64,000 bases of DNA from a virus: the IMG/VR virus record IMGVR_UViG_3300022173_000074, positions 1-64,000 of that record; one strand, 5' to 3'. The translations under genes were made by a program, and so were the position numbers. This document shows, one piece after another, positions 1 to 64,000 of this stretch; position 1 is the first letter of the stretch; every line of letters begins with the position of its first letter. Under the pieces are notes generated by a model. That model had not been told where the DNA came from. It worked only from the letters and a program-made list of their open reading frames with translations, and did no database searches.

Positions 1-164
1 ACCCCCGGACTGCCGCCGACGCAAGAGGGACCCGTAGCCACATGCCTGGCTTTATTGTTAAGCCAGTCAACCGGCGCGTGTGATGATTAACACGCATTAA
101 ACAACACACGCATTTATACGTTAATAGGGGAATAGCTATATTGAGGGCTATCTCACACCCTCGC

Positions 165-409
165 CCATGGGCTGCAGCCCTCACACCCTACGCTAGGGTT
201 GACCGTCGATAGGTAGACCGTGCATCAGGGCGCCTCTAGCAGGCCTTCCCATAGAGGCCGCCGCCACAAGCCAGGCATGCGCCCAGAAGGCCGCCGACAC
301 GGGCGCCGGCGCTACCGAGGCAAGGCCTAAAGAGCTGGCTTGTTATATGCAGGCCTTCCCTAGAAGCCGCGCCCCAAGGCGCCTTCTATATGGCGGCTGC
401 AGCCCATGG
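165..409. repeat. 15-bp inverted repeat pair (ccatgggctgcagcc at 165-179 and its reverse complement at 395-409) flanking direct repeats (gcaggccttccc at 238-250 and 349-361; tcacaccc at 153 and 181)
   Basis: Read directly from sequence; non-coding leader before first ORF at 510. Confidence 0.6.
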
Positions 410-509
410 CTTAGGTCGAATAAAAAGAAAGAATCTTTCGCCTGTTAACGCCTTGTTAGGACTCTACCTGTATTCTCTCAATATCGACACTGACTAAGGA
501 CACAAGCAA

Positions 510-704
510 ATGAGCATTATCTCTTACAAGCCTGAAGCCCTCCGCAACGCCACTAAGGCGCATGCTGTAAAAGAGCTTTCCACCATCGCCCCGCGCGCCC
601 CTAAAGGCGTCAAGGCTTCGAGTGCAAAGACTCAAGGCATGCTGTTTAGTGTCGCTCTTGTGGCGCTGGCTGCATTCTCAATCGCTCTTGTGATCTTTCA
701 ATAA
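510..704 (+). CDS. small protein with C-terminal hydrophobic helix (MLFSVALVALAAFSIALVIF)
   Basis: ORF with AAGGA-like RBS upstream; TM-like C-terminus. Confidence 0.4.
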   Translation: MSIISYKPEALRNATKAHAVKELSTIAPRAPKGVKASSAKTQGMLFSVALVALAAFSIALVIFQ

Positions 705-913
705 TGATTACGATTGAATCGCCTTCCCGCCTTATGGATCGTGTGACTTTCCGCAACATGGTTTTGTTAGCTCTGATGGAATGGCTAACAGGCGATGACG
801 CGCAAACGGTCATAGAGAAATATGAGCAAGCGATTCTAACGGCGCCTCTTGATCCTGAAGCGACTCCCGAATCAGTGATGCATGATATTTTGGACAAAGA
901 AGGAATCCGCTAA
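704..913 (+). CDS. hypothetical protein
   Basis: ORF tightly packed in + strand operon, start/stop overlap with neighbours. Confidence 0.4.
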   Translation: MITIESPSRLMDRVTFRNMVLLALMEWLTGDDAQTVIEKYEQAILTAPLDPEATPESVMHDILDKEGIR

Positions 914-1111
914 ATGATTACTCAGTGTAAAGAAGAATCCCGCGCTAACGCTATGCGCTTTGCGGCTGCAGCCAGTGTTGACTTTGAGCGCGCGGCGATT
1001 GCTAAGAAGCGCGGCGAATTCGATCTAGCCCATAGCTTCACGAGTGCAGGCCTTGCCGCGCTGGACGTTGCTCTAAGCTATAAGAAGGCAATGCAGGAGT
1101 CTGCGTCGTGA
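914..1111 (+). CDS. hypothetical protein
   Basis: ORF in operon, stop-start coupling. Confidence 0.4.
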   Translation: MITQCKEESRANAMRFAAAASVDFERAAIAKKRGEFDLAHSFTSAGLAALDVALSYKKAMQESAS

Positions 1112-1455
1112 CTGTCTACTTCCATATGACGAACGGTCTAAGAGGCTGTTACATCGCTGATGCGTCCTATGTGTGTAAGGTCGAATCGTTTCGCGAGTTT
1201 TGCAGGGAGATCAAAGAGGAAATTAATTGGCTTTCTTCTTTCGGCGAAAATCCTTGGCAATCGACTGCACAAATGCAATTTGCCTGGAAACATTTGCAGG
1301 GCAAAGACTGGCATGAGGTATGCGTTGCCACTGACAAAATAAACCGCGCTTATGGGCTTTGTGTCTCGCCTGCTACTGAGGCGGAATACAGAGAGTCGCA
1401 AGGCGATTCGAATGATGGTGAAACCGAACTGTTAGAGGACTCAGAAAATGGCTAA
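1108..1455 (+). CDS. hypothetical protein (acidic C-terminus)
   Basis: ORF, overlapping stop/start with neighbours. Confidence 0.45.
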   Translation: MTVYFHMTNGLRGCYIADASYVCKVESFREFCREIKEEINWLSSFGENPWQSTAQMQFAWKHLQGKDWHEVCVATDKINRAYGLCVSPATEAEYRESQGDSNDGETELLEDSENG

Positions 1456-1651
1456 GATCAAAACGACTCGGGATAGCGGCGGGATCATGCGCCAATGGCT
1501 ATCAGGCATTAAGGGGCGAACTGTCTCTAATGTGATTCGTGATCCTGGAGGAAATATCCGAATCAAATTGAGCGGCGGAGTCGAGCTTAACTTATGTGAG
1601 TCGCGCCTCTTCGATAAAACCGGCATGCGATTCGAAACAGGGGATTTATGA
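1448..1651 (+). CDS. hypothetical protein
   Basis: ORF in operon. Confidence 0.4.
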   Translation: MAKIKTTRDSGGIMRQWLSGIKGRTVSNVIRDPGGNIRIKLSGGVELNLCESRLFDKTGMRFETGDL

Positions 1652-2433
1652 TGCAGAAAGCTAAACGCTCAAAGACGGGGCGCGTTGATCGTGACTCCGA
1701 AGAATACAGGCGCGGCGCTGGCGCTTGGAATGCTCGTTTTGACTTTGTGAAAAACATCCGGGCAATGGTGAAAAACAGCGACTCATATTTCCAGGAGTCC
1801 TATGATTCGACCTATGCAGCGCTCGAAGCAACGCGCCTCGCCTATGGTACGTCACTAGAGATCAAGCGCGTGGAGAAGGCGCCTAAGAGCTTTATATATC
1901 AAGTCTGGCTCGATGGCTCGATGCATGGCGAATTCGAGAAAGCGCGGGGCGGGAAGTATCCTGTCTATAACTTTTATGCTGATGGAGTCGGACTCGTTCG
2001 TATTCCTGCATACTGGCAAGATGGCGCCTGCAAGTTTATGGAATGCAGCGTTATCGAGCAAATGCCGCGCTGTTTTATCGCTTTTGAATTCGCCCTAAGA
2101 CTGGCTGAATCCGAATGGCTGAATCCTGATGCACACACGCCAGCGCCGCAATATTCGGCCAAAGAGATAGAAGAGGCGCGTCAAGCGGTTTTCTTCGAGA
2201 ACGCCGCGCGCTCTAAAGAGCTGGCAAGCGTGAAGCCTTCAGACTTTCGAGTCGTTGATGGCGTGCGCCGCTATTCGGTTTCAATTGATCTAAGCTTTGA
2301 TGGTCATCAGCTACTATTGAAAGCGGCTCAAAAGGCTGGCGCTTTCAGAATGCACGATCAACTAAGCGGAATGGAAGTTTGCGCCGCATTGCATCACGTT
2401 ATCGAGCATGCGCTAAAGGAGTCCAGACAATGA
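1648..2433 (+). CDS. hypothetical protein
   Basis: 261-aa ORF, ATGA coupling to next gene. Confidence 0.5.
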   Translation: MMQKAKRSKTGRVDRDSEEYRRGAGAWNARFDFVKNIRAMVKNSDSYFQESYDSTYAALEATRLAYGTSLEIKRVEKAPKSFIYQVWLDGSMHGEFEKARGGKYPVYNFYADGVGLVRIPAYWQDGACKFMECSVIEQMPRCFIAFEFALRLAESEWLNPDAHTPAPQYSAKEIEEARQAVFFENAARSKELASVKPSDFRVVDGVRRYSVSIDLSFDGHQLLLKAAQKAGAFRMHDQLSGMEVCAALHHVIEHALKESRQ

Positions 2434-3179
2434 GCAACGCGCAAAGTTTGAACCTGAAAGGCCTTTACATTGCAGCGCGGAGTCGAACTAAGACTCCGGC
2501 CGCCGCGCTTGCAATGGCGCGAGATGCAATCGAAGGCGGGAAAAGTCTGTATAAGGACTATAAATATATTCAATTCAATCCGCCATCAGATCGCGGCTTG
2601 CGCTGGATTGAGAACGCGAACAAGGGACTCCGCTTCCATAACTATTGCGATTTAATCGCGCGCTCAATTCGACATACAGGCTGGTATATGGCTGATGCTG
2701 ATTTTGCGGAAACTATGCGCGGCGTTGTTTATCGCTTGCCGCATGGCCGATTCGTCGCGGGATATGTAGAGGGCTATGGGGGATCAAAAGGATTTACGCC
2801 GAATGATGACGGCGCCCGACTCGATATGTCATGCACCTATAGCGATGAACTGGACGCGGCTCTAGCGGCTGATTCAATCGCCGAACATTGGGCGGAAGAG
2901 TCGCGAGAATATAACGAGGCATGGCGCGCGGCTGATGACTGTTACAACAAAACAGGCGAGATCAAAAAACTCAGATCGAAGCGGATTCGCCTAGAGATGT
3001 TTTGCGGCGTTCTTCGCGCCATCGTGAAAAAGAAGCGCGGCGCCACTATCGAAAAAGCCGCGTTGCGTTGCGCCATGCATCGACTCGAATCATGCCGCGA
3101 AGAGATCAAAGAACTATCGAGCGAGATTGCGGAGCTAGAACGCAATTGGAAACATCACGACGGATTCACTAGCTACTAA
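2430..3179 (+). CDS. hypothetical protein
   Basis: Start moved to ATG 2430 (MSNAQ), overlapping TGA of upstream gene (ATGA). Confidence 0.5.
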   Translation: MSNAQSLNLKGLYIAARSRTKTPAAALAMARDAIEGGKSLYKDYKYIQFNPPSDRGLRWIENANKGLRFHNYCDLIARSIRHTGWYMADADFAETMRGVVYRLPHGRFVAGYVEGYGGSKGFTPNDDGARLDMSCTYSDELDAALAADSIAEHWAEESREYNEAWRAADDCYNKTGEIKKLRSKRIRLEMFCGVLRAIVKKKRGATIEKAALRCAMHRLESCREEIKELSSEIAELERNWKHHDGFTSY

Positions 3180-3206
3180 CAGCAACACACAAGAAAGGGA
3201 TTCAAC

Positions 3207-3785
3207 ATGGCTTCTAAATATGTTCGCGACACCAAAGGCGGGAAAGCGATTCGAGCAATCGTGATCTTGGACAAGCGCGGGAAATACGTTGCAAAGGTCC
3301 AAGCGCATTTTAGCGACAATCCAAACGGCTCTGTTTGTCTGGTCAATATCTGGCAAACTGAGAAAGCGGCGCAAGCATGCCTGAAAACGCAAATGCGCGA
3401 AGAGATCAAAGCGAAGCGCGCTAAGCCTTCAAGCATGCCCATAGAGGACTTTGGGCGCGCGGCTTATGATCGTTTCAGCTTTCAGCATGGAAAGGCTGGC
3501 GGCTATGGTTATGACAAATACACGGCCGCCCTATCTCATTTGTGGATTGATGGAATCCGCCTAAGCGATCATTGCGGCGAACAATTGAAACCGCCAAAAG
3601 GCGCAAAGGTATTCCCGCGCGATTATGCGGCGCCGAAAGGCTATAGGCTGGCAAACTTCGTTAGCGCGAAGAATTGCGAGTCGCGTGGATTGCCGCCCGA
3701 AACTGAGGGCTATACATCATGCCATCGTGACTCCGGTTTGGATTATCTGAAGGCGATAGGCTATCAGATAATCGAAGCGATATAA
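3207..3785 (+). CDS. hypothetical protein
   Basis: 192-aa ORF, GGGATTC RBS-like upstream. Confidence 0.5.
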   Translation: MASKYVRDTKGGKAIRAIVILDKRGKYVAKVQAHFSDNPNGSVCLVNIWQTEKAAQACLKTQMREEIKAKRAKPSSMPIEDFGRAAYDRFSFQHGKAGGYGYDKYTAALSHLWIDGIRLSDHCGEQLKPPKGAKVFPRDYAAPKGYRLANFVSAKNCESRGLPPETEGYTSCHRDSGLDYLKAIGYQIIEAI

Positions 3786-3813
3786 TTTAGTCAGTATAAA
3801 GAGGACTCAGAAA

Positions 3814-4629
3814 ATGACTCAGTTTCTTGTAACGAGGATTCCGTTTGGCGGATTCTATGACTCGCTATGGTCCGGCATGCTCGACTCCGAAGAAGAGCAA
3901 TTTTGCGACTATGAGGCGGAATACAGACAGACAGAAGAGGGAATCCCTAGCGAGCTTCAGCTAGACCGCGATGCGATATTTGACGCAATCGACGACTCGC
4001 GAGATTACAAGGCGCAATGCCTAGCCCTCGCTAAAACGTATGTTTCCCAATTCGACAATTGGGCTGGCGGCGAGGCTAACGAATCTCGTTCTCGATATGG
4101 CTGGACGTACACACAAGCGAAGGGATCACACAAAGCGCGATTCCGTGTGCCTTCTCTAGGCCTGCAATTCGAGTCGATGGATTCGCCGCGTGAATATAAT
4201 TTCACGACTGATAGAGTCTATGCAAAGATCAGCCTCGCCACTTGCCGCCGGCTTTTCAAAAAGAGCAAACAAGAGAATCACGAAACGCTGAAGGCGCGGA
4301 TTCGTGCGTCCTATACATCGTGCGATGGCTTTAGCTCGCATTACTCGAATCAGCTTTGTGACTGGCTAGAGAAGCCGCTCATTGATTGGGATCACAATGA
4401 GCTTTGCACGTTGATCGAAGCCGCTTGCAATTGGACTCGCGATTGCGAGATGGAAATTTATCAGGATATTCCCGACTCCGGGCATAGCGAGTGGAGCGAG
4501 GGAATCGATTGGCCGAAATATCAAAGCTTGATCGATGCGAAGCGCGAAGAGAAGGCGGAAATATTGCGCGCTGAAGGAAAAGAGATTCCGCATTTTCGAT
4601 GCGACAAGACTCCAGAGCTGGCGCTATGA
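3814..4629 (+). CDS. hypothetical protein
   Basis: 271-aa ORF. Confidence 0.5.
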   Translation: MTQFLVTRIPFGGFYDSLWSGMLDSEEEQFCDYEAEYRQTEEGIPSELQLDRDAIFDAIDDSRDYKAQCLALAKTYVSQFDNWAGGEANESRSRYGWTYTQAKGSHKARFRVPSLGLQFESMDSPREYNFTTDRVYAKISLATCRRLFKKSKQENHETLKARIRASYTSCDGFSSHYSNQLCDWLEKPLIDWDHNELCTLIEAACNWTRDCEMEIYQDIPDSGHSEWSEGIDWPKYQSLIDAKREEKAEILRAEGKEIPHFRCDKTPELAL

Positions 4630-4955
4630 AAAAGGCCTGGAATGTTACCTTTGAAATAGTAACGGAAGAAAGCGCGGAAATTGGCGACGCTGAGTCGCGC
4701 GGCTTTATTATCGAAGGCGCGACACTTCGCGAAGCGCTGGCGGCTTTTTCATTTTGTGGCGTAGCAGAATACGCCAGCGCCATCAGCGCCGACTCCTCGC
4801 ATATAAGCGTAAGCAATCCGCCCCGATGGTTCGACTCAGAGACAAGCCAAAACTTCGAGACAGGCGAGAACGAGACTCGCGCGCTGCATATCCCTGAAGG
4901 CGTGACTCCAGCGTCAAGCATGCGCCTCGCGCGCCTTCTAGGCGTCATAGGCTAG
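4626..4955 (+). CDS. hypothetical protein
   Basis: Start at ATG 4626 (MKKAWN) overlapping upstream stop. Confidence 0.45.
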   Translation: MKKAWNVTFEIVTEESAEIGDAESRGFIIEGATLREALAAFSFCGVAEYASAISADSSHISVSNPPRWFDSETSQNFETGENETRALHIPEGVTPASSMRLARLLGVIG

Positions 4956-5031
4956 ACGCTCCACCATAAGCCAGCTAGGCGCCCGTGCATCACGCATAGG
5001 GCGCCTTTCGGCGTATGAGGCTTAGAAACAT

Positions 5032-5259
5032 ATGAGCAAAACACATCGCCGCCAGTGGCGGCTTTCAGTCTTTGAGATTGGGGAGTATGGCGAGTCGAAG
5101 TGGACTCGCGTTTACTCTTGCCCAAAGAACGCGAGGCGCGGCGCTGCAAGGATAGCGCGGCGCCGTTTGACGTGGCGCGACTCTGAAGCTGGCGTGCTTA
5201 CTCGCGCGCGGCTGATCTTGTTTGATGTTCGCCGCGTCGATAGCGGGGCGCCCGCATGA
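5032..5259 (+). CDS. hypothetical basic protein
   Basis: ORF preceded by GC-rich hairpin region. Confidence 0.4.
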   Translation: MSKTHRRQWRLSVFEIGEYGESKWTRVYSCPKNARRGAARIARRRLTWRDSEAGVLTRARLILFDVRRVDSGAPA

Positions 5260-5513
5260 CAATCGTTGGCGAGATACTAGACACCCTTAAGCGCCTCCCT
5301 GAATTCGATTGCGCGCGCTTGATCGTTTGCGATTGGGAATCGTGCGCCGCGCCTTCGCGCTGGATTGTTTCAATTCAGAGCGCGGGGCGCGTTGTCTTAG
5401 AGGCGCGCGGCGCTAGTGCTGATGCAGCGCTAGAGGCTGCACTCACTAAGGCGCAAGAGCTTGCAGGCGCCCGGCGCCAGCGCATTAGATCGAAGGCGGA
5501 TTTATTGGATTAG
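5256..5513 (+). CDS. hypothetical protein
   Basis: ORF with ATGA overlap to upstream gene. Confidence 0.45.
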   Translation: MTIVGEILDTLKRLPEFDCARLIVCDWESCAAPSRWIVSIQSAGRVVLEARGASADAALEAALTKAQELAGARRQRIRSKADLLD

Positions 5514-5715
5514 ATCGAAGCCGCGAAGCGCGGCGCTTCAGACAATCGAGCGCGATTCAGAAGAGGCTTAGGCCTGGCATGAGTCGTTAAAAATTCATGC
5601 AGAATCACGCATGGATTCTGACTGTCTGAATCCGCACGGATCGAAATAAGGCAGCGGCCGGCTGGCTGCAGCCCGATGCGTCCGGTCGCCGGCAAAAATC
5701 GAGATCGAGGGGCCT

Positions 5716-5815
5716 GGCCCCACCACCGGGGAAATCGGAACCCCCCACCGTTAGGGAAATCCATTGCTACCTACCACCGGGGAAATCGGACTAGCCCACC
5801 ACCAGGGAAATCCAG
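5716..5815. repeat. iteron-like array: 4 direct copies of CCACC(N3)GGGAAATC(C/G)(G)A spaced 22-29 bp
   Basis: Copies at about 5721, 5745, 5772, 5797, read directly. Hairpins upstream at 5590-5650 and a TTGACA-like hexamer downstream at 5830. Confidence 0.7.
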
Positions 5816-5894
5816 GGTCACGCCCAGGTTGACAGTCTGGCATGGGGTGTGCAATGCAGCGGACAGGGCAGGAAACAGTGCATTGGAGTGTATT

Positions 5895-6011
5895 ATGATG
5901 GAATTCTTATTTGGCGTTACCACTGGCGCTGTGCTGGTGCATTTCTTCCCGTCGCTGAACGTCCCGGTCAAAATGGCCGTGGATAAAATCAAGGAATGGA
6001 TGACAAACTAA
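5895..6011 (+). CDS. possible small hydrophobic peptide (MMEFLFGVTTGAVLVHFFPSL...)
   Basis: Short ORF after iteron region with GGAG upstream. The longer ORF 5676..6011 is rejected because it only translates the iterons. Confidence 0.25.
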   Translation: MMEFLFGVTTGAVLVHFFPSLNVPVKMAVDKIKEWMTN

Positions 6012-6256
6012 TGCGCAAGCAAGGTATTGCGATGATTGCGGCCGCCGCTGCACTGGCTATGGCTGGTGGCGGCGTGCCTATCGAACCACGGCGCGGTCGC
6101 ATGAAGCCGGCCGACCCCGAGAGCACAGGCGCTAAGCTCGCCAAGAGCTTCGCCCGTGTCATGGAGAAGCGCACACCGGCTGATGTGCTGCGCATCCAGA
6201 AGGCCGAAGAGAAGCGTCAGCGAAAGGCTGCACGCCGCCGCGAGATCGGCCAATGA
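5996..6256 (+). CDS. hypothetical protein (Ala-rich N-terminus, basic C-terminus)
   Basis: ORF. Confidence 0.4.
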   Translation: MDDKLMRKQGIAMIAAAAALAMAGGGVPIEPRRGRMKPADPESTGAKLAKSFARVMEKRTPADVLRIQKAEEKRQRKAARRREIGQ

Positions 6257-6702
6257 GCTTCATTCGACTATCTGTCCTTGCTCAAGCGGACCTCTACATC
6301 ACGAAGAATACGGGTGAAGATTTCGCGCATATCGAATGGAACAATAACGGCATCACACAGCATCTAGGACGCATCCGTGCGAACGAGGTCGTGGGCCTAA
6401 TTCAATTCCTCCAAAACGAATTTGCTCCAACGGTTTTGCCAAAATCGGATTTGCCGAATCGGAAGCCAGATCAATTTGGTTCTACGGATTCGGAAATTTT
6501 CGATTTCCATAAACGCTCCGAGATGGCCGCAGGCTTCGGTCAGTCCATCGATCCGTACGCTATGGTCGCCATGGCTATGCGTTGCGGACAGATGGAAGCT
6601 GCGCTGAAGTCGATCAAAGCTTACGCCGAGAACGCTGTCATGGGCGCGTGGCGCGGAACTGTTCAAGAGATGGCGGCACTAGGCTTGCAATCGAAATCCT
6701 AG
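6253..6702 (+). CDS. hypothetical protein
   Basis: ORF, contains internal copy of the CGGATTCGG/GGAAAT motif at 6475-6501. Confidence 0.4.
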   Translation: MSFIRLSVLAQADLYITKNTGEDFAHIEWNNNGITQHLGRIRANEVVGLIQFLQNEFAPTVLPKSDLPNRKPDQFGSTDSEIFDFHKRSEMAAGFGQSIDPYAMVAMAMRCGQMEAALKSIKAYAENAVMGAWRGTVQEMAALGLQSKS

Positions 6703-6716
6703 AATGAATTTCGTTC

Positions 6717-6743
6717 TACCGATTTGGCATTTCGCGAAATCGT
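6717..6743 (+). promoter_or_regulatory. recurrent motif copy (ctaCCGATTTGGcatttcgCGAAATCG) upstream of SPFH gene
   Basis: Related to iteron core TCCGATTTCC; inverted-repeat structure; about 20 bp before GAGGGAA RBS and ATG 6762. Confidence 0.45.
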
Positions 6744-6761
6744 AAACTTGAGGGAATACAC

Positions 6762-7697
6762 ATGCCGATTTCAGGTAACGCAGGCGGCGAAGACGAGAGC
6801 CGCGAACAACGGAGAGAGCGTATGATCGCTGAAGAAATGCAGAACCGAATGAAAGTAATCAGGCTCGCCGGTAAAGGCGCCGCCGGGATTGTCGCTGTGA
6901 TCGTGGCGCTGAACAGCTTCTACACTGTGAACCAATCCCAGCGCGGCATTCACACACGCATGGGCGCCATCGTCGGCGTCTCTGCACCAGGGATGCATTT
7001 CAAATTCCCGATCATCGACGGCGTGCGCAAGCTGAATGTCCGTACACATACGATCCAGTGGCAGAACGTGAACGGCCAAGACAGCCGCATGGAAACCTAC
7101 TCGAAGGACCAACAGCCCGCCGACATCGCCATGACCGTTACGTGGTCGCCGGCGCTTGACGATAAGTCGATTGTCGAACTCTACACGAAGTACGGTTCGA
7201 TCCAGGGCTTCGAGCAAGCTGTGCTGATCCCATCGGCGCAGGAAGCATTCAAGAACGTCTTCGGCGGCTACGACTCTGTCAACGCCATCCAGAAGCGGGC
7301 GCTGTTGAATGCGCAGACCAGCGGTGAAGTGGCCCGTATCACGAAGGGCAAACCGTTCCGACTTGAGAGCGTGCAAATTCAGGACATATCGTTCTCGAAT
7401 GCATATGAGCAAGCGGTCGAAGCGCGCATGACGGCGCAGGTTAACGTCGAAAAGAAAACGCAGGAAAAGATCACGTCCCAGATCGAAGCGGACATGATGG
7501 TGATCGACGCGGAAGCGAAAGCCAAAGCCGTCCGTCTGGCCGGTGACGCGGAAGCTGATGCGATCAAAGCCAAGGCGGATGCTATCGCCAGCAATGCCCG
7601 TCTGGTCGAATACACGGCCGCCCAGCGCTGGAACGGCGAGCTGCCGACTACCATGGTGCCCGGCGGCGCGTTGCCCTTCGTCAAGATCGGACAGTAA
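6762..7697 (+). CDS. SPFH/band-7 (prohibitin/HflC-like) domain protein
   Basis: N-terminal TM (GIVAVIVALNSFYTV), then QRGIHTRMG...PGMHFKFPIIDGVRK and VQIQDISFSNAYEQAVEARMTAQ, matching SPFH/PHB domain signatures; C-terminal Ala/Lys-rich coiled coil. Confidence 0.8.
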   Translation: MPISGNAGGEDESREQRRERMIAEEMQNRMKVIRLAGKGAAGIVAVIVALNSFYTVNQSQRGIHTRMGAIVGVSAPGMHFKFPIIDGVRKLNVRTHTIQWQNVNGQDSRMETYSKDQQPADIAMTVTWSPALDDKSIVELYTKYGSIQGFEQAVLIPSAQEAFKNVFGGYDSVNAIQKRALLNAQTSGEVARITKGKPFRLESVQIQDISFSNAYEQAVEARMTAQVNVEKKTQEKITSQIEADMMVIDAEAKAKAVRLAGDAEADAIKAKADAIASNARLVEYTAAQRWNGELPTTMVPGGALPFVKIGQ

Positions 7698-7710
7698 AAA
7701 CGAATTTTAT

Positions 7711-7741
7711 CCCACGGATTCGGATTTTTCGGATTCGTGGG
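7711..7741 (+). promoter_or_regulatory. recurrent motif copy (cccACGGATTCGGatttttCGGATTCGtggg) upstream of gene 7761
   Basis: Direct CGGATTCG repeats inside a cccacg/cgtggg inverted repeat; followed by GAGGGAAT RBS. Confidence 0.45.
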
Positions 7742-7760
7742 ATAAAGACGAGGGAATGAG

Positions 7761-8006
7761 ATGACGAAGATTGTAGAGCTGCATCCTGAAAAGCGTGCAG
7801 CGGAAGAACTAAACGCCGCCGCGACGGCCTCCGTTATGGCTGAATTTGATCGTATGATCCGACTGGTGGAGGACTCCACTAGCGGCCTCCACGGTCGCAC
7901 CGCGAACTCTATCATGCTGGTGGCGGCACAGCTTACGGTCGCTTCCATAACGGAACGGTCGAACATGAGAGTCGACTCCACTCTCAAAGACATGGGACAC
8001 ATCTAA
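7761..8006 (+). CDS. hypothetical protein
   Basis: ORF with strong RBS. Confidence 0.45.
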   Translation: MTKIVELHPEKRAAEELNAAATASVMAEFDRMIRLVEDSTSGLHGRTANSIMLVAAQLTVASITERSNMRVDSTLKDMGHI

Positions 8007-8398
8007 TGACCGGCAAAATGATCCTGAACGTCTCAGAGCTTGAGCTGTTGTACGCTTACGCTCTGCCTCACATGCGCCTCCCGACTGACAAGGCGCCCTT
8101 GGGCACCTTCCGTAGGCTCGTGGAGAAGGGTCTTGTGCGCGAAGGCGTCGGCAAGGCTGTGATGCCCATGACGATGGAAGAACTTCATATGTCCGGTGAC
8201 GAGACGCCCGAAGAATTCGAGGCGAAGCTGAAGCCCTATCTGATCGACACTCCGGGCTGGGTCATCACGAACAAGGCCATCGGTATTCTACTGTTGGTCG
8301 TCGATCCAGGGAACGAGAAAAAGGCCGAAGCCGTGATGCGGGCCTTCATCGCGGACGAGGACCCGGCTGGACCTTACGATAGCGCCACGAGGGCGTAA
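8006..8398 (+). CDS. hypothetical protein
   Basis: ORF, ATGA/TAATG coupling. Confidence 0.45.
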   Translation: MTGKMILNVSELELLYAYALPHMRLPTDKAPLGTFRRLVEKGLVREGVGKAVMPMTMEELHMSGDETPEEFEAKLKPYLIDTPGWVITNKAIGILLLVVDPGNEKKAEAVMRAFIADEDPAGPYDSATRA

Positions 8399-8685
8399 TG
8401 GACATCCGCCCGACACCCGCGCCACTGCCGCTCGCTGACCGCGACACCGCGCCTTTCTACGTGGTCATTAATTCGTTCCAGCATCCGTTCGAAGAAAAGC
8501 GTGCGAACGTCTATGTGAAGGAAGGAAACTTCTTCCGCTCGCAAGGCGGCTTGACAGACGACTGGGGTAAGAACTGGATCGGGATAGAAGCGAAAGACAT
8601 GAACGACGCCCGGCTGCGGGCGCACGCATCGGAAGGTACGGCATGCCCACGCTGGCATCTTCATCCAGAGAAAGATTACTCGTGA
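8398..8685 (+). CDS. hypothetical protein
   Basis: ORF. Confidence 0.4.
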   Translation: MDIRPTPAPLPLADRDTAPFYVVINSFQHPFEEKRANVYVKEGNFFRSQGGLTDDWGKNWIGIEAKDMNDARLRAHASEGTACPRWHLHPEKDYS

Positions 8686-8852
8686 GATATTCCGCGCCGG
8701 CTTCGCAGGTATTAGCTCAAACGATTTCGGCGGCACGGATGCTGCATGACTGGATCACACAAAGATTCGAGCCGGTTCTTGACGATGATGGGAAGCCCAC
8801 GGGCTATCACCGCGACAAGAAAACCGGCGAGGTCGTAACAATCGAGTATTGA
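8643..8852 (+). CDS. hypothetical protein (start uncertain)
   Basis: ORF overlapping upstream gene by about 40 bp. Confidence 0.3.
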   Translation: MPTLASSSRERLLVRYSAPASQVLAQTISAARMLHDWITQRFEPVLDDDGKPTGYHRDKKTGEVVTIEY

Positions 8853-8853
8853 A

Positions 8854-9162
8854 ATGGTGACTATGAAATGCGAAACGCTGATCGGCCCGTTGCGCCAGTC
8901 CACTGGCGTTGCGCCTCCGGTCGATCTATCCCCCGATCAAACGCAAACCGCGTTGACAGCCTGCATGATTCGTCAAGCCGAACGCGGCGAAGAAATATTC
9001 TACGGCGCTGTATGGAGGAAGATCGCTCGCACGGATTTGATGGACGACATCAGAACTTGGTCCAGCGATTGCAAGGCAGCACGATATGTCGGGAAGGCAA
9101 CTCGCGGCGCCCGGATCACGGACACTCACTTCTTTGTCATAGATTGCTACTCAGATGGTTAA
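8854..9162 (+). CDS. hypothetical protein
   Basis: ORF. Confidence 0.4.
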   Translation: MVTMKCETLIGPLRQSTGVAPPVDLSPDQTQTALTACMIRQAERGEEIFYGAVWRKIARTDLMDDIRTWSSDCKAARYVGKATRGARITDTHFFVIDCYSDG

Positions 9163-9934
9163 ACCGACCTTCATATGCCAACGCCACAGTTGCATCGACT
9201 GCCCGGACCCGAAGTGCGATCCCAGCCTATTCGGTGTGCCGGATGTCTATAGCAACCCTGTCGATTTCATCTGCGCATCATGGAAAGTCGGTGATGACGA
9301 AGTCCAGAATACAGACCAGCTCGAAGTCTACGAAGCGGCGTGCAAAGCCCACGGAGTCGAAGTTCACACTCACGGCATCCTCGCCGGAAAAGGCAGTCGC
9401 GGAAGCTCTATCGATGCACTTCGGGCTTACTGCGAGGCGGATGTTGCTCTCGAAAGAAAGCTTTACACCATGGGACACTCTCACGATCCGCGTCCGCCGC
9501 TACCCGCCTGGAAAAGAGCGATCAACTTTCTTCTACATCACACTTACTTCGGGCGTTGGTTCCCGATCTTCGGGCGCGCGCCGTACTTCAAAGACAGCAT
9601 CACCGTCCGAGGCACCGTCAGAGACATCAGCGAGTTCGACTACGAAACCCCACACCGCTGGCCTGAAGGCACCGGCAAAACGTGGGACCCGAACCCTTGG
9701 GCGCAGCGAGCAATAGCCGTGCCGAAGCAAACGCGAATCGTCCGCCGCTGCCGATGGATGCCGGAGAAGTACAAGGGTCAGAAGCTCTATTTCGCCATCG
9801 TCGATTGGGGCGACTCATTCCACAACTACGCGCATCTGTTTGAGACGAAACAGGAGTGTGATTTTATGGGCGCTCGCCCTAAAGCGCCATCACACAATCG
9901 CATCGTCTGCAAGGGTTCGGTCATTTTCAAGTGA
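9155..9934 (+). CDS. hypothetical protein (Cys-rich N-terminus)
   Basis: 259-aa ORF. Confidence 0.45.
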   Translation: MVKPTFICQRHSCIDCPDPKCDPSLFGVPDVYSNPVDFICASWKVGDDEVQNTDQLEVYEAACKAHGVEVHTHGILAGKGSRGSSIDALRAYCEADVALERKLYTMGHSHDPRPPLPAWKRAINFLLHHTYFGRWFPIFGRAPYFKDSITVRGTVRDISEFDYETPHRWPEGTGKTWDPNPWAQRAIAVPKQTRIVRRCRWMPEKYKGQKLYFAIVDWGDSFHNYAHLFETKQECDFMGARPKAPSHNRIVCKGSVIFK

Positions 9935-10542
9935 GGGTTCTGGTCGCGTGTGAGTTCTCCGGCGTCGTGCGCCGCGCCTTCCGAGAGCGCGGCCACACCG
10001 CGTACTCGTGCGACATCATCCCGTCCGAGGACAACAGCCCCTATCACATCCAGGAAGACGTTCTGAGCGTGCTGGACGAGGGCTGGGACCTTATGGTGGC
10101 CCATCCGCCCTGCACGCGGCTCTGCGCATCAGGGACGCGCTGGCTCAATAAGCCGCCGCCCGGTCGCACGGTCAAAGATATGTTCCGGGAGCTGCAACAG
10201 GCCGCCGACCTCTTCACGTTGCTCTACCATGCGCCGATCAAACACGTCGCCGTGGAGAACCCCATCATGCACAGCTATGGCCGGCTGGCGATGCCCACTG
10301 TGCCGCCCTATCGGCAGATCATACAGCCGTGGCAGCACGGGCACGGCGAGCTGAAGACGACGTGCCTGTGGCTGAAAGAACTTCCACTGCTACAGCACAG
10401 CAAGATAGTGGAAGGGCGCGAGATGCGAGTGCATCGGATGTCCGAGAAGCCTGACCGGGCGAAAGAGCGGGCGCGTACCTATACCGGGATCGCGGCGGCG
10501 ATGGCGAAGCAATGGGGCGATTATGTTTCACAAATGGATTAA
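9931..10542 (+). CDS. short C5-cytosine DNA methyltransferase-like protein (motifs I, IV, VI only)
   Basis: VLVACEFSGVV (FxGxG-like motif I), AHPPCTRLCASG (PC motif IV), VAVENP (ENV motif VI). Only 203 aa, so no obvious TRD or motifs IX/X. Confidence 0.5.
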   Translation: MRVLVACEFSGVVRRAFRERGHTAYSCDIIPSEDNSPYHIQEDVLSVLDEGWDLMVAHPPCTRLCASGTRWLNKPPPGRTVKDMFRELQQAADLFTLLYHAPIKHVAVENPIMHSYGRLAMPTVPPYRQIIQPWQHGHGELKTTCLWLKELPLLQHSKIVEGREMRVHRMSEKPDRAKERARTYTGIAAAMAKQWGDYVSQMD

Positions 10543-10840
10543 GCTTTCACCGAAGCACCATGTCTGCGCACACTGCGGAATGATGAAAGAGACAGTCGGC
10601 ACCGGCCCGATATGGAGCGGTAACTATCCGTTCTTCATCTACCGGCGCGGCGCGGATTCGACTCAGGGTTCGGTTACACCTAAATGCGAAAGAGCCTGGC
10701 TTCCGGGCGAAGTGGTCCGGTTCGACTGGTATGGCTCGATTATTGAATTGAAAGCTGGTCATGTCTCAGATGAAGAAAAGCTCGAAATCCCGAAGCCGAC
10801 AGCACGGTTTCTCCGTGCGGGCTTTAGCAGCGGAACGTGA
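10523..10840 (+). CDS. hypothetical protein with CxxC (HHVCAHCG)
   Basis: ORF. Confidence 0.35.
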   Translation: MFHKWIKLSPKHHVCAHCGMMKETVGTGPIWSGNYPFFIYRRGADSTQGSVTPKCERAWLPGEVVRFDWYGSIIELKAGHVSDEEKLEIPKPTARFLRAGFSSGT

Positions 10841-10883
10841 TCGTCACGACTGCGACGGAGTCTTGCTTGAAGCTGACTGGCAG

Positions 10884-11066
10884 ATGACGGGTAATGGCGT
10901 AATCCTTACCGGCCGGCTCTACGCGGACAGACATGGTCAACTAAAAGATGACACATCGGTCTGGACCTCTTTAGTGCTTGACGGGCCGGATCGCTTCGGA
11001 GTAGTGACCACGCAGATGTCCAAATACCTCTGCGTATTTGTTTATAGGGAATGTGATGTCAACTAG
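10884..11066 (+). CDS. hypothetical small protein (start uncertain)
   Basis: ATG 10884 downstream of previous stop in frame of ORF 10761..11066. Confidence 0.2.
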   Translation: MTGNGVILTGRLYADRHGQLKDDTSVWTSLVLDGPDRFGVVTTQMSKYLCVFVYRECDVN

Positions 11067-12093
11067 TGTATTCGACTTCGCGGCGATCAATCGCACGATG
11101 AAGGACAAAGGCCTGGACCATGACGAGCCAGCGCCGCGCGCCGAAAAGCTCCCTTCGCAATTGCTCGAAGCGGTCGCCGAAAGTCTAGACATTTCCTACG
11201 CCAAGCTTCTGAAAGACTACAGAGGCGGTCTTGGAACGCGAGCGACCGGCGGCGTTGTCGGCGGCCCGCGTCCAGGCTACGGCGAAGGCCCGAACGGCTA
11301 TTGCTACAAAGGCACCTGGAACGCCTTCGACAACTATCTGGAAGACGACATGGTCGTATGCCCCGACCAGAGCGGCAATTCCGATGACGATGAATACTAT
11401 GCCTGCAAAACTTCGATCAACGGCGCGAAGCCCTGTCACACTCCGGCCTTCTGGCGCCCGATGACGCTCCGAGAAGTCGATCTTGTTCTTGGCCGGCCAA
11501 CCCGAAAGACCCTCCCCAAGCAACAGCCCAGCCAAGCGCAATACGATCCGTCTATGACCTGGAAAGGCATGTGGGATAAAACCGCAGTCTACAAAGCGGG
11601 CGACATCGTACATCACGACGGGGCGAAGTTCCGCTGTCTATCTGACAACGCCGGATATGAGCCAACGAAGGGCACATTCTGGCAGATGGAAGTTCAGCCA
11701 GTGTTGACGGCGACACAAAAGATGCAGATGCAAAATCGTTTGCTTCGTACCCCCACCGTGAAGGTTTCGTTTCCGCACCTGAAGCGCCCGAAACCTGTGG
11801 ATCGTGTGACGCAGCAAGATTGTCAGACGTATCTTTCGTCCACGGAATACGGCGAAGTGCTGAACATCGTGAAGGTGCCTTACACGAAGCGGTCTGATAC
11901 TTTGCATCGCCGCCTGCGCGAACTGTTCAACACGGTGCGCAAGAACCGTCAGCTTTATGCTGGCTACAGCGGACCCAAGACAGGCCGTTGGAACGGTAGC
12001 GGCGCCAACCCGATCCCACAGCCGAAGGTAGACGAGCCGAAGTCGAATCCAGGACCTTACAAACGCATCGATACCGATCTGTTCCGGTTCTAA
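11056..12093 (+). CDS. hypothetical protein
   Basis: Start at ATG 11056 (MSTSVFDF) with AGGGAA RBS. Confidence 0.5.
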   Translation: MSTSVFDFAAINRTMKDKGLDHDEPAPRAEKLPSQLLEAVAESLDISYAKLLKDYRGGLGTRATGGVVGGPRPGYGEGPNGYCYKGTWNAFDNYLEDDMVVCPDQSGNSDDDEYYACKTSINGAKPCHTPAFWRPMTLREVDLVLGRPTRKTLPKQQPSQAQYDPSMTWKGMWDKTAVYKAGDIVHHDGAKFRCLSDNAGYEPTKGTFWQMEVQPVLTATQKMQMQNRLLRTPTVKVSFPHLKRPKPVDRVTQQDCQTYLSSTEYGEVLNIVKVPYTKRSDTLHRRLRELFNTVRKNRQLYAGYSGPKTGRWNGSGANPIPQPKVDEPKSNPGPYKRIDTDLFRF

Positions 12094-12094
12094 C

Positions 12095-12526
12095 GTGAAG
12101 GAAGTATCGCCTAAAGAGGGGCCGCTCTGCGCGGCGGCGCGGGAGTGGCTCTCTCAGGCGATCATCCGTGAACGGTATATTTATTTCACCGGCGACATGA
12201 AGAAAGTCATGTCGTCGCCCGAGCAACGGATGACGATTGAACAGCGCGAACGCCACAACCGAAAGCGAGCCGCCGCCAAAGCCGCTGCGAAGGCCAAGGG
12301 TGAGAAGTACAAAGCGATACCACTGGTGGACGAGTTCGCCGCCATGCGGCCTGACGTGCTCGCGCTGATGGAAATGATGGAGTTGCACGAGCTGCATGGG
12401 CTGGTGCATCTCCGAACGATTGTTCTGCACGACGGCGACCGCGCGTACGAAGCGGTCATGCGCTTGCAGAGAAACGGATTGCGCAAGGTGCGCGAACGCT
12501 TTGGCGTAACGACTGGTGCGACATGA
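12095..12526 (+). CDS. hypothetical protein (Lys/Ala-rich central region)
   Basis: ORF; GTG start at 12095 or ATG 12197. Confidence 0.4.
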   Translation: MKEVSPKEGPLCAAAREWLSQAIIRERYIYFTGDMKKVMSSPEQRMTIEQRERHNRKRAAAKAAAKAKGEKYKAIPLVDEFAAMRPDVLALMEMMELHELHGLVHLRTIVLHDGDRAYEAVMRLQRNGLRKVRERFGVTTGAT

Positions 12527-13521
12527 CGGCTGTTAAATTCAATTCAGTGTGCAGCGGCATCGAAGCCGCCAGTCATGCCGTGGCGCCGTTAGGATGGAAG
12601 GCCGTGGCCTTCAGCGAGATCGAGCCGAACGCCTGCGCATTCCTCGCTGACCGATACCCGCACGTCCAGAACGTCGGAGACATGCTCGCCGTCGATTGGT
12701 CGCGGCCTCGCTACCATGCGAACGTGCTGATCGGTGGCACGCCATGCCAGAGCTTCTCCGTCCTGGGGGCGTGGCGTAAAGGGGATGGCGCCAAGGAAGT
12801 GCTTGGAGACAAGGACGACCGAGGCAAGCTCGCATATCATTTTATCGACATCGCGGACGAGTCCGACTGCGATTGGTTTCTCTGGGAGAACGTACCGAAT
12901 GTCACAAGCGCGAACGAAGGCAAGTTCTTCAAAAAGTGGCTCCGCAAAGCTAGGGAGCATGGGTTTAATGTCGGATGGCGCGTTCTCGATACCGAAGACT
13001 TCGGCCTTCCCGCGCTCCGCAAGAGGCTATACGCTGTCGGACATCGTGGACCGGCGGCAGAAATCGAGCGCGTACTCTTTCAACCAGGAAACACTAGGGG
13101 GCGTTCTCTACCGGCTGATGCGCAAATCCCTGGTTCAGGAAAGCGGCAAGATCGGCGCGACGGAATTGTTGGCGCGGATTCTATTGTTGTCTTTGACGCA
13201 GCCTCGATCAAACCTAGAGCAAGCAGCACAGCGTTCAATACATTCCTTAAAAGCCATGCAACCCGCGTCGGAGTTGCCTGGGGCGCGGGAGGACGCGGCG
13301 GACCTTACCGTGGGGAGCCGGGGTTTGTCAGGAAAGCCACTGCGGAAGAAGCTGAACTCGCTATGGGCTTTTCTCGTAGCTACACCGATGCCGGAGGGCT
13401 AGACGAGCGCCGCCGTCACGAGATGATCGGCAACAGTTTCTCGCCGGTCGTTATCAATGCGATCTGCGAAGGGATCGACGAATACTACGGAAGCGACTCG
13501 GCCTTCATGCGTAACGACTAA
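12523..13521 (+). CDS. C5-cytosine-specific DNA methyltransferase
   Basis: FNSVCSGIEAAS (motif I), GGTPCQSFSVLG (PCQ motif IV), WFLWENVPN (ENV motif VI), C-terminal GNSFS. Confidence 0.8.
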   Translation: MTAVKFNSVCSGIEAASHAVAPLGWKAVAFSEIEPNACAFLADRYPHVQNVGDMLAVDWSRPRYHANVLIGGTPCQSFSVLGAWRKGDGAKEVLGDKDDRGKLAYHFIDIADESDCDWFLWENVPNVTSANEGKFFKKWLRKAREHGFNVGWRVLDTEDFGLPALRKRLYAVGHRGPAAEIERVLFQPGNTRGRSLPADAQIPGSGKRQDRRDGIVGADSIVVFDAASIKPRASSTAFNTFLKSHATRVGVAWGAGGRGGPYRGEPGFVRKATAEEAELAMGFSRSYTDAGGLDERRRHEMIGNSFSPVVINAICEGIDEYYGSDSAFMRND

Positions 13522-13606
13522 GTCAACTATCGGTTGACTGGTGGCGTAAGACGTGCATATGCTTTCCACATCTGGGACAATCCCAGCCTGTAGAAAGAGA
13601 GTACCT

Positions 13607-14719
13607 ATGAACGCTAATATTAACCAAACACCTTTGGACGTTAAATTCTTCGAGTCGTTTTCGATGCAGAAGAACACGCGCATTTCAAAGGGTGTGACGA
13701 CCACTGATTTCTTCGGCCCAATCGCATACCGCGAGCAAGTCGTCGCCATGCTGAAGTCCAGCCTGGGGAACCGGGAGATCAAACGCGGCAAAGTCAAAGA
13801 GATGTTTGCCAAGATCACGAGCGGCAAGTGGGATCACGCCGTCGCGTCTCTGAAGTTCTATATCGATCCACGCGGCAAGATCAGTCTGATGGGCGGCCAC
13901 CACCGTCTTGAAGCTTTGCTCGCTGCCTTCGATGCCGATCCCCTGTTCGCCGGCGTGGACATCGTCTGCACGGTAAGCCCGAACAAGGACATCGCGATCT
14001 ACGATAACGAAGCCGCCGTTGCCTCTATGACGGATCATTTTATGATGGCGCAGAACTCGTTCCTGCGTGAAAAGTCGGAAGCCGCTGCGGGCGCGGCTCT
14101 GATCGTCTTCGTATCGCGCTATCTGATGGGCGGCATCGATCTGCCATCCGATCAGAAGATCACCATCGGCAACAAATACCAGAACGAAATTCGTCGCGCG
14201 GTTTCCGAGCTTCGCGGCGCCGACAAAGCAACACGCAAGTCGCTGGTGCCTCTGCATATCATTTCGCAGATCGCCGGGCAGCAAATGGTGTTGACTGATT
14301 TCGTTCTGCCGGTCGCCACTATGGCGGTTCGTCCGGGCACGGCGGCCTACCTCTACCACAAGGCCATGCACGGCTTCTGGCCGAAGGCGACCTACAAGCG
14401 GATTACTTCGGACGGCGAGACGATCCCTATGGATGCATTCCCGAAGGGCAAGGGCGAAGGCTATATGGGCCTTCTGTTGCATCTTGCGAACATCGCATCG
14501 CAAGGCGCGGAAATCACGAAGCTCAGCGGCTATACTAGCAGCCCTCTGAAGCCTGCGTTCTCCGTTTGGCGGCGTCATCTCTATCGGTCGATCCCCGGTC
14601 AGGATTTTCTGAAATGCTTCGGCTGGACCGCCGACATGGAGAAGACCAAGCTGGATAAGGTTGAAGCCAAACGGTCTAATCGCCGTAGAGCTGTTGACGA
14701 AAATCAGCCTTCCGCGTAA
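13607..14719 (+). CDS. ParB/Srx-like nuclease-domain protein
   Basis: ISLMGGHHRLEAL matches the ParB N-terminal GxxHR motif; start at ATG 13607 with AGAAAGAGAG RBS. Confidence 0.6.
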   Translation: MNANINQTPLDVKFFESFSMQKNTRISKGVTTTDFFGPIAYREQVVAMLKSSLGNREIKRGKVKEMFAKITSGKWDHAVASLKFYIDPRGKISLMGGHHRLEALLAAFDADPLFAGVDIVCTVSPNKDIAIYDNEAAVASMTDHFMMAQNSFLREKSEAAAGAALIVFVSRYLMGGIDLPSDQKITIGNKYQNEIRRAVSELRGADKATRKSLVPLHIISQIAGQQMVLTDFVLPVATMAVRPGTAAYLYHKAMHGFWPKATYKRITSDGETIPMDAFPKGKGEGYMGLLLHLANIASQGAEITKLSGYTSSPLKPAFSVWRRHLYRSIPGQDFLKCFGWTADMEKTKLDKVEAKRSNRRRAVDENQPSA

Positions 14720-14740
14720 TTAGATCGTCCTCCCTAACTT

Positions 14741-14785
14741 GAAGCCCCCGGCACGCCTGAAAAACAGCCGGGGGCTTTTCTTTAT
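14741..14785 (+). terminator. rho-independent terminator (agcccccgg-N16-ccgggggct followed by TTTTCTTTAT)
   Basis: Perfect 9-bp GC stem and T-run read from sequence, just after the ParB-like gene. Confidence 0.7.
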
Positions 14786-14805
14786 CAAGCACTTACAGGG
14801 CGGGC

Positions 14806-14835
14806 TTGCATTTCCCGCGATCTGCCGCGTAATAG
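14806..14835 (+). promoter_or_regulatory. sigma70-like promoter candidate (TTGCAT-18-TAATAG)
   Basis: Hexamers read from sequence upstream of gene 14857. Confidence 0.3.
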
Positions 14836-14856
14836 GGGCTTGCCCCGGAGACGACC

Positions 14857-15306
14857 ATGCGCCCTGACGCCGCCTTTCAAGAGTTCGCCAAGCGACATTT
14901 GCCGAAGGGCTGGAAGGTCAAATACTGGCGCACGCGGCCTTATGTGTTGAACGTCCGTGGATACCGAGGCCAGGCCTGCGCGGCGCTCTGTGACAGCGGC
15001 CCGAAGATTATCTGGATGAACCCTACCCAGTTCACCGAACCCCACCAGGACCCCTATTGGACATTCGCCCACGAGGTCGGCCACGCCCGCGATCCGATGT
15101 TGGAGATCATCGGGTATCCCGAATACCTTGCCGAATATTTCGCCGAGCGCGAGGCCGCCGCGATCTTCCGAGCTGACGGCCGCCGCGTTAGTCGCGAGAA
15201 CGTGCGCCAAGGTAAACAGTACGTGCAACGCATGGCCTACCACGAGGGCTTGCAATTCCAAGAGCTGCGCGCGGACGTACGCCGCTGGATCGGCTCAGTG
15301 TACTAG
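14857..15306 (+). CDS. putative zinc metallopeptidase (HEVGH motif)
   Basis: WTFAHEVGHARDP contains HExxH; 149 aa (SprT/ImmA-like size). Confidence 0.45.
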   Translation: MRPDAAFQEFAKRHLPKGWKVKYWRTRPYVLNVRGYRGQACAALCDSGPKIIWMNPTQFTEPHQDPYWTFAHEVGHARDPMLEIIGYPEYLAEYFAEREAAAIFRADGRRVSRENVRQGKQYVQRMAYHEGLQFQELRADVRRWIGSVY

Positions 15307-15317
15307 CACAACTTTTG

Positions 15318-15345
15318 CTTGACACCCTTTTAGCAGTCGTTATTG
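15318..15345 (+). promoter_or_regulatory. sigma70-like promoter candidate (TTGACA-16-TATTGA)
   Basis: Hexamers read from sequence; followed by AGAGGGAAA RBS and ATG 15370. Confidence 0.35.
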
Positions 15346-15369
15346 ATCGACCGGCAAAGAGGGAAACTT

Positions 15370-16041
15370 ATGCGACCACCAGCACGGATCAAAGGCCATG
15401 CGGCCATCCAACATTCCGACATGATGGAATGCCTAGAATGCAAACAACAGTGGGATACGAACGATCCCGATCTGTCGAACCTCCCCTTCTGCCCGGCGGC
15501 CCCGGCCCCGGAGCGCGTACCGGCGCCGATCAATAACACCGCCGCCATCATCCAGCTTCGTGACAAAATGAAAGCCGCTGGCAAGCCGTCGAAGAAGCCG
15601 CCGGTCGTGGACAACACTGCAAAGCGTAAGCCTGTAGTCGTTCCGCCGCCGCGCATGTCGATCCACGACGCGCCGCCGATGCCCCGCGAGAAAATGAAAC
15701 AGTTCAACATGCCGGCCTTCTACGTCGCCTGCGTCGTGTTCTCTGCGGTTCTGACCTTCCTGCTATTCTCGTGTACGGCGCAAGCCCAGACGATCATCCA
15801 GGACCCGGCCAAGCAGCCTTGGATGGGCTACGTTCGTGTGTGCTTCAACGGAAGCGATAAGCAGTGCGGCGTGTTCACCGCGCGAACATACTTCGTGACC
15901 GAGGATGCTTGCGACAAAGAGATGACGAACATTGGCAAGGCAATTGGTTTGCAAATCCTAGCTAAGAATCCAAAAGCCACTTTCCGCATCGACTATATGT
16001 GCGAGCAACCGAAAAACCCAAAGGGCATATCATGGAACTGA
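15370..16041 (+). CDS. membrane protein, Pro-rich N-terminal region, single TM, Cys-containing C-terminal domain
   Basis: TM FYVACVVFSAVLTFLLFSCTA; start moved to ATG 15370 after RBS. Confidence 0.45.
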   Translation: MRPPARIKGHAAIQHSDMMECLECKQQWDTNDPDLSNLPFCPAAPAPERVPAPINNTAAIIQLRDKMKAAGKPSKKPPVVDNTAKRKPVVVPPPRMSIHDAPPMPREKMKQFNMPAFYVACVVFSAVLTFLLFSCTAQAQTIIQDPAKQPWMGYVRVCFNGSDKQCGVFTARTYFVTEDACDKEMTNIGKAIGLQILAKNPKATFRIDYMCEQPKNPKGISWN

Positions 16042-16544
16042 TTTTAGTGTCGGCGATCTTCATCGCCGGCGTCGTGTCTTACTTCGTCGGACACGTCCAC
16101 GGTCGCGCGGCTGGCTGGCTCGAAGGCTTCCAGGAGCGTAACGAAGACACGTCATACGCGCTGCGGATCGAAGGCAAGGAAACCGACCTCACGATCAAGA
16201 CCTTCGAAGCGCACGCGCATTTAACCGTCCACTCGAAGCTATATGGAACGCCAGACTGGCTTACGCACGTCGCGTTCAAAAACTTCGGGGAAGCTGGCGA
16301 GTTCGCTGAGCACATGGGGAAGGCCAGCCGCGACGACGGATGGTCGATCTTCAAGGGCGCGCGTGATTTCAAGCCAGAGCGGCGGCAAGCCTTGCTTAAG
16401 GAATTGGGCGACCAGCTCTGGTATATCGTGATGTTGGCGCATGAACTTGGTTCCTCGCTCGCTGAAGTCATGTGGATGAATATCAAGAAAAGAGACGGAC
16501 GCATGGCGCGCAACACGATTCTAGGGGCCGGTGATGACCGCTAA
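16032..16544 (+). CDS. MazG-like nucleoside triphosphate pyrophosphohydrolase with N-terminal hydrophobic helix
   Basis: EAGEFAEHMGK ... LGDQLWYIVMLAHELGSSLAEVMWMNIKK matches the MazG EExxE/ELGD(V)LWY pattern. Confidence 0.65.
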   Translation: MELILVSAIFIAGVVSYFVGHVHGRAAGWLEGFQERNEDTSYALRIEGKETDLTIKTFEAHAHLTVHSKLYGTPDWLTHVAFKNFGEAGEFAEHMGKASRDDGWSIFKGARDFKPERRQALLKELGDQLWYIVMLAHELGSSLAEVMWMNIKKRDGRMARNTILGAGDDR

Positions 16545-16782
16545 GAAACCATTGGCCCGCAAGCCCGGCGACGTTCCGGCCGCCGATCCAGCGACCTACG
16601 TTCACCCCAAAGCACTAGGGTCGCGGCACGCGAAGAGATTCGCGTCCGCGTGCATCACCGATGACCAAAGCTTCGCCCTGGTGAAAAATCCAGGTGAGGA
16701 AAAATGGTGGGTATGGGCGCCCATGAGCGATAAAGAGCATGTGGAAGGCCTTATCGATCAGTCCAGCAAAATTCTCGATTGA
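16531..16782 (+). CDS. hypothetical protein
   Basis: ORF. Confidence 0.4.
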   Translation: MMTAKKPLARKPGDVPAADPATYVHPKALGSRHAKRFASACITDDQSFALVKNPGEEKWWVWAPMSDKEHVEGLIDQSSKILD

Positions 16783-16801
16783 AGCCCAGGTAAAAATTTT
16801 T

Positions 16802-16828
16802 TCACGGATTCCCATTTTACGGTTTCGC
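16802..16828 (+). promoter_or_regulatory. recurrent motif copy (tCACGGATTCCcattttACGGTTTCGc) upstream of gene 16851
   Basis: Same family as the motifs at 6717, 7711 and 6475. Confidence 0.4.
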
Positions 16829-16850
16829 TTTTTCTAGGATCAAAAATTCA

Positions 16851-17657
16851 ATGACCGACAAGACAACGCCCAAGTACGAGTTTGGTTTCGAAACGCAGGC
16901 CCGAGAGGCTTTCGAGCGCGGCAATGCCGATCTGGACGCGCTTGAGGCCCCTCTCGGTAAAGACGTTAAATACGGCGGCTGTGAATGCGAGAGCTGTGAG
17001 AACTTGCGCCGCATCGACGCGGCGAACGCCACGCGCAACGGCTCCGGCGGCGTCCCGCTTGAGTTCGATCCTATGGGGGAGAAATCCGCCGCAGAGTATC
17101 GTGCAGCCGGATACGTCGCGGAAGCCGATCAGATGGAGCAGAGCGCCAAGCGGCAGCCCGTCGATCTTCCCGTCGAAGGTTTCTGTGTTGCGTGTGGCGC
17201 CGCCAGTTATAGCTATGAAGATTGCGCCCAGTGCGGACGGAAGGCAGACACAATCGAAGTCGGCGCCGCTATTCTAAAAAACTGTGGGCTGGACGAGTCC
17301 GCCATGCGTAAGATGATGCCAATCGGTACGCTGATTACGGAATACTTCCCCGACGCATTCCTGGGGATGGCGGCCGTCGCCTACGTCGGCAACCAGAAGC
17401 ACAACCCCGGCGAGCACATGCATTGGGCGCGCGGCAAGTCTATGGACCAGTTCGATTGTGTGGTCCGCCACTCTATCGATGCGAAGCGCGCCGGTGCTGA
17501 TGGCTGGGACACCTACTACCTGAAAGACGGGTCGATCTATCAAGTCCGCCACAAAGCCGCAGCGGCGTGGCGTGCAGCGGCGGAAGCCCAGTTAGACGCC
17601 GAGAGTGCAGGCGGCGAAGTCCTGCGTGTGCTTGCCCTTCCGAACAAACCCCAGTAA
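16851..17657 (+). CDS. dATP/dGTP pyrophosphohydrolase-like domain protein with Cys-rich N-terminal region
   Basis: LGMAAVAYVGNQKHNPGEHMHWARGKSMDQFDCVVRHS resembles the phage dATP/dGTP diphosphohydrolase domain (VxxxGxxKYxxxNW); two CxxC pairs upstream. Confidence 0.4.
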   Translation: MTDKTTPKYEFGFETQAREAFERGNADLDALEAPLGKDVKYGGCECESCENLRRIDAANATRNGSGGVPLEFDPMGEKSAAEYRAAGYVAEADQMEQSAKRQPVDLPVEGFCVACGAASYSYEDCAQCGRKADTIEVGAAILKNCGLDESAMRKMMPIGTLITEYFPDAFLGMAAVAYVGNQKHNPGEHMHWARGKSMDQFDCVVRHSIDAKRAGADGWDTYYLKDGSIYQVRHKAAAAWRAAAEAQLDAESAGGEVLRVLALPNKPQ

Positions 17658-17692
17658 GAGCGACACGTCACAACTTATAGGAGAACAGACCC

Positions 17693-19561
17693 ATGGCTGC
17701 AGCCGGTAAGAAAATCCCGTACAAAGAATGCCAGCGCATTGAGCGCTTTCTGAAGAAGAACAAAGGCAATCGCCGCGCCGCCGCTGAAGAGATGCAGGTG
17801 CCGATCACAACCCTGAAGGGCTGGATCGAGAAGGGCCGGCAGCAAGGGTTCGTGTTCAGTCCGCCGCAAGATTTGAAGACGCTAGAGCGCGTAACGAACG
17901 TCACTGAAGCCGAATGTATGGATGCCTGGGGCGTCTACGAACGCTACGGCTACAACGCGGCGGCCGCCGCAGAAGCGATGAACGTCCACATCGGGACCAT
18001 CGAAACCCGCGTCAAGAAAGCCGAACATAAGTACGGCATGCGCCGCCGAAATCTAGGTGTGCAGGACGCCCGCGATGCGGTGCCGCTGAAACGTCCGAAG
18101 AAGGGTGAAGTCAAACGCTATCTTCTGACAGCGGCGCAGAACAACACGAAAATTCACGAACCGACTTGGTTCAGTTTGTTGCAGCTCGCGGAGTATTACG
18201 GTGCAGAAGTCAAAGTCGCTACCTTCACCTACGCACCGCAAGACAGCGCCGGTTCCGAGAAGCGGAACAAAGAGCGCGCGTGGAAAGATCGCGGCCATAA
18301 GGTTGTGGACCGCTGGTACGATCATCATATTGAAGATCACATCTCCGACGCCTTTGAACAGCTCGCGCCCGGCCTCGTGTGGTGCGGTCATACCAACACT
18401 CTGCCGACCGCTGTTGATCCGCTGCGCGGCACCGAGAACCTGAACGGCCGGCACTCCGGCGTCTTCCCGCACACGCGGATGGAAATGCGGTCCATTGCGA
18501 CCTCGCCCGGCGAAGCGACTAAGTTCAACTGGACGACCGGCGCCGTCACTCTGCGAAACTACAAGCAGATGCGTGCCGGTATCGTCGCCGAGTTCTACCA
18601 TTGCTTCGGCGCTTTGCTTGTCGAAGTCGATGACGCTGGCAACTGGTGGTGCCGCCAATTGAACGCCACGAGTGAAGGCGTGATCTGCGACATCGATCTG
18701 TACTCTACCCCTGAAGGCGTCTTCGAGGGCGAGCCAGTGGAAGCGATCAAGTACGGCGACATCCATAAGGCCAACATCGATCCGGTCATCCAGGCGGCTA
18801 CCTGGGGCGAAGGCGGCATGGTAGACGTACTCCGTCCGAAGCGTCAGTTCTTGGACGATCTGTTGGACTTCGAGTCTGGCAGCCACCACAATCGCCGCGA
18901 CCCTCACAAAATGTACGAGCTGCAACACTTCGGACGCAACAGCGTGTGGAACGAAGTGTTGGACGCCGGCGCGTTCGTCGACTCCATTCACCGCGTCTAC
19001 CCTGACGGCACGGAGTCGGAAGAGATCGTCAACGACTCCAATCACGACCGCCATCTGGACCGCTGGCTGAAGGAAGTGCATTGGCACGAAGACTTATCGA
19101 ACGCACGGACCTTGCTTCAGTGCAACGATGCCTGGCTTAGCGCAATTGAGAACGGCGATGCGGATGAATTCGTTCCGCTCGAATGGCTCTGGCGCAAGAT
19201 GGGAGTCGCCAAGTCCGCGTTCGTTATGAACATCCGGTCAGAGCACAAGCGGAAGCTCTCCTACGTGATCTGCGCCGACAAGAGCGGCGGGATCGAAATG
19301 GCCCTGCACGGAGACTTAGGCCCGAATGGTTCTCGCGGCGGCCCGCGTAACCTGTCAAAGCTGGGGCAGAAGAACGTCATCGGCCACAGCCACTCGCCCG
19401 GCATCTTCGGCGGCACGTACGTTGCAGGTGTCACGGGCAAGATGCGGTTAGGCTATAATGTTGGCCCAGGTTCCTGGGGTCACGCGCATGTTGTGGTCTA
19501 CGCGAATGGTAAACGCCAAGTGATCTTGTTCTGGAACGGCAAGCCTTGGGCTGACAGATAG
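17693..19561 (+). CDS. large protein with two N-terminal HTH-like regions; C-terminal region has weak metallophosphoesterase-like motifs
   Basis: NRRAAAEEMQVPITTLKGWIEKG and NAAAAAEAMNVHIGTIETRVKKAE (sigma r4/Mor-like HTH); later YGDIHK, HGDLGPNG, IGHSHSPG, WGHAHVV. Confidence 0.4.
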   Translation: MAAAGKKIPYKECQRIERFLKKNKGNRRAAAEEMQVPITTLKGWIEKGRQQGFVFSPPQDLKTLERVTNVTEAECMDAWGVYERYGYNAAAAAEAMNVHIGTIETRVKKAEHKYGMRRRNLGVQDARDAVPLKRPKKGEVKRYLLTAAQNNTKIHEPTWFSLLQLAEYYGAEVKVATFTYAPQDSAGSEKRNKERAWKDRGHKVVDRWYDHHIEDHISDAFEQLAPGLVWCGHTNTLPTAVDPLRGTENLNGRHSGVFPHTRMEMRSIATSPGEATKFNWTTGAVTLRNYKQMRAGIVAEFYHCFGALLVEVDDAGNWWCRQLNATSEGVICDIDLYSTPEGVFEGEPVEAIKYGDIHKANIDPVIQAATWGEGGMVDVLRPKRQFLDDLLDFESGSHHNRRDPHKMYELQHFGRNSVWNEVLDAGAFVDSIHRVYPDGTESEEIVNDSNHDRHLDRWLKEVHWHEDLSNARTLLQCNDAWLSAIENGDADEFVPLEWLWRKMGVAKSAFVMNIRSEHKRKLSYVICADKSGGIEMALHGDLGPNGSRGGPRNLSKLGQKNVIGHSHSPGIFGGTYVAGVTGKMRLGYNVGPGSWGHAHVVVYANGKRQVILFWNGKPWADR

Positions 19562-19568
19562 AGTTGAA

Positions 19569-19793
19569 ATGAAAAGCGGTGTGACTAAGAGCGTTACCGT
19601 CTCGTTCGATGAAGTGGAAATCTTCGACATGCTTAAGGCGAAAGCCAAGCCGGAGATTGTCCGCCTTATGAACGTGATCGGGGAGCGGGGGATCAATGAT
19701 AAAGCGATCCGCATCTCCAAGACGACCGAGGGCGGCCACGGCAGCGATGGGCAGACGCCCTCGCTGAAGATTACTTTCCACTATTCGGAGTAG
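19569..19793 (+). CDS. hypothetical protein
   Basis: ORF. Confidence 0.4.
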   Translation: MKSGVTKSVTVSFDEVEIFDMLKAKAKPEIVRLMNVIGERGINDKAIRISKTTEGGHGSDGQTPSLKITFHYSE

Positions 19794-19795
19794 CC

Positions 19796-20041
19796 ATGTC
19801 CAAATTCGACTTCGTCAAACCGACTGAAGCTGAGATCGACGCCGCCTATGCGGAAGCGAAGAAAGCTGATCGAAACGTGTTCCGTCACCAGTGCGAGCAA
19901 GAGCTGACCTACGCGCAAACGCTGAAGACGTGCCGCGATCTGCGCAAGCTCGCGCAGGCTGGCAGCGTGCAAGTCGCGTTCGAAGGTCTAATGGACTTCA
20001 CGATCACGATGATGCAAGCAACCTGGAAGGACAAAGACTGA
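19796..20041 (+). CDS. hypothetical protein
   Basis: ORF, ATGA overlap to next. Confidence 0.4.
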   Translation: MSKFDFVKPTEAEIDAAYAEAKKADRNVFRHQCEQELTYAQTLKTCRDLRKLAQAGSVQVAFEGLMDFTITMMQATWKDKD

Positions 20042-20352
20042 TGGCACGGCGCAAGAGCGATGACGCGGAGAACGAGCGCGCGGTAGCAGGGCACAACGTC
20101 GCCAAGCTGAACGAGAACGCCAAGGATCGCATGAACAAGGCGATCAAGGCGATTGAGAAATTGCTTGACGAGAAGGCTGAGCTGTCCGCCGAGATCGCGG
20201 ATCGATTCAAAACGCTAAAGGGCGAAGGCTTCGATGTCGCCGCCATACGCGCCATCATCATCGAACGCGCGAAGAAGGCCAAGGACCCTACGCGCTACCA
20301 AGAACTCGAAGACATGAAAGACCTCTATCGTGTCGCCTTGGGGATGGTATGA
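20041..20352 (+). CDS. gapR: GapR/DUF2312-like nucleoid-associated DNA-binding protein
   Basis: LKGEGFDVAAIRAIIIERAKKAKDPTRYQELEDMKDLYRVALG aligns with Caulobacter GapR ([39 protein letters not shown]). Confidence 0.7.
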   Translation: MARRKSDDAENERAVAGHNVAKLNENAKDRMNKAIKAIEKLLDEKAELSAEIADRFKTLKGEGFDVAAIRAIIIERAKKAKDPTRYQELEDMKDLYRVALGMV

Positions 20353-20570
20353 GCCACAAGTTCAACAAACCTGAGATGCCTGACTACGGCGACCCGCAGC
20401 ACATGGCCGACCGTGCCATAGCGCTGTTCGGTAAAGCCGACATCGAACAGGGCAAGCATCGCGTGAAGGGCCACATCATCACCGCGCTTGCCGCGTGTGG
20501 CTTCGCTGGCTGGATCGTGGCCGAACAGATTGACGCTGTGATGGTCTGCATTAACGGTGAGAAGACGTGA
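20349..20570 (+). CDS. hypothetical protein
   Basis: ORF. Confidence 0.4.
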   Translation: MSHKFNKPEMPDYGDPQHMADRAIALFGKADIEQGKHRVKGHIITALAACGFAGWIVAEQIDAVMVCINGEKT

Positions 20571-20842
20571 ACAAACATCCCGACATCTACGTGTACGTCC
20601 TGGTTCCGACTCAAGTTCGTAAGGGCTGGAAGATCGGCGCCATATCGCGCAGCACCGACTATCGGTACGAGCACGAGGTCACGGGCTATCAGCGCGAGCG
20701 CGAAGCGAAGCGTCTGTTCGACGACATCATGTGCTCCGACATACCGCTGACGATGGAGTTCTATGGGCCGGCAGACGACGCGCCGACAAGCCATGCACTT
20801 GTCGAACGCCTTATCGAGATGGCTGCGGAGGACGCGGCATGA
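20567..20842 (+). CDS. hypothetical protein
   Basis: ORF. Confidence 0.4.
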   Translation: MNKHPDIYVYVLVPTQVRKGWKIGAISRSTDYRYEHEVTGYQREREAKRLFDDIMCSDIPLTMEFYGPADDAPTSHALVERLIEMAAEDAA

Positions 20843-21042
20843 TCCCGCCCGGCTTCCAAGTCAATCGGCGTTCGATTGTAGAGCGCGAAGACAACCCTCA
20901 CGTTGCGATAGTCAATGGCCTGCCGCTGTCCGAAGTGGACGAAGCTATGTGGCTGATGATCGAGTCCATAGGGATCAAGCAGGCCGAAGTCGAAGGTTTA
21001 TTCTGGGACCCGAACGGCACGCTACAGATTTGGGTGAAGTGA
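20839..21042 (+). CDS. hypothetical protein
   Basis: ATG 20839 (MIPPGFQ) in frame of ORF 20731..21042. Confidence 0.35.
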   Translation: MIPPGFQVNRRSIVEREDNPHVAIVNGLPLSEVDEAMWLMIESIGIKQAEVEGLFWDPNGTLQIWVK

Positions 21043-21449
21043 TGACTGACGGCGGCTACACAATGGAAGAGGCGGGCAAGCTGCAAGCCTTTCCGGTGAT
21101 CTCCCCACCAGAAGCGGGCAAAGTCTATCGCCACTACAAGGGCGGCACCTATGTCGTGCTGCGCGTCGTGCCCTGCACGGAGACAGGAGAGCTTCGAATC
21201 TGGATGCACAATCTGGATCACGATACATTCCATGATCGCCCGAAACGTATATGGGATACGCCGGTGCGTCAGCCGCGCGAAACTCTCGAAGGCCGCACGA
21301 AGCGGATCGTCTGGGATTGGTACGCTCGCTGGGTCCCGGCGACGTGGTGCTTCAACCCGCCGCCCGGCGCACACCCGCGTCACACTGACACGAAGATCGT
21401 GTTCGATTCATATACGATGTTGGATGATCCGAATGCCGGCCGTAGCTAA
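21042..21449 (+). CDS. DUF1653-like protein
   Basis: GKVYRHYKGGTYVVL resembles the DUF1653 N-terminal signature; ATGA coupled start. Confidence 0.4.
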   Translation: MTDGGYTMEEAGKLQAFPVISPPEAGKVYRHYKGGTYVVLRVVPCTETGELRIWMHNLDHDTFHDRPKRIWDTPVRQPRETLEGRTKRIVWDWYARWVPATWCFNPPPGAHPRHTDTKIVFDSYTMLDDPNAGRS

Positions 21450-21627
21450 TACAAAAGCGCAGAACAATCACTTCGGCGGCTGCACCGACTGCAAGGGAGA
21501 CATCTTGATCGGTGAAGATATACGCGCCGTCACGATGCACTTCCCGCAGACCGGCGGCCGCGTCGTGATCCTGCGCAAATGCAAAACCTGCATGAAGAAA
21601 CCTGAGTTCAAGGTGAGATGGAAATAG
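21432..21627 (+). CDS. small zinc-ribbon-like protein (CxxC...CxxC)
   Basis: GGCTDCKG ... CKTCMKK. Confidence 0.3.
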
Positions 21628-21893
21628 TTCAGTTCTACCTACTGACTTATGCCGCCAGTTTCATGTTCATCTTTTTGAAGGTGATGCAAACGCTGAACTC
21701 TGTGTTCAAGCAATACATCTGGATCGTCCCTACCTCCATGCTGATCGCGTTCGCCGAGTGCTTCGTGGTGGTGAACCTCGCGCAGCATGGCTATCACCTA
21801 TCCATCGTGCTCGCCGTGGGCTTCGGCTCCGGCACCGGCGCCCTATCGGCATCGGTCTTGCATCGAATGATCTTCAAGGACACGAGCATATGA
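21618..21893 (+). CDS. small multi-pass membrane protein
   Basis: Three hydrophobic helices. Confidence 0.45.
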   Translation: MEIVQFYLLTYAASFMFIFLKVMQTLNSVFKQYIWIVPTSMLIAFAECFVVVNLAQHGYHLSIVLAVGFGSGTGALSASVLHRMIFKDTSI

Positions 21894-22597
21894 TCGACTT
21901 TCCCGACTCCCAGCATGACGTGATCTACGCTGACCCTGCGTGGCGCTTCCTGACGCGCTCCGATAAAGGACGCGGCAGATCACCGGACGCGCCGGTCACG
22001 CGCGCCGCTGGCCGCCGCAATCAGCCTGAGCGTCACTACCCGACTATGACTCTTGACGAGATCAAGGCGCTGCCGGTTGCCGACCTCGCGAACAAGGATT
22101 GCGTGTTGCTGATGTGGGTCGTCGATCCGATGCTCCCGCATGCGCTCGAAGTCGGCAAGGCTTGGGGCTTCACATACAAGACGGTCGGGTTCTATTGGGC
22201 CAAGCTCCGCAAGGCGCCGATGAAGCCGGGCCGCGACACGCACCTGGACGAAGAGCGCAAGATGTTCCCCATGGGCACAGGCTACTGGACGCGGGCGAAC
22301 CCCGAGCAATGCTTTCTCTTCACGCGCGGGCGGCCGGAGCGCAAGAGTGCCGGTGTCGCCAAGCTGATCGCCATGGAGGACGAGCCGGGATCGCGGTTGA
22401 TCGTCAGCCCTCGCCGCGAGCACAGCCGCAAACCAGACGAAGCCTATGACCGGATCGACCAGCTCTGCGGCGCCGACAAATCGAAGATCGAGCTGTTCGC
22501 CCGGCAGAGCCGCGAGGGCTGGACATCCTGGGGGAACGACACCCGGAAGTTCGACGCGCCCAAAGCGCCCCGGTCGAAGGCGGATTTGCTGGGGTAA
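21890..22597 (+). CDS. MT-A70 family N6-adenine DNA methyltransferase
   Basis: VIYADPAWRF (DPPW-like), LLMWVVDP, GRPERKSAG, REHSRKPDEAYDRI. Confidence 0.75.
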   Translation: MIDFPDSQHDVIYADPAWRFLTRSDKGRGRSPDAPVTRAAGRRNQPERHYPTMTLDEIKALPVADLANKDCVLLMWVVDPMLPHALEVGKAWGFTYKTVGFYWAKLRKAPMKPGRDTHLDEERKMFPMGTGYWTRANPEQCFLFTRGRPERKSAGVAKLIAMEDEPGSRLIVSPRREHSRKPDEAYDRIDQLCGADKSKIELFARQSREGWTSWGNDTRKFDAPKAPRSKADLLG

Positions 22598-22715
22598 GGC
22601 CTCTAGAAACCGGGCGCCCGTGCGCGCGGACGGCATGGGCTGTGTCCTTGGACCCGGACAGGCCCGGCATGCATCCTGGGGCTTCCCAGCGATTAGGTAT
22701 CAGAATTGGAGAATT

Positions 22716-23058
22716 TATGCGCGTAAGGATTACGATTAAGGGAAAACAAGGTGCCGGCAAGACGCGGCTGATGGGCCGCATCCTCGAAGCCCTGTCGAAC
22801 GACGGCCTGATTACCAGGACCGTGGAGGACTACCAGAAGACAGGCGTGCCCCTCGCTGACGTGTCCGATCCTATCGGCCGCCGACCCTATACCCAGAAGA
22901 CCGACCTCCGCGTCCGGGCGGAAATTTACTACCCGGACTATGTGCCCGTCCCGGCGCCTGCTACTAAGGCCCCGAAGAAGGCATCGAAAAAAGAAATAGG
23001 AGAACCCCATGATCCGGCGCCGCGTACTCGCATGGCTGAAGAAGCACCACTCGAATAA
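22716..23058 (+). CDS. small P-loop protein (ITIKGKQGAGKT)
   Basis: Walker-A-like GxxxxGKT near N-terminus; GGAGAATTT RBS. Confidence 0.35.
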
Positions 23059-23620
23059 CCGCGCGCCGGATTTCATCATCGGGCCGGCAGAGAACCCGTA
23101 CCTCCATCGTTGGTTCGTGATCCCGCGCAACCCTGTCCTGAACATCTACTTCCATCGGTTCATGCGGAGCGACGAAGACCGCGCGCTGCACGATCACCCG
23201 TGGATCAACGCGAGCTGGCTTCTGAAAGGCTCGTATGACGAGATTCAATTCGACGGCCCGATCCCGTGGGACGCGAAGAAGGCCTACGCTTATCTGGAAC
23301 ACGGGTATCAATCCGAAGTCCGAAACCTACCGCAGACCAAGACCATGCGCCGGGCCGAAGGATCATTCACCTTCCGATACACCGGCAAGATTGCACACCG
23401 CGTCCGCTTGCTGCCGCAGAAGGCGTGGGTCACTAAGCGAGGGTTCCAGGTAGCCAGCGGTAAAGAGGCGCACGTCTGGACCTTGTTCATCACCGGCCCT
23501 CGATACCGCCAGTGGGGGTTCCACTGCCCGAAAGCGTGGAAACACTGGAAGGGCTTCGTGTTCTTCCCTGAAGGTGATGCGCGCAGAGGCCGGAGCGAAG
23601 TGGGGCCAGGCTGCGACTGA
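23009..23620 (+). CDS. hypothetical protein (HDHPW motif)
   Basis: 203-aa ORF. Confidence 0.4.
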   Translation: MIRRRVLAWLKKHHSNNRAPDFIIGPAENPYLHRWFVIPRNPVLNIYFHRFMRSDEDRALHDHPWINASWLLKGSYDEIQFDGPIPWDAKKAYAYLEHGYQSEVRNLPQTKTMRRAEGSFTFRYTGKIAHRVRLLPQKAWVTKRGFQVASGKEAHVWTLFITGPRYRQWGFHCPKAWKHWKGFVFFPEGDARRGRSEVGPGCD

Positions 23621-24015
23621 TGAAACGCTTCACGATCTTGATATGCGGCGGCCGTGACTATGACGACGTGCAGACTCTATTCGGCCAGATGGATGCCTTC
23701 GTCGAATACGAGCCTGACGAAACGGGCTGCCTGTCGGCACGCTGGTATAGGAACCTCAAACGGATTCGAATCATCCACGGTGACGCACGCGGCGCCGATA
23801 CCATAGCGCATGTGTGGGCCAAGTACCGAGGGCTTGAAGTGCAGCCCTATCCGGCGCGCTGGAAAGAGTATGGCAAGGAAGCCGGGCCGCTGCGCAATCA
23901 AGAGATGCTCGATAGCGAGGACGTGGATGTCGTCGTGGCCTTCCCCGGCGGCACGGGCACCGCTGATATGGTGCGCCGCGCCAAGAGGGATAAGATTAGG
24001 GTCTGCTTGTTTTAG
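23620..24015 (+). CDS. SLOG family protein (DUF2493-like)
   Basis: ILICGGRDYDD, IIHGDARGADTIAHVWAK, VVAFPGGTGTADMVRRA. Confidence 0.6.
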   Translation: MKRFTILICGGRDYDDVQTLFGQMDAFVEYEPDETGCLSARWYRNLKRIRIIHGDARGADTIAHVWAKYRGLEVQPYPARWKEYGKEAGPLRNQEMLDSEDVDVVVAFPGGTGTADMVRRAKRDKIRVCLF

Positions 24016-24320
24016 CCGACAGGCGGCGGCGGTGGAGAGTTGTGCGTCACCAGATTTATGAAGAACTGAATTCCGAAGTACAGAAGCGTCCCGAGGCCCG
24101 CAACGCCCGACGCGATGAAGCCGCCCATCACCGCAACCCGAGTCGACGAAGAGCCGATCCGCACGTTACGAATATACGCGAAGTCCTTCTGAACCTCGAT
24201 TGGGTTCGAAGTGTCCACGCCGAGCAAGAGCAACGTCTTCTTCACGCCGCGTTCAACGGCGTCTTCGACGATGGAGTCCAGCTCGTGCTTCGTAATTAGG
24301 AACGGCTCGTTCGGTTGCAT
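24012..24320 (-). CDS. membrane protein with C-terminal TM and poly-Pro tail (possible holin/antiholin)
   Basis: VAVMGGFIASGVAGLGTLLYFGIQFFINL; last gene of lysis cluster. Confidence 0.35.
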   Translation of the reverse strand: MQPNEPFLITKHELDSIVEDAVERGVKKTLLLLGVDTSNPIEVQKDFAYIRNVRIGSSSTRVAVMGGFIASGVAGLGTLLYFGIQFFINLVTHNSPPPPPVG

Positions 24321-24321
24321 G

Positions 24322-24633
24322 TCATTCCCCCTTGTTCAATTTGTCCACGTCGGCGGCCGCCGCGTCCAGCGAGTCCCAGATCGCCTTGTTCGTCGCAGCC
24401 AACCCTTCACCCCATGCGTAGAGGTCCGCGATGATCTGCGCCACGTCGTTCGGAGTCTTCAGCACAGGCTTCTTCGGTTTGTCCGGTGCGCTCACACGAA
24501 GGTTGCCGTCCGGTTGAACAGCAACATAGTGATCGCGATAGACGACTTCCTTAGTGGTCCCACAAGCGGTCAACAGTAGAGCGCACGACATCAGGAACGC
24601 CTTCGCCGGTATCTGGTGAATTGTGGATCGCAT
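24322..24633 (-). CDS. o-spanin (outer-membrane lipoprotein, Rz1-like)
   Basis: Lipobox ALLLTAC at N-terminus; start overlaps the 3' end of the i-spanin gene. Confidence 0.6.
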   Translation of the reverse strand: MRSTIHQIPAKAFLMSCALLLTACGTTKEVVYRDHYVAVQPDGNLRVSAPDKPKKPVLKTPNDVAQIIADLYAWGEGLAATNKAIWDSLDAAAADVDKLNKGE

Positions 24634-24892
24634 CTGCAATACTCCGATATTTTTCTGCGCGAACCTTAGCCGCCTTGGCTTCCGTTTGCGCGATGTCCGA
24701 TAACTTCTTTTGTGTGGCAAGTGCCGCGTCGAATTTAATCTGGTTGTCTTTGTTCGTTTGGACCGTGGCCTTCAAATCCTTTTGAGATTGTTCAAGCTTG
24801 GTTTGTAACCCCGCGATCTGGAAGTGCTGGACGGTAGCAAGACCGCCAACCACAAGGACCGCCGCCCCGAGGGCGAGGATAAAATACTTCAT
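24551..24892 (-). CDS. i-spanin (Rz-like)
   Basis: N-terminal TM (YFILALGAAVLVVGGLA) then coiled-coil periplasmic domain; TAATG overlap with endolysin stop. Confidence 0.6.
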   Translation of the reverse strand: MKYFILALGAAVLVVGGLATVQHFQIAGLQTKLEQSQKDLKATVQTNKDNQIKFDAALATQKKLSDIAQTEAKAAKVRAEKYRSIADAIHNSPDTGEGVPDVVRSTVDRLWDH

Positions 24893-25764
24893 TAAGCGCC
24901 TGCCTTTCGACGAAGTTCCAGACGACCGCTGATCGCCAGATAACCGCCGACGCAAACCGCGACGACCATCAGAGCGAAGGCACCGAACGCCCATGGGTTA
25001 TTGATGTTGCTGAGCAGTGGACCGGCAGCCGTCGCCACACCGGCTACGCCACCAGCGCCGCCGATCAGAGTACCGATGGTGACAGGGTCCTTGTGCAGCT
25101 TCGCGCCATCGGGCTTCGCAGCGGCTTCCTGCGCCGGCGTTGCCGTAGCGGCTGGGGTTGCATGCACAACGGCGGCGACCTTCAGCGCTTGGAGGAACGC
25201 AGCATGGTAGGCGGCGATGACTTGCGCCTTATCCTGTACGTTCACGATGAAGCGGGCGCCGATTGGATCGTTGATCGATGCGTTGAAGTAGCGCGGCAGA
25301 TCGCGTGACGGAGTGTAGAGGCCTTCGATCATCCCCTCCACGAGGACTTGAACGGAGATCGCCGGGTCCAGCGCGAGGTCTGGGTTCTTGTCGAGATCGA
25401 CGCCGAGCCGTTCGCCGACGCGCTTATAGTTCGTGCGCCACGTTAGCTGAACATGACCGCGACCGTAGTATACAAAACCAGTTTCAGGATCGGCCACGCC
25501 GTACTTGCGGTGCGCGACGACTTTCCGGGCGCTTGCATCCGAACCAGCAAATCCCTCGCGAACCGCAACCATGCGGCTGCCGGTTTCGTGGAACGAGGTT
25601 GCAAGGATATAAGCGAGCCAGCGAACATCCTTGTCCGCGTGCTTGGCTTCCCAATAGTCCAGGATCGCGTCGGTGCCATCGACTTGCTGTTGCGTAAGAC
25701 GATTCCCAAACGGGACTTCACGAGCCTTCGCATAGAATACTTTCCGGTCGAAAAGAATGGTCAT
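24892..25764 (-). CDS. glycoside hydrolase family 19 endolysin with C-terminal hydrophobic/TM extension
   Basis: ATSFHETG, YYGRGHVQLTWRTNY, GVDLDKNPDLALDP match GH19 chitinase/lysozyme motifs; C-terminal AFGAFALMVVAVCVGGYLAI helix. Confidence 0.75.
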   Translation of the reverse strand: MTILFDRKVFYAKAREVPFGNRLTQQQVDGTDAILDYWEAKHADKDVRWLAYILATSFHETGSRMVAVREGFAGSDASARKVVAHRKYGVADPETGFVYYGRGHVQLTWRTNYKRVGERLGVDLDKNPDLALDPAISVQVLVEGMIEGLYTPSRDLPRYFNASINDPIGARFIVNVQDKAQVIAAYHAAFLQALKVAAVVHATPAATATPAQEAAAKPDGAKLHKDPVTIGTLIGGAGGVAGVATAAGPLLSNINNPWAFGAFALMVVAVCVGGYLAISGRLELRRKAGA

Positions 25765-25838
25765 CGGAATTCCCTCGATTGTTACAAATCCTCCGACTCT
25801 AAGAATAAGTACCGAGGATTTGTATCATGTTCCCGGTC

Positions 25839-25883
25839 GGGAATTATTTCGACATATCGGTGAGGACGTGTCGAAATAATCCC
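25839..25883. promoter_or_regulatory. 15-bp near-perfect inverted repeat (gggaattatttcgaca / tgtcgaaataatccc), 14-nt loop; second 10-bp hairpin at 25786-25824
   Basis: Read from sequence; intergenic on - strand upstream of endolysin; no T-run. Confidence 0.5.
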
Positions 25884-25897
25884 GAACGGTAAACCTA

Positions 25898-26176
25898 TTA
25901 GCCTGCGGAGTTGGAGTCAGTGCGGGCTTCCAGAGCCGCGTACTTCGTATACAGGTCGTCCAGTGCGGCGGCGACAGTGTCCGCGCCTGAGTTGGAATCG
26001 ACCGAGCCGTTATAAACGACTTCATCCGCAGTGATGCCGGTGCCGCCTTGCAGAGCTGCAATGGCGTTCTCAATCAGAACCATGTTCTTTTTGAAAGACT
26101 GCGCGAAGGCGACGATGCCCGTGGTGCGGAGCAAGAGGCCCAGGATCGGCGTTTTGTTGGTTTCACGTACAGACAT
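25898..26176 (-). CDS. hypothetical protein (one weakly hydrophobic segment; C-terminal DSNS)
   Basis: ORF before endolysin. Confidence 0.4.
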   Translation of the reverse strand: MSVRETNKTPILGLLLRTTGIVAFAQSFKKNMVLIENAIAALQGGTGITADEVVYNGSVDSNSGADTVAAALDDLYTKYAALEARTDSNSAG

Positions 26177-26270
26177 TTGACGTACTCCTATTCGGCGAGC
26201 TTTAGCGCCCGACCATTGACGATGATCGAGCTATAGACTCGCCGAATAGGATTTGCAAACCTAGATTGCC

Positions 26271-27815
26271 CTACCGGGCGGTGACGATGAATTGCATCCA
26301 GTTCTTTTGAATGCCCTTTGTCATATTCTTTGATCCGCCAGAGTGTTGCTGGAACTTCACCGTAACGTAATCGCCGGCGTCGATCTTGACACGTCCCGAA
26401 CAGTTGAAGGCGAACACCGTGTTGGCGGCGGCCGATGCTTCAGGGATCGGTTCGGCGATAGCCTTCCGCAGCACGTTGTTCACGTATATTTCGAACACCG
26501 TGAAGAAGTTATTCGCGCTGGTTGACATCCACACGAGGGCTGTGATGTCCACATAGCAATCGATGCCCGGTGAAATCTTGCCGTCGCTGGTGTTGTAGAT
26601 GCTGGCGCTATCCCACTCTTCGGCGTCATAGATCATAACAGTAGGTGTCGCCGAAGGGACCGAGATGTCGTTCGCCGACAGATAAACGGAGCCGGTAGCG
26701 TACTCGCCACCGCCGCCGCCAGTGGGCGGATCGACCCACTCTGTATCATAGTCTGTCCCGCTGTTTTTGGCGAGAAGCTGGCCGGTCGTTCCCGCCGCCG
26801 GAACGCCCACGCCATCGTCGCCGTCGACTCCGTTCGTTCCTTTGTCTCCGTAAGGGACCCAGGTTATTTTCACAGGGAGGTTGTTCGATAGTGCGCCGCC
26901 GCTGGCTAGAACGGCCACGTTGAACACGTCATACGATCCGCTGTCCGTCATCGTCGTGTGCCGTGCTATGATATAGTTGGCGGGGTTCGCCGGATCGAGA
27001 ATGAAGATTATTCCTTTGTTCGTGTTCGTGCTGTCGTCCCATGCATTGATGAAGCCCGCGAGCGAGCGTCCATCGTTGTCGGTTTCGTTGAAAGATATTT
27101 GCGTGATGGACGCGAACGTGCCGTTGTCCGCCGCAACTTTTCCTGTGCCCGGATTCCCTGGAGTCGTGGTCGTGTTCCACAGGTAGTTAAAGCCGAAGTC
27201 TAGGCCGTCTGAACCGTCAGCTCCATCGGAGCCGTTGCTTCCGTTCGTTCCTTTTTCAGCCATCAGCGACCAGTAGGTTGGCTCCGCGTTCGGAACTTTG
27301 TTCGTGCCAGCCTGGATCGAGATGTAAGCGTTGCCGTTGTAGAGCACGCCGTCACGAAGCGCGTACGCGGTGCCGGAGTTCCAAGCGCCGCGCCACAGCA
27401 TGCCCACAGGTCCGGTGTCGCCGGTCAGGCCGGTGTCGCCTTGCGGACCCGCAACGCCACCCGGAACCCATCCGCTCTCCGGCGTCCACCACAAGGATTT
27501 GCCGGCCGCGATTGCACCACGGAAAAGAACGCGCACGTTGGCGCCGTCAAGGATATAAACCTGGAAGGTTTGCTGGACAGAGTCCGCGTTGAAGATGTTC
27601 AGGAACTTGATCTGGTTCTGCGTAGTCCCGCCGCCCGGCACCGGGACGAGTTCGATGGTGGCGTCACCCGTGAACTCGCCGTTTACTTCGAGCGGAGCGA
27701 AGCCGTCGCTTCCGACATCGATAGCCACATAGCTGACCGAGAAGACCGGCGCAGTGGTGGTATGATCGGCGCCCATAACGGCGCGTAGGGATTTGTCAGT
27801 CGTGTCAAGAATCAT
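26271..27815 (-). CDS. tail fibre protein with collagen-like Gly-X-Y tract and CBM5/12-like repeats
   Basis: GPQGDTGLTGDTGPVGMLWRGAWNSGTAYALRDGVLYNGNAYISIQAGTN..P...YWSL. Confidence 0.6.
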   Translation of the reverse strand: MILDTTDKSLRAVMGADHTTTAPVFSVSYVAIDVGSDGFAPLEVNGEFTGDATIELVPVPGGGTTQNQIKFLNIFNADSVQQTFQVYILDGANVRVLFRGAIAAGKSLWWTPESGWVPGGVAGPQGDTGLTGDTGPVGMLWRGAWNSGTAYALRDGVLYNGNAYISIQAGTNKVPNAEPTYWSLMAEKGTNGSNGSDGADGSDGLDFGFNYLWNTTTTPGNPGTGKVAADNGTFASITQISFNETDNDGRSLAGFINAWDDSTNTNKGIIFILDPANPANYIIARHTTMTDSGSYDVFNVAVLASGGALSNNLPVKITWVPYGDKGTNGVDGDDGVGVPAAGTTGQLLAKNSGTDYDTEWVDPPTGGGGGEYATGSVYLSANDISVPSATPTVMIYDAEEWDSASIYNTSDGKISPGIDCYVDITALVWMSTSANNFFTVFEIYVNNVLRKAIAEPIPEASAAANTVFAFNCSGRVKIDAGDYVTVKFQQHSGGSKNMTKGIQKNWMQFIVTAR

Positions 27816-27816
27816 A

Positions 27817-29643
27817 TCAGAACCCCAAGCTCACGCGGATCATAACCTGCGCCATGTTAGTGCCTCCACCCCCGCCGCCAGAGTCACCCTTCTGAGCGAG
27901 TAGTTGCCAGAAAGAGCCGGAGGTCGGCGGGGAGTGGTTTGTGCCGTCTGCAATCGCGATCCAGGACGAGCCGCTGTGCGAAACGGCGTCCTTAATGACA
28001 TAAGCGGTCGCGGATGACCAGGGACCGCGCCAGACCATGCCTGGAGGGCCTTCAGGACCCGTCGCGCCGTCAGTACCGTCCACGCCATCGTCGCCATCCA
28101 CGCCCGCAGCCCCGGTCGCGCCTTTAGCTGCGACAAGCTCCCAGTACGTTGGCTCCGTCAGCGGGTCTTTGTTCGTGCTGTTCAGGATCGCAATGTACGT
28201 GCTGCCGCTGCGCGACACGACATCCGCGTTGTCTGCGTCCACCGTGTAAGCGGGGCCGCCTGACCATTCGCCTTGCCATACCATGCCTGCGCCGGGCGGG
28301 CCTTGGATTCCGTCCTCGCCCTGGATACCCTGGATGCCCTGGTCGCCGCGTTTGGCTACGAGTTCCCACCATGCGGTTTCAATCGAAGGATCGCGGCCTG
28401 AGTTCGCGTTTTGCTTCGAGATGTAAGACGAACCGCTTGGCGTCCAGAAGATCACGTCAAGTTCGTCGAAGGTTTCCGCGTCGAAAGTTCCGCCGCTGGT
28501 CCATGCACCTTTCCAGACGCCGATCAGTCCGGGGTCGCCCTGCGGGCCGGGAGGTCCGTCAGGTCCAGGCACAGTTGAGTCCGCGCCCGGATCGCCTTGC
28601 GGTCCAGGGTCGCCGTCATCGCCTTTGGCTCCGGTCGCGCCGGTGTCGCCTTTGTTGGCAAGCGCATTCCAGATACCCGGCGTTCCTGGGGCTTGGTTGA
28701 TGTTGTCCGCGACTGCTATGTAGGACCCGCCTTGATACGCGACTCCATCATCGACTTCGTAACTTGTTCCGCTGTCCCAGTTGCCTATCCAGTTCAATCC
28801 GCGAGGGCCGGTCGGTCCTGGATCACCTTCAGGGCCGGCCGGTCCTTCTGGACCTACGGGGCCGGCAGACATCAGCGACCAGTCAAACGGGTTTTCGTCT
28901 GGCTGGCTGTTGATGTTTTCGGTGATGCAGATGTAAGAGCTGCCGGTCGATGCGAGGTAGACTCCTTCGTTGATCGCATAAACAACGTCGTCTTCCCACT
29001 CGCCTTTCCAGACCAAACCGATGTCGCCGGTGTCGCCTTTCTCTGCGACTAGGTTCCAGTGTTCGATATACTCGTTCGGCGGCTCATTCGTGTTAGTGAA
29101 GATACAAATCCACGAGCGACCGAGGTAGCCCACCACGTCGGTTTCGCGATACTCGCGGTCATCTTCCCACGGTCCTTGCCAGACCATGCCTGGGTCTCCT
29201 TGATCGCCCTTCTCGCCGCCGACCGCGAACAGCGACCAGTCGGAAGGGTTCTCGTCTGGCTGATTGCCCAGGTTATCATCGCTCAAAGAAATGTATGCGT
29301 CTTTGTCGAAGCGAACCGCGTCGTTCTCCGCATAGTTCACCGCGCCCGACCACGTTCCGGTCCACACGATAGTCGTGCCGCCGCCTCCGCCGCCCGTGCT
29401 GAACGCGGACCACGTAGTCAGATCGCTGCCGAGAATCCAGATCAGTCCGTCGTCTTGCGTCACGACGATCATGCCCGCGCTTCGGCGCTTCACAGGGATC
29501 GCGTCACGCACCGCGCCGGATGCAACTTCGCGCCAACCGCCCTTGCCGTATTCAGCGAAGTGCGTGGCGTAGTCGTCGCTCGTGGTGAACGGAACGACCG
29601 GCGCTGCGATGTTAGTACCGAGGATGACTGCCATTAGGACCAC
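27817..29643 (-). CDS. collagen-like repeat tail fibre protein
   Basis: Multiple Gly-X-Y runs (GPVGPEGPAGPEGDPGPTGPRG; GDTGATGAKGDDGDPGPQGDPG) alternating with about 7 repeats of W.G.W....Y...D.V...G..YI....N..P...W.L.A. Confidence 0.7.
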   Translation of the reverse strand: MVLMAVILGTNIAAPVVPFTTSDDYATHFAEYGKGGWREVASGAVRDAIPVKRRSAGMIVVTQDDGLIWILGSDLTTWSAFSTGGGGGGTTIVWTGTWSGAVNYAENDAVRFDKDAYISLSDDNLGNQPDENPSDWSLFAVGGEKGDQGDPGMVWQGPWEDDREYRETDVVGYLGRSWICIFTNTNEPPNEYIEHWNLVAEKGDTGDIGLVWKGEWEDDVVYAINEGVYLASTGSSYICITENINSQPDENPFDWSLMSAGPVGPEGPAGPEGDPGPTGPRGLNWIGNWDSGTSYEVDDGVAYQGGSYIAVADNINQAPGTPGIWNALANKGDTGATGAKGDDGDPGPQGDPGADSTVPGPDGPPGPQGDPGLIGVWKGAWTSGGTFDAETFDELDVIFWTPSGSSYISKQNANSGRDPSIETAWWELVAKRGDQGIQGIQGEDGIQGPPGAGMVWQGEWSGGPAYTVDADNADVVSRSGSTYIAILNSTNKDPLTEPTYWELVAAKGATGAAGVDGDDGVDGTDGATGPEGPPGMVWRGPWSSATAYVIKDAVSHSGSSWIAIADGTNHSPPTSGSFWQLLAQKGDSGGGGGGTNMAQVMIRVSLGF

Positions 29644-30644
29644 ACAACCGCAATCGCGGCCCCCGTCTGAATTCCGTTAAACCGCGTGACGTAATAGTTT
29701 TCAGTGTGACCGCTTGCGTTCTGGAAAGAGATCACGTTCTGAGAGAAATCCGAGAACGCCAGGCCCCCGACCGTCACGGCAGACAGAACGCCGAAAGAAG
29801 TTGGATAGCAGAAGAACGGATACTTGCCGCCGGAGCAATCATAGGTCACGGCTTTATCGTTGTTCGATGCGAACTCTTGGTTCAACGCACGGATTTGAGA
29901 CGCGGTAAGAGACTCGTTTGCAGACGCTCCCCAATACCGTTTGCGCGCGAAGCTGAGAGACGTGCTGGCTCCGGTGTTGGTCGTGCCGTCGCTCGCGGTC
30001 AACGCCCACGTCTGGTTCGTCGTGAACGGGCCGAACGCGGTGACTGCGCGGTCCTCTGGATCGAGAGAGCCGATGCCGTTGCTGATCGATTGGCTGGTTA
30101 CGTCTTTGTTGTAGCCCCAGGTCAAGGCGACCGACGCAACGCTTTCGCCGATCTCGTGAACGCTGCCGCCGCTGAAGAACGTGACGCCTACCGCGACATA
30201 GAAGATGCGGTCCAGCGCTTCGCCGACGTTATCGATCGATGGGTAGAGGGCGGTCGTGTACGAGACGGCATACGCATCACTTGATCCGCCCATAGCGAAG
30301 AGGGACCAATCGCTTGGACTCGTGGATGGGTTGTTTCCTAAATTTGCGGACGTAAGCGAAATGTAGGAGTCTGATCCATAACGCACACCGTCGCCGGCTG
30401 AGTACGAAACCATGGAGGACCATTCGCCAGTCCAGTTCAGATCGCCCGCGCCGCCGCCGAAAGAGAGCGGGACCCAGGACGTAAGATCGTCGGCGAGCTG
30501 CCACGCAATATCGTCGTCTTGCGTGACTACCACCATTCCCGATGATCGTTGGTTCTGTGGGATCGCATCGCGAGCAGCCGCATCCGGCACTTCCCGCCAG
30601 CCGCCTTTGCCGCTCCCGCCGCCGAGTTCGAATGCCCGTCCCAT
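29634..30644 (-). CDS. tail fibre protein (shares N-terminal module and W.GEW..YS.GD.V.Y repeat with the two other fibres)
   Basis: N-terminus GGWREV.DAA.RDAIP..QRSSGM.VVTQDD shared with 27817..29643. Confidence 0.55.
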   Translation of the reverse strand: MGRAFELGGGSGKGGWREVPDAAARDAIPQNQRSSGMVVVTQDDDIAWQLADDLTSWVPLSFGGGAGDLNWTGEWSSMVSYSAGDGVRYGSDSYISLTSANLGNNPSTSPSDWSLFAMGGSSDAYAVSYTTALYPSIDNVGEALDRIFYVAVGVTFFSGGSVHEIGESVASVALTWGYNKDVTSQSISNGIGSLDPEDRAVTAFGPFTTNQTWALTASDGTTNTGASTSLSFARKRYWGASANESLTASQIRALNQEFASNNDKAVTYDCSGGKYPFFCYPTSFGVLSAVTVGGLAFSDFSQNVISFQNASGHTENYYVTRFNGIQTGAAIAVVWS

Positions 30645-30646
30645 GA

Positions 30647-31033
30647 TTACAACTTTCGTACAAAGATTCGGACCTTACCGCCTGGAAGGAAACAGTTGTA
30701 CGCGACTTGCGGTAGGCCGCGAGTCCGCACAGGAACAGCCGTGTTCTCGTCAGGGCGGCCGTTCTTGGTTTTAGTGAAGCCGATCTGAACGTCTTCATCC
30801 GTAATCAGGATGCACAGACGGTCGGTCATGCCGCCGATGTTCGATGTGATGTTCGGCTCCGGCGCCCAGCCATCTTCACTGGTGGACGAGTTGGAGTCTG
30901 ATATGAAGGCCTCGCCGTCATAAACGAATTCTGGATCGCCTATAAGCATGCCATCCTTGTGGCCGTTTTTATGCGAAACCAGGATAGTTATCATTTTTGG
31001 GGGCCTCCGAATGGTGAATGACCCCTGTAGCAC
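30647..31033 (-). CDS. hypothetical protein (contains DSNS)
   Basis: ORF. Confidence 0.4.
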   Translation of the reverse strand: MLQGSFTIRRPPKMITILVSHKNGHKDGMLIGDPEFVYDGEAFISDSNSSTSEDGWAPEPNITSNIGGMTDRLCILITDEDVQIGFTKTKNGRPDENTAVPVRTRGLPQVAYNCFLPGGKVRIFVRKL

Positions 31034-31039
31034 CGGCGC

Positions 31040-31696
31040 TTAGACTTGGAAAGCCTCCGGCAAATCGATTAGAGGGGCCATGGAGACGCCCGGCGAGGTC
31101 GCCCGGACTACCGGGACCCCGAGCCGGTCAAGCTCTATGATGGCCTTCCTGAGCGACGGAAGGAACCTATTCTCATAGTTTGCGGTCAAAGTTGGCCTCT
31201 TATGATCGTTATGCCACTGAGTTCGGCCATCTTTGGCCGGTTGCATGTCGATCCCGAAGAGGATGATCTTCGCGGCGCCCATGTGATAGGCGAGGTTGAT
31301 GGCCTGGGTCCCGCTATCCCAGCCGTGGAGCTTCTGCCGGTCGGTCGTGAACTTGTTCCGGTCCCGCCACATCCGTTTGATCCGAGGGTGATGGACGCTG
31401 GCGACATCGGAGGTCGCGGTGCAGATGATCCCCTCGAATTTTTCGAGGACATCCTTTCCGTTCCATTGCCACCATGCCGCATCGGCGAAGTGCAGGACTT
31501 GGGACCAAGGTGCGATCTTATAGCTGTTGTTCACAGCGATGCAGGCCTGGCCTTTCGTGACGCCGATGTCGAACTTCATCAGCGATGGTCCGCCGCCGAT
31601 AATGCAGACGGCCTTGCCTTCGAATATTCGCGGAACGTCCCAAGGCACGATGCCGCGTGGCTTGTGTGGGTTGTGGTTCTCTGGGACCCGTCTCAT
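31040..31696 (-). CDS. DUF115 / MptE-like (Maf-type) protein, putative glycosyltransferase
   Basis: AVCIIGGGPSL ... AKIILFGIDM; paralog of 58287..58907. Confidence 0.45.
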   Translation of the reverse strand: MRRVPENHNPHKPRGIVPWDVPRIFEGKAVCIIGGGPSLMKFDIGVTKGQACIAVNNSYKIAPWSQVLHFADAAWWQWNGKDVLEKFEGIICTATSDVASVHHPRIKRMWRDRNKFTTDRQKLHGWDSGTQAINLAYHMGAAKIILFGIDMQPAKDGRTQWHNDHKRPTLTANYENRFLPSLRKAIIELDRLGVPVVRATSPGVSMAPLIDLPEAFQV

Positions 31697-31738
31697 GTAT
31701 ATCTCGTTTAGGCTAAACTAGGGTAAACTTCTTATAAC

Positions 31739-33808
31739 TCACAGGACGATTATGATGCCTCGCCGAGCGCCTACCGCTGGTGTCCCGCCGCCTTCCCCTG
31801 AGTAGAAGACGACGTTCCCGATTGCGCAAGACTGAACACCGCCGCCGTGTGTCGTGGCGACTTCCCACGCCGGATCGTCGCCAGCATCGGAAACATATTT
31901 ATAGGCCACATAGATCGCCATGTATCCCGCGACATCGCCTGCGTTGCCTTCTCGGATCAACGTCGTCCAGCCGGAGGTTGCGGTCGGGACAGTTGCGGAG
32001 TTACCGTCAAAGAAGAAGCCGAGCACAAGCTGATTGGTTTCCGTCGTCAGGATCGGGTCCGCGTCTGTGACATCTACGGCGCCCGCTCCCGTTGCATCGC
32101 GACGAAGCGAGTGCGCAGCGATGATGTCACCGATGCTATTGGAGTCTGCGTCTCCGACCAGCGTGTTCTCGAATTCGATTACGAACGCACGCCAGAAGCC
32201 GCCGTTGCCCGTTGTCAGTTCTGGGAGCGCCGCCGTGTCGCCCGGCTGAACCCAGCGGTACGCCGCTTTGAATTGCGGCTCCGTGGCCGTGTAGTTATCT
32301 ATCGCCGTCCACGCGCTTGTGTTCAGTGGATCGCCTACGAACGTGCTGAAGAACGCTATCAATAAGTTCCCGGCGACAGGCGCGGTGTCGAGTGTAACTA
32401 TCGCGTCATTGAAAGAACCCGACCCCTTCTTTGTTTGTTGGATCGAGAACACAGGGAAGTCGTTCGAAGCGCTGTTCGAATTAAGTCCATTGCTGTTGCT
32501 GTTCGAATCAAAGCCGCCAGAGTTGGAGTTGCTGTCGAAGCCGCCGCTGTTGCTGTTCGAATCAAAGCCGCCAGAGTTGGAGTTCGAATCAAATGACGGA
32601 TCGAGATCGACGTTCGAAAGCACGACGCCGAAGTGACGGGCGTTCGCGGTCGCGCCGAAAACGACTTTCATGTTGATGAAGTCGGTCGCGACTATTGGCG
32701 TGTAGATCGCGTGTTCGTTTACGTGTTTCGGCAATCCGGTCCAATTCTTCGTAAGCGAGCTATCCGCTCCGTTGACTCGCAGAGTTATCGTGCCTGTCGA
32801 AGAAGCGCTACTCTGGTAGAAGTATAGGTCTTTCGCGAAACAGTCGAAAGGCACACGGAGTCCGGTCCCTGTCTCAGAAGAATTCAGTACGTTGGCGGCT
32901 GATCCGCTGCCGAACGTACCGTACTGAGTGCCGCTTGCCGCGTTAGCTGTGCCGCCCGCCATAAGGGGGCTTTCGTCTGCGGTGCCCTGGAAGCGCACGT
33001 TGAAGCGGCGGATCGTAAGCGTGCCCGCGCCGGAGCCGGGGGCGACCTTGTATCCGACTTCGTCGTCCTGCGCGATGGTTGCGCTGTTCGTGGTGTCTTC
33101 GAAGAGGCCGGTAGCTCCCGCACCAATCGTAATATCCAGCGCAGTGTCCGATCCGTTCACGTTCAAATATACGTGAGAGTCGGTTCCGCGTCCGTTCGTG
33201 GTGACGTAAACTTGCAGCGAAGAGAACGTACCGGCGCACGGGACTTGCGGCTGGTATTCATCGGCTAGAGAGGTTGAGGAATTAAACTGAGAGTCGCCGC
33301 ACACAGGCAGGTAGGTCGCCGTGGTTCCTGTGCCGCTGTAGAGGAAGTTCCCTGTGCTGACCAGACCGAGGTATTGAACAGCATTACCAGAAGCCATCGT
33401 CTGTTGGCACACGATACCGGAGATGACTAGCGATGCTCCGTTGCCGCCAGCCAGCGTCCAAGATGCGCAGACGAGATCGCCGTCCGCGATGCTGTCGGTG
33501 TTCGATGCGTCCTCAAAGTATCCCGTTGCGCCAGCGCCTACCGTTACAGTCAGGTTTCCGTCCGCACCGTTCTTTCGGATTTTGAAAACAGAGCTGCCGG
33601 CGCGCGCGTTCGATATGACATTGACGCCAAGCTTAGACAGCGTTGACGCGCCACGGAACTTTACCTGCGCCAGGGCTTCGCTGGTGTTGGTCGTGTGGAT
33701 GTCGCAATTTATGAGCGGCCAGAAATCGCCGCTGGTGTTATTCGTAGCGAACGTCGATCCCGCATTGATCGGAGCTATGAGAAGGGAACTACCGGGTTGG
33801 AGTGCCAT
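31739..33808 (-). CDS. tail fibre/tail spike-like protein with internal DSNSNSGGF tandem repeats
   Basis: 689 aa, Gly/Thr/Ser-rich beta-type composition. Confidence 0.55.
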   Translation of the reverse strand: MALQPGSSLLIAPINAGSTFATNNTSGDFWPLINCDIHTTNTSEALAQVKFRGASTLSKLGVNVISNARAGSSVFKIRKNGADGNLTVTVGAGATGYFEDASNTDSIADGDLVCASWTLAGGNGASLVISGIVCQQTMASGNAVQYLGLVSTGNFLYSGTGTTATYLPVCGDSQFNSSTSLADEYQPQVPCAGTFSSLQVYVTTNGRGTDSHVYLNVNGSDTALDITIGAGATGLFEDTTNSATIAQDDEVGYKVAPGSGAGTLTIRRFNVRFQGTADESPLMAGGTANAASGTQYGTFGSGSAANVLNSSETGTGLRVPFDCFAKDLYFYQSSASSTGTITLRVNGADSSLTKNWTGLPKHVNEHAIYTPIVATDFINMKVVFGATANARHFGVVLSNVDLDPSFDSNSNSGGFDSNSNSGGFDSNSNSGGFDSNSNSNGLNSNSASNDFPVFSIQQTKKGSGSFNDAIVTLDTAPVAGNLLIAFFSTFVGDPLNTSAWTAIDNYTATEPQFKAAYRWVQPGDTAALPELTTGNGGFWRAFVIEFENTLVGDADSNSIGDIIAAHSLRRDATGAGAVDVTDADPILTTETNQLVLGFFFDGNSATVPTATSGWTTLIREGNAGDVAGYMAIYVAYKYVSDAGDDPAWEVATTHGGGVQSCAIGNVVFYSGEGGGTPAVGARRGIIIVL
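32465..32610. repeat. 27-bp tandem repeat x4-5 (encodes FDSNSNSGG on - strand)
   Basis: Read from sequence, inside CDS 31739..33808. Confidence 0.7.
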
Positions 33809-33974
33809 TACGATTGTGCTCCCTCACTGCGGCGAAGCGCAGCGTGTCGTTCGGATAATGATCGTGAAGCTCACAGATGTCTTCGAAGGAATGTTTGGTA
33901 TCCCAATCTGTGATGACAACGCATTCGCATGTGTCAGGACGCCAACGGACTAGTCTCTTAGGTTGGTCGGTCAT
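33789..33974 (-). CDS. small Cys-containing hypothetical protein
   Basis: 61-aa ORF between two tail genes. Confidence 0.3.
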   Translation of the reverse strand: MTDQPKRLVRWRPDTCECVVITDWDTKHSFEDICELHDHYPNDTLRFAAVREHNRNGTPTR

Positions 33975-34690
33975 GCTCGCGTCCCTGCGAAAGTGATGGA
34001 GATGTCAGCCCACAGGCCGGGAGTGGCCGGTGCGAAGAGTTCTAGGCGGTCGCCTGCGACGAAAGACATCGGCGCGCTGTTGCTGTCGTCCGCGAGGAAC
34101 GTGCCTACGTGGAGGGCGGCGCTGTTGCTGTCTTCGAGGAAAGTGACGTGGCCGAAGGCAACGCCGTTCTTCATCACAGTGAGCGCTATCGTGACTGCCG
34201 AGTCTCCGGTCTGCGCGTACGCCTGGGAGCCTGAGAAGTTGTCAGCGAAATCGAATGCACGAGTCGCCACGTAAGTCGCGACACGCTCGTTCGCCGTCAT
34301 CACGCCGGCAATGAAGATGCCGATGTCGATTGGCTGGCTGGTGCCGCTGGCGATTTCCGTCCAGGCGCCGGAGAGGAAGCGATATTTCTTTTCCTCGTCT
34401 TCGACCCACATCTCCCAGCCTTCAGCCGGAGTGAGGTATACCCACGCGCCGTTATCACGGAGCGCGATGTCGCCGGTCAAACCTTCAGAGTTGGAGTCGT
34501 CCGTCCCGCTCAGCATGTAGATGTCGCCATCGGTCGGAGAGCCAGGAAGGTCGGCGATGCGGCTCAGCACTTTACCCTGCACAATCGCAGACAGCATGCG
34601 GAGGTTGTTCGTCATAGCCGTACCCCAGCCGTTCTCGCCGGGGGAGTATCCAGCCACAAGGCCGAGTCCAGGAAGGTTACGTCCAGTCAT
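33971..34690 (-). CDS. tail protein (three DSNS motifs)
   Basis: ORF in tail module. Confidence 0.5.
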   Translation of the reverse strand: MTGRNLPGLGLVAGYSPGENGWGTAMTNNLRMLSAIVQGKVLSRIADLPGSPTDGDIYMLSGTDDSNSEGLTGDIALRDNGAWVYLTPAEGWEMWVEDEEKKYRFLSGAWTEIASGTSQPIDIGIFIAGVMTANERVATYVATRAFDFADNFSGSQAYAQTGDSAVTIALTVMKNGVAFGHVTFLEDSNSAALHVGTFLADDSNSAPMSFVAGDRLELFAPATPGLWADISITFAGTRA

Positions 34691-34708
34691 ATCAATTCTC
34701 CGATGGGC

Positions 34709-36949
34709 TTAGGTGCCCCAGTTGAAGTCCCAGTCAAAGCCCCAGCCGCCGGTTTGAAGTCGGACAGGTAGCATGAAACCCTGCAAGCTTTCCAGTCCGT
34801 CTAATTTGGACGTGGCCTGCACGTAGATTAGAGCCTCGCCGCCGAAGTCTCCGGGATCGAGGGTATAGGTAGTGCCGGAGATGCCGTCGTGCGTAGCCAG
34901 CACGGTCGTCTGATCGGCTGCAAGGATTTTAATCGTCGTGGTCTGACCGACTTCCGGCGTCATCGTTGCGCCATCCCAGTAGAACACCGCGACCTCTTCG
35001 TTCAGCCGGTTCCGGTTCGCCCAGGTAACGACAAGAGACGCCGCGCTGTTGCTGTCATCGCGGGCATCGTACTCGCCGAAGCCCTGGCCGTTCACCTTGA
35101 CGTTCGCCGGCCGTAGGGGAAGGTGTGACCGGGCAGAGGTCGTGACCGTATCCACGGGCGCGTCAGCCAACAATAGGACGCCTTTAGAGGTCTTCATCAG
35201 AAGCTTGTAGTTCACGGTTTCGCCGGGCACGCGGCTGGTCTGATCTCCGACCGGCGAGTCTTCGACGATAAACCAGACATGGGTTCCCGTAGGCCAAGCG
35301 CGTGGCACCGTGTCAAGCATGCCGCGAGAGACGATCCAATCGCCGTTGCTGTCGCGATCCGTGATGAAGCCTATCTCGCAGTCCTCTTCGTCCGTACCTT
35401 GGAAATACACGAAGGCTTCGATCTGAGGACCCACGCCGAGAAGGGAGGACGAGAAAGACATTGCACTGGTCAGCTCAGCCGGCAAATCTTCTGTCAGCGT
35501 TGCGCGCTTGTTCAGCGACCGCGTGCCTAGAGATTGGTAAGTCAGGCCGCCGCCGATAGTGGTGACTTCGGTTTGCAGATCATAGGTGAAGGTATCGCTA
35601 CCATTCTGTGTCGCCACCATGCCGACCGCGACTTCGGGTTCGACCGGCATCTTGTTCGCGAACAGTTTGATGAAGAACGAAGGTAGCGTGAAGCCGAGAA
35701 AATCCAGGCGCGGCGATGGCGTTTCGCGACCGTCGTTCCACAGCGAGGACGGCGGCGTTTCTACGCCTTGGACACGGAGCGAGAAGATGTCTTCGATGAC
35801 CGAGATTTTAATCGTCGGGTCAGAGGTCGTGCCGTAATCGATGGTGCCGATTCGCATGACTTGATCGACGATGTTGTTCTTCGTGTTGGATAGCCGAAGC
35901 ACGGAGCCTGGGACCAGACGCCAAGCGGAACGATCCGCGAGGATGGTGCAGGACGCCAGCGGCGCCGAGGACGCGCGGCAGTCGCGGACGGCAAGCTTCG
36001 CAGCGAGCGCGCCATTGCGCACACCGTAGTAGTCGCGGCTGTCGCCCACGGTCGCGCCCTGAGCGATGACGTTGCCCAGCTCTTGATACGTGATGGCGAT
36101 CTTCTCTTCGTTCTCCGGGTTCGTGTATGTGACTGAAATCTGGTTGACGGTTTCGCCCCAGACTTTCCGCTGGTAGTCCACGACCTTACAGTTCGACTCG
36201 TCGAAGACAGGCAGATCGGCGAACACGTAATCGTTCCGCAACAGCTTCATCGTGAAGAGGCCGGTCAACGGATTTACGAAGACGGTGCCTTGGATGTGAT
36301 CCAGGACTTCCGAGATGTAGGATTCAATCGTCGCCTCTGCGAACCAGCCCATCGATAGGCCGAAGCCTTCGCTGTAGAGAGTCGCCGCACAATCCTTGAA
36401 CGATTGCACGTCCATCATCCCGACCGGAGCGCCCATGCAATCGTCGTCGGTCAAGCAGTCAAAGATGATGTGCGCGGGGTTCGCGTCATCACCGATCATC
36501 GCATTCGCGTTCAGGAGTCCGATGTCGAGAGGCTGGCTGGTCAGCTTCATCCAGCACGTCTTCAGGTAAGGCGAGTTGTGCGACCATAGGAAACCACCGG
36601 CGGCCGCAACGCCCGTCATAAACACAGAAGCGATGCCACGGAAGCCGGGGCAATTCGCCTGAGTGACCCCGAACTTCCCGGCCAGCTCTTCGGGCATAAG
36701 CTGATCGTCGCGGCCCGGCAGCCAGTAGACATCGCCGGCGACACCGCCCTCTTTCTGCGGGCCACCGAAAAGGTCTGGTGCGTTGACGCTCGCTACTCCG
36801 GGGGCTGTGAGGTTGCCTTCCCACGCCAGCTTCTCGCCGAAGTACAGGGCGCGCAGAGATACGTTCTCGCCGCCATGGCAGATGCCATAGTGCGTGGACA
36901 TTTTGTACTCTGTGACTTTGGCTTTACCGCCGCCGCTTTTACCGCCCAT
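34709..36949 (-). CDS. large distal tail protein (host-specificity/central fibre-like)
   Basis: 746 aa in tail-tip region. Confidence 0.5.
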   Translation of the reverse strand: MGGKSGGGKAKVTEYKMSTHYGICHGGENVSLRALYFGEKLAWEGNLTAPGVASVNAPDLFGGPQKEGGVAGDVYWLPGRDDQLMPEELAGKFGVTQANCPGFRGIASVFMTGVAAAGGFLWSHNSPYLKTCWMKLTSQPLDIGLLNANAMIGDDANPAHIIFDCLTDDDCMGAPVGMMDVQSFKDCAATLYSEGFGLSMGWFAEATIESYISEVLDHIQGTVFVNPLTGLFTMKLLRNDYVFADLPVFDESNCKVVDYQRKVWGETVNQISVTYTNPENEEKIAITYQELGNVIAQGATVGDSRDYYGVRNGALAAKLAVRDCRASSAPLASCTILADRSAWRLVPGSVLRLSNTKNNIVDQVMRIGTIDYGTTSDPTIKISVIEDIFSLRVQGVETPPSSLWNDGRETPSPRLDFLGFTLPSFFIKLFANKMPVEPEVAVGMVATQNGSDTFTYDLQTEVTTIGGGLTYQSLGTRSLNKRATLTEDLPAELTSAMSFSSSLLGVGPQIEAFVYFQGTDEEDCEIGFITDRDSNGDWIVSRGMLDTVPRAWPTGTHVWFIVEDSPVGDQTSRVPGETVNYKLLMKTSKGVLLLADAPVDTVTTSARSHLPLRPANVKVNGQGFGEYDARDDSNSAASLVVTWANRNRLNEEVAVFYWDGATMTPEVGQTTTIKILAADQTTVLATHDGISGTTYTLDPGDFGGEALIYVQATSKLDGLESLQGFMLPVRLQTGGWGFDWDFNWGT

Positions 36950-37145
36950 CTTGAGTCCTCCGGCGCGCTTCCATTACGGCTCTTCGCGCCATGTCATCGT
37001 CAGTCGCAAGCAAAGTGCTCGCGGGTATTCCGTTGCGGATGAAGTCCTTGAAATCGATCCCGTGCTGTTCCGCGAAACGCCGCTGCCCGGACACGCAGTA
37101 CCCGAGCTTTCTGACATCCGCAATCGTGACACGGAGATCGTCCAT
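36939..37145 (-). CDS. hypothetical protein
   Basis: ORF. Confidence 0.35.
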   Translation of the reverse strand: MDDLRVTIADVRKLGYCVSGQRRFAEQHGIDFKDFIRNGIPASTLLATDDDMARRAVMEARRRTQDGR

Positions 37146-37396
37146 TACTTGCCGCCTCCACCGCCTGTCTTGATCTCGTATTCACGCATAGACTTCTCTC
37201 CGTACCATAGAAGGTTCGGCCCTTTGATAATCATCGTGCCCCAGAACTTAGGGATTGGCTTGTCGGCTTCCGCTGTCGGTGACTCTAAGTCTTTCGACGC
37301 GGCAGACTGCGGACCCTTTGGCTTGGGCGTAATGAGATAGGATATTACCGCGAGAGCGATGGCGATAATAAGCTGGACGACGAAATTCCAAACCAT
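37145..37396 (-). CDS. small membrane protein (N-terminal TM)
   Basis: VVQLIIAIALAVISYLI. Confidence 0.4.
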   Translation of the reverse strand: MVWNFVVQLIIAIALAVISYLITPKPKGPQSAASKDLESPTAEADKPIPKFWGTMIIKGPNLLWYGEKSMREYEIKTGGGGGK

Positions 37397-37406
37397 CTGC
37401 TAAGCC

Positions 37407-38300
37407 TCAATAGAAGACATTGACGAACGTGCCGACTGGATTGTCCGTTGGAATGAACGGGTCGCCGCCGAAGTTCGCGATGTTATTGTGGAGTTGAATG
37501 CAATCGACTTCGCTCAGAGTCAAACTGTAGGCGTGATTGCAGCCGAGCGAAATCCGAACAGCCTGGCCTTCAAGGTCTTTCGTCGATCCCGCCATGTGTA
37601 GAATGTCAACGCCGCCGACGTTCGGTTCGATGTCCAGGACGGCGCGGATTTCCAAGCCAATCGGCACAGTCCATTCTATGACTCCGCCTTGGAATTTATT
37701 CAGGGGGAACGCACCGTTCCAGCCCGGCGTCAGATGAATATAGTTTCCGCCGACAAGCGCTGGCGTGACGGAGATCGTCGCGGCTGGCCGGTTCGCTTTA
37801 CACTTCGGCCCGTAGAGAACATGCGGGCACATGAATTGAAATTTTCGACGTAGGCCGGCCCGCCGAAGGGAGGTCGCGACTGGCTCGCATGACAACTCAC
37901 ATTCATTATCGTCCGTCCGTCGTCCGTTCAGAACCCGACCGGCCCACGTCGCAAGGAACTCTATCGGAGAGTCATCGTCGGTCAAGTGGCCTTGATACAT
38001 TACCATCGTGATCGTGTAAGATGGCGGGTACGATGCGAACTGTTGCGCGATGTCCGTCTGTTGCGGCAGCAAAACTTTCAGCGTTTTACGATCCAGCGTT
38101 CCGCTCGCAGTAACGGCGGCGATGCTCAGTGGGATCGGCTGCGCAGTGATGTCCGTTTCCGTTCCGGGAATGCGGAACAAAAACGATTGTTCTTTGTCCG
38201 TGTATGCATACGTCGCGATCTCTGCGGCGCCGTATCGAAACAGCATCACATTAATCGGTTCGCCGTGCTCGCGGGATTCTTCTCGTGGTGCAAAGCTCAT
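37407..38300 (-). CDS. tail protein
   Basis: 297-aa ORF. Confidence 0.45.
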   Translation of the reverse strand: MSFAPREESREHGEPINVMLFRYGAAEIATYAYTDKEQSFLFRIPGTETDITAQPIPLSIAAVTASGTLDRKTLKVLLPQQTDIAQQFASYPPSYTITMVMYQGHLTDDDSPIEFLATWAGRVLNGRRTDDNECELSCEPVATSLRRAGLRRKFQFMCPHVLYGPKCKANRPAATISVTPALVGGNYIHLTPGWNGAFPLNKFQGGVIEWTVPIGLEIRAVLDIEPNVGGVDILHMAGSTKDLEGQAVRISLGCNHAYSLTLSEVDCIQLHNNIANFGGDPFIPTDNPVGTFVNVFY

Positions 38301-40066
38301 GTCGTGCTTCCGCTATTGCTGTCGTCGATGTCAGGGCGATTGCGCGGCAGCTCTTCGAACGTGAAGCTGACGTTGCAAACAGAGTCGGTCAGCCACGTCT
38401 CTAGCATCTCGTCAGATGACATGCGCCACAGGCTAACCCAAGAGATTTTATCCACATCCATAAGGTCCAGGACATCGAAGCCGAGAGGCTCAAGGAACTG
38501 AATGAAAGACGTAGCAACGCCGTTGGAGTCGAGGTCCGCGAATATGCGGTCGATCACGCACATATGAGTCGTGCCGTCATCCAGAAGAACGCTGATCGCG
38601 GAGCGCGTCCGGTCTTCGCCATAGGTAGCCGCGAAGTCGCCGCCCTCGATCTGGATAAGGTTCTCGTCAGCGGTCCATCCGAACTGTGGGAAGATGTCAG
38701 GCTGCCATGTAGACATATAGAATTCGCGGCAGCGGCCCGCGTTACGATGGAAGAACTGTTTCAAAAGATCGGCATCCGCGACTGTGCGTCCGACATAGTT
38801 GAAGACGAAACGGTCCTTGCCGAAATTGATGTTGACGTGACGCAGGGCACGCCCGACTTCATAGTCTTGCTTCTGCGTGATCCACACCTTCGTCGCGTCC
38901 ATAGGCTCAGCCCAGTTAGGTTTTCGGTCCCACAGCTCGCGGCCATCGAACGTAAGAGGGGCCGGGACAATCGGCGGCGCGACTTCTTCGCCGGGCACAG
39001 AGTCGAAACGCATCGATACGGTGTGGACCCAGTTTGTTACTCGCTGCGCAGTGACTTCGTCGCCGACCCAGCAAACGATTGCAGGGTGAACCTTCGTGCC
39101 GGCGGGCCAAACAAAGTCGTCCGCGTCCACGAAGGTAACGATGTCCGTCTCGCTGTTTGAGTCAGAACCAAGGAAGTCCACGCGGCGCATGGCGTAACGA
39201 CCGTTGTAGTTCAACATCACGTAGGCGTCTGGCGTAACCCAGTAAGGGACGGACGACAATTGCACCACCAGCTCTGTCTCGTTCAGCGGGCCGGCGAGCG
39301 TCGTCCAGCGCGGCAGCTCTGGGATGTAGAAGCGCTGCGATTGGTTCTTCTTCATAAGCGAGTTGTATTGCAGCCGGTGTGCATTGTTTTGCAGATGCAC
39401 GGTGTATCCATAGTTCTTGCGCGGCGTCTGCCGAAGCTGGCGGCGTTGTTCGTCGCCGTGCTCGCTTTCTATGATCGCGGTCTTGAACTCGTAGCCGATC
39501 TCGAATCCGCTCGCCCAGTTTGGCGGGAACGGGAAGATAAGATCGGCTGGCGGCGGCTGGCGGAAGCCAGACACCTGAACGAATTTAATGTCGCCGTTGT
39601 CGAATACGAACGTGAAGCCGTCCGAAAGAATCGTCTCGCCTTCTTTGTCGGCGGTGAACGGGAAACCGACTTGCTGCAAAGCGCCGAAGTTAAACGGAAG
39701 CGCGGGTCCGCCCTGGTGGACACTATCTCCGAAGATCGGAGTCGACGACGTGAACTGTACCGGCGTTAGGTACGAATTCCAGATCGTCATCGTGATAGTT
39801 TTGTCCGCAGTGATCGTACCGAATTCCAGGTTCGGCGGAATCAGATAGATTCGGAAATAGAAATCTTCGAAGAAGGTCTGGATGCGCGAGCCTTGCACGT
39901 ACCGTTGGTTCGTCATGTGCGCGTGAATGTCGGCTTCGTTACCGTGGACCAGAGCTGGCCCTTCGGTAACTTCCCAGGTCGCAATAGGAATCACGCCGCC
40001 GGGGTTATGCTCCCCCGGCGTCGTGAAGCATTCCATGCCGTTCAGGATGACACCGTAGCCAGACAT
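38297..40066 (-). CDS. tail protein (C-terminal DDSNSGSTT)
   Basis: 589 aa; TAATG-coupled to upstream gene. Confidence 0.5.
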   Translation of the reverse strand: MSGYGVILNGMECFTTPGEHNPGGVIPIATWEVTEGPALVHGNEADIHAHMTNQRYVQGSRIQTFFEDFYFRIYLIPPNLEFGTITADKTITMTIWNSYLTPVQFTSSTPIFGDSVHQGGPALPFNFGALQQVGFPFTADKEGETILSDGFTFVFDNGDIKFVQVSGFRQPPPADLIFPFPPNWASGFEIGYEFKTAIIESEHGDEQRRQLRQTPRKNYGYTVHLQNNAHRLQYNSLMKKNQSQRFYIPELPRWTTLAGPLNETELVVQLSSVPYWVTPDAYVMLNYNGRYAMRRVDFLGSDSNSETDIVTFVDADDFVWPAGTKVHPAIVCWVGDEVTAQRVTNWVHTVSMRFDSVPGEEVAPPIVPAPLTFDGRELWDRKPNWAEPMDATKVWITQKQDYEVGRALRHVNINFGKDRFVFNYVGRTVADADLLKQFFHRNAGRCREFYMSTWQPDIFPQFGWTADENLIQIEGGDFAATYGEDRTRSAISVLLDDGTTHMCVIDRIFADLDSNGVATSFIQFLEPLGFDVLDLMDVDKISWVSLWRMSSDEMLETWLTDSVCNVSFTFEELPRNRPDIDDSNSGSTT

Positions 40067-41094
40067 TAGCTGTTAGAGTCCTCTTCGCCCACGTTGATCG
40101 CATAGCCAAACCAATAGGACGTTTCGCTTTCGCGAGGGTCCGTAGTGAAGTCACCTTTCGGAGGGAACTTAGGCATCAGCTTTGAAGAGCTTCGGGCGTG
40201 CGAAGGGAAGACGCGCCACAGCTCGCCGCCGACTACCACTTCTGCGCCGGGTTCGATGTCCTGGACGTTGACGTGACGAATGCCAGCGGGGCGGCCGATA
40301 GGAATGAAGCTGGTGTCTCCGATCACCGGCTTCGAATAGTATAGGTTGATCGGGCCGAGCACCGTCTGACCGGCGAAGGGCGAACGACCGCGTGCGACGT
40401 ATCCATCGTTGATGTCGTCATTGAATCCGCCGAGCACTTCTGTCCCGTCCATAACCGTTATGGGCGTGTTGGAGAACGAGCCTCCGTCGAACGTGCGCAG
40501 GCGATGTGGTTCGTCCGCGTGTTCAACGTGGATCGCTCCGTTCTGTCCCGCGATTTTCCGACGTGTGTTGTAGCTGAAAAGATACTTCATGTGATCGGCG
40601 TTGCGGTAGTCTATGTCCGCTTGGTTCGATTGTGCCGGGCCTTCCGTTCCGCACCAGACTTCGCCGCCGGTGTAGTCACCGATCTTCTCCATGTGTCCGA
40701 CATACATATGCCGGAACAGGTTCGTTCCATACTGCACCACCACATGCAGATACGGCTCCGGCAGAAGGGAGCCTATGAAGTAGACCACGGTTGGATCGAG
40801 ATACGCGCCGGGCGATGCTCCGCGAAGCGGCGAGAAGGACTCCGCATAGGGGAGTTCCGCACCGCCGATTTCGCTGTTGCTGTCTTCCGTCCAGAACGCC
40901 GAGTCCAGCGCTACCCGAAGCGCTTGGTTGCTTGGTGGCGTGAGAACGAAATGGAGCGGAGACGGCGCTGTCGGATGCCAGAACTTCGGCGCATTTACAT
41001 CGGTCAAGTCCGTAGACCAGCCGACCGCAGATGCGAAGGTTCCGAACAGCGGCGGGATGTCCGTCATGTCAGTGATGTTGTGAGCTTCGTACAT
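40066..41094 (-). CDS. tail protein (ends EEDSNS-stop)
   Basis: 342 aa; TAATG coupling. Confidence 0.5.
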   Translation of the reverse strand: MYEAHNITDMTDIPPLFGTFASAVGWSTDLTDVNAPKFWHPTAPSPLHFVLTPPSNQALRVALDSAFWTEDSNSEIGGAELPYAESFSPLRGASPGAYLDPTVVYFIGSLLPEPYLHVVVQYGTNLFRHMYVGHMEKIGDYTGGEVWCGTEGPAQSNQADIDYRNADHMKYLFSYNTRRKIAGQNGAIHVEHADEPHRLRTFDGGSFSNTPITVMDGTEVLGGFNDDINDGYVARGRSPFAGQTVLGPINLYYSKPVIGDTSFIPIGRPAGIRHVNVQDIEPGAEVVVGGELWRVFPSHARSSSKLMPKFPPKGDFTTDPRESETSYWFGYAINVGEEDSNS

Positions 41095-42146
41095 TAGCTG
41101 TTCGAGTCCTCTGCGAAGGTGGAGTTAGAGTCGTTCGGCTTCAGGGCCATCGCCCAGTAGCTCCCGATAGCGGTGCGGAATGTATCGATCACAGTAAGGT
41201 GGATCGTTCCATCCACATCGATTTCATTTTCGATAGAGTTGCCCCGGCCCGGCACATGATAGATGCCGTCCAGCAATCCATATGTCTGGTCGCTTGGGTT
41301 CGCCGCGACCAGTGTAATCGGAGTGAGACAGAAGTTTCCGCCGAGTGCCGGGATCATCCGTTCACGGATTTCATCGTATCCTGGATGGCCGTTCGTTTGG
41401 CCGCCGGGAGAGTTCCCTGAAATTATATCTGCGCCAATGCCGTTCCCCACTCCGAAAAGTTTAGGGGCCAAGTACGCGCCCGACTCTAGGTGGTCGCCGG
41501 AAACGCGAAGCCATCCACCGGAAGGTGAGAGCATCCACGCTGAAGGTTCTGCGTAGCTCGATCCGCCGCCGCTCTGGTGATGGGCATACGGATAGGCCGC
41601 GTGATCGTCTGCCGTGCTGCGCCAGTCAGCCGCTTGCAAGTTTCCGCCGTAACCAGCATCGCCGCCGATGAACATTGGATATGGGTATTGAGTCGGAGTT
41701 CCATAAGGCAGAAAGAAGCCGCCGTAGCAGCACGAATAAACGGTGCCCACCTGGAACACGCAACAGAAGCGGCGGCCGCTGGCTACGAACCAGTAATCCA
41801 TAGCGCTGTCTTTGATTAGGGAGCGCACTGGATGCGTCTGAACATTTACGTGCTCGTCCACATCATCCGCTGCGCCGACCGTACCTGTCATGCCGTACAG
41901 GAAGATTTGGGCCGCGTCGTTCAGCGAGTCCACTTCGAGCCGCAGGCCGACATAGATGTCCGCGTCCGCCGCGAGGCCGGGGCCGCGCAGGACAATGTCC
42001 GTCATGTTAGACCCTGACGATGGAGCTTCCCAATCAATAGCCCAGTTCTGACTCAAGCCCACCAGCTCTGCGTCTGTCGTCAGGAAGTCGATCAGCTTTT
42101 GATAGAGGTCTGCCGCGTCAGTCGCGGTGCCGGTTTGATATGCCAT
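41094..42146 (-). CDS. tail protein (ends AEDSNS-stop; distal tail position)
   Basis: 350 aa directly after tape measure. Confidence 0.5.
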   Translation of the reverse strand: MAYQTGTATDAADLYQKLIDFLTTDAELVGLSQNWAIDWEAPSSGSNMTDIVLRGPGLAADADIYVGLRLEVDSLNDAAQIFLYGMTGTVGAADDVDEHVNVQTHPVRSLIKDSAMDYWFVASGRRFCCVFQVGTVYSCCYGGFFLPYGTPTQYPYPMFIGGDAGYGGNLQAADWRSTADDHAAYPYAHHQSGGGSSYAEPSAWMLSPSGGWLRVSGDHLESGAYLAPKLFGVGNGIGADIISGNSPGGQTNGHPGYDEIRERMIPALGGNFCLTPITLVAANPSDQTYGLLDGIYHVPGRGNSIENEIDVDGTIHLTVIDTFRTAIGSYWAMALKPNDSNSTFAEDSNS

Positions 42147-45100
42147 TACTGAAGCGCTCCGTTGATCTGTTGCCGGTTAGCCGTGATGAAGTTCATAATC
42201 GCAGCTTGGCCGGTCTTCGTTGAAAGTCCTGCCGATACGAAGCTGCCGCTGTCAATAGCGTTGACGATCTTAACATCGCCCTTTGCACCGCCGCCGTTGG
42301 CGGCGTGGCGTGGATTGTCGGCTGTCAAGACTTCTTCGCCCTTTTGAGCGATGATCGGCACTTCATTTGGCTTAAGCCCGCCCACCATGCCGCCGCCGTG
42401 GAAGCGCGCAGCATTGGCGAAGACCGCAGGGTTAACACCATGCACGCGCTGATCGGTCGTGCGTCCGAGGATGCCGCCATTGTGCTTGCCGCCGATGCCC
42501 AGGCCGTTCGCGATTCCGCTGATGAAGCCGCCAGCGCCACTCGATTGGATCGCGCGAAGGATCAACGCTTGGATAATCATCTGCGCGATCTGACGCAGGA
42601 AGTCAGCCGCGAACTGTTGGAACGCGGTGCCTACATCTCCGAGCGCTTCGCCCCATGATTTCGTGCCTTCGATTGCGGCGCCGATAGCGTCCGCCGCGCC
42701 TAGCGTAGCGCCCGTCAATCCTTCAGCCAGCATGTTGTTTGCTTGGGCCGTTGAAAGGACTTCATCCCGCATGATTCGGATTTCGACGTTCGCAGCTTTT
42801 GCCTTATCCACGACATCTTGGAACGCGGGTCCAAGCGTTTCGCCGGCAGTGATGATTTCCGCTTGAAGCTGTTTCGCCTTGATAGACTCTGCGTCAAGCG
42901 CTGCACGGCGCTCTGCAAGTTGCTTCTGCGTCTCGCCGTCTTGCCGAGCCGTTTTGATGTCGCGTTCTCCGTCGCGGATTTTAGCGATGGTGGCGGCGAG
43001 TTCATCCTGTTTCTTGTTCAACGCATCCAGATCGTTGTTCATCTGGATAACTGGACGACGTGCTTCCTCCCACGCCTTGCCCGCTTTCGTGGTCCGGTCG
43101 ATGTTCGCCAGCAATGCTTCGTTGTGGATTTGGTCGTCAACGGTCGTCTCTTGCCGTTGCAGACGGCGAAGCTCGATCTGTTGCTGAAGGATCGTGTTGC
43201 GGAATGACTCCGCTTCGTTCGCGTCGAAGAGAGTCTCAGCGGACTTACGCACGGCTTCCTCTTGCGCCTTCGAAAGCTGCAAGCCTTTTTGCTGCGCGCG
43301 TTCGGTCGCTTGATCGACAGCGCCTTGCACCGCCTTCTCGCGTTCCGGCTTGCCGACTAGCGCCGCTTCCTTGAACCGAAGATCGATGGTCTTCTGAAGT
43401 TCAGCGTTGAACGTGCGCTGCGCGTTCTCTGCTTTCTTACCGTCAGATATGCGGTCGCGGCTGCCTTGTTTCGCCAGCTCTTCAGCCTTGGCTAGTGCGA
43501 TGGTTTTGTTGATCTGGTCAAGCGAGAGAACCACGCCTTCGGCGCGCGCTTTGTTGACGAGGTCCATACCGGCTCGCAGGCCCGCTTGATCCGCCTTTGA
43601 CTTCTTCGATATTTCAATTTCGAACTGACGCGCTTTATTAGAGCGCTCCACTTCGCGCGCGAAAAGTCGTTCCTTCTTAGCCTTCTCTTCGGCGGCGCGG
43701 ATGCCAGCCGGCGAGTTAGCGTCGAGAGGATCGCCACCGGCGCGCGCTTTATCCTGTCCTTGGATTTCGGCCAGCGCTTTAGCTTGGTTGCCCCCGTTGC
43801 GTAGCGTGGCAATGAACAGCCGCATTTGATCTGCGCTGTTTTTGATCTTGCCCGCGAGTTCGTCGAAGAAACCACCGATGGCTTGCAGCGCGCCGGTGTC
43901 CGCGATTGTACGAGTCAGCTCAGCCCACAGGCCCGTCAGCGACCGGAGGGCATCACCCCAAGGGCCGCGAGACTTCGCAGCGATCTCGTCATTCTGCCGG
44001 AGTATGGCGGCTTCAGCAATCTTACGGATTTCCGCTTCGCGGCTCAGACGAGTCGTTGCATCCGTGTTCTCGTCAAGCACGGCGATCTGCGCACGCTCTG
44101 ACGCGGTCAGGAAGTTCAGTTGCTTGTCTAGTGCCGTTACCTCCGCAGCGCCTCCACTGAGAGCCGTGGCGAGCTTGGCGGCGGCTTCCGGTACTTCGAT
44201 GCCCGTGGCGCGAGCTAGGTTCTGTGCGGCGATGCCTAGCTGTTCGAAGTGATCGACCGCGATCCCCGCCGAGAGGAACTCTTTCTCAGACGCAACCGCG
44301 TCCTTCATCGATCCGCCGACATCGTCCAGGCGTTGCGCGATACCGGCAAGCTGTTGGCCGGTAGCGTCAGCCTGACGACCCGCCGTGATAAGCGATAGCT
44401 CGAAGGTCTTGGCGTTATCCGCCGCGTCCTTCAGACGAAGCATGGCAGAAATCAGCGGGGCGAACAGCGCCGCCAAGCCACCGCCGATCAGAAGGCCCCG
44501 GATCGATAGCAAGCTGACCAGCACTTTGTTGAAGGTTGGCGAGAGCTGCGCGATCTGACCGGCTTGCTGACCCAGAGTACGAGTCAAGCTCGTGCCCGAC
44601 GCAAGCTGGGTAGCGATGTCGTTCAATTGGAACGCGAGGTTTTGCGTACGCTGGAACTGAGCTTCCTTCGAGATGCCTTTGCCCTGACCCGCGATAGCCG
44701 CAGTAGTGGCTTTGTTGATCGCGGCGGCCGCTTGTTCCGCAGGCGACTTCAATCCGACGAAGTTGCGGATCATACCGACAAGGGATTTGTTGTAAGCGTC
44801 TACCGCAGCTTTGGACCGGATCGCGGCTGCAGCCTGAAGCTCTACAAGACGTGCGGAGGTTTGCGCCTGCGCTTGCGCGGCGGCAGCCGCACGCTGGTCA
44901 GTCGCGATCTGTTCTTTCCGCGCGTCGATGTTCGCACGAATGCTGGTACGCAGGTTGCCAAGAGTCGCGACTTGATCCTGGTAGGACTTCTTCGCATTCT
45001 GTGCCGCCACCACTGCAAGGGCGGTCTGCGCTTTCAATTCTTCGGTCGGATTCGCGATACCGCGGATTGCTGTGGCGAGCCGAGCAGCTTCATCTTCTGC

Positions 45101-46042
45101 GGACTTCCACGCTGCTTTCGCCGCATCTACTGCGGAGATTTGTTGACGCAAAGCGTTCGTCGCGGAGAGGGTTTGTTTTTCGATGCCGGTGCCGGCGCCG
45201 CTCTGCGCCGCGCGCTGTGCTTTCAGTGCTGCCGTTACTTGCGTGATCGCGGTAGCCGTGCGAGCGCTCTCAGCGGCGATCTCAGCTTCGGTCGCAGCAA
45301 CACCGCCTAGAGACGTTCCCACGTCCTTGGCTTCCGCCTTCAAGATTGACAATGCGCCGGAAGCTTTTTGAATATCTGCCGCTTGCTTATTGATCTGGAC
45401 AGAGAACTTTTCAACTTCAGCGTCAGCGCGCGCGACGTTGGCCGTAGTCGTGTTGATCTGTTTCGCATATGCCGCGATGTCGCGCTCCGTAGAGCGGATG
45501 ATCGTTTGCTGTTCTTTGATCGCAGCGTTGATCGCCGAAAGCTTCGCCGCGTCGGCATCGCCCAGGCTGGTCTTACCTGAGATGGTTCCGGCCAGCGTGG
45601 ATACATTGGCCGCGCTCTGCGCAGCGGGCTTCGCGTTCGACAGCTCTTGTAGTTTGGTCTTCGCGTTCGACAGAGCCTTCGCAGCCGCGTCGGCTTTGTC
45701 CTTGACCTCTTGCAGCGCCTTCGCTTCCGCGTTGGCCTTCTGCGCTGCCGTGCCGAACGCTTGCTGCGATCCGGCCAGCTCGCCCTTCATCTGGCCGATG
45801 GCAGACGAGAGCCGGTCCATGTCGGACGCCAGGCTTCGGAATGACGATAGGTTAGATTGCGTTTGCTTCAGCCGGTTCAGGGTTTGAACGAGGCTGTCGA
45901 GTGGGGAGCCTGCGGCGGCCGCCGCTTCAGCGGAGCCGGTAAGCTCCCCACGCATTTGTTTCAGCGCACTCGTGACGTTCTTCGCTACCTGGGACGTAGA
46001 GTCCTTGGCGTTAATGAGAAGATCGACTGTACGCTTAGCCAC
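42146..46042 (-). CDS. tail tape measure protein
   Basis: 1298 aa, Ala/Gln/Lys-rich coiled coil, central hydrophobic segment, position after chaperone gene. Confidence 0.8.
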   Translation of the reverse strand: MAKRTVDLLINAKDSTSQVAKNVTSALKQMRGELTGSAEAAAAAGSPLDSLVQTLNRLKQTQSNLSSFRSLASDMDRLSSAIGQMKGELAGSQQAFGTAAQKANAEAKALQEVKDKADAAAKALSNAKTKLQELSNAKPAAQSAANVSTLAGTISGKTSLGDADAAKLSAINAAIKEQQTIIRSTERDIAAYAKQINTTTANVARADAEVEKFSVQINKQAADIQKASGALSILKAEAKDVGTSLGGVAATEAEIAAESARTATAITQVTAALKAQRAAQSGAGTGIEKQTLSATNALRQQISAVDAAKAAWKSAEDEAARLATAIRGIANPTEELKAQTALAVVAAQNAKKSYQDQVATLGNLRTSIRANIDARKEQIATDQRAAAAAQAQAQTSARLVELQAAAAIRSKAAVDAYNKSLVGMIRNFVGLKSPAEQAAAAINKATTAAIAGQGKGISKEAQFQRTQNLAFQLNDIATQLASGTSLTRTLGQQAGQIAQLSPTFNKVLVSLLSIRGLLIGGGLAALFAPLISAMLRLKDAADNAKTFELSLITAGRQADATGQQLAGIAQRLDDVGGSMKDAVASEKEFLSAGIAVDHFEQLGIAAQNLARATGIEVPEAAAKLATALSGGAAEVTALDKQLNFLTASERAQIAVLDENTDATTRLSREAEIRKIAEAAILRQNDEIAAKSRGPWGDALRSLTGLWAELTRTIADTGALQAIGGFFDELAGKIKNSADQMRLFIATLRNGGNQAKALAEIQGQDKARAGGDPLDANSPAGIRAAEEKAKKERLFAREVERSNKARQFEIEISKKSKADQAGLRAGMDLVNKARAEGVVLSLDQINKTIALAKAEELAKQGSRDRISDGKKAENAQRTFNAELQKTIDLRFKEAALVGKPEREKAVQGAVDQATERAQQKGLQLSKAQEEAVRKSAETLFDANEAESFRNTILQQQIELRRLQRQETTVDDQIHNEALLANIDRTTKAGKAWEEARRPVIQMNNDLDALNKKQDELAATIAKIRDGERDIKTARQDGETQKQLAERRAALDAESIKAKQLQAEIITAGETLGPAFQDVVDKAKAANVEIRIMRDEVLSTAQANNMLAEGLTGATLGAADAIGAAIEGTKSWGEALGDVGTAFQQFAADFLRQIAQMIIQALILRAIQSSGAGGFISGIANGLGIGGKHNGGILGRTTDQRVHGVNPAVFANAARFHGGGMVGGLKPNEVPIIAQKGEEVLTADNPRHAANGGGAKGDVKIVNAIDSGSFVSAGLSTKTGQAAIMNFITANRQQINGALQ

Positions 46043-46249
46043 GGCTTTATTCCTTTCGCAGCGACTTGATCGTAGCTTTGAAGTGCTTCGCGCCGTCTGC
46101 GGAGACGGCTGACGCGATTGCAGCCTGGATCAATATTGCTTCGGTAACGAGGGTCTGGTTCAACCGCCTTACCACAATATTTTTCTCTGACAAAATCGCG
46201 TGCAGCGGCCAGCGGTTAGCCTCTGGATACCCGGAGGCTTTGAGCAGGC

Positions 46250-46792
46250 TTACGCTTTCGCGGATGCCAGTGAGCCAGCGGACGAACGTAAGAGGTTCTC
46301 GTAGAGATCGTTGGCCCCGTTCGTCATCTTCAGCACCATCTCTAAGAACTCCCCCGGCGTTGTGTCAACGAACGTCAAGTTCGCGACCTCTTCGATAATT
46401 CGAAGCTGAGTGGGGAAGGGTAGCCGGCTCGCCATGGTATAGCCGTCGTGCGAGTCTTCCGCGTCGGCGGCGAGCTGGATGATGTCGCCGATTATAGACG
46501 GGGCTTGATCCGCCACGAGGCCTACGATCTCTGCCGTGCTGTCGAGATTGATCTCTTTCTTGCCGGAGATCACGCCATCGAAGGTTGCCGCCAGAACGGT
46601 GCCGTGGAGGCGTACGAGGCGCATAATGTCTTCGGAGCCAAGGCCCCGAACCGTTACGAACTTGGCTTCGGTCGCAGGCGTTTCGCCTTTGGCCGGGCGG
46701 GCTTTCCGAACCAGCACTTCGCTGGTTTCGAAACCGAGGTCTGTCAATTTCATATGATGGGGTGTCCTTCTGGGTTGCAGCCCGACTCCCAT
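46250..46792 (-). CDS. tail assembly chaperone (G-like)
   Basis: Position between major tail and tape measure; no convincing slippery site found for a GT frameshift. Confidence 0.45.
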   Translation of the reverse strand: MGVGLQPRRTPHHMKLTDLGFETSEVLVRKARPAKGETPATEAKFVTVRGLGSEDIMRLVRLHGTVLAATFDGVISGKKEINLDSTAEIVGLVADQAPSIIGDIIQLAADAEDSHDGYTMASRLPFPTQLRIIEEVANLTFVDTTPGEFLEMVLKMTNGANDLYENLLRSSAGSLASAKA

Positions 46793-46874
46793 ATCTCAGC
46801 CGCCGGTGAAAAGCAAATCGGCCCCGGATTGCTCCGAGGCCGATCTGTTTTGCTGCAACCCAGGGACGGGTTTA

Positions 46875-47708
46875 TTAGCCGGGGCGGCCGTCCACGAGGA
46901 TGGCTGGACGGGTCGGCAATTTGAGGACTTCAAGGTTGAACGGAATGACGTTCCAGTCATCGCCCTTCAAGTTGTAGTCACCGTTTGGCGAGATTTTCAC
47001 ATACGCCAGATAGATGTTGCTGTTCTTTCCGACTGGGTTGTCCGCGATGTAGCGGAGGGCGCCAGCGACCGGCGAAGAACCGGAGATCACGCGCTCGAAG
47101 GTCGAAGCCTTCACGGTGTAGGCAACGGTGAAGAGCGAGTCTTCGGTGATTGCCGAACCGGCTGGGACGTAGAGGCGGCCCAGCGCGTAATCCATTTCGT
47201 AGTCAGTGCCAGCAACCAAGGTCGCGCCGGCGCCGGAGTTCGAAGACGTTTCGTCGCCAGCCGTGACTACAACGCCGACAGCCGCCGAGTTTGAGTCTGC
47301 GTCGGCGCCCAGGATGTTGACCGCGCCCGCAGGACGCGCATCGCTGATGCCGAGCTGGTAGTAGAGGCCTTGTTCGCCAGCCGTGAAGACTTCTTCTTCA
47401 ACGCTGCCCGCGTCCGACACGGTTTCGAACGAACCGAAGAAGAACATGGCGAGGTTTCGGATGTCGATATTATCGCAGGTGACTTGGCCGGTGCGGTTGA
47501 CTTGAAGGGTGATCGACTCGTCCTTCTCTTTGATGCCCGCGTCCGAATTGAAGTGGTCCAGGGTGTCTTGCGAGATGGTCAGCGACATCTCCGGCGTGTT
47601 GCCGATGTAGCGCTCAGGGCCGGGAATTTTGTTCACCGCATCGGTGAAGGCAGCAAAGTAAACTTTACCGCGACCGAGGACATAGTTCGGTTCTTGGGAC
47701 ACAGCCAT
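46875..47708 (-). CDS. major tail protein
   Basis: 277 aa, position upstream of chaperone/TMP. Confidence 0.55.
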   Translation of the reverse strand: MAVSQEPNYVLGRGKVYFAAFTDAVNKIPGPERYIGNTPEMSLTISQDTLDHFNSDAGIKEKDESITLQVNRTGQVTCDNIDIRNLAMFFFGSFETVSDAGSVEEEVFTAGEQGLYYQLGISDARPAGAVNILGADADSNSAAVGVVVTAGDETSSNSGAGATLVAGTDYEMDYALGRLYVPAGSAITEDSLFTVAYTVKASTFERVISGSSPVAGALRYIADNPVGKNSNIYLAYVKISPNGDYNLKGDDWNVIPFNLEVLKLPTRPAILVDGRPG

Positions 47709-47798
47709 GTTCGACTCCTTTGGTTCGAAGGGCTTTAGCGCCCGACTTGAATAGTAGAGGGATGGATACGACGCTCAAACTGAGAAAGCAATACCGTT

Positions 47799-48341
47799 TT
47801 AACCGTACGGCTTTTCCAGGTTTTCCGCTACATTCAACGTAATCGTCAGCCAGAAATATGCTTTGGCCGACGTTTCGTCAGGCGGGCGGACGATAGGCAC
47901 GCCGATCTGGAAGCCGGTCACGGCCTTCTCGCCGAACAACGGATTGATGACGCGGCCCTTTGTTTTCATTTCCTGAACGGCCCGCGTGCGCTCGCGGCTG
48001 AGAGCCATGACCACGTCGGCGGCCAGAGCGTAGGCCGGATCGGTCGGATGGATACGGTCGTCTTTGCAGAAGCCTTGGATCGCAAGGTCCCAGTCGCCAT
48101 GGCGCGCGGGGTTCTCTGGTGGGGATGGAATCTGGTCGGGAGGAATGGGGTTTTCCAGGATCGCCACCATAGGGAGCGGGTCGCTGTCGCCGAAGATGTT
48201 GCGGCCCCGGAAGACCGCGTTCTGTAGGCTGACCGTGTAGCCGGTCGCTTGACTGTTGGAGTCTTCAGGCCGGATCGCTTCGATGATCGCGGTCAAGTTC
48301 TTCAGAATGCGGAGTCGGGTCGGATCAGCCATATCAAACAT
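47799..48341 (-). CDS. tail terminator / neck protein
   Basis: Position in head-tail connector block. Confidence 0.4.
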   Translation of the reverse strand: MFDMADPTRLRILKNLTAIIEAIRPEDSNSQATGYTVSLQNAVFRGRNIFGDSDPLPMVAILENPIPPDQIPSPPENPARHGDWDLAIQGFCKDDRIHPTDPAYALAADVVMALSRERTRAVQEMKTKGRVINPLFGEKAVTGFQIGVPIVRPPDETSAKAYFWLTITLNVAENLEKPYG

Positions 48342-48924
48342 CCAATTTCAGTTGCCGGAGGAATTCCGATTCGAGGTTGGTTACAACATCGTCTTCGATC
48401 TGGGTCCAGATGCCCCCGCCAGACGCGCCCAAGAGGCCCTGAGCCACAGACGGTCCATACAGGCTCCAAAGTCCCTTGCCAATAGCACGAGGCTTGTAGG
48501 CCCCCCGAGGGCGCACCGGCGAGCGGATTGCCAGGATCGTGTTCTTGCCTTCGCTGGTGCCGGTGCTGACGCCCAGAAGGAACGCGCCGGGCAGAGTGGC
48601 GCCGGAGCCTGGCTTGACCGATACCCGCACGCCGGTCTTCTTCGACGAAGAGCTGACGAAGCGGGCCAAGGATCGCGGCCGGCTTTCAGCTTGCAGCTTG
48701 GCTACCAGATGGGACGGGGCTGATTTGGTCAGTTCGATCTTGCCGTCCGCGCCGGAGAGGTAGCGGGATGGGAAGTTCAATTGCTGTCGCAACAGCTTCG
48801 CGGATTGGGTCCGGGCTTTTTCTGCGGCGCGGTTCAGCGCGCGGCTCGCGGCGACCGGGATACGCTCGAAGAATTCGGCGTAGTCGTCCAGGTTCGTCAG
48901 GCCTTCGATGGTTACGGTGAACAT
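48334..48924 (-). CDS. head-tail connector / tail completion protein
   Basis: Position. Confidence 0.4.
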   Translation of the reverse strand: MFTVTIEGLTNLDDYAEFFERIPVAASRALNRAAEKARTQSAKLLRQQLNFPSRYLSGADGKIELTKSAPSHLVAKLQAESRPRSLARFVSSSSKKTGVRVSVKPGSGATLPGAFLLGVSTGTSEGKNTILAIRSPVRPRGAYKPRAIGKGLWSLYGPSVAQGLLGASGGGIWTQIEDDVVTNLESEFLRQLKLDV

Positions 48925-49322
48925 CAGACGGGCAGCGGCAGACCGGCGGCATCCGCCGCGTCGAGTCGGATGATGTTGACTGTGATCGTTTCGATGTCGT
49001 GCGGATGCACAACGTCAATCGAGTATGCTTCGCCGGATGACACGGAAAGGATTTGATTGCGCGCCAAGGTGACGCCCGCGTCGATCAGCTCTTGCTTCCA
49101 GAAGATCGCCTTCGGAACCGGCTCATATCGCTCTGCGGAATTCAGGCTGGTGCCTGCTTGATCGCCCAGTGGCATCTCGCGGTTGTGGATGCGGGCGTGA
49201 ACTTGCGGCAGATGTTCGCCGCTGTTGGAGTCGTAAGGGATCGTGGCGAGAACAAGCAGAGCCACTTTCATCGTCTGATGGACGATGTCTCGTGCCGCCG
49301 CTTTCTGTTCCCGCCACGTCAT
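48924..49322 (-). CDS. head-tail adaptor / head closure protein
   Basis: Position. Confidence 0.4.
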   Translation of the reverse strand: MTWREQKAAARDIVHQTMKVALLVLATIPYDSNSGEHLPQVHARIHNREMPLGDQAGTSLNSAERYEPVPKAIFWKQELIDAGVTLARNQILSVSSGEAYSIDVVHPHDIETITVNIIRLDAADAAGLPLPV

Positions 49323-49325
49323 CTC

Positions 49326-49748
49326 TTAGTCCTCGCCTTCTTCGTCTCCATCCGGCTTGGACGAGACTACCTTGTAGCTCTTGCCGTCAGCGCCGACTTC
49401 CGCTTCCTTGCGGCCGCCGGTGCCCAAGAGTTGTTCGCGAGAGCGAGCGGTCTTGGCCTTGCGGGTTTCAGGCTTGTCGTCGTCGGAAGACGTTTGCTTC
49501 GCCTCCGGCTTCTTTTTGTTGGCGAGTTCGGCGGCACGGTGCTGCATCGAACGGCCCCAAGGCGCTGAAGGGTTTTCATCGTCCTTCTTACCGGCGCGAA
49601 CAGCCGCCGGGAACACGCCTTGCTTTTCGGTCAGAAGCTTTTTGTTCGCTTCCGTATCTGCCACTTCGCCGGTCTGGCTCGGTTCCAAACGAATCGTTTG
49701 GCCCTTGGGGTTCTTCGCGACGATGGTGTGGTTTGCAGTGATCTTCAT
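49326..49748 (-). CDS. Lys-rich hypothetical virion-associated protein
   Basis: ORF directly after capsid gene. Confidence 0.4.
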   Translation of the reverse strand: MKITANHTIVAKNPKGQTIRLEPSQTGEVADTEANKKLLTEKQGVFPAAVRAGKKDDENPSAPWGRSMQHRAAELANKKKPEAKQTSSDDDKPETRKAKTARSREQLLGTGGRKEAEVGADGKSYKVVSSKPDGDEEGED

Positions 49749-49887
49749 AGGTACTTCCCTCTATTGCTGCCGGGTCCATCGGCAAACGGGTTATGGCGCA
49801 CTTCGGTTCCCGAGTCCATCCAAACGAAAAGGCCGCCCATTGCTGGACGGCCTCTCGTAAGTCACTCCCTTTCGGGCGGCCGAGTTC

Positions 49888-50973
49888 TTACGAACCGGCT
49901 GAGTTGGAGTCCTCTTCCACAACGCGAGCGCGCAGAGTGCGGTTCGGGTTGACCAGGACGGCGAGAGGCGCCGACTGGTGCATGATGTGGATCGCGGAAG
50001 GGTCTTCGTTCTTCCACATCTTTGGGAACACTGGGATGGCTTGCAAGTCTGCGTCGTGATCCATGATCGCGCCGTAGGCCATGACGCCGCCGACGTTGCC
50101 CGTGGTGAGCAAGATGTCTCGCGAGTTCATGTAATCGACTTGGTTGCCGGCGTTGTCTTCGTAGAAATCGTTGTAGAGAACGATTTCCAGGCCGGAGACG
50201 GTGCCGAGACGTTTGAACTCTGCGTTCGGAGCGCCGACAGTCGGGATCAAGCCGCGTGGCAGATCAACGTCGGAGTTCTTCACGGTCAAGTCCATCAGCT
50301 TCAGCAAGCCTTCGTTCTTTTGCATGACGGCCCACACGTCACGACCGATGGTCATGCGGGAAGTGATGCCGCCGAACGGGGCGCGCGACTGACGGTCGAT
50401 GAAGTTTTGGATGTCACCGAGGATGTCATAGGAGTCCGTCCAGAGGTCGGTCGTCTTCGTGATCGACAGGGTAGCGTCCCGGTCGAAGAGCACGTTGACG
50501 GAAGGACCGTCCAGGAAGTCTACGGAGTAGCCGCCGTAGAGCATCGCCTGAGACGCCATCCACTCAAGCCGGCGTTCGATGACCGACTTGTGTTTTTGGG
50601 TGATCGCGGCAATTTCCGCATCGCGGTTTTGCTGCGGGGTCTTTGGCGCCGCATCGTACAGGTTGCCCGGACGCCGGGTGAACTGTTCTTGTGGCACGAC
50701 TGGATCGCGTGGCTTCACGTACGCGGGCTTGAAGCTCTTCGCCGCAGAACCTTTGCGCTTGTAGACCGGGCGGCCCACGTTCGTCGGCAAGATGAACGGA
50801 GCGATTTCACGGCCAGCCGGAGCCAGCTTTTCGAAGAGGATTTCTTCGCCGGTGAACTGGACGACATTCGAGTCGAAGCCGCCCAGATTGCGGAAGTAGT
50901 TCGACTCCGCGTCGAAGCGGGTGTCCGCATAGACGCCGAGCAGGACGCGGGAAGGAACGATTTCTAGTGCCAT
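49888..50973 (-). CDS. major capsid protein
   Basis: 361 aa, lambda E-like position after protease and decoration genes; C-terminus EEDSNSAGS. Confidence 0.7.
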   Translation of the reverse strand: MALEIVPSRVLLGVYADTRFDAESNYFRNLGGFDSNVVQFTGEEILFEKLAPAGREIAPFILPTNVGRPVYKRKGSAAKSFKPAYVKPRDPVVPQEQFTRRPGNLYDAAPKTPQQNRDAEIAAITQKHKSVIERRLEWMASQAMLYGGYSVDFLDGPSVNVLFDRDATLSITKTTDLWTDSYDILGDIQNFIDRQSRAPFGGITSRMTIGRDVWAVMQKNEGLLKLMDLTVKNSDVDLPRGLIPTVGAPNAEFKRLGTVSGLEIVLYNDFYEDNAGNQVDYMNSRDILLTTGNVGGVMAYGAIMDHDADLQAIPVFPKMWKNEDPSAIHIMHQSAPLAVLVNPNRTLRARVVEEDSNSAGS

Positions 50974-51018
50974 TTTGATAGTCTCCTATTCGGCGTTTCA
51001 GTTTCGGTCTAAGGCGTC

Positions 51019-51477
51019 TTAGCCTTGGATCGGAGGGGTTGCGGTTTGGATCACGTCCACGTTAAGCGGCGTGCGATCCAGGGCGGCTTGCAGGGTCGGC
51101 AAGGTCCACGAACCATGCTTGTTCAGTTCGTCGAAGTTGAAGACGCCGTCTGGGTAGAAGGCAACGTCCACAACGTCCGCACCGGCGAGCGAGTTGGAGT
51201 CAACCAGACCCGAGTTGGAGTCATCGTTGACAACCGCGTGCGTGGTCACGCCGACTGGGAGCTGCGAGCCGTCTGCGGCGGCTGGGTCCGAGAGGACCAA
51301 GAGCTGCGTGCCGGTAACGCGACCGACCAACGAATAGACCGGGAGGTCCGACGTGGTCTTGCCGTAACGGGTCATCGTCGGTGCTTGACCGGCGAGGATC
51401 GTGTTTTTCTGCGTATAGGTTTCGCTCGCCGTGGCCGGGAGGCCGGGAGTGCCATTGTAAGAACCGACTTGAACCAT
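51019..51477 (-). CDS. head decoration protein (gpD-like position)
   Basis: 152 aa between protease/scaffold and capsid. Confidence 0.45.
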   Translation of the reverse strand: MVQVGSYNGTPGLPATASETYTQKNTILAGQAPTMTRYGKTTSDLPVYSLVGRVTGTQLLVLSDPAAADGSQLPVGVTTHAVVNDDSNSGLVDSNSLAGADVVDVAFYPDGVFNFDELNKHGSWTLPTLQAALDRTPLNVDVIQTATPPIQG

Positions 51478-51516
51478 TTTTATTCTCCTACTTCAGGGTT
51501 GACGGGGCGCTGGCGC

Positions 51517-52818
51517 TTAGGCTTTTGCGCCGAAGCGCGCCGACGTGATGCGATCAACCCAAGCTTGGTCTTTTTGCTCTTGGGTCAGTTCTACGCCTTG
51601 GCCTTCGGAGCCAGCGGCGCCGGGACCGGCTTGGACGCCGTCAAGAGCCGCGACCATCGCGGGATTGCCAGCGTTCGTGGCGGGGGCTTTCGTTTCCTTC
51701 GGCATGGAGGCCAAGACTGCTTTCGCGTCTTCGACCGACATGCTGGAATTTTCAGCGAGAGCGGCGGCGGCGAGAGGGCGATCCTTCGCTTCGTCGCAAG
51801 CTTTGATGCCTTTGACGCGGGCGCGTTCGGCGGTCACTGCGGCGGAAGCTGCCGTAGTGGAAGCTTCGGTGCGGGCGGCGGCAACAGCGGCGTCCACGTC
51901 TTTTTGCTCAATAGCCATTAGATGATCCTTCTCTTCGTTGTCGCCAAATAGGCATGAACTAAAATCTGCCAGAGCCTCGTCTAGCGCTCCGACTTTATCC
52001 GCTAGACCATTTTCCAGCGCTTGTGAAGACCCAAACGTGAGGGCTTCCGTTTTACGCACGGCCTTCTCGTCCATCTTCCGGTTGCGGGCAACCGCCGCAC
52101 AAAAGACTCCGTACGTTTCGTCCAGGCGTTCTTGGATGCGATCCTTCGCTGCCGGTGACAGCGCTTGGAAGCCATTACCATCTACTTTGTGCTTGCCTGC
52201 GTAGATCAAAGTGACCGCAATACCCGCTTGTTCCAAGGCTTTTTCCTGGGAAACGTGCATCGTCATTACACCGATAGAGCCGACGCCGCCGGTCTTCGAC
52301 ATGGTGATCCGAGCGGCAGACGACGCCAGCGCGTAGGCTGCGGAGTAAGCGTGCTCGTGGGCGAAGGCCGCTATGGGCTTCTCGCTGCGGGCTGAAAAAA
52401 TTTTGTCGGCGAGTTCGAAACAACCTGCGACGTGGCCGCCGGGAGAGTCACAAACCAGCGCGATCCCGCGCACGTTGCCGTCATTCAGGCCGCGCTCCAT
52501 GCACTTCTGGATGTAGTAATAGCCGGTCGCGTACGAGCCGACTGCAAACGGGAAGTTGTTCAGAAGAACGCCTTTGACCGGGATTTGCAATATGCCGTCC
52601 TTGACGACATAGGGCTTGTACGAAGCCTGCCAGCTATCGGAAGCCGGCCAGAAATCGTCCTGCATAAAAGTGTCCGACGCCGCCATCATGTCGCCGGAGT
52701 GCTTGTGGTTCGCGAGCGCGCGAAGCGCCGTGGTGACACGATCCATGTTTTCAGGCGCGACCAGAACGGTGCCGCCATCTTGGCCGGCGATGAAGTTGGC
52801 GAGGATCGCGTCAAACAT
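51517..52818 (-). CDS. S49/ClpP-type prohead protease fused to scaffold domain
   Basis: IALVCDSPGGHVAGCFELADKI and GVMTMHVSQEKALE resemble SppA/ClpP-family phage protease; Ala-rich C-terminal coiled coil; start at MFDAIL one nt after portal stop. Confidence 0.65.
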   Translation of the reverse strand: MFDAILANFIAGQDGGTVLVAPENMDRVTTALRALANHKHSGDMMAASDTFMQDDFWPASDSWQASYKPYVVKDGILQIPVKGVLLNNFPFAVGSYATGYYYIQKCMERGLNDGNVRGIALVCDSPGGHVAGCFELADKIFSARSEKPIAAFAHEHAYSAAYALASSAARITMSKTGGVGSIGVMTMHVSQEKALEQAGIAVTLIYAGKHKVDGNGFQALSPAAKDRIQERLDETYGVFCAAVARNRKMDEKAVRKTEALTFGSSQALENGLADKVGALDEALADFSSCLFGDNEEKDHLMAIEQKDVDAAVAAARTEASTTAASAAVTAERARVKGIKACDEAKDRPLAAAALAENSSMSVEDAKAVLASMPKETKAPATNAGNPAMVAALDGVQAGPGAAGSEGQGVELTQEQKDQAWVDRITSARFGAKA

Positions 52819-52819
52819 C

Positions 52820-54511
52820 TTATTCGTCCTTCGGTTGTTTCGGGTCTTTGGCCTTGCCGGTCGTGGCATTGTCCATGTTCTTTTGCGCATTAGGATCGAT
52901 TGGAGTCAATCCCAGAGCGTCGATGGCCTTCTTCTCGCGAGCAAGCTGTTTCAACACCGCACGCCAGTCTTTTCCGAGCTTGCCGAGTTCGTCTTCCAGT
53001 GTGCCCAAGTTCTTTTCGACGCGCATGGCTGCAGCCTGCGTTTCTTTGAGTTCGTCGATCTGACCGCGTGACGCGCCGAGCCAATCGCATTTAGTGAAGG
53101 CATCTCGGTTCAGGCCTTCGTAGAAATCAGGGCGGCCTTTCATAGTTTCGAGCTGGCCTTTTATAATCATCTCTTCGAACCACAGACGATAGATGTGCGA
53201 GCCGAAACGATCCGCCACCATCTTCTTCCGCGAGAGCATGAACCGGCCCGTCTGGACGGTGCCCGCGCGCATGGAAGAGTAGTTCGCGTGCGAGTAATCG
53301 CGCGAAAGTTCTTCGTAGGAAACGCCGAGATCGGCAGCGATATAACGGATCAAAGACGCTTCGAACTCTGTGTTGATTCCGCCGCCCGCTCCGGCTGGCC
53401 GAAGCTGAAGCTTCTGGCCTGGGAACAGGTGCGGGATACGAACGCCGTTCATGGTCAGCGACTTCGCGCCGCCGGAATACTCGCCTACAGCGCCGAGATA
53501 GTCTTGGGCATACGAGATAAGGTCTTCGTCATCTCCGCCGCCGAGCGCGGCATAAGCCTGGCTTGGTAGATCAGCTTCGATAGACGCCGCGAAGGTCGCG
53601 TTGACGACCGCGTTCTCTAGCTGGATTTCGCGGAACTGTTTTGTCGTCTTCATTTCCTTCAAGGCATGCACGAGTTCGGAGATGCCTCGCGTCTGATCGA
53701 CGCGGGCTTGTTCGAAAAGGTGGATGACGCGCGTGCGGCCCGTGCGAAGCCGCGCGGGATACTCCGTCCATTTCCAGCTATCCGGGCCGGTCGAAAGATC
53801 GGACGGATGGCTGTTGCGAATGAAATAAGATTGCGGGGCACCGTACTTGTTCCGGCGCACACCGGCGCGGACGTTCTGATCGTTGACTTGCCACATCGGA
53901 TTACCGAGGCGCTCGCCTTCGATCATCTGAATGCAAGTGTTGTAGGGCCGCGAGTTGTCGCGGTCCCATTCAGCCGTCGCGAGGACTTCACCGCTGGCGA
54001 GGTAGACGCCCACCGCGAGACGGACAAGGCCGGTCAAGGTGTTCATGCGCGAAGCATCCGGCCAGTTGTCCAAGCTCTCAGCCCATAGGGTGAATTTGCT
54101 TTCGACTTCTTCCTGGAATTCCTCTTCCCATTTTTCGTCTTTGATGCCGAGCGCTTCGGTGTCGGGCTTCGCGTTCAGCAAGAACATGGCGCCGACGACA
54201 CCGTCACGGTGCAGGATTTCGCCCGCGTGCGCGTAGGCATCGTTGCGCATCATGTCGCGAGCGCGGCCTGTAGCGGCATCTCGATTATCGAGGATGTCCG
54301 CGTCAGCGGAGCGCAGCGGCGGATGCCACAGCGCTAGTTCGCGAGAGCGAAGAGACGCACCTTCGTACGGCTCTCCTACAATCGCCATATCGCCTCCCCG
54401 GCCAGCGCGAGAGGGACCGCGCGCCAGCCGGGGTTTACCAGCGTCAGCGGGTTCCGCGACACCGATAAGATCGTCCAAAGTGCGTTGACGTTGAACCTTC
54501 ATTTGTACCAA
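52820..54511 (-). CDS. portal protein
   Basis: 563 aa between gpW-like and protease. Confidence 0.65.
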   Translation of the reverse strand: MVQMKVQRQRTLDDLIGVAEPADAGKPRLARGPSRAGRGGDMAIVGEPYEGASLRSRELALWHPPLRSADADILDNRDAATGRARDMMRNDAYAHAGEILHRDGVVGAMFLLNAKPDTEALGIKDEKWEEEFQEEVESKFTLWAESLDNWPDASRMNTLTGLVRLAVGVYLASGEVLATAEWDRDNSRPYNTCIQMIEGERLGNPMWQVNDQNVRAGVRRNKYGAPQSYFIRNSHPSDLSTGPDSWKWTEYPARLRTGRTRVIHLFEQARVDQTRGISELVHALKEMKTTKQFREIQLENAVVNATFAASIEADLPSQAYAALGGGDDEDLISYAQDYLGAVGEYSGGAKSLTMNGVRIPHLFPGQKLQLRPAGAGGGINTEFEASLIRYIAADLGVSYEELSRDYSHANYSSMRAGTVQTGRFMLSRKKMVADRFGSHIYRLWFEEMIIKGQLETMKGRPDFYEGLNRDAFTKCDWLGASRGQIDELKETQAAAMRVEKNLGTLEDELGKLGKDWRAVLKQLAREKKAIDALGLTPIDPNAQKNMDNATTGKAKDPKQPKDE

Positions 54512-54717
54512 ACTTTCATCGGGCCGCGATTGACATTTGTGCCGGCGAGTTCAGCTTCGAGGTCGGCAATGTAGAGCGCGAGCTTGCTGATATTGACCGC
54601 GTTGAACTCCACTCGTTCGCCGTTTTGGTCCACGACGACCTTAGCCTGAGTGCCTGTAAGCACCGCATGGTAGGCCGCTTTTGCCGCGTCAAGACGCTGT
54701 TGGAGTGTAAGTGCCAT
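54499..54717 (-). CDS. gpW-like head-tail joining protein
   Basis: 72 aa between terL and portal, as in lambda. Confidence 0.5.
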   Translation of the reverse strand: MALTLQQRLDAAKAAYHAVLTGTQAKVVVDQNGERVEFNAVNISKLALYIADLEAELAGTNVNRGPMKVWYK

Positions 54718-54790
54718 GGTTCAGGGTTCCCTCGCGGCGGCCGGATTAAGCCCCAGCATTAACCGAGGAATACTGAAAAGACAACGGGTC

Positions 54791-56911
54791 TTAGAGAAGG
54801 GACTCGCCCAGCTTCTTCATGTCGCTACGCACGCGGCGGCCGCCACGAGGCTTCGGGTCCTCGTTCTCGCCGATGACCAGGGAGTTCAAATCCCACACTT
54901 CGGCCCACACCGGCGGCTTCTCCCAGTTGATGTTTTCTGCCTTGATCGAGGCATCCAGGTTCAGGGCCATCGCGTAGTATAGCAAGTCGAACGCTTCGTT
55001 GCGGCGCGTGCCAATTTTCTCCCAGCCCTTCGGCGTGCGAACTTCCGAAGTGAGCTGCGTATAGAGCCACGTCGGCGCCCACTTCGGAAAATGGATCATG
55101 CCGCCATCTGCATCCGTACGACCGAGAAACGAGGACACTTGGTCTTTCATCAGATTCGAATTCAAGTGCGCTACCGGCACGTCGCCGCGCGCGCCGGAGT
55201 TGCGGTCCTTGCGTTGCGCATCTGGGAAGCGCTTCTGAAAACGTGGCGCGACTTTCGAAGGTTCACCCTTCACGAGTAGGAAGCGATGGTGGTGCTTCTC
55301 CGGCTGCGCGCGAAGCCAGCGGTAGAAGTTCAGCGCATTCGTGGTGACGCCTTCCTTACCACCAGAGTCACAGCAAACCATTTTGATCTGCATGCGCCGG
55401 CCGGAGAAGTCGTTTAACTCATACGTTTTGTCTATGACTTCCGGCACGAGCTGTTGCCAATCTTCCGCGTATGCGGCGGGGTCGATCAGTTGCAGATCGC
55501 CGCGCTCGTCTTCGCGAGTAGACTTACGAACCTTGAACATATCGATGTGCCAAATGTCTCCGGGTTGCTTCGGAGTGGCGCTGGCTCCATGCCCGTAGAC
55601 GTGGACCACGAAGGCGTTCTTTTGAACGTCTACGGCCGCCGTGAGGAAGCGCACACCGTCAGGTACGAGCGGAGCTTCAGCCGAACCGCCCCAGTCCTCC
55701 GCGCGATTTCGTAGCTCGTCAGGGAGGCGCGCGGAAGCGGCGGCTTTCGAGACGTATGTGTTTCCTTGCCGCGTGTTGACGGTCGTGCGCAACGGCCCTT
55801 CATCTCCGGTGCGATCATACGCTTCGTTCGCTTGCAGCCAATCCAGGACGATGTCCTTCCACGTTTGGAAGCCGGCCGCTACGCCTTTGCACCAGAAGCT
55901 CGCGATGTCCGAGCGGAAAGCTTCGCCGCTTACGCTTCCATCCCGCTCCCACTTCTGGCCGTCTTTGATCCATTTCCCCGCGACGTTCAGCTTGAACTTC
56001 AGGGAGTGGTTGATCGCGCCGTCACAGTGCGGGCAGTACATCTTAGCGCTTTCTGCGGCGAGGACGTGATCGCGCACGTCGGGCCAACGGAGAAGGCTGA
56101 AGTCTGGCTCGAAGGACTCCTTGCAGTGTGGGCAGCGCCAGTACCAACGGCGCCGGTCGCCACGGTTGTAGAGTTCAAGGATGCCCTTTGTCGGAGGCGC
56201 TTCATGCTCCGTTCCTTTGATCCACTGCGGGTTCTCCATATCGCCGGCCGGAGTCGACTCTGCGACCGTCATGGCGAAGCGCCCGAAGGTGGTGGTCCGC
56301 TTGCGAGCCAAATCGAAGGGCGAGCCTTCATTGTCGATGTCCGATGGAATCGCATCATAGTCGGTCAGCCATAGACGAGGGATCGGCTTGCCGCGAAGTT
56401 CGGATGCGGATGGATGGCTGAAGGTGAGATACATTCCGTTCTTGAAGCGCACGTCCAAGACGTTGCGTCCGTGCTTGCCCGGAAGCACGCGCTTGTCTAG
56501 CTCCGGCGTCGTGGCGAAGAGCTTCTCCATCCGGCGCTTCGAGTAGTCGCGCACGGTCGTCATTGTTGGTGCAATGAACATCATGTCGGCTGGATCGCAG
56601 ACGGCAGAATAAGTGACCCACGATCCGAAAGGCTCTGTCTTCCCCGACTGAACCGATCCGCAAAAAACCATTCCCTGATAGATGTCGCTCGTCAGAACAT
56701 CGCCCGGCTCGATCATGTATGGCGCGCGGCTGTTCTCGTATGGGCCTACCGAACCGCCGCCGAGGTTTTCGAGTCGACGATATTTTTCCGCCGCTTCAGG
56801 AACAGTCAGCCGGTCGGGCGGCCGGATCGCTTCCGCGATACTGGCTACAGCCTCTTCGAGATATTGGAATGAGGGCGGCTTAAGGCGCGCGAGACGTTTA
56901 GTCGTCGTCAT
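54791..56911 (-). CDS. terL: terminase large subunit (lambda gpA-like)
   Basis: 706 aa, Walker A GSVQSGKT, conserved position. Confidence 0.75.
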   Translation of the reverse strand: MTTTKRLARLKPPSFQYLEEAVASIAEAIRPPDRLTVPEAAEKYRRLENLGGGSVGPYENSRAPYMIEPGDVLTSDIYQGMVFCGSVQSGKTEPFGSWVTYSAVCDPADMMFIAPTMTTVRDYSKRRMEKLFATTPELDKRVLPGKHGRNVLDVRFKNGMYLTFSHPSASELRGKPIPRLWLTDYDAIPSDIDNEGSPFDLARKRTTTFGRFAMTVAESTPAGDMENPQWIKGTEHEAPPTKGILELYNRGDRRRWYWRCPHCKESFEPDFSLLRWPDVRDHVLAAESAKMYCPHCDGAINHSLKFKLNVAGKWIKDGQKWERDGSVSGEAFRSDIASFWCKGVAAGFQTWKDIVLDWLQANEAYDRTGDEGPLRTTVNTRQGNTYVSKAAASARLPDELRNRAEDWGGSAEAPLVPDGVRFLTAAVDVQKNAFVVHVYGHGASATPKQPGDIWHIDMFKVRKSTREDERGDLQLIDPAAYAEDWQQLVPEVIDKTYELNDFSGRRMQIKMVCCDSGGKEGVTTNALNFYRWLRAQPEKHHHRFLLVKGEPSKVAPRFQKRFPDAQRKDRNSGARGDVPVAHLNSNLMKDQVSSFLGRTDADGGMIHFPKWAPTWLYTQLTSEVRTPKGWEKIGTRRNEAFDLLYYAMALNLDASIKAENINWEKPPVWAEVWDLNSLVIGENEDPKPRGGRRVRSDMKKLGESLL

Positions 56912-57524
56912 CTTCTTCGCCTAGCAAATTAGGCGTCTGACCCAGCGCTGGCATTTCCACAAGCGCGCGTGCGATTTCATTCCGCAGATCATCGACCATT
57001 GATTGTAGCTCCCGGTATTGCTCCGGGGTAACTTCCGTCTTGCGTTCTAGCGCATCGATCCACGTCTGCATTACGCCGCGAATGGTTTTGGCTGTGTCGC
57101 CTAGAACCATAATCACGTCCTCTGTATGCCAGAGTTCGCCCGCTCGTTCTTTGTACTCTTGCTCCGAACGCTTCGCTTTCCAGTATTCAGATTTCAGGCG
57201 TGGCGGCAGCTCTTCCGGGTTCATGTTCCGCATATAATCTTCGATGTCGAAGCGCGGCTTCACGAGGAAAGACATGGCTTGTGCAAGATCGTAGAGCGCG
57301 ATGTTTCCCGCTTTCTTCTCCGCAATCGGACATTCTGCGAGCCGCTTTTTCACGGTGCGTTTATCCATACGGAGCGCGCCCGTAAGCCAGGCTTGGGTGA
57401 CGCCACGGCGTACCTGTGCCCAGTCGTCGGTCTTGGAGTCTATAGCCTTCGTCAGCGGTGCTTCCGAGTTGGAATCATCACCGCCTAGAAGGTCATCGAG
57501 AGAGCGCTTACGATCTTTAGCCAT
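56898..57524 (-). CDS. terS: terminase small subunit
   Basis: 208 aa with HTH-like region directly upstream of terL. Confidence 0.5.
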   Translation of the reverse strand: MAKDRKRSLDDLLGGDDSNSEAPLTKAIDSKTDDWAQVRRGVTQAWLTGALRMDKRTVKKRLAECPIAEKKAGNIALYDLAQAMSFLVKPRFDIEDYMRNMNPEELPPRLKSEYWKAKRSEQEYKERAGELWHTEDVIMVLGDTAKTIRGVMQTWIDALERKTEVTPEQYRELQSMVDDLRNEIARALVEMPALGQTPNLLGEEDDDD

Positions 57525-57541
57525 GTGGCGTACCTATCAGA

Positions 57542-58321
57542 TTACCAGTATTTTGCAATCCAGGGGGAGAGTTGCAACACTTCCGGCTTCCACTGTGACC
57601 AGGGGCCGTTCATCTGAATCAGCTTGGCGCCTTCCGGCATCGCGCCGCCGGTCGGCTCGTGTTTAAGCGCATTCACGAGGTTCCGGTTCTTCCATGATTC
57701 GTACGCCCACAGGTGCCGTGGCGCGATGTCATTTCGGAAACAGAAGAGTCCATCGGCCTCCGTTATCGTCGCTATTTTGTGGCGCGCTTTGATGGCGATC
57801 CAAGCTTGATCGCTGCCCCCGAAGCGAAGACGCTTTTTCTCGTTTACCCATTCGTTTATGTTGAACTCCGTGAAAATCTCCGGCGCAACACCGTGGTCTG
57901 CGATCACTAGCGATCCATTCACCGGCTGCGGGCGAAGCTCCACGCCAGACATCACGAAAGGCTCCGGCCGGCCGAATATTGTATCCAAATTTCCGACAGC
58001 CACCATATCGATGTCCATCCACGCCCAGCGGTTCTCAGGGATGATCTGGCGGAACGATTCGTCGAAGCACTTGAGGCGGACGAAGCACTTGCCGCCGATC
58101 TTGTGAAGGTCTTTCCACAGAGGAACGACTTGCGCTTCGTCCTTGAAACGCTCGCGAGTTTGCTTGCTGTCAGAGATCACGACAAATCTATGGGGCAGTG
58201 TCAGGTTTCGAGACACCATAGCCATAGTTCGCGACAGATAGTCGTCCGGGAACCGACCGCCCCAAGAGAAGAAAATGATGGGCAACTTAGGTCCGAGCAT
58301 ATGATGCGTCTTTCTTTGCAA
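57542..58321 (-). CDS. glycosyltransferase (DxD motif, Gly_transf_sug-like)
   Basis: WMDIDMVAVGNLDTIF, N-terminal LPIIFFSWGG. Confidence 0.45.
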   Translation of the reverse strand: MQRKTHHMLGPKLPIIFFSWGGRFPDDYLSRTMAMVSRNLTLPHRFVVISDSKQTRERFKDEAQVVPLWKDLHKIGGKCFVRLKCFDESFRQIIPENRWAWMDIDMVAVGNLDTIFGRPEPFVMSGVELRPQPVNGSLVIADHGVAPEIFTEFNINEWVNEKKRLRFGGSDQAWIAIKARHKIATITEADGLFCFRNDIAPRHLWAYESWKNRNLVNALKHEPTGGAMPEGAKLIQMNGPWSQWKPEVLQLSPWIAKYW

Positions 58322-58907
58322 AAGGAAACCACTTCACTGCGGAGTCCGGGTTCATGTTAAGCACTCGAATGCCTCTGGCTTTCAGGTCTTCAGTGAGCCT
58401 AGAGAAACCCCATTTCTGTCTCTCGTACCTTTGGCCCCAGTGCTCTTTGAGACTGCCGCTGAAGTGTCTTTCATTGTTCGGCCCTGCCTTGGCATCCACG
58501 CCCACGAGAAGGATGCGTGTAGCCCCTCTGAGCACGGCCAGATTGATTGCGAGGGCTACCGTGGTGAATGTTCCCCGGAGCTGCCCTGGATTGTCTGAGA
58601 GGCCTCGCCCTGCGACTTTCGGGATGAACCTGATGCGTTCGTCCCAAAGCGCTTCGGGGAGCGGCACCGGGTCTGTATACAAGATCAACGGGCCTTTATA
58701 GGCGGATAGGTCTGGGGTCCTCAAAGCGTACCTATGATCTCCGATCATCAGCACTTCCGCGTCAGGGACCTTTAGGTATCCATCCTTCACCGCGATAGTG
58801 CGCAGTCCAGCAATCCGACCGAAATCGAAGCTGTTCACGCTTAGGCCGGAGGCGACGATTGCTACCGTCTCTCCGGCCCAGTCACGGGGAACGATGTATG
58901 GTTTCAC
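58287..58907 (-). CDS. DUF115 / MptE-like (Maf-type) protein, putative glycosyltransferase
   Basis: VAIVASGLSV ... ILLVGVD; paralog of 31040..31696. Confidence 0.4.
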   Translation of the reverse strand: MKPYIVPRDWAGETVAIVASGLSVNSFDFGRIAGLRTIAVKDGYLKVPDAEVLMIGDHRYALRTPDLSAYKGPLILYTDPVPLPEALWDERIRFIPKVAGRGLSDNPGQLRGTFTTVALAINLAVLRGATRILLVGVDAKAGPNNERHFSGSLKEHWGQRYERQKWGFSRLTEDLKARGIRVLNMNPDSAVKWFPFAKKDASYART

Positions 58908-59476
58908 AGCGGACGAACGAGGACCGCGAGTTCTACGCCAACGCGCGTCGGCTTGATCGGCGGCACTTCTTCGACGCTGCGGAAATGCTTACCGAGTCTA
59001 TCCATCCACCATGGGGTCTTCTCGATAATCAAATGCGCGTTGCGGCCATCGGCCAGCGTCTTGTTCGCCTTGCGCTGTGAGATCACAAGTAATCCTTGAG
59101 TTTTAATTTTGGACGCAATGTCGTCTAGGACATTGTCGAGATACTCAGGCTCAATGTGTTCCAGAACGTCGCAGCATGTGACGAAGTCAGCGGGGGCCGG
59201 ATCGCCGGGCCGCGTAACTGGATCGTAGCCGTGCGCTTCAAGGATGCCGATCTTTCCGCCGAGATACGGGTATCCCCATTCTTTGTGCCGGCGCTGGACT
59301 TCGGCGAGAAGGGAGCCTTTGCCGCAGCCGTAGTCGAGATAAGAGTTCGCGAGCGACGTGCGCAGATAACCGATCACTCGGTCTGCCCAGTCGTGCCCTT
59401 TAGCACCGTACTTTTTGTTTCGCTCGTGCAGCTCTTTATTGAGCGCGACGTATTTATCCGAGATCAACTTTACCAT
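58904..59476 (-). CDS. class I SAM-dependent methyltransferase
   Basis: YLDYGCGKGSL (motif I), FVTCCDVLEHIEP. Confidence 0.65.
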   Translation of the reverse strand: MVKLISDKYVALNKELHERNKKYGAKGHDWADRVIGYLRTSLANSYLDYGCGKGSLLAEVQRRHKEWGYPYLGGKIGILEAHGYDPVTRPGDPAPADFVTCCDVLEHIEPEYLDNVLDDIASKIKTQGLLVISQRKANKTLADGRNAHLIIEKTPWWMDRLGKHFRSVEEVPPIKPTRVGVELAVLVRPL

Positions 59477-60042
59477 GTCTTCCTCACGAGTACAGCAAGC
59501 TCCGACGCGGCCTTGCTAGGGTCTAAGATTGGAACTTCTTTTAGAGTCGGAAAATAATCGCCGAGATGATCCAGCCAGAATTGACGAGGCTTGGCGGCGA
59601 GCTGATGTGTGGCTTGATTTCTCTTCGTGCCGTTGCGCAACGAAACAGTTATCAGGCCCGCCTTGTTCATCAGCTCCCCGATGTCCTTCAAGACTTCGAA
59701 TAGCTTGTGTGCTTCGACGTGTTCCAGGACATCGATACAGGTGACAAAGTCAGCCGGGATAGGGCGCTCCGGGAAGATGGCCGGATCGTATTGCTGGAAC
59801 GCGTACTTCCCTTCCGGGATACGAATGCCTTCCCGCTTCACCGCGTAGATCAGTTCGCTTCGGCCACAGCCGTAGTCGAGAAGAGAAATGCAGTCGTGCA
59901 TTTCCATGTAGTCGTGGACTCGCTTCGACCACAGGTGCCCGATGACTCCGAAGTTCGGATCGCGGTCGTGCAGCTTTTTCAGGTTAGCTGCATGTTGCTT
60001 CGTGTAAGTCATCTCTTGATAGCCTTCAATTGATCCGTCCAC
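59470..60042 (-). CDS. class I SAM-dependent methyltransferase (tandem paralog)
   Basis: LLDYGCGRSEL, FVTCIDVLEHVE. Confidence 0.65.
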   Translation of the reverse strand: MDGSIEGYQEMTYTKQHAANLKKLHDRDPNFGVIGHLWSKRVHDYMEMHDCISLLDYGCGRSELIYAVKREGIRIPEGKYAFQQYDPAIFPERPIPADFVTCIDVLEHVEAHKLFEVLKDIGELMNKAGLITVSLRNGTKRNQATHQLAAKPRQFWLDHLGDYFPTLKEVPILDPSKAASELAVLVRKTW

Positions 60043-60695
60043 AGATTACCGAAGCGGATCGCACGAGGGTCCGTGTGCCAAGGGCCTCCGTTCGTGAAGT
60101 GAATGCCGGCGGGCGGAACGTCCCGCTCCCACTGGTACTCGCCTTCGAGCCAATTCCATTCGTCGGGCAGCGCGCCGATCTCACTGTCATGCGCCCAAGC
60201 CAGCCGGTGCAGATCGGGGGCGGGGGCGCTGTTGACATATGGCACGTCAAGCTTCCGGGCGGCGACAGAGCCGCAGCGGAACAGCATAAGGCTTGACCAG
60301 TTCTTTCGAGGGTACGCGACTTGCGGCTGGCCTTCCATCTTCCATTTGGCTTTCGGGGTGTAGTCGTGCTTCACGACGCTGACGGCGGCGGCCCACGGCG
60401 CGGAGTGAAACAGATCGGTTACGTCCTGCGTAAACAGGAAGTCGCAATCCACGAACAGCGCGCGGCCTTTGAAGCCCATCAGGTGCGGCACCAGGAAGCG
60501 CGTGAAGGCGAACTGTGTTGACGCCGGTTCGTCCTTGGGCCGGATGTAAGCGCCTTGCCGGCGAAGGGCATCTTGATCGAGCTTGTGGATTTGGATCGGC
60601 GAACGGGAGTGGGCGCGCAAGGAGTCCACGCACACATCGTATGCGTCTTTTTCCCGGTCATCATATCCGATGAAGATGTGCAACAGATCAGTCAT
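60009..60695 (-). CDS. glycosyltransferase (GT8-like, DxD)
   Basis: QFAFTRFLVPHL ... ALFVDCDFLF. Confidence 0.5.
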   Translation of the reverse strand: MTDLLHIFIGYDDREKDAYDVCVDSLRAHSRSPIQIHKLDQDALRRQGAYIRPKDEPASTQFAFTRFLVPHLMGFKGRALFVDCDFLFTQDVTDLFHSAPWAAAVSVVKHDYTPKAKWKMEGQPQVAYPRKNWSSLMLFRCGSVAARKLDVPYVNSAPAPDLHRLAWAHDSEIGALPDEWNWLEGEYQWERDVPPAGIHFTNGGPWHTDPRAIRFGNLWTDQLKAIKR

Positions 60696-60725
60696 AGGTC
60701 CCTCTAAAGCTCCCGTAACAGACTT

Positions 60726-62165
60726 CTACGCCGCGCGCAATTCGCGTAGAACTTCCTCGCGCGTGATCCGAACGGCGTTTCGGATTGCCGTTTCTGTATC
60801 CTTTTTGTCGTGTTGGTTGGCAAGAGCCTTCTCGTCCCAGGTTCCACGGGCGAGGATGTGATAGATCATAACGTGCTCGTCTTTCTGGCCGGGCCGGGGC
60901 AACCGTTTGTTGAACTGTTGGTAGAGTTCGCCGCTGTGCTGCATCCCGTACCAGCAAGCCCGAGAGCCGCCGTACTGCATGTTCATGCCGTGGCCTATGG
61001 ACGCCGGATGACTCAGCAAGACTTTAATGCGACCGCGATCCCAATCCTTCTTCCAGTTCTTGCCGGCGTCTTCGAGGACCGTGACTTTTTTCCCGAGTCG
61101 TTTCTTGATCGCCACCACGTCGAACTTGTAGCTGTAGGCTACGAGAAGCGGCCGGCCTTGCAGAGATTCGATCAGCTCACAAAGCGCGTCTACTTTCAGC
61201 TCGTGGACCGGGATGGCGTTGCCGCGCTCGCGGTAGAGTGAGCCATTCGCGAATTGTAGAAGCTTGTTTACAAGCACGCCGCTGGTGGCCGCTTCGACAT
61301 CGTATTTGTCAGTAAAGAGTTCCCGCTCGAAGCGCTTGTACTCTTTCATCGTGTCGCGCGGGAGGTTGACCCAGATGTCTGTGCCCGGCGTAGTGATGAC
61401 CGGCGGCAGCTCAATATGATCTTCGGCCCGCAGCGAGATCATCAGATCGCCCATCAGGTCCATGATCTCTTCCTGCGCGCCCGGTCGCGGCTCTAGGTTC
61501 CAGCCCATGTAGTCTTTCGTGAACCATCGCTTCTCGAAGGCATCCTTGCTGCGGCCCAAGCGTTCGCCCTGGTCGCACATATACGAGAGGCCCCAAAGAT
61601 TGTGGATGCCCTCTGGCGCCGGTGTGCCGGTCATCAGGATCACGCGATCTGTCTTCTGCCGGGCTGCAGCCAAAACCCCGAACCGGGATAGCGGCATCGA
61701 ACCTTTACCGCCTCCGGCGCGCTTCGTGCGTTTCTTGCCTTCCTTCAGCATGGACGCTTCGTCCACGATAATCATATCATACGGCCAGTTCTTGCCGTTG
61801 TCGGTGATCTTCCAGAGCCACGCGAGGTTTTCTTTATTGATGATGTGGACTTTGGCGCGGCGGCTGCGGAAAGCGCGCAGTCGAACCGCTGGCGTCCCTG
61901 TTATGATCGTGTACGGAATATTCTTAGTGTGGCGCCACGCCGCGAATTCTTCGGGCCATGTATGCTCTGCAACGCGAAGAGGGGCCACCACCAGGATTAG
62001 CTTGACCTCGAAGCGGTTCAAGAGGTTTCGGATGATCGTGAGGACGGCGGCCGTTTTTCCCAAGCCCATATCGACGGCCATCAGCAAGTACGGAAGGCGC
62101 ATGCCCATCCGCACTAAATAGCGCTGATACTTACGAAGTTCGGACTCTAGGCGAAGCTTAGGCAT
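60726..62165 (-). CDS. SNF2/DEAD-like helicase
   Basis: AVDMGLGKT (motif I), IVDEASMLK (motif II), helicase C region. Confidence 0.75.
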   Translation of the reverse strand: MPKLRLESELRKYQRYLVRMGMRLPYLLMAVDMGLGKTAAVLTIIRNLLNRFEVKLILVVAPLRVAEHTWPEEFAAWRHTKNIPYTIITGTPAVRLRAFRSRRAKVHIINKENLAWLWKITDNGKNWPYDMIIVDEASMLKEGKKRTKRAGGGKGSMPLSRFGVLAAARQKTDRVILMTGTPAPEGIHNLWGLSYMCDQGERLGRSKDAFEKRWFTKDYMGWNLEPRPGAQEEIMDLMGDLMISLRAEDHIELPPVITTPGTDIWVNLPRDTMKEYKRFERELFTDKYDVEAATSGVLVNKLLQFANGSLYRERGNAIPVHELKVDALCELIESLQGRPLLVAYSYKFDVVAIKKRLGKKVTVLEDAGKNWKKDWDRGRIKVLLSHPASIGHGMNMQYGGSRACWYGMQHSGELYQQFNKRLPRPGQKDEHVMIYHILARGTWDEKALANQHDKKDTETAIRNAVRITREEVLRELRAA

Positions 62166-62451
62166 AGTCTCCGAGCCTTAGCAGCTTGCGGGCGTGATCG
62201 TGGTCGCGGACGACGTGGACTTCGAAGCCCTGCCCGCGCAGCTCGTCATGCCGCCGCATCTGAATGCCATCTGGTTTCTCACCGATCTTTTTATACTCTA
62301 TGATGACCAGAACGCCGCGACGGAAATGCCAGCGATCCGGGCATCCGCGCTTGCCGATGAATTGCATCTTATAGACTTTCCAGCCCGCCTTGACGGCTTC
62401 GCCTTCGGGTCCGCTGATGTCTGCCTCTACTACCGCTTCTCTTTGTGCCAT
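62158..62451 (-). CDS. VRR-NUC domain nuclease
   Basis: GCPDRWHF...VLVIIEYKK (PD-(D/E)xK). Confidence 0.65.
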   Translation of the reverse strand: MAQREAVVEADISGPEGEAVKAGWKVYKMQFIGKRGCPDRWHFRRGVLVIIEYKKIGEKPDGIQMRRHDELRGQGFEVHVVRDHDHARKLLRLGDYA

Positions 62452-62452
62452 G

Positions 62453-64000
62453 TCAGTCTTTAATCCACACTCTGCAAACCGAAGCGCCTTCGCCCACGCC
62501 TAACGGAAAGTCGGGCGCCCAAGGCATCGGTTCTGTCATACACTCTTCGAGGATTTTCTTCACTTTGTCTGCATGATCCTCTTTGCAGATCGTCACGATT
62601 TCATCGTGGACGTGAAGTCGGATGCGAGCGACGTTGCGAGACACGCGGGCGCGGAAGCGGCGCATGCCTTCAGCCAGCACGTCGCGGCTTACAGCTTGGT
62701 CGGCGTTTTCAGTGATCTTGCCTGGATGCGTTTGAATCCGGCTCCAACGCTTTTTGTCGTCCAGCCCTTCGTAAGTAAGGTTTTCTTTTACCTTCGTGCG
62801 GCTGAGATTGACTTCCTTGCACAGATGGCGCGGCAGATACTTGCGCTTCACGTTGCACCAGTATTGCGTGCTCATAACGATCTGTGGACGGACATAGTGC
62901 AGCGCGCGGCCAGATGGCAGCAACATCCGAAGCATCGGGCCGCTGATGTCGAATCCGATCTCGCGCGCCCATGTTGGCTTGCCGGTGCGGACGCAAAGCT
63001 TGGCGGCCTTCTCGATCTCCCACCAGTATTCCACGGCATCCACGAACGTCTCGCGCCAGACTTTTACTGAGAGCTTGGCTTGTTCCAGAGTCAGGTTGAC
63101 GCCCATCGCGCGTCCATAGCCTAGCAGGCCTGTCGCCTCGATTTCGCCGGTCTGTTCATTCTCGTGCTCTTCTCCGGCACTCAGCATGTAGCCGCAGCCG
63201 AGCACGCCAGGCTTAGCGGTAGTCCGCTTGCTCTTGTCACCCTTGCTGCCGTCCGAAGGTTTGTATTCCTCCCACAATTCTTCGTACTCGCCGCCGAACA
63301 TATAAGTCGCGAAATCCACATACGGATCGCGGTCATTGCGGAAAACGTCCAAAATCTTTTCGTCGCCGGATAGCCAGCCCAGGCAGCGATTCTCGATTGC
63401 GTTTTCGTCGGCAGAGATCATCACATAGCCTTCTGGGGCTTGGATGGTCGGACGGATGCAGGTAGCGAGCATGTCCATCGGCTTGTCATAGATCAGCTTC
63501 AGCGCACGCGGCGAGAGCTTCTCTAGGTGGCGAACAGCTTGCTCTTGCTGATCTTCGAGCCACGGTGCAGGGCGCGACAAGTTCTGAGGCTGGATAAGAC
63601 GCCCTGACCAGCGCCACGTTCTCTGTGCGCCTGCAAATTGGAAACAGCCCTGGATGTTTCCATCGACTTGCGCGCGGCGCATAGCGTAATATTTATCAAC
63701 CGAGGTCTTGGATATTTCCTGACGGATTTCGAGAACTTCGCGGACATTGTCCGACATCTCTTTGTCTTCGGCGCCGCGCGCTACGTGGCCTTTCTTCAGA
63801 TCGGCGAAGCGGTATCCATTCTCACGCAGCCACTTCAAGAGCTGCGGATTGCTATTGACGTTCTCCACGCCGGTCAGGCGGCGCATGCGGGCCTTGCGGG
63901 CGGCGCGATAATCTTCCGTGAATTCGATAGCGTTCTCTACCACGGTCATATTGATCGGGATGCCGTCGCGATTGATCTCTTGATCGAGCGCCCACATCTG
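62453..64000 (-). CDS. DNA polymerase I family A (partial, N-terminus beyond window end)
   Basis: MISADENAIENRCL (motif A-like), KRTTAKPGVLGCGY (motif B-like), LHVHDEIV (motif C); reading frame open to window edge. Confidence 0.75.
   Translation of the reverse strand, partial: QMWALDQEINRDGIPINMTVVENAIEFTEDYRAARKARMRRLTGVENVNSNPQLLKWLRENGYRFADLKKGHVARGAEDKEMSDNVREVLEIRQEISKTSVDKYYAMRRAQVDGNIQGCFQFAGAQRTWRWSGRLIQPQNLSRPAPWLEDQQEQAVRHLEKLSPRALKLIYDKPMDMLATCIRPTIQAPEGYVMISADENAIENRCLGWLSGDEKILDVFRNDRDPYVDFATYMFGGEYEELWEEYKPSDGSKGDKSKRTTAKPGVLGCGYMLSAGEEHENEQTGEIEATGLLGYGRAMGVNLTLEQAKLSVKVWRETFVDAVEYWWEIEKAAKLCVRTGKPTWAREIGFDISGPMLRMLLPSGRALHYVRPQIVMSTQYWCNVKRKYLPRHLCKEVNLSRTKVKENLTYEGLDDKKRWSRIQTHPGKITENADQAVSRDVLAEGMRRFRARVSRNVARIRLHVHDEIVTICKEDHADKVKKILEECMTEPMPWAPDFPLGVGEGASVCRVWIKD

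What the first reader, a model, noticed from the sequence alone, without database searches (positions are those of the whole stretch)
25898..57524. Tetrapeptide D-S-N-S (often (D/E)-D-S-N-S) recurs more than 20 times in about 15 virion and packaging proteins
DSNS occurs at the extreme C-termini of the capsid protein (…EEDSNSAGS) and of three distal tail proteins (…EEDSNS*, …AEDSNS*, …DDSNSGSTT*). It is near the N-terminus of terS (GGDDSNSEAP) and of a neck protein, inside the major tail protein, twice in the decoration-like protein (DDSNSGLVDSNSLAG) and three times in tail protein 33971..34690. It is amplified into FDSNSNSGG tandem repeats in fibre protein 31739..33808. By rough amino-acid frequencies a given tetrapeptide should occur well below once in this much protein. 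The motif is encoded by different codon sets (gac-tcc-aac-tc[a/g] in most copies, but gac-agc-aat-agc, gac-agc-aac-agc and gac-tct-aac-agc in others), so selection acts on the peptide, not on a DNA site. It is absent from the + strand early proteins, the tape measure protein, the portal, terL and the three fibre proteins. Placement at exposed termini and linkers of structural proteins, together with the glycosyltransferase/methyltransferase/Maf-like cluster in the same genome, suggests a sequon for a virion-protein post-translational modification such as O-glycosylation on Ser. Alternatives are a shared assembly-chaperone or protease recognition tag.
Basis: partly seen in the sequence, partly recalled or inferred. 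Interest (0 to 1): 0.9.

Follow-up and report, generated by a model that had tools for sequence, protein, structure and literature searches.

The report
DSNS tag on phage virion proteins
One clade of uncultured tailed phages has written the exact four-residue peptide Asp-Ser-Asn-Ser into surface loops and chain ends of most of its head and tail proteins. These phages also carry a small set of sugar-transferase and methyltransferase genes, so the peptide is most likely a built-in address label for coating the virus particle with sugars.

Summary
DSNS occurs 25 times in 14 minus-strand proteins (25898..57524), against 0.15 expected, and never in a real gene outside the virion/packaging module. 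All six Ser codons are used, so selection acts on the peptide.

The motif is strict: single-substitution variants sit at background, and D/E is favoured at -1. It lies in insertions or terminal extensions that DSNS-free homologues lack.

The whole clade shares it (MCP 47-100% identical, over 100 motif copies in 10 further loci). 25 of the 27 closest capsid proteins end in ...RARVV(E/Q)(E/D)DSNS(x0-3), while about 90 more distant ones end at RARVVA.

Every clade member also carries a conserved enzyme set:
- two GT8-like GT-A glycosyltransferases (AF2 model plus Foldseek to glycogenin/LgtC, invariant DxD);
- two DUF115 Maf/sialyltransferase-like proteins;
- one or two SAM methyltransferases.

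Relatives without these genes have no DSNS.

Best reading (about 0.6): DSNS is a sequon for phage-encoded cytoplasmic glycosylation of virion proteins. Caveats: motif and enzymes arose together once, so their co-occurrence is a single evolutionary event, and no chemistry has been shown. The nearest precedent is mycobacteriophage virion glycosylation, which as far as I recall has no defined short sequon.

The parts
56898..57524 (-). terS (small terminase); DSNS at residue 17 (57465..57476)
   Evidence: phrog_141 E=1e-46; motif. This copy is absent from terS of all relatives.
51019..51477 (-). Head decoration protein (gpD/HDPD-like); DSNS at residues 86 and 93 (51211..51222, 51190..51201)
   Evidence: phrog_49. 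The double motif is an insertion present in all clade members and a gap in DSNS-free homologues.
49888..50973 (-). Major capsid protein (lambda gpE family); C-terminal extension EEDSNSAGS (motif 49900..49911)
   Evidence: PF03864. 25 of the 27 closest homologues carry (E/Q)(E/D)DSNS(x0-3) after RARVV (one of them is an N-terminally truncated record); about 90 more distant ones stop at RARVVA.
48924..49322 (-). Head-tail connector-region protein; DSNS at residue 31 (49221..49232)
   Evidence: phrog_4858. The motif is conserved in 4 of 5 clade homologues and is a gap in DSNS-free ones.
47799..48341 (-). Tail terminator; DSNS at residue 27 (48252..48263)
   Evidence: phrog_5078. The motif is an insertion relative to L013/L015.
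46875..47708 (-). Major tail protein with Ig-like domain; DSNS at residue 138 (47286..47297)
   Evidence: phrog_807. It lies in a variable, indel-rich linker with one or two DSNS in clade members.
41094..42146 (-). Distal tail protein; DSNS at residues 339 and 347, the second at the extreme C-terminus (41121..41132, 41097..41108)
   Evidence: phrog_687.
40066..41094 (-). Distal tail protein; DSNS at residues 71 and 339, the second at the extreme C-terminus (40873..40884, 40069..40080)
   Evidence: phrog_687.
38297..40066 (-). Tail protein; DSNS at residues 302 and 582, C-terminal DDSNSGSTT (39152..39163, 38312..38323)
   Evidence: phrog_1082.
34709..36949 (-). Central tail/tip protein (gpJ-like); DSNS at residue 632 (35045..35056)
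   Evidence: phrog_1101 E=4.5e-195.
33971..34690 (-). Tail fibre-base protein; DSNS at residues 65, 187 and 202 (34487..34498, 34121..34132, 34076..34087)
   Evidence: phrog_7049. Homologous regions in L027-L031 are also DSNS-rich.
31739..33808 (-). 689-aa fibre-like protein; FDSNSNSGG x4 (32498..32590) plus DSNS at residue 555 (32135..32146)
   Evidence: The 27-bp tandem repeat has only 69% DNA matches but an identical peptide.
30647..31033 (-). 128-aa protein of unknown function; DSNS at residue 46 (30887..30898)
   Evidence: no family hit.
25898..26176 (-). 92-aa protein of unknown function; DSNS at residues 60 and 87 (25988..25999, 25907..25918)
   Evidence: no PHROG hit.
57542..58300 (-). 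GT8-like GT-A glycosyltransferase ('unk259'; 252 aa from the ATG used by P0121)
   Evidence: No Pfam or PHROG hit. Invariant D96-x-D98 and GSDQAW. AF2 pLDDT 94. Foldseek hits glycogenin, GlyE, LgtC and Skp1 alpha-GalT at E about 2e-9, TM 0.55-0.61. Present in all clade loci at 51-79% identity.
58287..58907 (-). DUF115 Maf/sialyltransferase-like protein 2
   Evidence: phrog_4603 E=1e-14. 26-31% identical over most of its length to Maf-like 1 (one 40% local match in L011). 53-73% conserved in all clade loci.
58904..59476 (-). SAM methyltransferase 1 (present in every clade locus examined)
   Evidence: PF13489 E=1e-11; phrog_24759.
59470..60042 (-). SAM methyltransferase 2 (paralogue; missing in contig IMGVR_UViG_3300031991_000008)
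   Evidence: PF13489 E=4e-7.
60009..60695 (-). Second GT8-like glycosyltransferase ('gt228')
   Evidence: Weak PF01501 hit (16.5 bits, below cut-off). phrog_28018 E=3e-53. Invariant FVDCDF (DxD) and HFTNGGPW. Homologues are annotated as nucleotide-diphospho-sugar transferase or galT-like in cultured phages.
31040..31696 (-). DUF115 Maf/sialyltransferase-like protein 1, placed among the tail fibre genes
   Evidence: PF01973 E=3e-7, 30.9 bits, below the 34.6 cut-off, but on record for 20 of its 25 database relatives including the exact protein. phrog_4603 E=3e-33. AF2 pLDDT 95.5. Foldseek hits MptE 8sd5, Maf 5mu5 (TMq 0.57), ST8SiaIII and Cst-II. Syntenic in all five clade tail loci while the neighbouring fibres differ.

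Best explanation
(D/E)-D-S-N-S is a peptide-level tag that this phage clade has inserted into surface loops, linkers and chain ends of its head, neck, tail-tube and tail-tip proteins. It most likely works as the acceptor sequon of a phage-encoded, cytoplasmic protein-glycosylation pathway.

Proposed steps, all inferred:
1. One soluble transferase recognises the exposed tetrapeptide on folded or assembling virion proteins. It is either a GT8-like GT-A enzyme (57542..58300 or 60009..60695) or a minimal Maf-like DUF115 enzyme (58287..58907 or 31040..31696). It attaches the first sugar, most probably O-linked to one of the two Ser; Asn is not excluded.
2. The other transferases extend the glycan, using host nucleotide sugars (UDP-hexose for the GT8-like enzymes, a CMP-activated ulosonic or nonulosonic acid for the Maf/sialyltransferase-like ones).
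3. One or two SAM methyltransferases cap it.

The result would be a glycan coat over the capsid (one site per MCP and two per decoration protein), the tail tube and the tail tip. Internal or transient proteins (portal, scaffold/protease, tape measure, chaperones, terL) would remain unmodified.

Shown: the motif, its strictness, its selection at peptide level, its insertion/extension placement, its clade-wide conservation, and the folds of the enzymes. Inferred: that the enzymes act on the motif, the chemistry, and the function of the coat.
For: Enrichment:
- 25 copies observed against 0.15 expected; maximum 3 in 2000 shuffles.
- 109 coding-strand copies across window and clade loci, using all six Ser codons.

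Strictness:
- xSNS, DxNS, DSxS and DSNx variants sit at background, both in the window and in three other genomes.
- D/E occupies -1 in 12 of 25 copies.

Placement:
- The motif lies in insertions or terminal extensions absent from DSNS-free homologues: the decoration-protein insert, the tail-terminator insert and the MCP C-terminal extension.
- It is missing from internal or transient virion proteins.

Turnover:
- Positions are gained and lost within the clade. P0024 lost the MCP tag but keeps 7 copies elsewhere. The terS copy is unique to the window. Decayed forms SSNS and DNSNS occur.
- This argues for continuing selection.

Enzymes:
- GT8-like fold with an invariant DxD.
- A second GT8-like protein.
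- Two DUF115 proteins with Maf/Cst-II/MptE fold similarity and invariant His residues.
- Methyltransferases.

Co-occurrence:
- All 10 clade loci with the enzymes are DSNS-rich.
- L013, L014, L015 (MCP 44-50% identical) and Klebsiella phage YMC16/01/N133 lack both the enzymes and the motif.

Functional linkage of the enzyme types:
- GT8-like, MptE-like and methyltransferase domains are fused in single proteins of uncultured phages.
- Similar cassettes sit inside virion modules of unrelated phages: L016, L017, PAJU2 gp10-12 and CcrColossus gp126-131.
Against: - No chemical evidence of any modification.
- Tagged MCPs form one monophyletic clade. Motif and enzyme cluster therefore co-occur through a single evolutionary origin, and the correlation is not statistically independent.
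- Other phages with related Maf-like or GT8-like genes show no DSNS and no other enriched tetrapeptide: 75 loci with 373,749 aa, plus PAJU2, CcrColossus, L016 and L017. The enzyme families do not by themselves imply a short sequon.
- No known bacterial glycosylation sequon matches DSNS.
- terS, a non-virion protein, carries one copy.
- The DUF115 fold is shared with pyrophosphokinases (MptE), so a sugar-transfer activity is not certain.
- No nucleotide-sugar synthesis genes were found among the 20 largest plus-strand ORFs scanned against Pfam; the smaller ORFs and the ~4.8 kb of the contig outside the window were not scanned. The pathway would therefore depend on an unknown host.
Confidence: 0.6

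Rival explanations
1. DSNS is a docking or recognition tag for something other than a glycosyltransferase. Candidates are a clade-specific accessory, cement or chaperone protein that binds the peptide, or a different covalent modification made by the DUF115 (pyrophosphokinase-fold) or methyltransferase enzymes, such as phospho- or nucleotidyl-type modification of Ser or methylation of Asn.
For: A strictly invariant four-residue core is more typical of a binding epitope or of protease- or ligase-type recognition than of most bacterial O-glycosylation sites. The best PDB fold match of the DUF115 protein is MptE, a pyrophosphokinase. Several small clade proteins have no assigned function.
Against: Two clear GT-A glycosyltransferases with a DxD motif are conserved next to the other enzymes in every member. 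The DUF115 proteins also match Maf and sialyltransferases. No candidate binding protein was identified.
Confidence: 0.17
2. DSNS acts by itself as a structural or chemical element: a metal or water-binding turn, a spontaneously deamidating or cyclising Asn-Ser site giving cross-links or cleavage, or a hydrophilic spacer that improves solubility. The neighbouring enzyme cluster would then serve another purpose, such as DNA or host-envelope modification.
For: Asn-Ser is an intrinsically reactive dipeptide (general protein chemistry, my own knowledge). Motif and cluster share a single origin, so the link could be coincidental. The genome also carries DNA-modification genes.
Against: A self-acting element would not need all four residues invariant with no tolerated substitutions. 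It would also not be expected at the very last residues of three tail proteins and the MCP. GT8-like or Maf-like enzymes are not known DNA-modifying enzymes (my own knowledge). Related cassettes lie inside virion modules in unrelated phages.
Confidence: 0.1
3. DSNS is a cleavage or recognition site for the head-maturation protease, or a shared assembly-chaperone signal.
For: The motif is frequent near termini. An S49 protease is encoded at 51517..52890.
Against: The same S49 protease family is present in DSNS-free relatives L013-L015. Tail proteins are not substrates of head proteases. Cleavage at a motif that is itself the C-terminus, or at two sites in the middle of the decoration protein, would be pointless or destructive. 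The scaffold/protease, portal and tape measure lack the motif.
Confidence: 0.04
4. The pattern is a DNA-level signal (a site or repeat) or a compositional accident.
For: None beyond the shared GC-rich codon bias.
Against: All six Ser codons, both Asp codons and both Asn codons are used. The copies occur in all three minus-strand frames and only in real genes. Shuffles never exceed 3. The motif is conserved at 47% protein identity.
Confidence: 0.01

Closest known systems
Mycobacteriophage virion glycosylation (Che8, Corndog, Myrna; Freeman et al. 2023, Cell Host Microbe 31:1216, cited in PMC11256854)
   Same: Phage-encoded glycosyltransferases, and in some phages methyltransferases, modify virion proteins in the cytoplasm. 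As I recall the paper, the targets are capsid and tail-tube subunits at C-terminal regions. A C-terminal extension of the capsid protein is the acceptor. The outcome is a glycan shield on the particle (PMC11256854).
   Different: No defined short sequon is described there, as far as I know. The hosts are actinobacteria. Only a few proteins are targeted. Here a strict tetrapeptide is spread over 14 proteins, including tail tip and fibre-base proteins. The enzymes include DUF115 Maf-like proteins, and the phage is a lambda-gpE/Casjensviridae-like siphophage of an unknown, probably Gram-negative host. The original paper could not be read here.
Maf (motility accessory factor) flagellin glycosyltransferases, e.g. 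Magnetospirillum Maf, PDB 5MU5
   Same: A DUF115/PF01973 catalytic domain with a sialyltransferase-like fold. In bacteria it adds CMP-activated nonulosonic acids O-linked to Ser/Thr on exposed surfaces of a self-assembling polymer, in the cytoplasm before assembly (my own knowledge).
   Different: The phage proteins are about 205-220 aa, the catalytic core only, without the N- and C-terminal domains of the ~600-aa Mafs (5mu5 has 632 residues, TMt 0.22). Maf has no known sequon. The substrate here would be virion proteins, not flagellin.
GT8 retaining glycosyltransferases acting on proteins (glycogenin; GlyE/GlyD of serine-rich-repeat adhesins; Skp1 alpha-galactosyltransferase)
   Same: GT-A fold, a DxD motif and a cytoplasmic location. 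They act on, or extend glycans on, protein acceptors. These are the best fold matches of 57542..58300.
   Different: Sequence identity is only 10-16%. There is no Pfam PF01501 hit at threshold. Donor and acceptor are unknown.
Bacterial glycosylation sequons: PglB D/E-X-N-X-S/T; Bacteroidetes D-(S/T)-(A/I/L/V/M/T); NGT N-X-S/T
   Same: Short acidic-residue-containing acceptor motifs. An Asp lies two residues before the Asn (as for PglB) and directly before a Ser (as in Bacteroidetes).
   Different: Position +2 from the Asn is S/T in only 2 of 25 copies. The residue after D-S is always Asn, not hydrophobic. Those systems are periplasmic and lipid-linked (PglB, Bacteroidetes) or use a GT41 enzyme (NGT), none of which was seen in the window.
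Glycosyltransferase/Maf-like/methyltransferase cassettes in other phages (Caulobacter phage CcrColossus gp126-131; Pseudomonas phage PAJU2 gp10-12)
   Same: Homologous Maf-like and gt228-like proteins (25-39% identity) with a methyltransferase, placed inside or at the end of the virion module.
   Different: No DSNS or other tetrapeptide enrichment in their structural proteins. Their function is uncharacterised.

Membership tests
Phage-encoded virion protein glycosylation (mycobacteriophage type) | Phage genome encodes glycosyltransferases | tested here: met
   Two GT8-like GT-A proteins and two Maf/sialyltransferase-like proteins.
Phage-encoded virion protein glycosylation (mycobacteriophage type) | Glycans covalently attached to capsid and tail subunits | not testable with these tools
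   Needs mass spectrometry or glycostaining of virions.
Phage-encoded virion protein glycosylation (mycobacteriophage type) | Acceptor region is an exposed, often C-terminal extension of the structural protein | tested here: met
   The MCP C-terminal extension occurs only in the clade. Three tail proteins end in the motif. Loop insertions relative to homologues. Exposure itself is inferred.
Maf flagellin glycosyltransferases (DUF115/PF01973) | PF01973 domain at Pfam threshold | tested here: inconclusive
   The window protein 31040..31696 scores 30.9 bits against a cut-off of 34.6. PF01973 is on record for 20 of its 25 database relatives, including the exact protein P0156. 58287..58907 hits only phrog_4603.
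Maf flagellin glycosyltransferases (DUF115/PF01973) | Fold of the Maf central domain | tested here: met
   AF2 model with pLDDT 95.5. Foldseek hits 5mu5 at E=5.5e-5, TMq 0.57, and also MptE 8sd5, ST8SiaIII and Cst-II.
Maf flagellin glycosyltransferases (DUF115/PF01973) | About 600-aa three-domain architecture with flagellin-binding N- and C-terminal domains | tested here: not met
   The proteins are 206 and 218 aa. The match covers only about a fifth of 5mu5 (TMt 0.22).
Maf flagellin glycosyltransferases (DUF115/PF01973) | Transfers a CMP-activated nonulosonic acid to Ser/Thr | not testable with these tools
   Needs an enzymatic assay.
GT8 glycosyltransferases | GT-A fold similar to glycogenin/LgtC | tested here: met
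   Foldseek E about 2e-9, TM 0.55-0.61 for 57542..58300. Profile-to-PDB hits to Skp1 alpha-GalT and glycogenin at E 0.03-0.1.
GT8 glycosyltransferases | DxD metal/nucleotide-sugar motif | tested here: met
   D96 and D98 are invariant in 29 sequences. FVDCDF is invariant in the gt228 family.
GT8 glycosyltransferases | Pfam PF01501 at gathering threshold | tested here: not met
   No hit for 57542..58321. 16.5 bits against a 24.3 cut-off for 60009..60695.
PglB-type N-glycosylation sequon D/E-X-N-X-S/T | S/T at +2 from Asn | tested here: not met
   Only 2 of 25 copies have S/T after DSNS.
Bacteroidetes general O-glycosylation motif D-(S/T)-(A/I/L/V/M/T) | Hydrophobic or Thr residue after the modified Ser | tested here: not met
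   The residue after D-S is Asn in all copies by definition. DSxS variants with other residues are at background.

The most novel reading that the evidence does not exclude
DSNS is a minimal, portable four-residue sequon read by a small soluble phage enzyme, either a ~210-aa Maf-core or a ~250-aa GT8-like transferase. This would be the first strict short sequon for a cytoplasmic protein glycosylation system of bacteria or phages. The phage lineage would be using it to programme which virion surfaces get a methylated, possibly ulosonic-acid-containing, glycan coat. The tag could be appended to any protein as a glyco-engineering handle.
Probability: 0.4. Interest if true: 0.9.

Novelty: new variant of a known kind. 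Interest (0 to 1): 0.8.

Why it matters
Glycosylation of phage particles has been demonstrated only recently and only for mycobacteriophages. How the enzymes choose their targets there is, as far as I know, not understood.

Here the genome sequence alone appears to spell out the target code. A strict tetrapeptide has been added by evolution to loops and ends of 14 proteins and maintained across a clade whose capsid proteins have diverged to 47% identity.

If confirmed, this would:
1. extend virion glycosylation to a lambda/Casjens-like phage lineage;
2. assign a function to the minimal DUF115 and GT8-like cassettes, of which DUF115 relatives were found on 528 viral contigs and examples sit inside virion modules of several unrelated phages;
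3. provide a very short, transferable glycosylation tag together with small soluble enzymes, which is attractive for glyco-engineering and for shielding therapeutic phages;
4. give a sequence-only way to map which surfaces of a virion are solvent-exposed.

Tried and rejected
- **DNA-level motif:** rejected on codon usage, frame and strand.
- **Near-identical cultured phage:** none found (megablast). The closest cultured MCPs are about 42% identical Casjensviridae.
- **Other Maf-like-bearing phages using DSNS or another short sequon:** screened 75 distant loci, PAJU2, CcrColossus, and the distant GT8-like carriers L016-L023. None showed enrichment.
- **Host identification:** the genome-contig scan with the GT8-like profile found only 22-30% identical relatives in alpha- and gamma-proteobacterial MAGs or genomes, probably prophages, without DSNS. 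No tRNAs in the window. The host remains unknown.
- **Nucleotide-sugar biosynthesis genes on the plus strand:** none found among the 20 largest ORFs.
- **Tail-region relatives via the gpJ-like protein:** the scan found nothing; this was solved with the Maf-like alignment instead.
- **gt228 profile against PDB sequences:** no hits. hhalign of gt228 against unk259 aligned only the DxD segment (probability 1%), so the two GT8-like proteins are not close paralogues.
- **NCBIfam:** gave nothing useful.
- **Literature:** 'DSNS' with phage, DUF115 with phage, Maf/pseudaminic acid with virion, and glycan shield gave no prior description. The Freeman 2023 paper is not held.
- **Not done:** AF2 models of the motif-bearing proteins, because the structure jobs were exhausted. 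Exposure is therefore inferred from insertions and termini only.

Full report
**1. The observation**

Six-frame translation of the window gives 25 DSNS on the minus strand and one on the plus strand. The plus-strand hit, at 55153, lies in a frame antisense to terL.

All 25 minus-strand copies fall in 14 long ORFs between 25898 and 57524. The minus-strand proteome used for the test has 12,908 residues. Composition predicts 0.15 copies, and 2000 within-protein shuffles gave a mean of 0.16 and never more than 3. DSNS is the commonest tetrapeptide in that proteome, ahead of GGGG and AAAA.

The motif is encoded by GAC/GAT, then TCN/AGC, then AAC/AAT, then TCN/AGC/AGT. Over 109 coding-strand copies in the window and related loci, all six serine codons occur.

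The FDSNSNSGG x4 repeat in 31739..33808 is a 27-bp array with only 69% DNA matches but an identical peptide. A DNA-level explanation is therefore excluded.

**2. Anatomy of the motif**

The core is strict.
- In the window, xSNS, DxNS, DSxS and DSNx are almost entirely DSNS: 25 of 31, 25 of 29, 25 of 29 and 25 of 28.
- No single-substitution variant is enriched.
- Position -1 is D/E in 12 of 25 copies. Position +1 is small or acidic and never Pro, Lys or Arg.
- The same holds for 24 copies in three other genomes.

The carriers are terS, the gpD-like decoration protein, the lambda-gpE-type major capsid protein, a connector-region protein, the tail terminator, the major tail protein, five distal tail or tip proteins, a fibre-like protein and two small unknowns.

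The non-carriers are portal, S49 protease/scaffold, terL, gpW-like, Neck1, tape measure and its chaperone, the three collagen-like fibre proteins, the lysis genes, all enzymes and all plus-strand early genes.

**3. Relatives**

No cultured phage is close. The best cultured capsid matches are Casjensviridae-type phages at about 42% identity.

In the large protein collection, 25 of the 27 closest MCPs (47-100% identical) end in RARVV(E/Q)(E/D)DSNS followed by 0-3 residues; one of these has DSNT. About 90 more distant MCPs end at RARV(V/L)A. The tag is thus a clade-specific C-terminal addition.

An NJ tree with the tag removed shows the tagged MCPs as one clade. P0024 appears as a secondary loss.

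Ten further loci from the clade are all DSNS-rich on the coding strand only, with 4-14 copies per 8-21 kb. These loci are L001/L007/L029, L006/L027, L008, L010, L011, L028, L030 and L031.

Alignments show the motif sits in insertions or extensions that are gaps in DSNS-free homologues: the decoration-protein DSNSxxxDSNS insert, the tail-terminator insert and the MCP tail. Sites also turn over within the clade:
- the terS copy is unique to the window phage;
- P0024's phage lost the MCP tag but keeps seven other copies;
- decayed forms SSNS and DNSNS occur.

**4. The enzymes**

Between the SNF2 helicase and terS lie five genes.

*57542..58300* has no Pfam or PHROG hit.
- Its family, 26 clade members plus a few 25-31% relatives, has an invariant D-x-D and a GSDQAW motif.
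- A confident AF2 model (pLDDT 94) matches glycogenin, GlyE, LgtC and the Skp1 alpha-galactosyltransferase (Foldseek E about 2e-9, TM 0.55-0.61).
- A profile search gave weak hits to the same families.

*60009..60695* has a weak GT8 hit and belongs to phrog_28018. It has an invariant FVDCDF and HFTNGGPW.

*58904..59476 and 59470..60042* are Methyltransf_23 enzymes.

*58287..58907 and 31040..31696* (the latter among the fibre genes) are DUF115/MptE-like, phrog_4603 'alpha-2,3-sialyltransferase'.
- The AF2 model of the latter (pLDDT 95.5) matches MptE, the Maf glycosyltransferase 5mu5 (TMq 0.57), ST8SiaIII and Cst-II.
- Profile hits fall on the GxGPSL and G(I/M)D segments shared with MptE and Cst-II.

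All of these except the second methyltransferase are present, at 50-79% identity, in every clade locus that covers the region. The fibre-module Maf-like gene is syntenic in all five tail loci even though the flanking fibres differ.

No nucleotide-sugar synthesis genes were found among the 20 largest plus-strand ORFs, so donors would come from the host.

**5. Link between motif and enzymes**

Loci with related capsid modules but without the enzyme genes have no DSNS in any frame. These are L013, L014 and L015 (MCP 44-50% identical) and Klebsiella phage YMC16/01/N133.

The important caveat is that motif and cluster share one origin. This is one evolutionary event, not many independent correlations.

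Independent but indirect support comes from two points.
- GT8-like, MptE-like and methyltransferase domains are fused in single proteins of uncultured phages.
- Related cassettes sit inside virion modules of unrelated phages: L016, L017, PAJU2 gp10-12 and CcrColossus gp126-131.

None of those phages shows DSNS or any other enriched tetrapeptide. Neither do 75 further loci with distant Maf-like genes, totalling 373,749 aa with only 2 DSNS. The strict sequon is therefore peculiar to this clade.

**6. Interpretation**

The best-supported reading is that (D/E)DSNS is the acceptor tag of a phage-encoded cytoplasmic glycosylation pathway that coats exposed virion surfaces. Confidence is about 0.6.

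The initiating enzyme, the modified residue (Ser most likely, given the Maf and GT8 precedents and one DSNT variant), the sugars and the benefit are all inferred.

Rivals:
- a tag for a different modification or for a binding partner (about 0.17);
- a self-acting structural or chemical motif, with the cluster doing something else (about 0.1);
- a protease or chaperone signal (about 0.04);
- a DNA-level signal or chance (about 0.01).

The terS copy is not explained by a virion-coat function. It is lineage-specific and lies in an acidic N-terminal segment that varies in all relatives.

**7. Comparison with known systems**

The nearest precedent is mycobacteriophage virion glycosylation (Freeman et al. 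2023, cited in PMC11256854; the paper itself could not be read). It shares phage-encoded transferases and C-terminal acceptor regions on capsid and tail-tube proteins. To my knowledge it has no defined sequon and no Maf-like enzymes.

DSNS fails the PglB, NGT and Bacteroidetes sequon definitions. The DUF115 proteins have the Maf core fold but not the Maf architecture.

Literature searches found no description of this motif.

I classify it as a new variant of a known kind, with high interest pending chemistry.

Noticed in passing
window 12523..13521, 15999..16544, 16851..17657, 21758..22597 (+ strand): The early region encodes a C5-cytosine DNA methylase (PF00145), an MT-A70 adenine methylase, a MazG-like pyrophosphohydrolase and a weak dATP/dGTP diphosphohydrolase N-terminal domain (PF18909). 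Together these hint at DNA base modification or nucleotide-pool editing.
   Followed up: no
window 6762..7697 and 11038..12093 (+ strand): An SPFH/Band-7 family protein and a protein with a CBM_5_12 carbohydrate-binding module lie among the early genes.
   Followed up: no
window 56898..57524 (terS residue 17): The terS DSNS copy is unique to this phage. All relatives have other acidic residues at that spot. A tag on a non-virion protein is not explained by a virion-coat function.
   Followed up: partly
L008 (logan SRR30597343_23640) 10001..11077: One clade member (MCP P0024) has lost the capsid C-terminal DSNS tag. It keeps the enzyme cluster and seven DSNS copies in other structural proteins. 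It is a natural 'tag-deletion' variant.
   Followed up: partly
BFVD entries A0A6J7XC21 and A0A6J5PVH5 (uncultured Caudovirales): Proteins of about 690 aa combine a GT-A domain similar to 57542..58300 with an MptE-like (DUF115) annotation. Other hits are annotated as methyltransferase-domain proteins. This is a domain-fusion hint that these activities work together.
   Followed up: no
L024 (Caulobacter phage CcrColossus 98832..103385) and L026 (Pseudomonas phage PAJU2 7780..9723): Cultured phages carry Maf-like, nucleotide-sugar-transferase and methyltransferase cassettes at the end of, or inside, the virion module, with no enriched peptide motif. CcrColossus tail protein gp122 has a single EDSNSE. 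These are possible uncharacterised virion-glycosylation systems in tractable hosts.
   Followed up: partly
L016 8284..10399 and L017 2695..4034: Distant homologues (27-31%) of the GT8-like protein sit between head and tail genes of HK97-type phages. Their neighbours are GT2 and GT-D transferases in L016 and a Methyltransf_24 enzyme in L017.
   Followed up: partly
L010 1145..1498: An Endonuclease VII gene is inserted inside the enzyme cluster of one clade member, between the gene that precedes it (173 aa on record, no Pfam hit; the blast match to methyltransferase 2 falls in this reading frame) and methyltransferase 1.
   Followed up: no
window 27817..29643 and 26271..27815, 29634..30644: The three fibre proteins have collagen-like or tail-fibre repeat matches (phrog_5073, seven stretches) and completely lack DSNS, unlike the fibre-base proteins next to them. 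They have no counterparts in the five clade tail loci, so this looks like a swapped host-range module.
   Followed up: no
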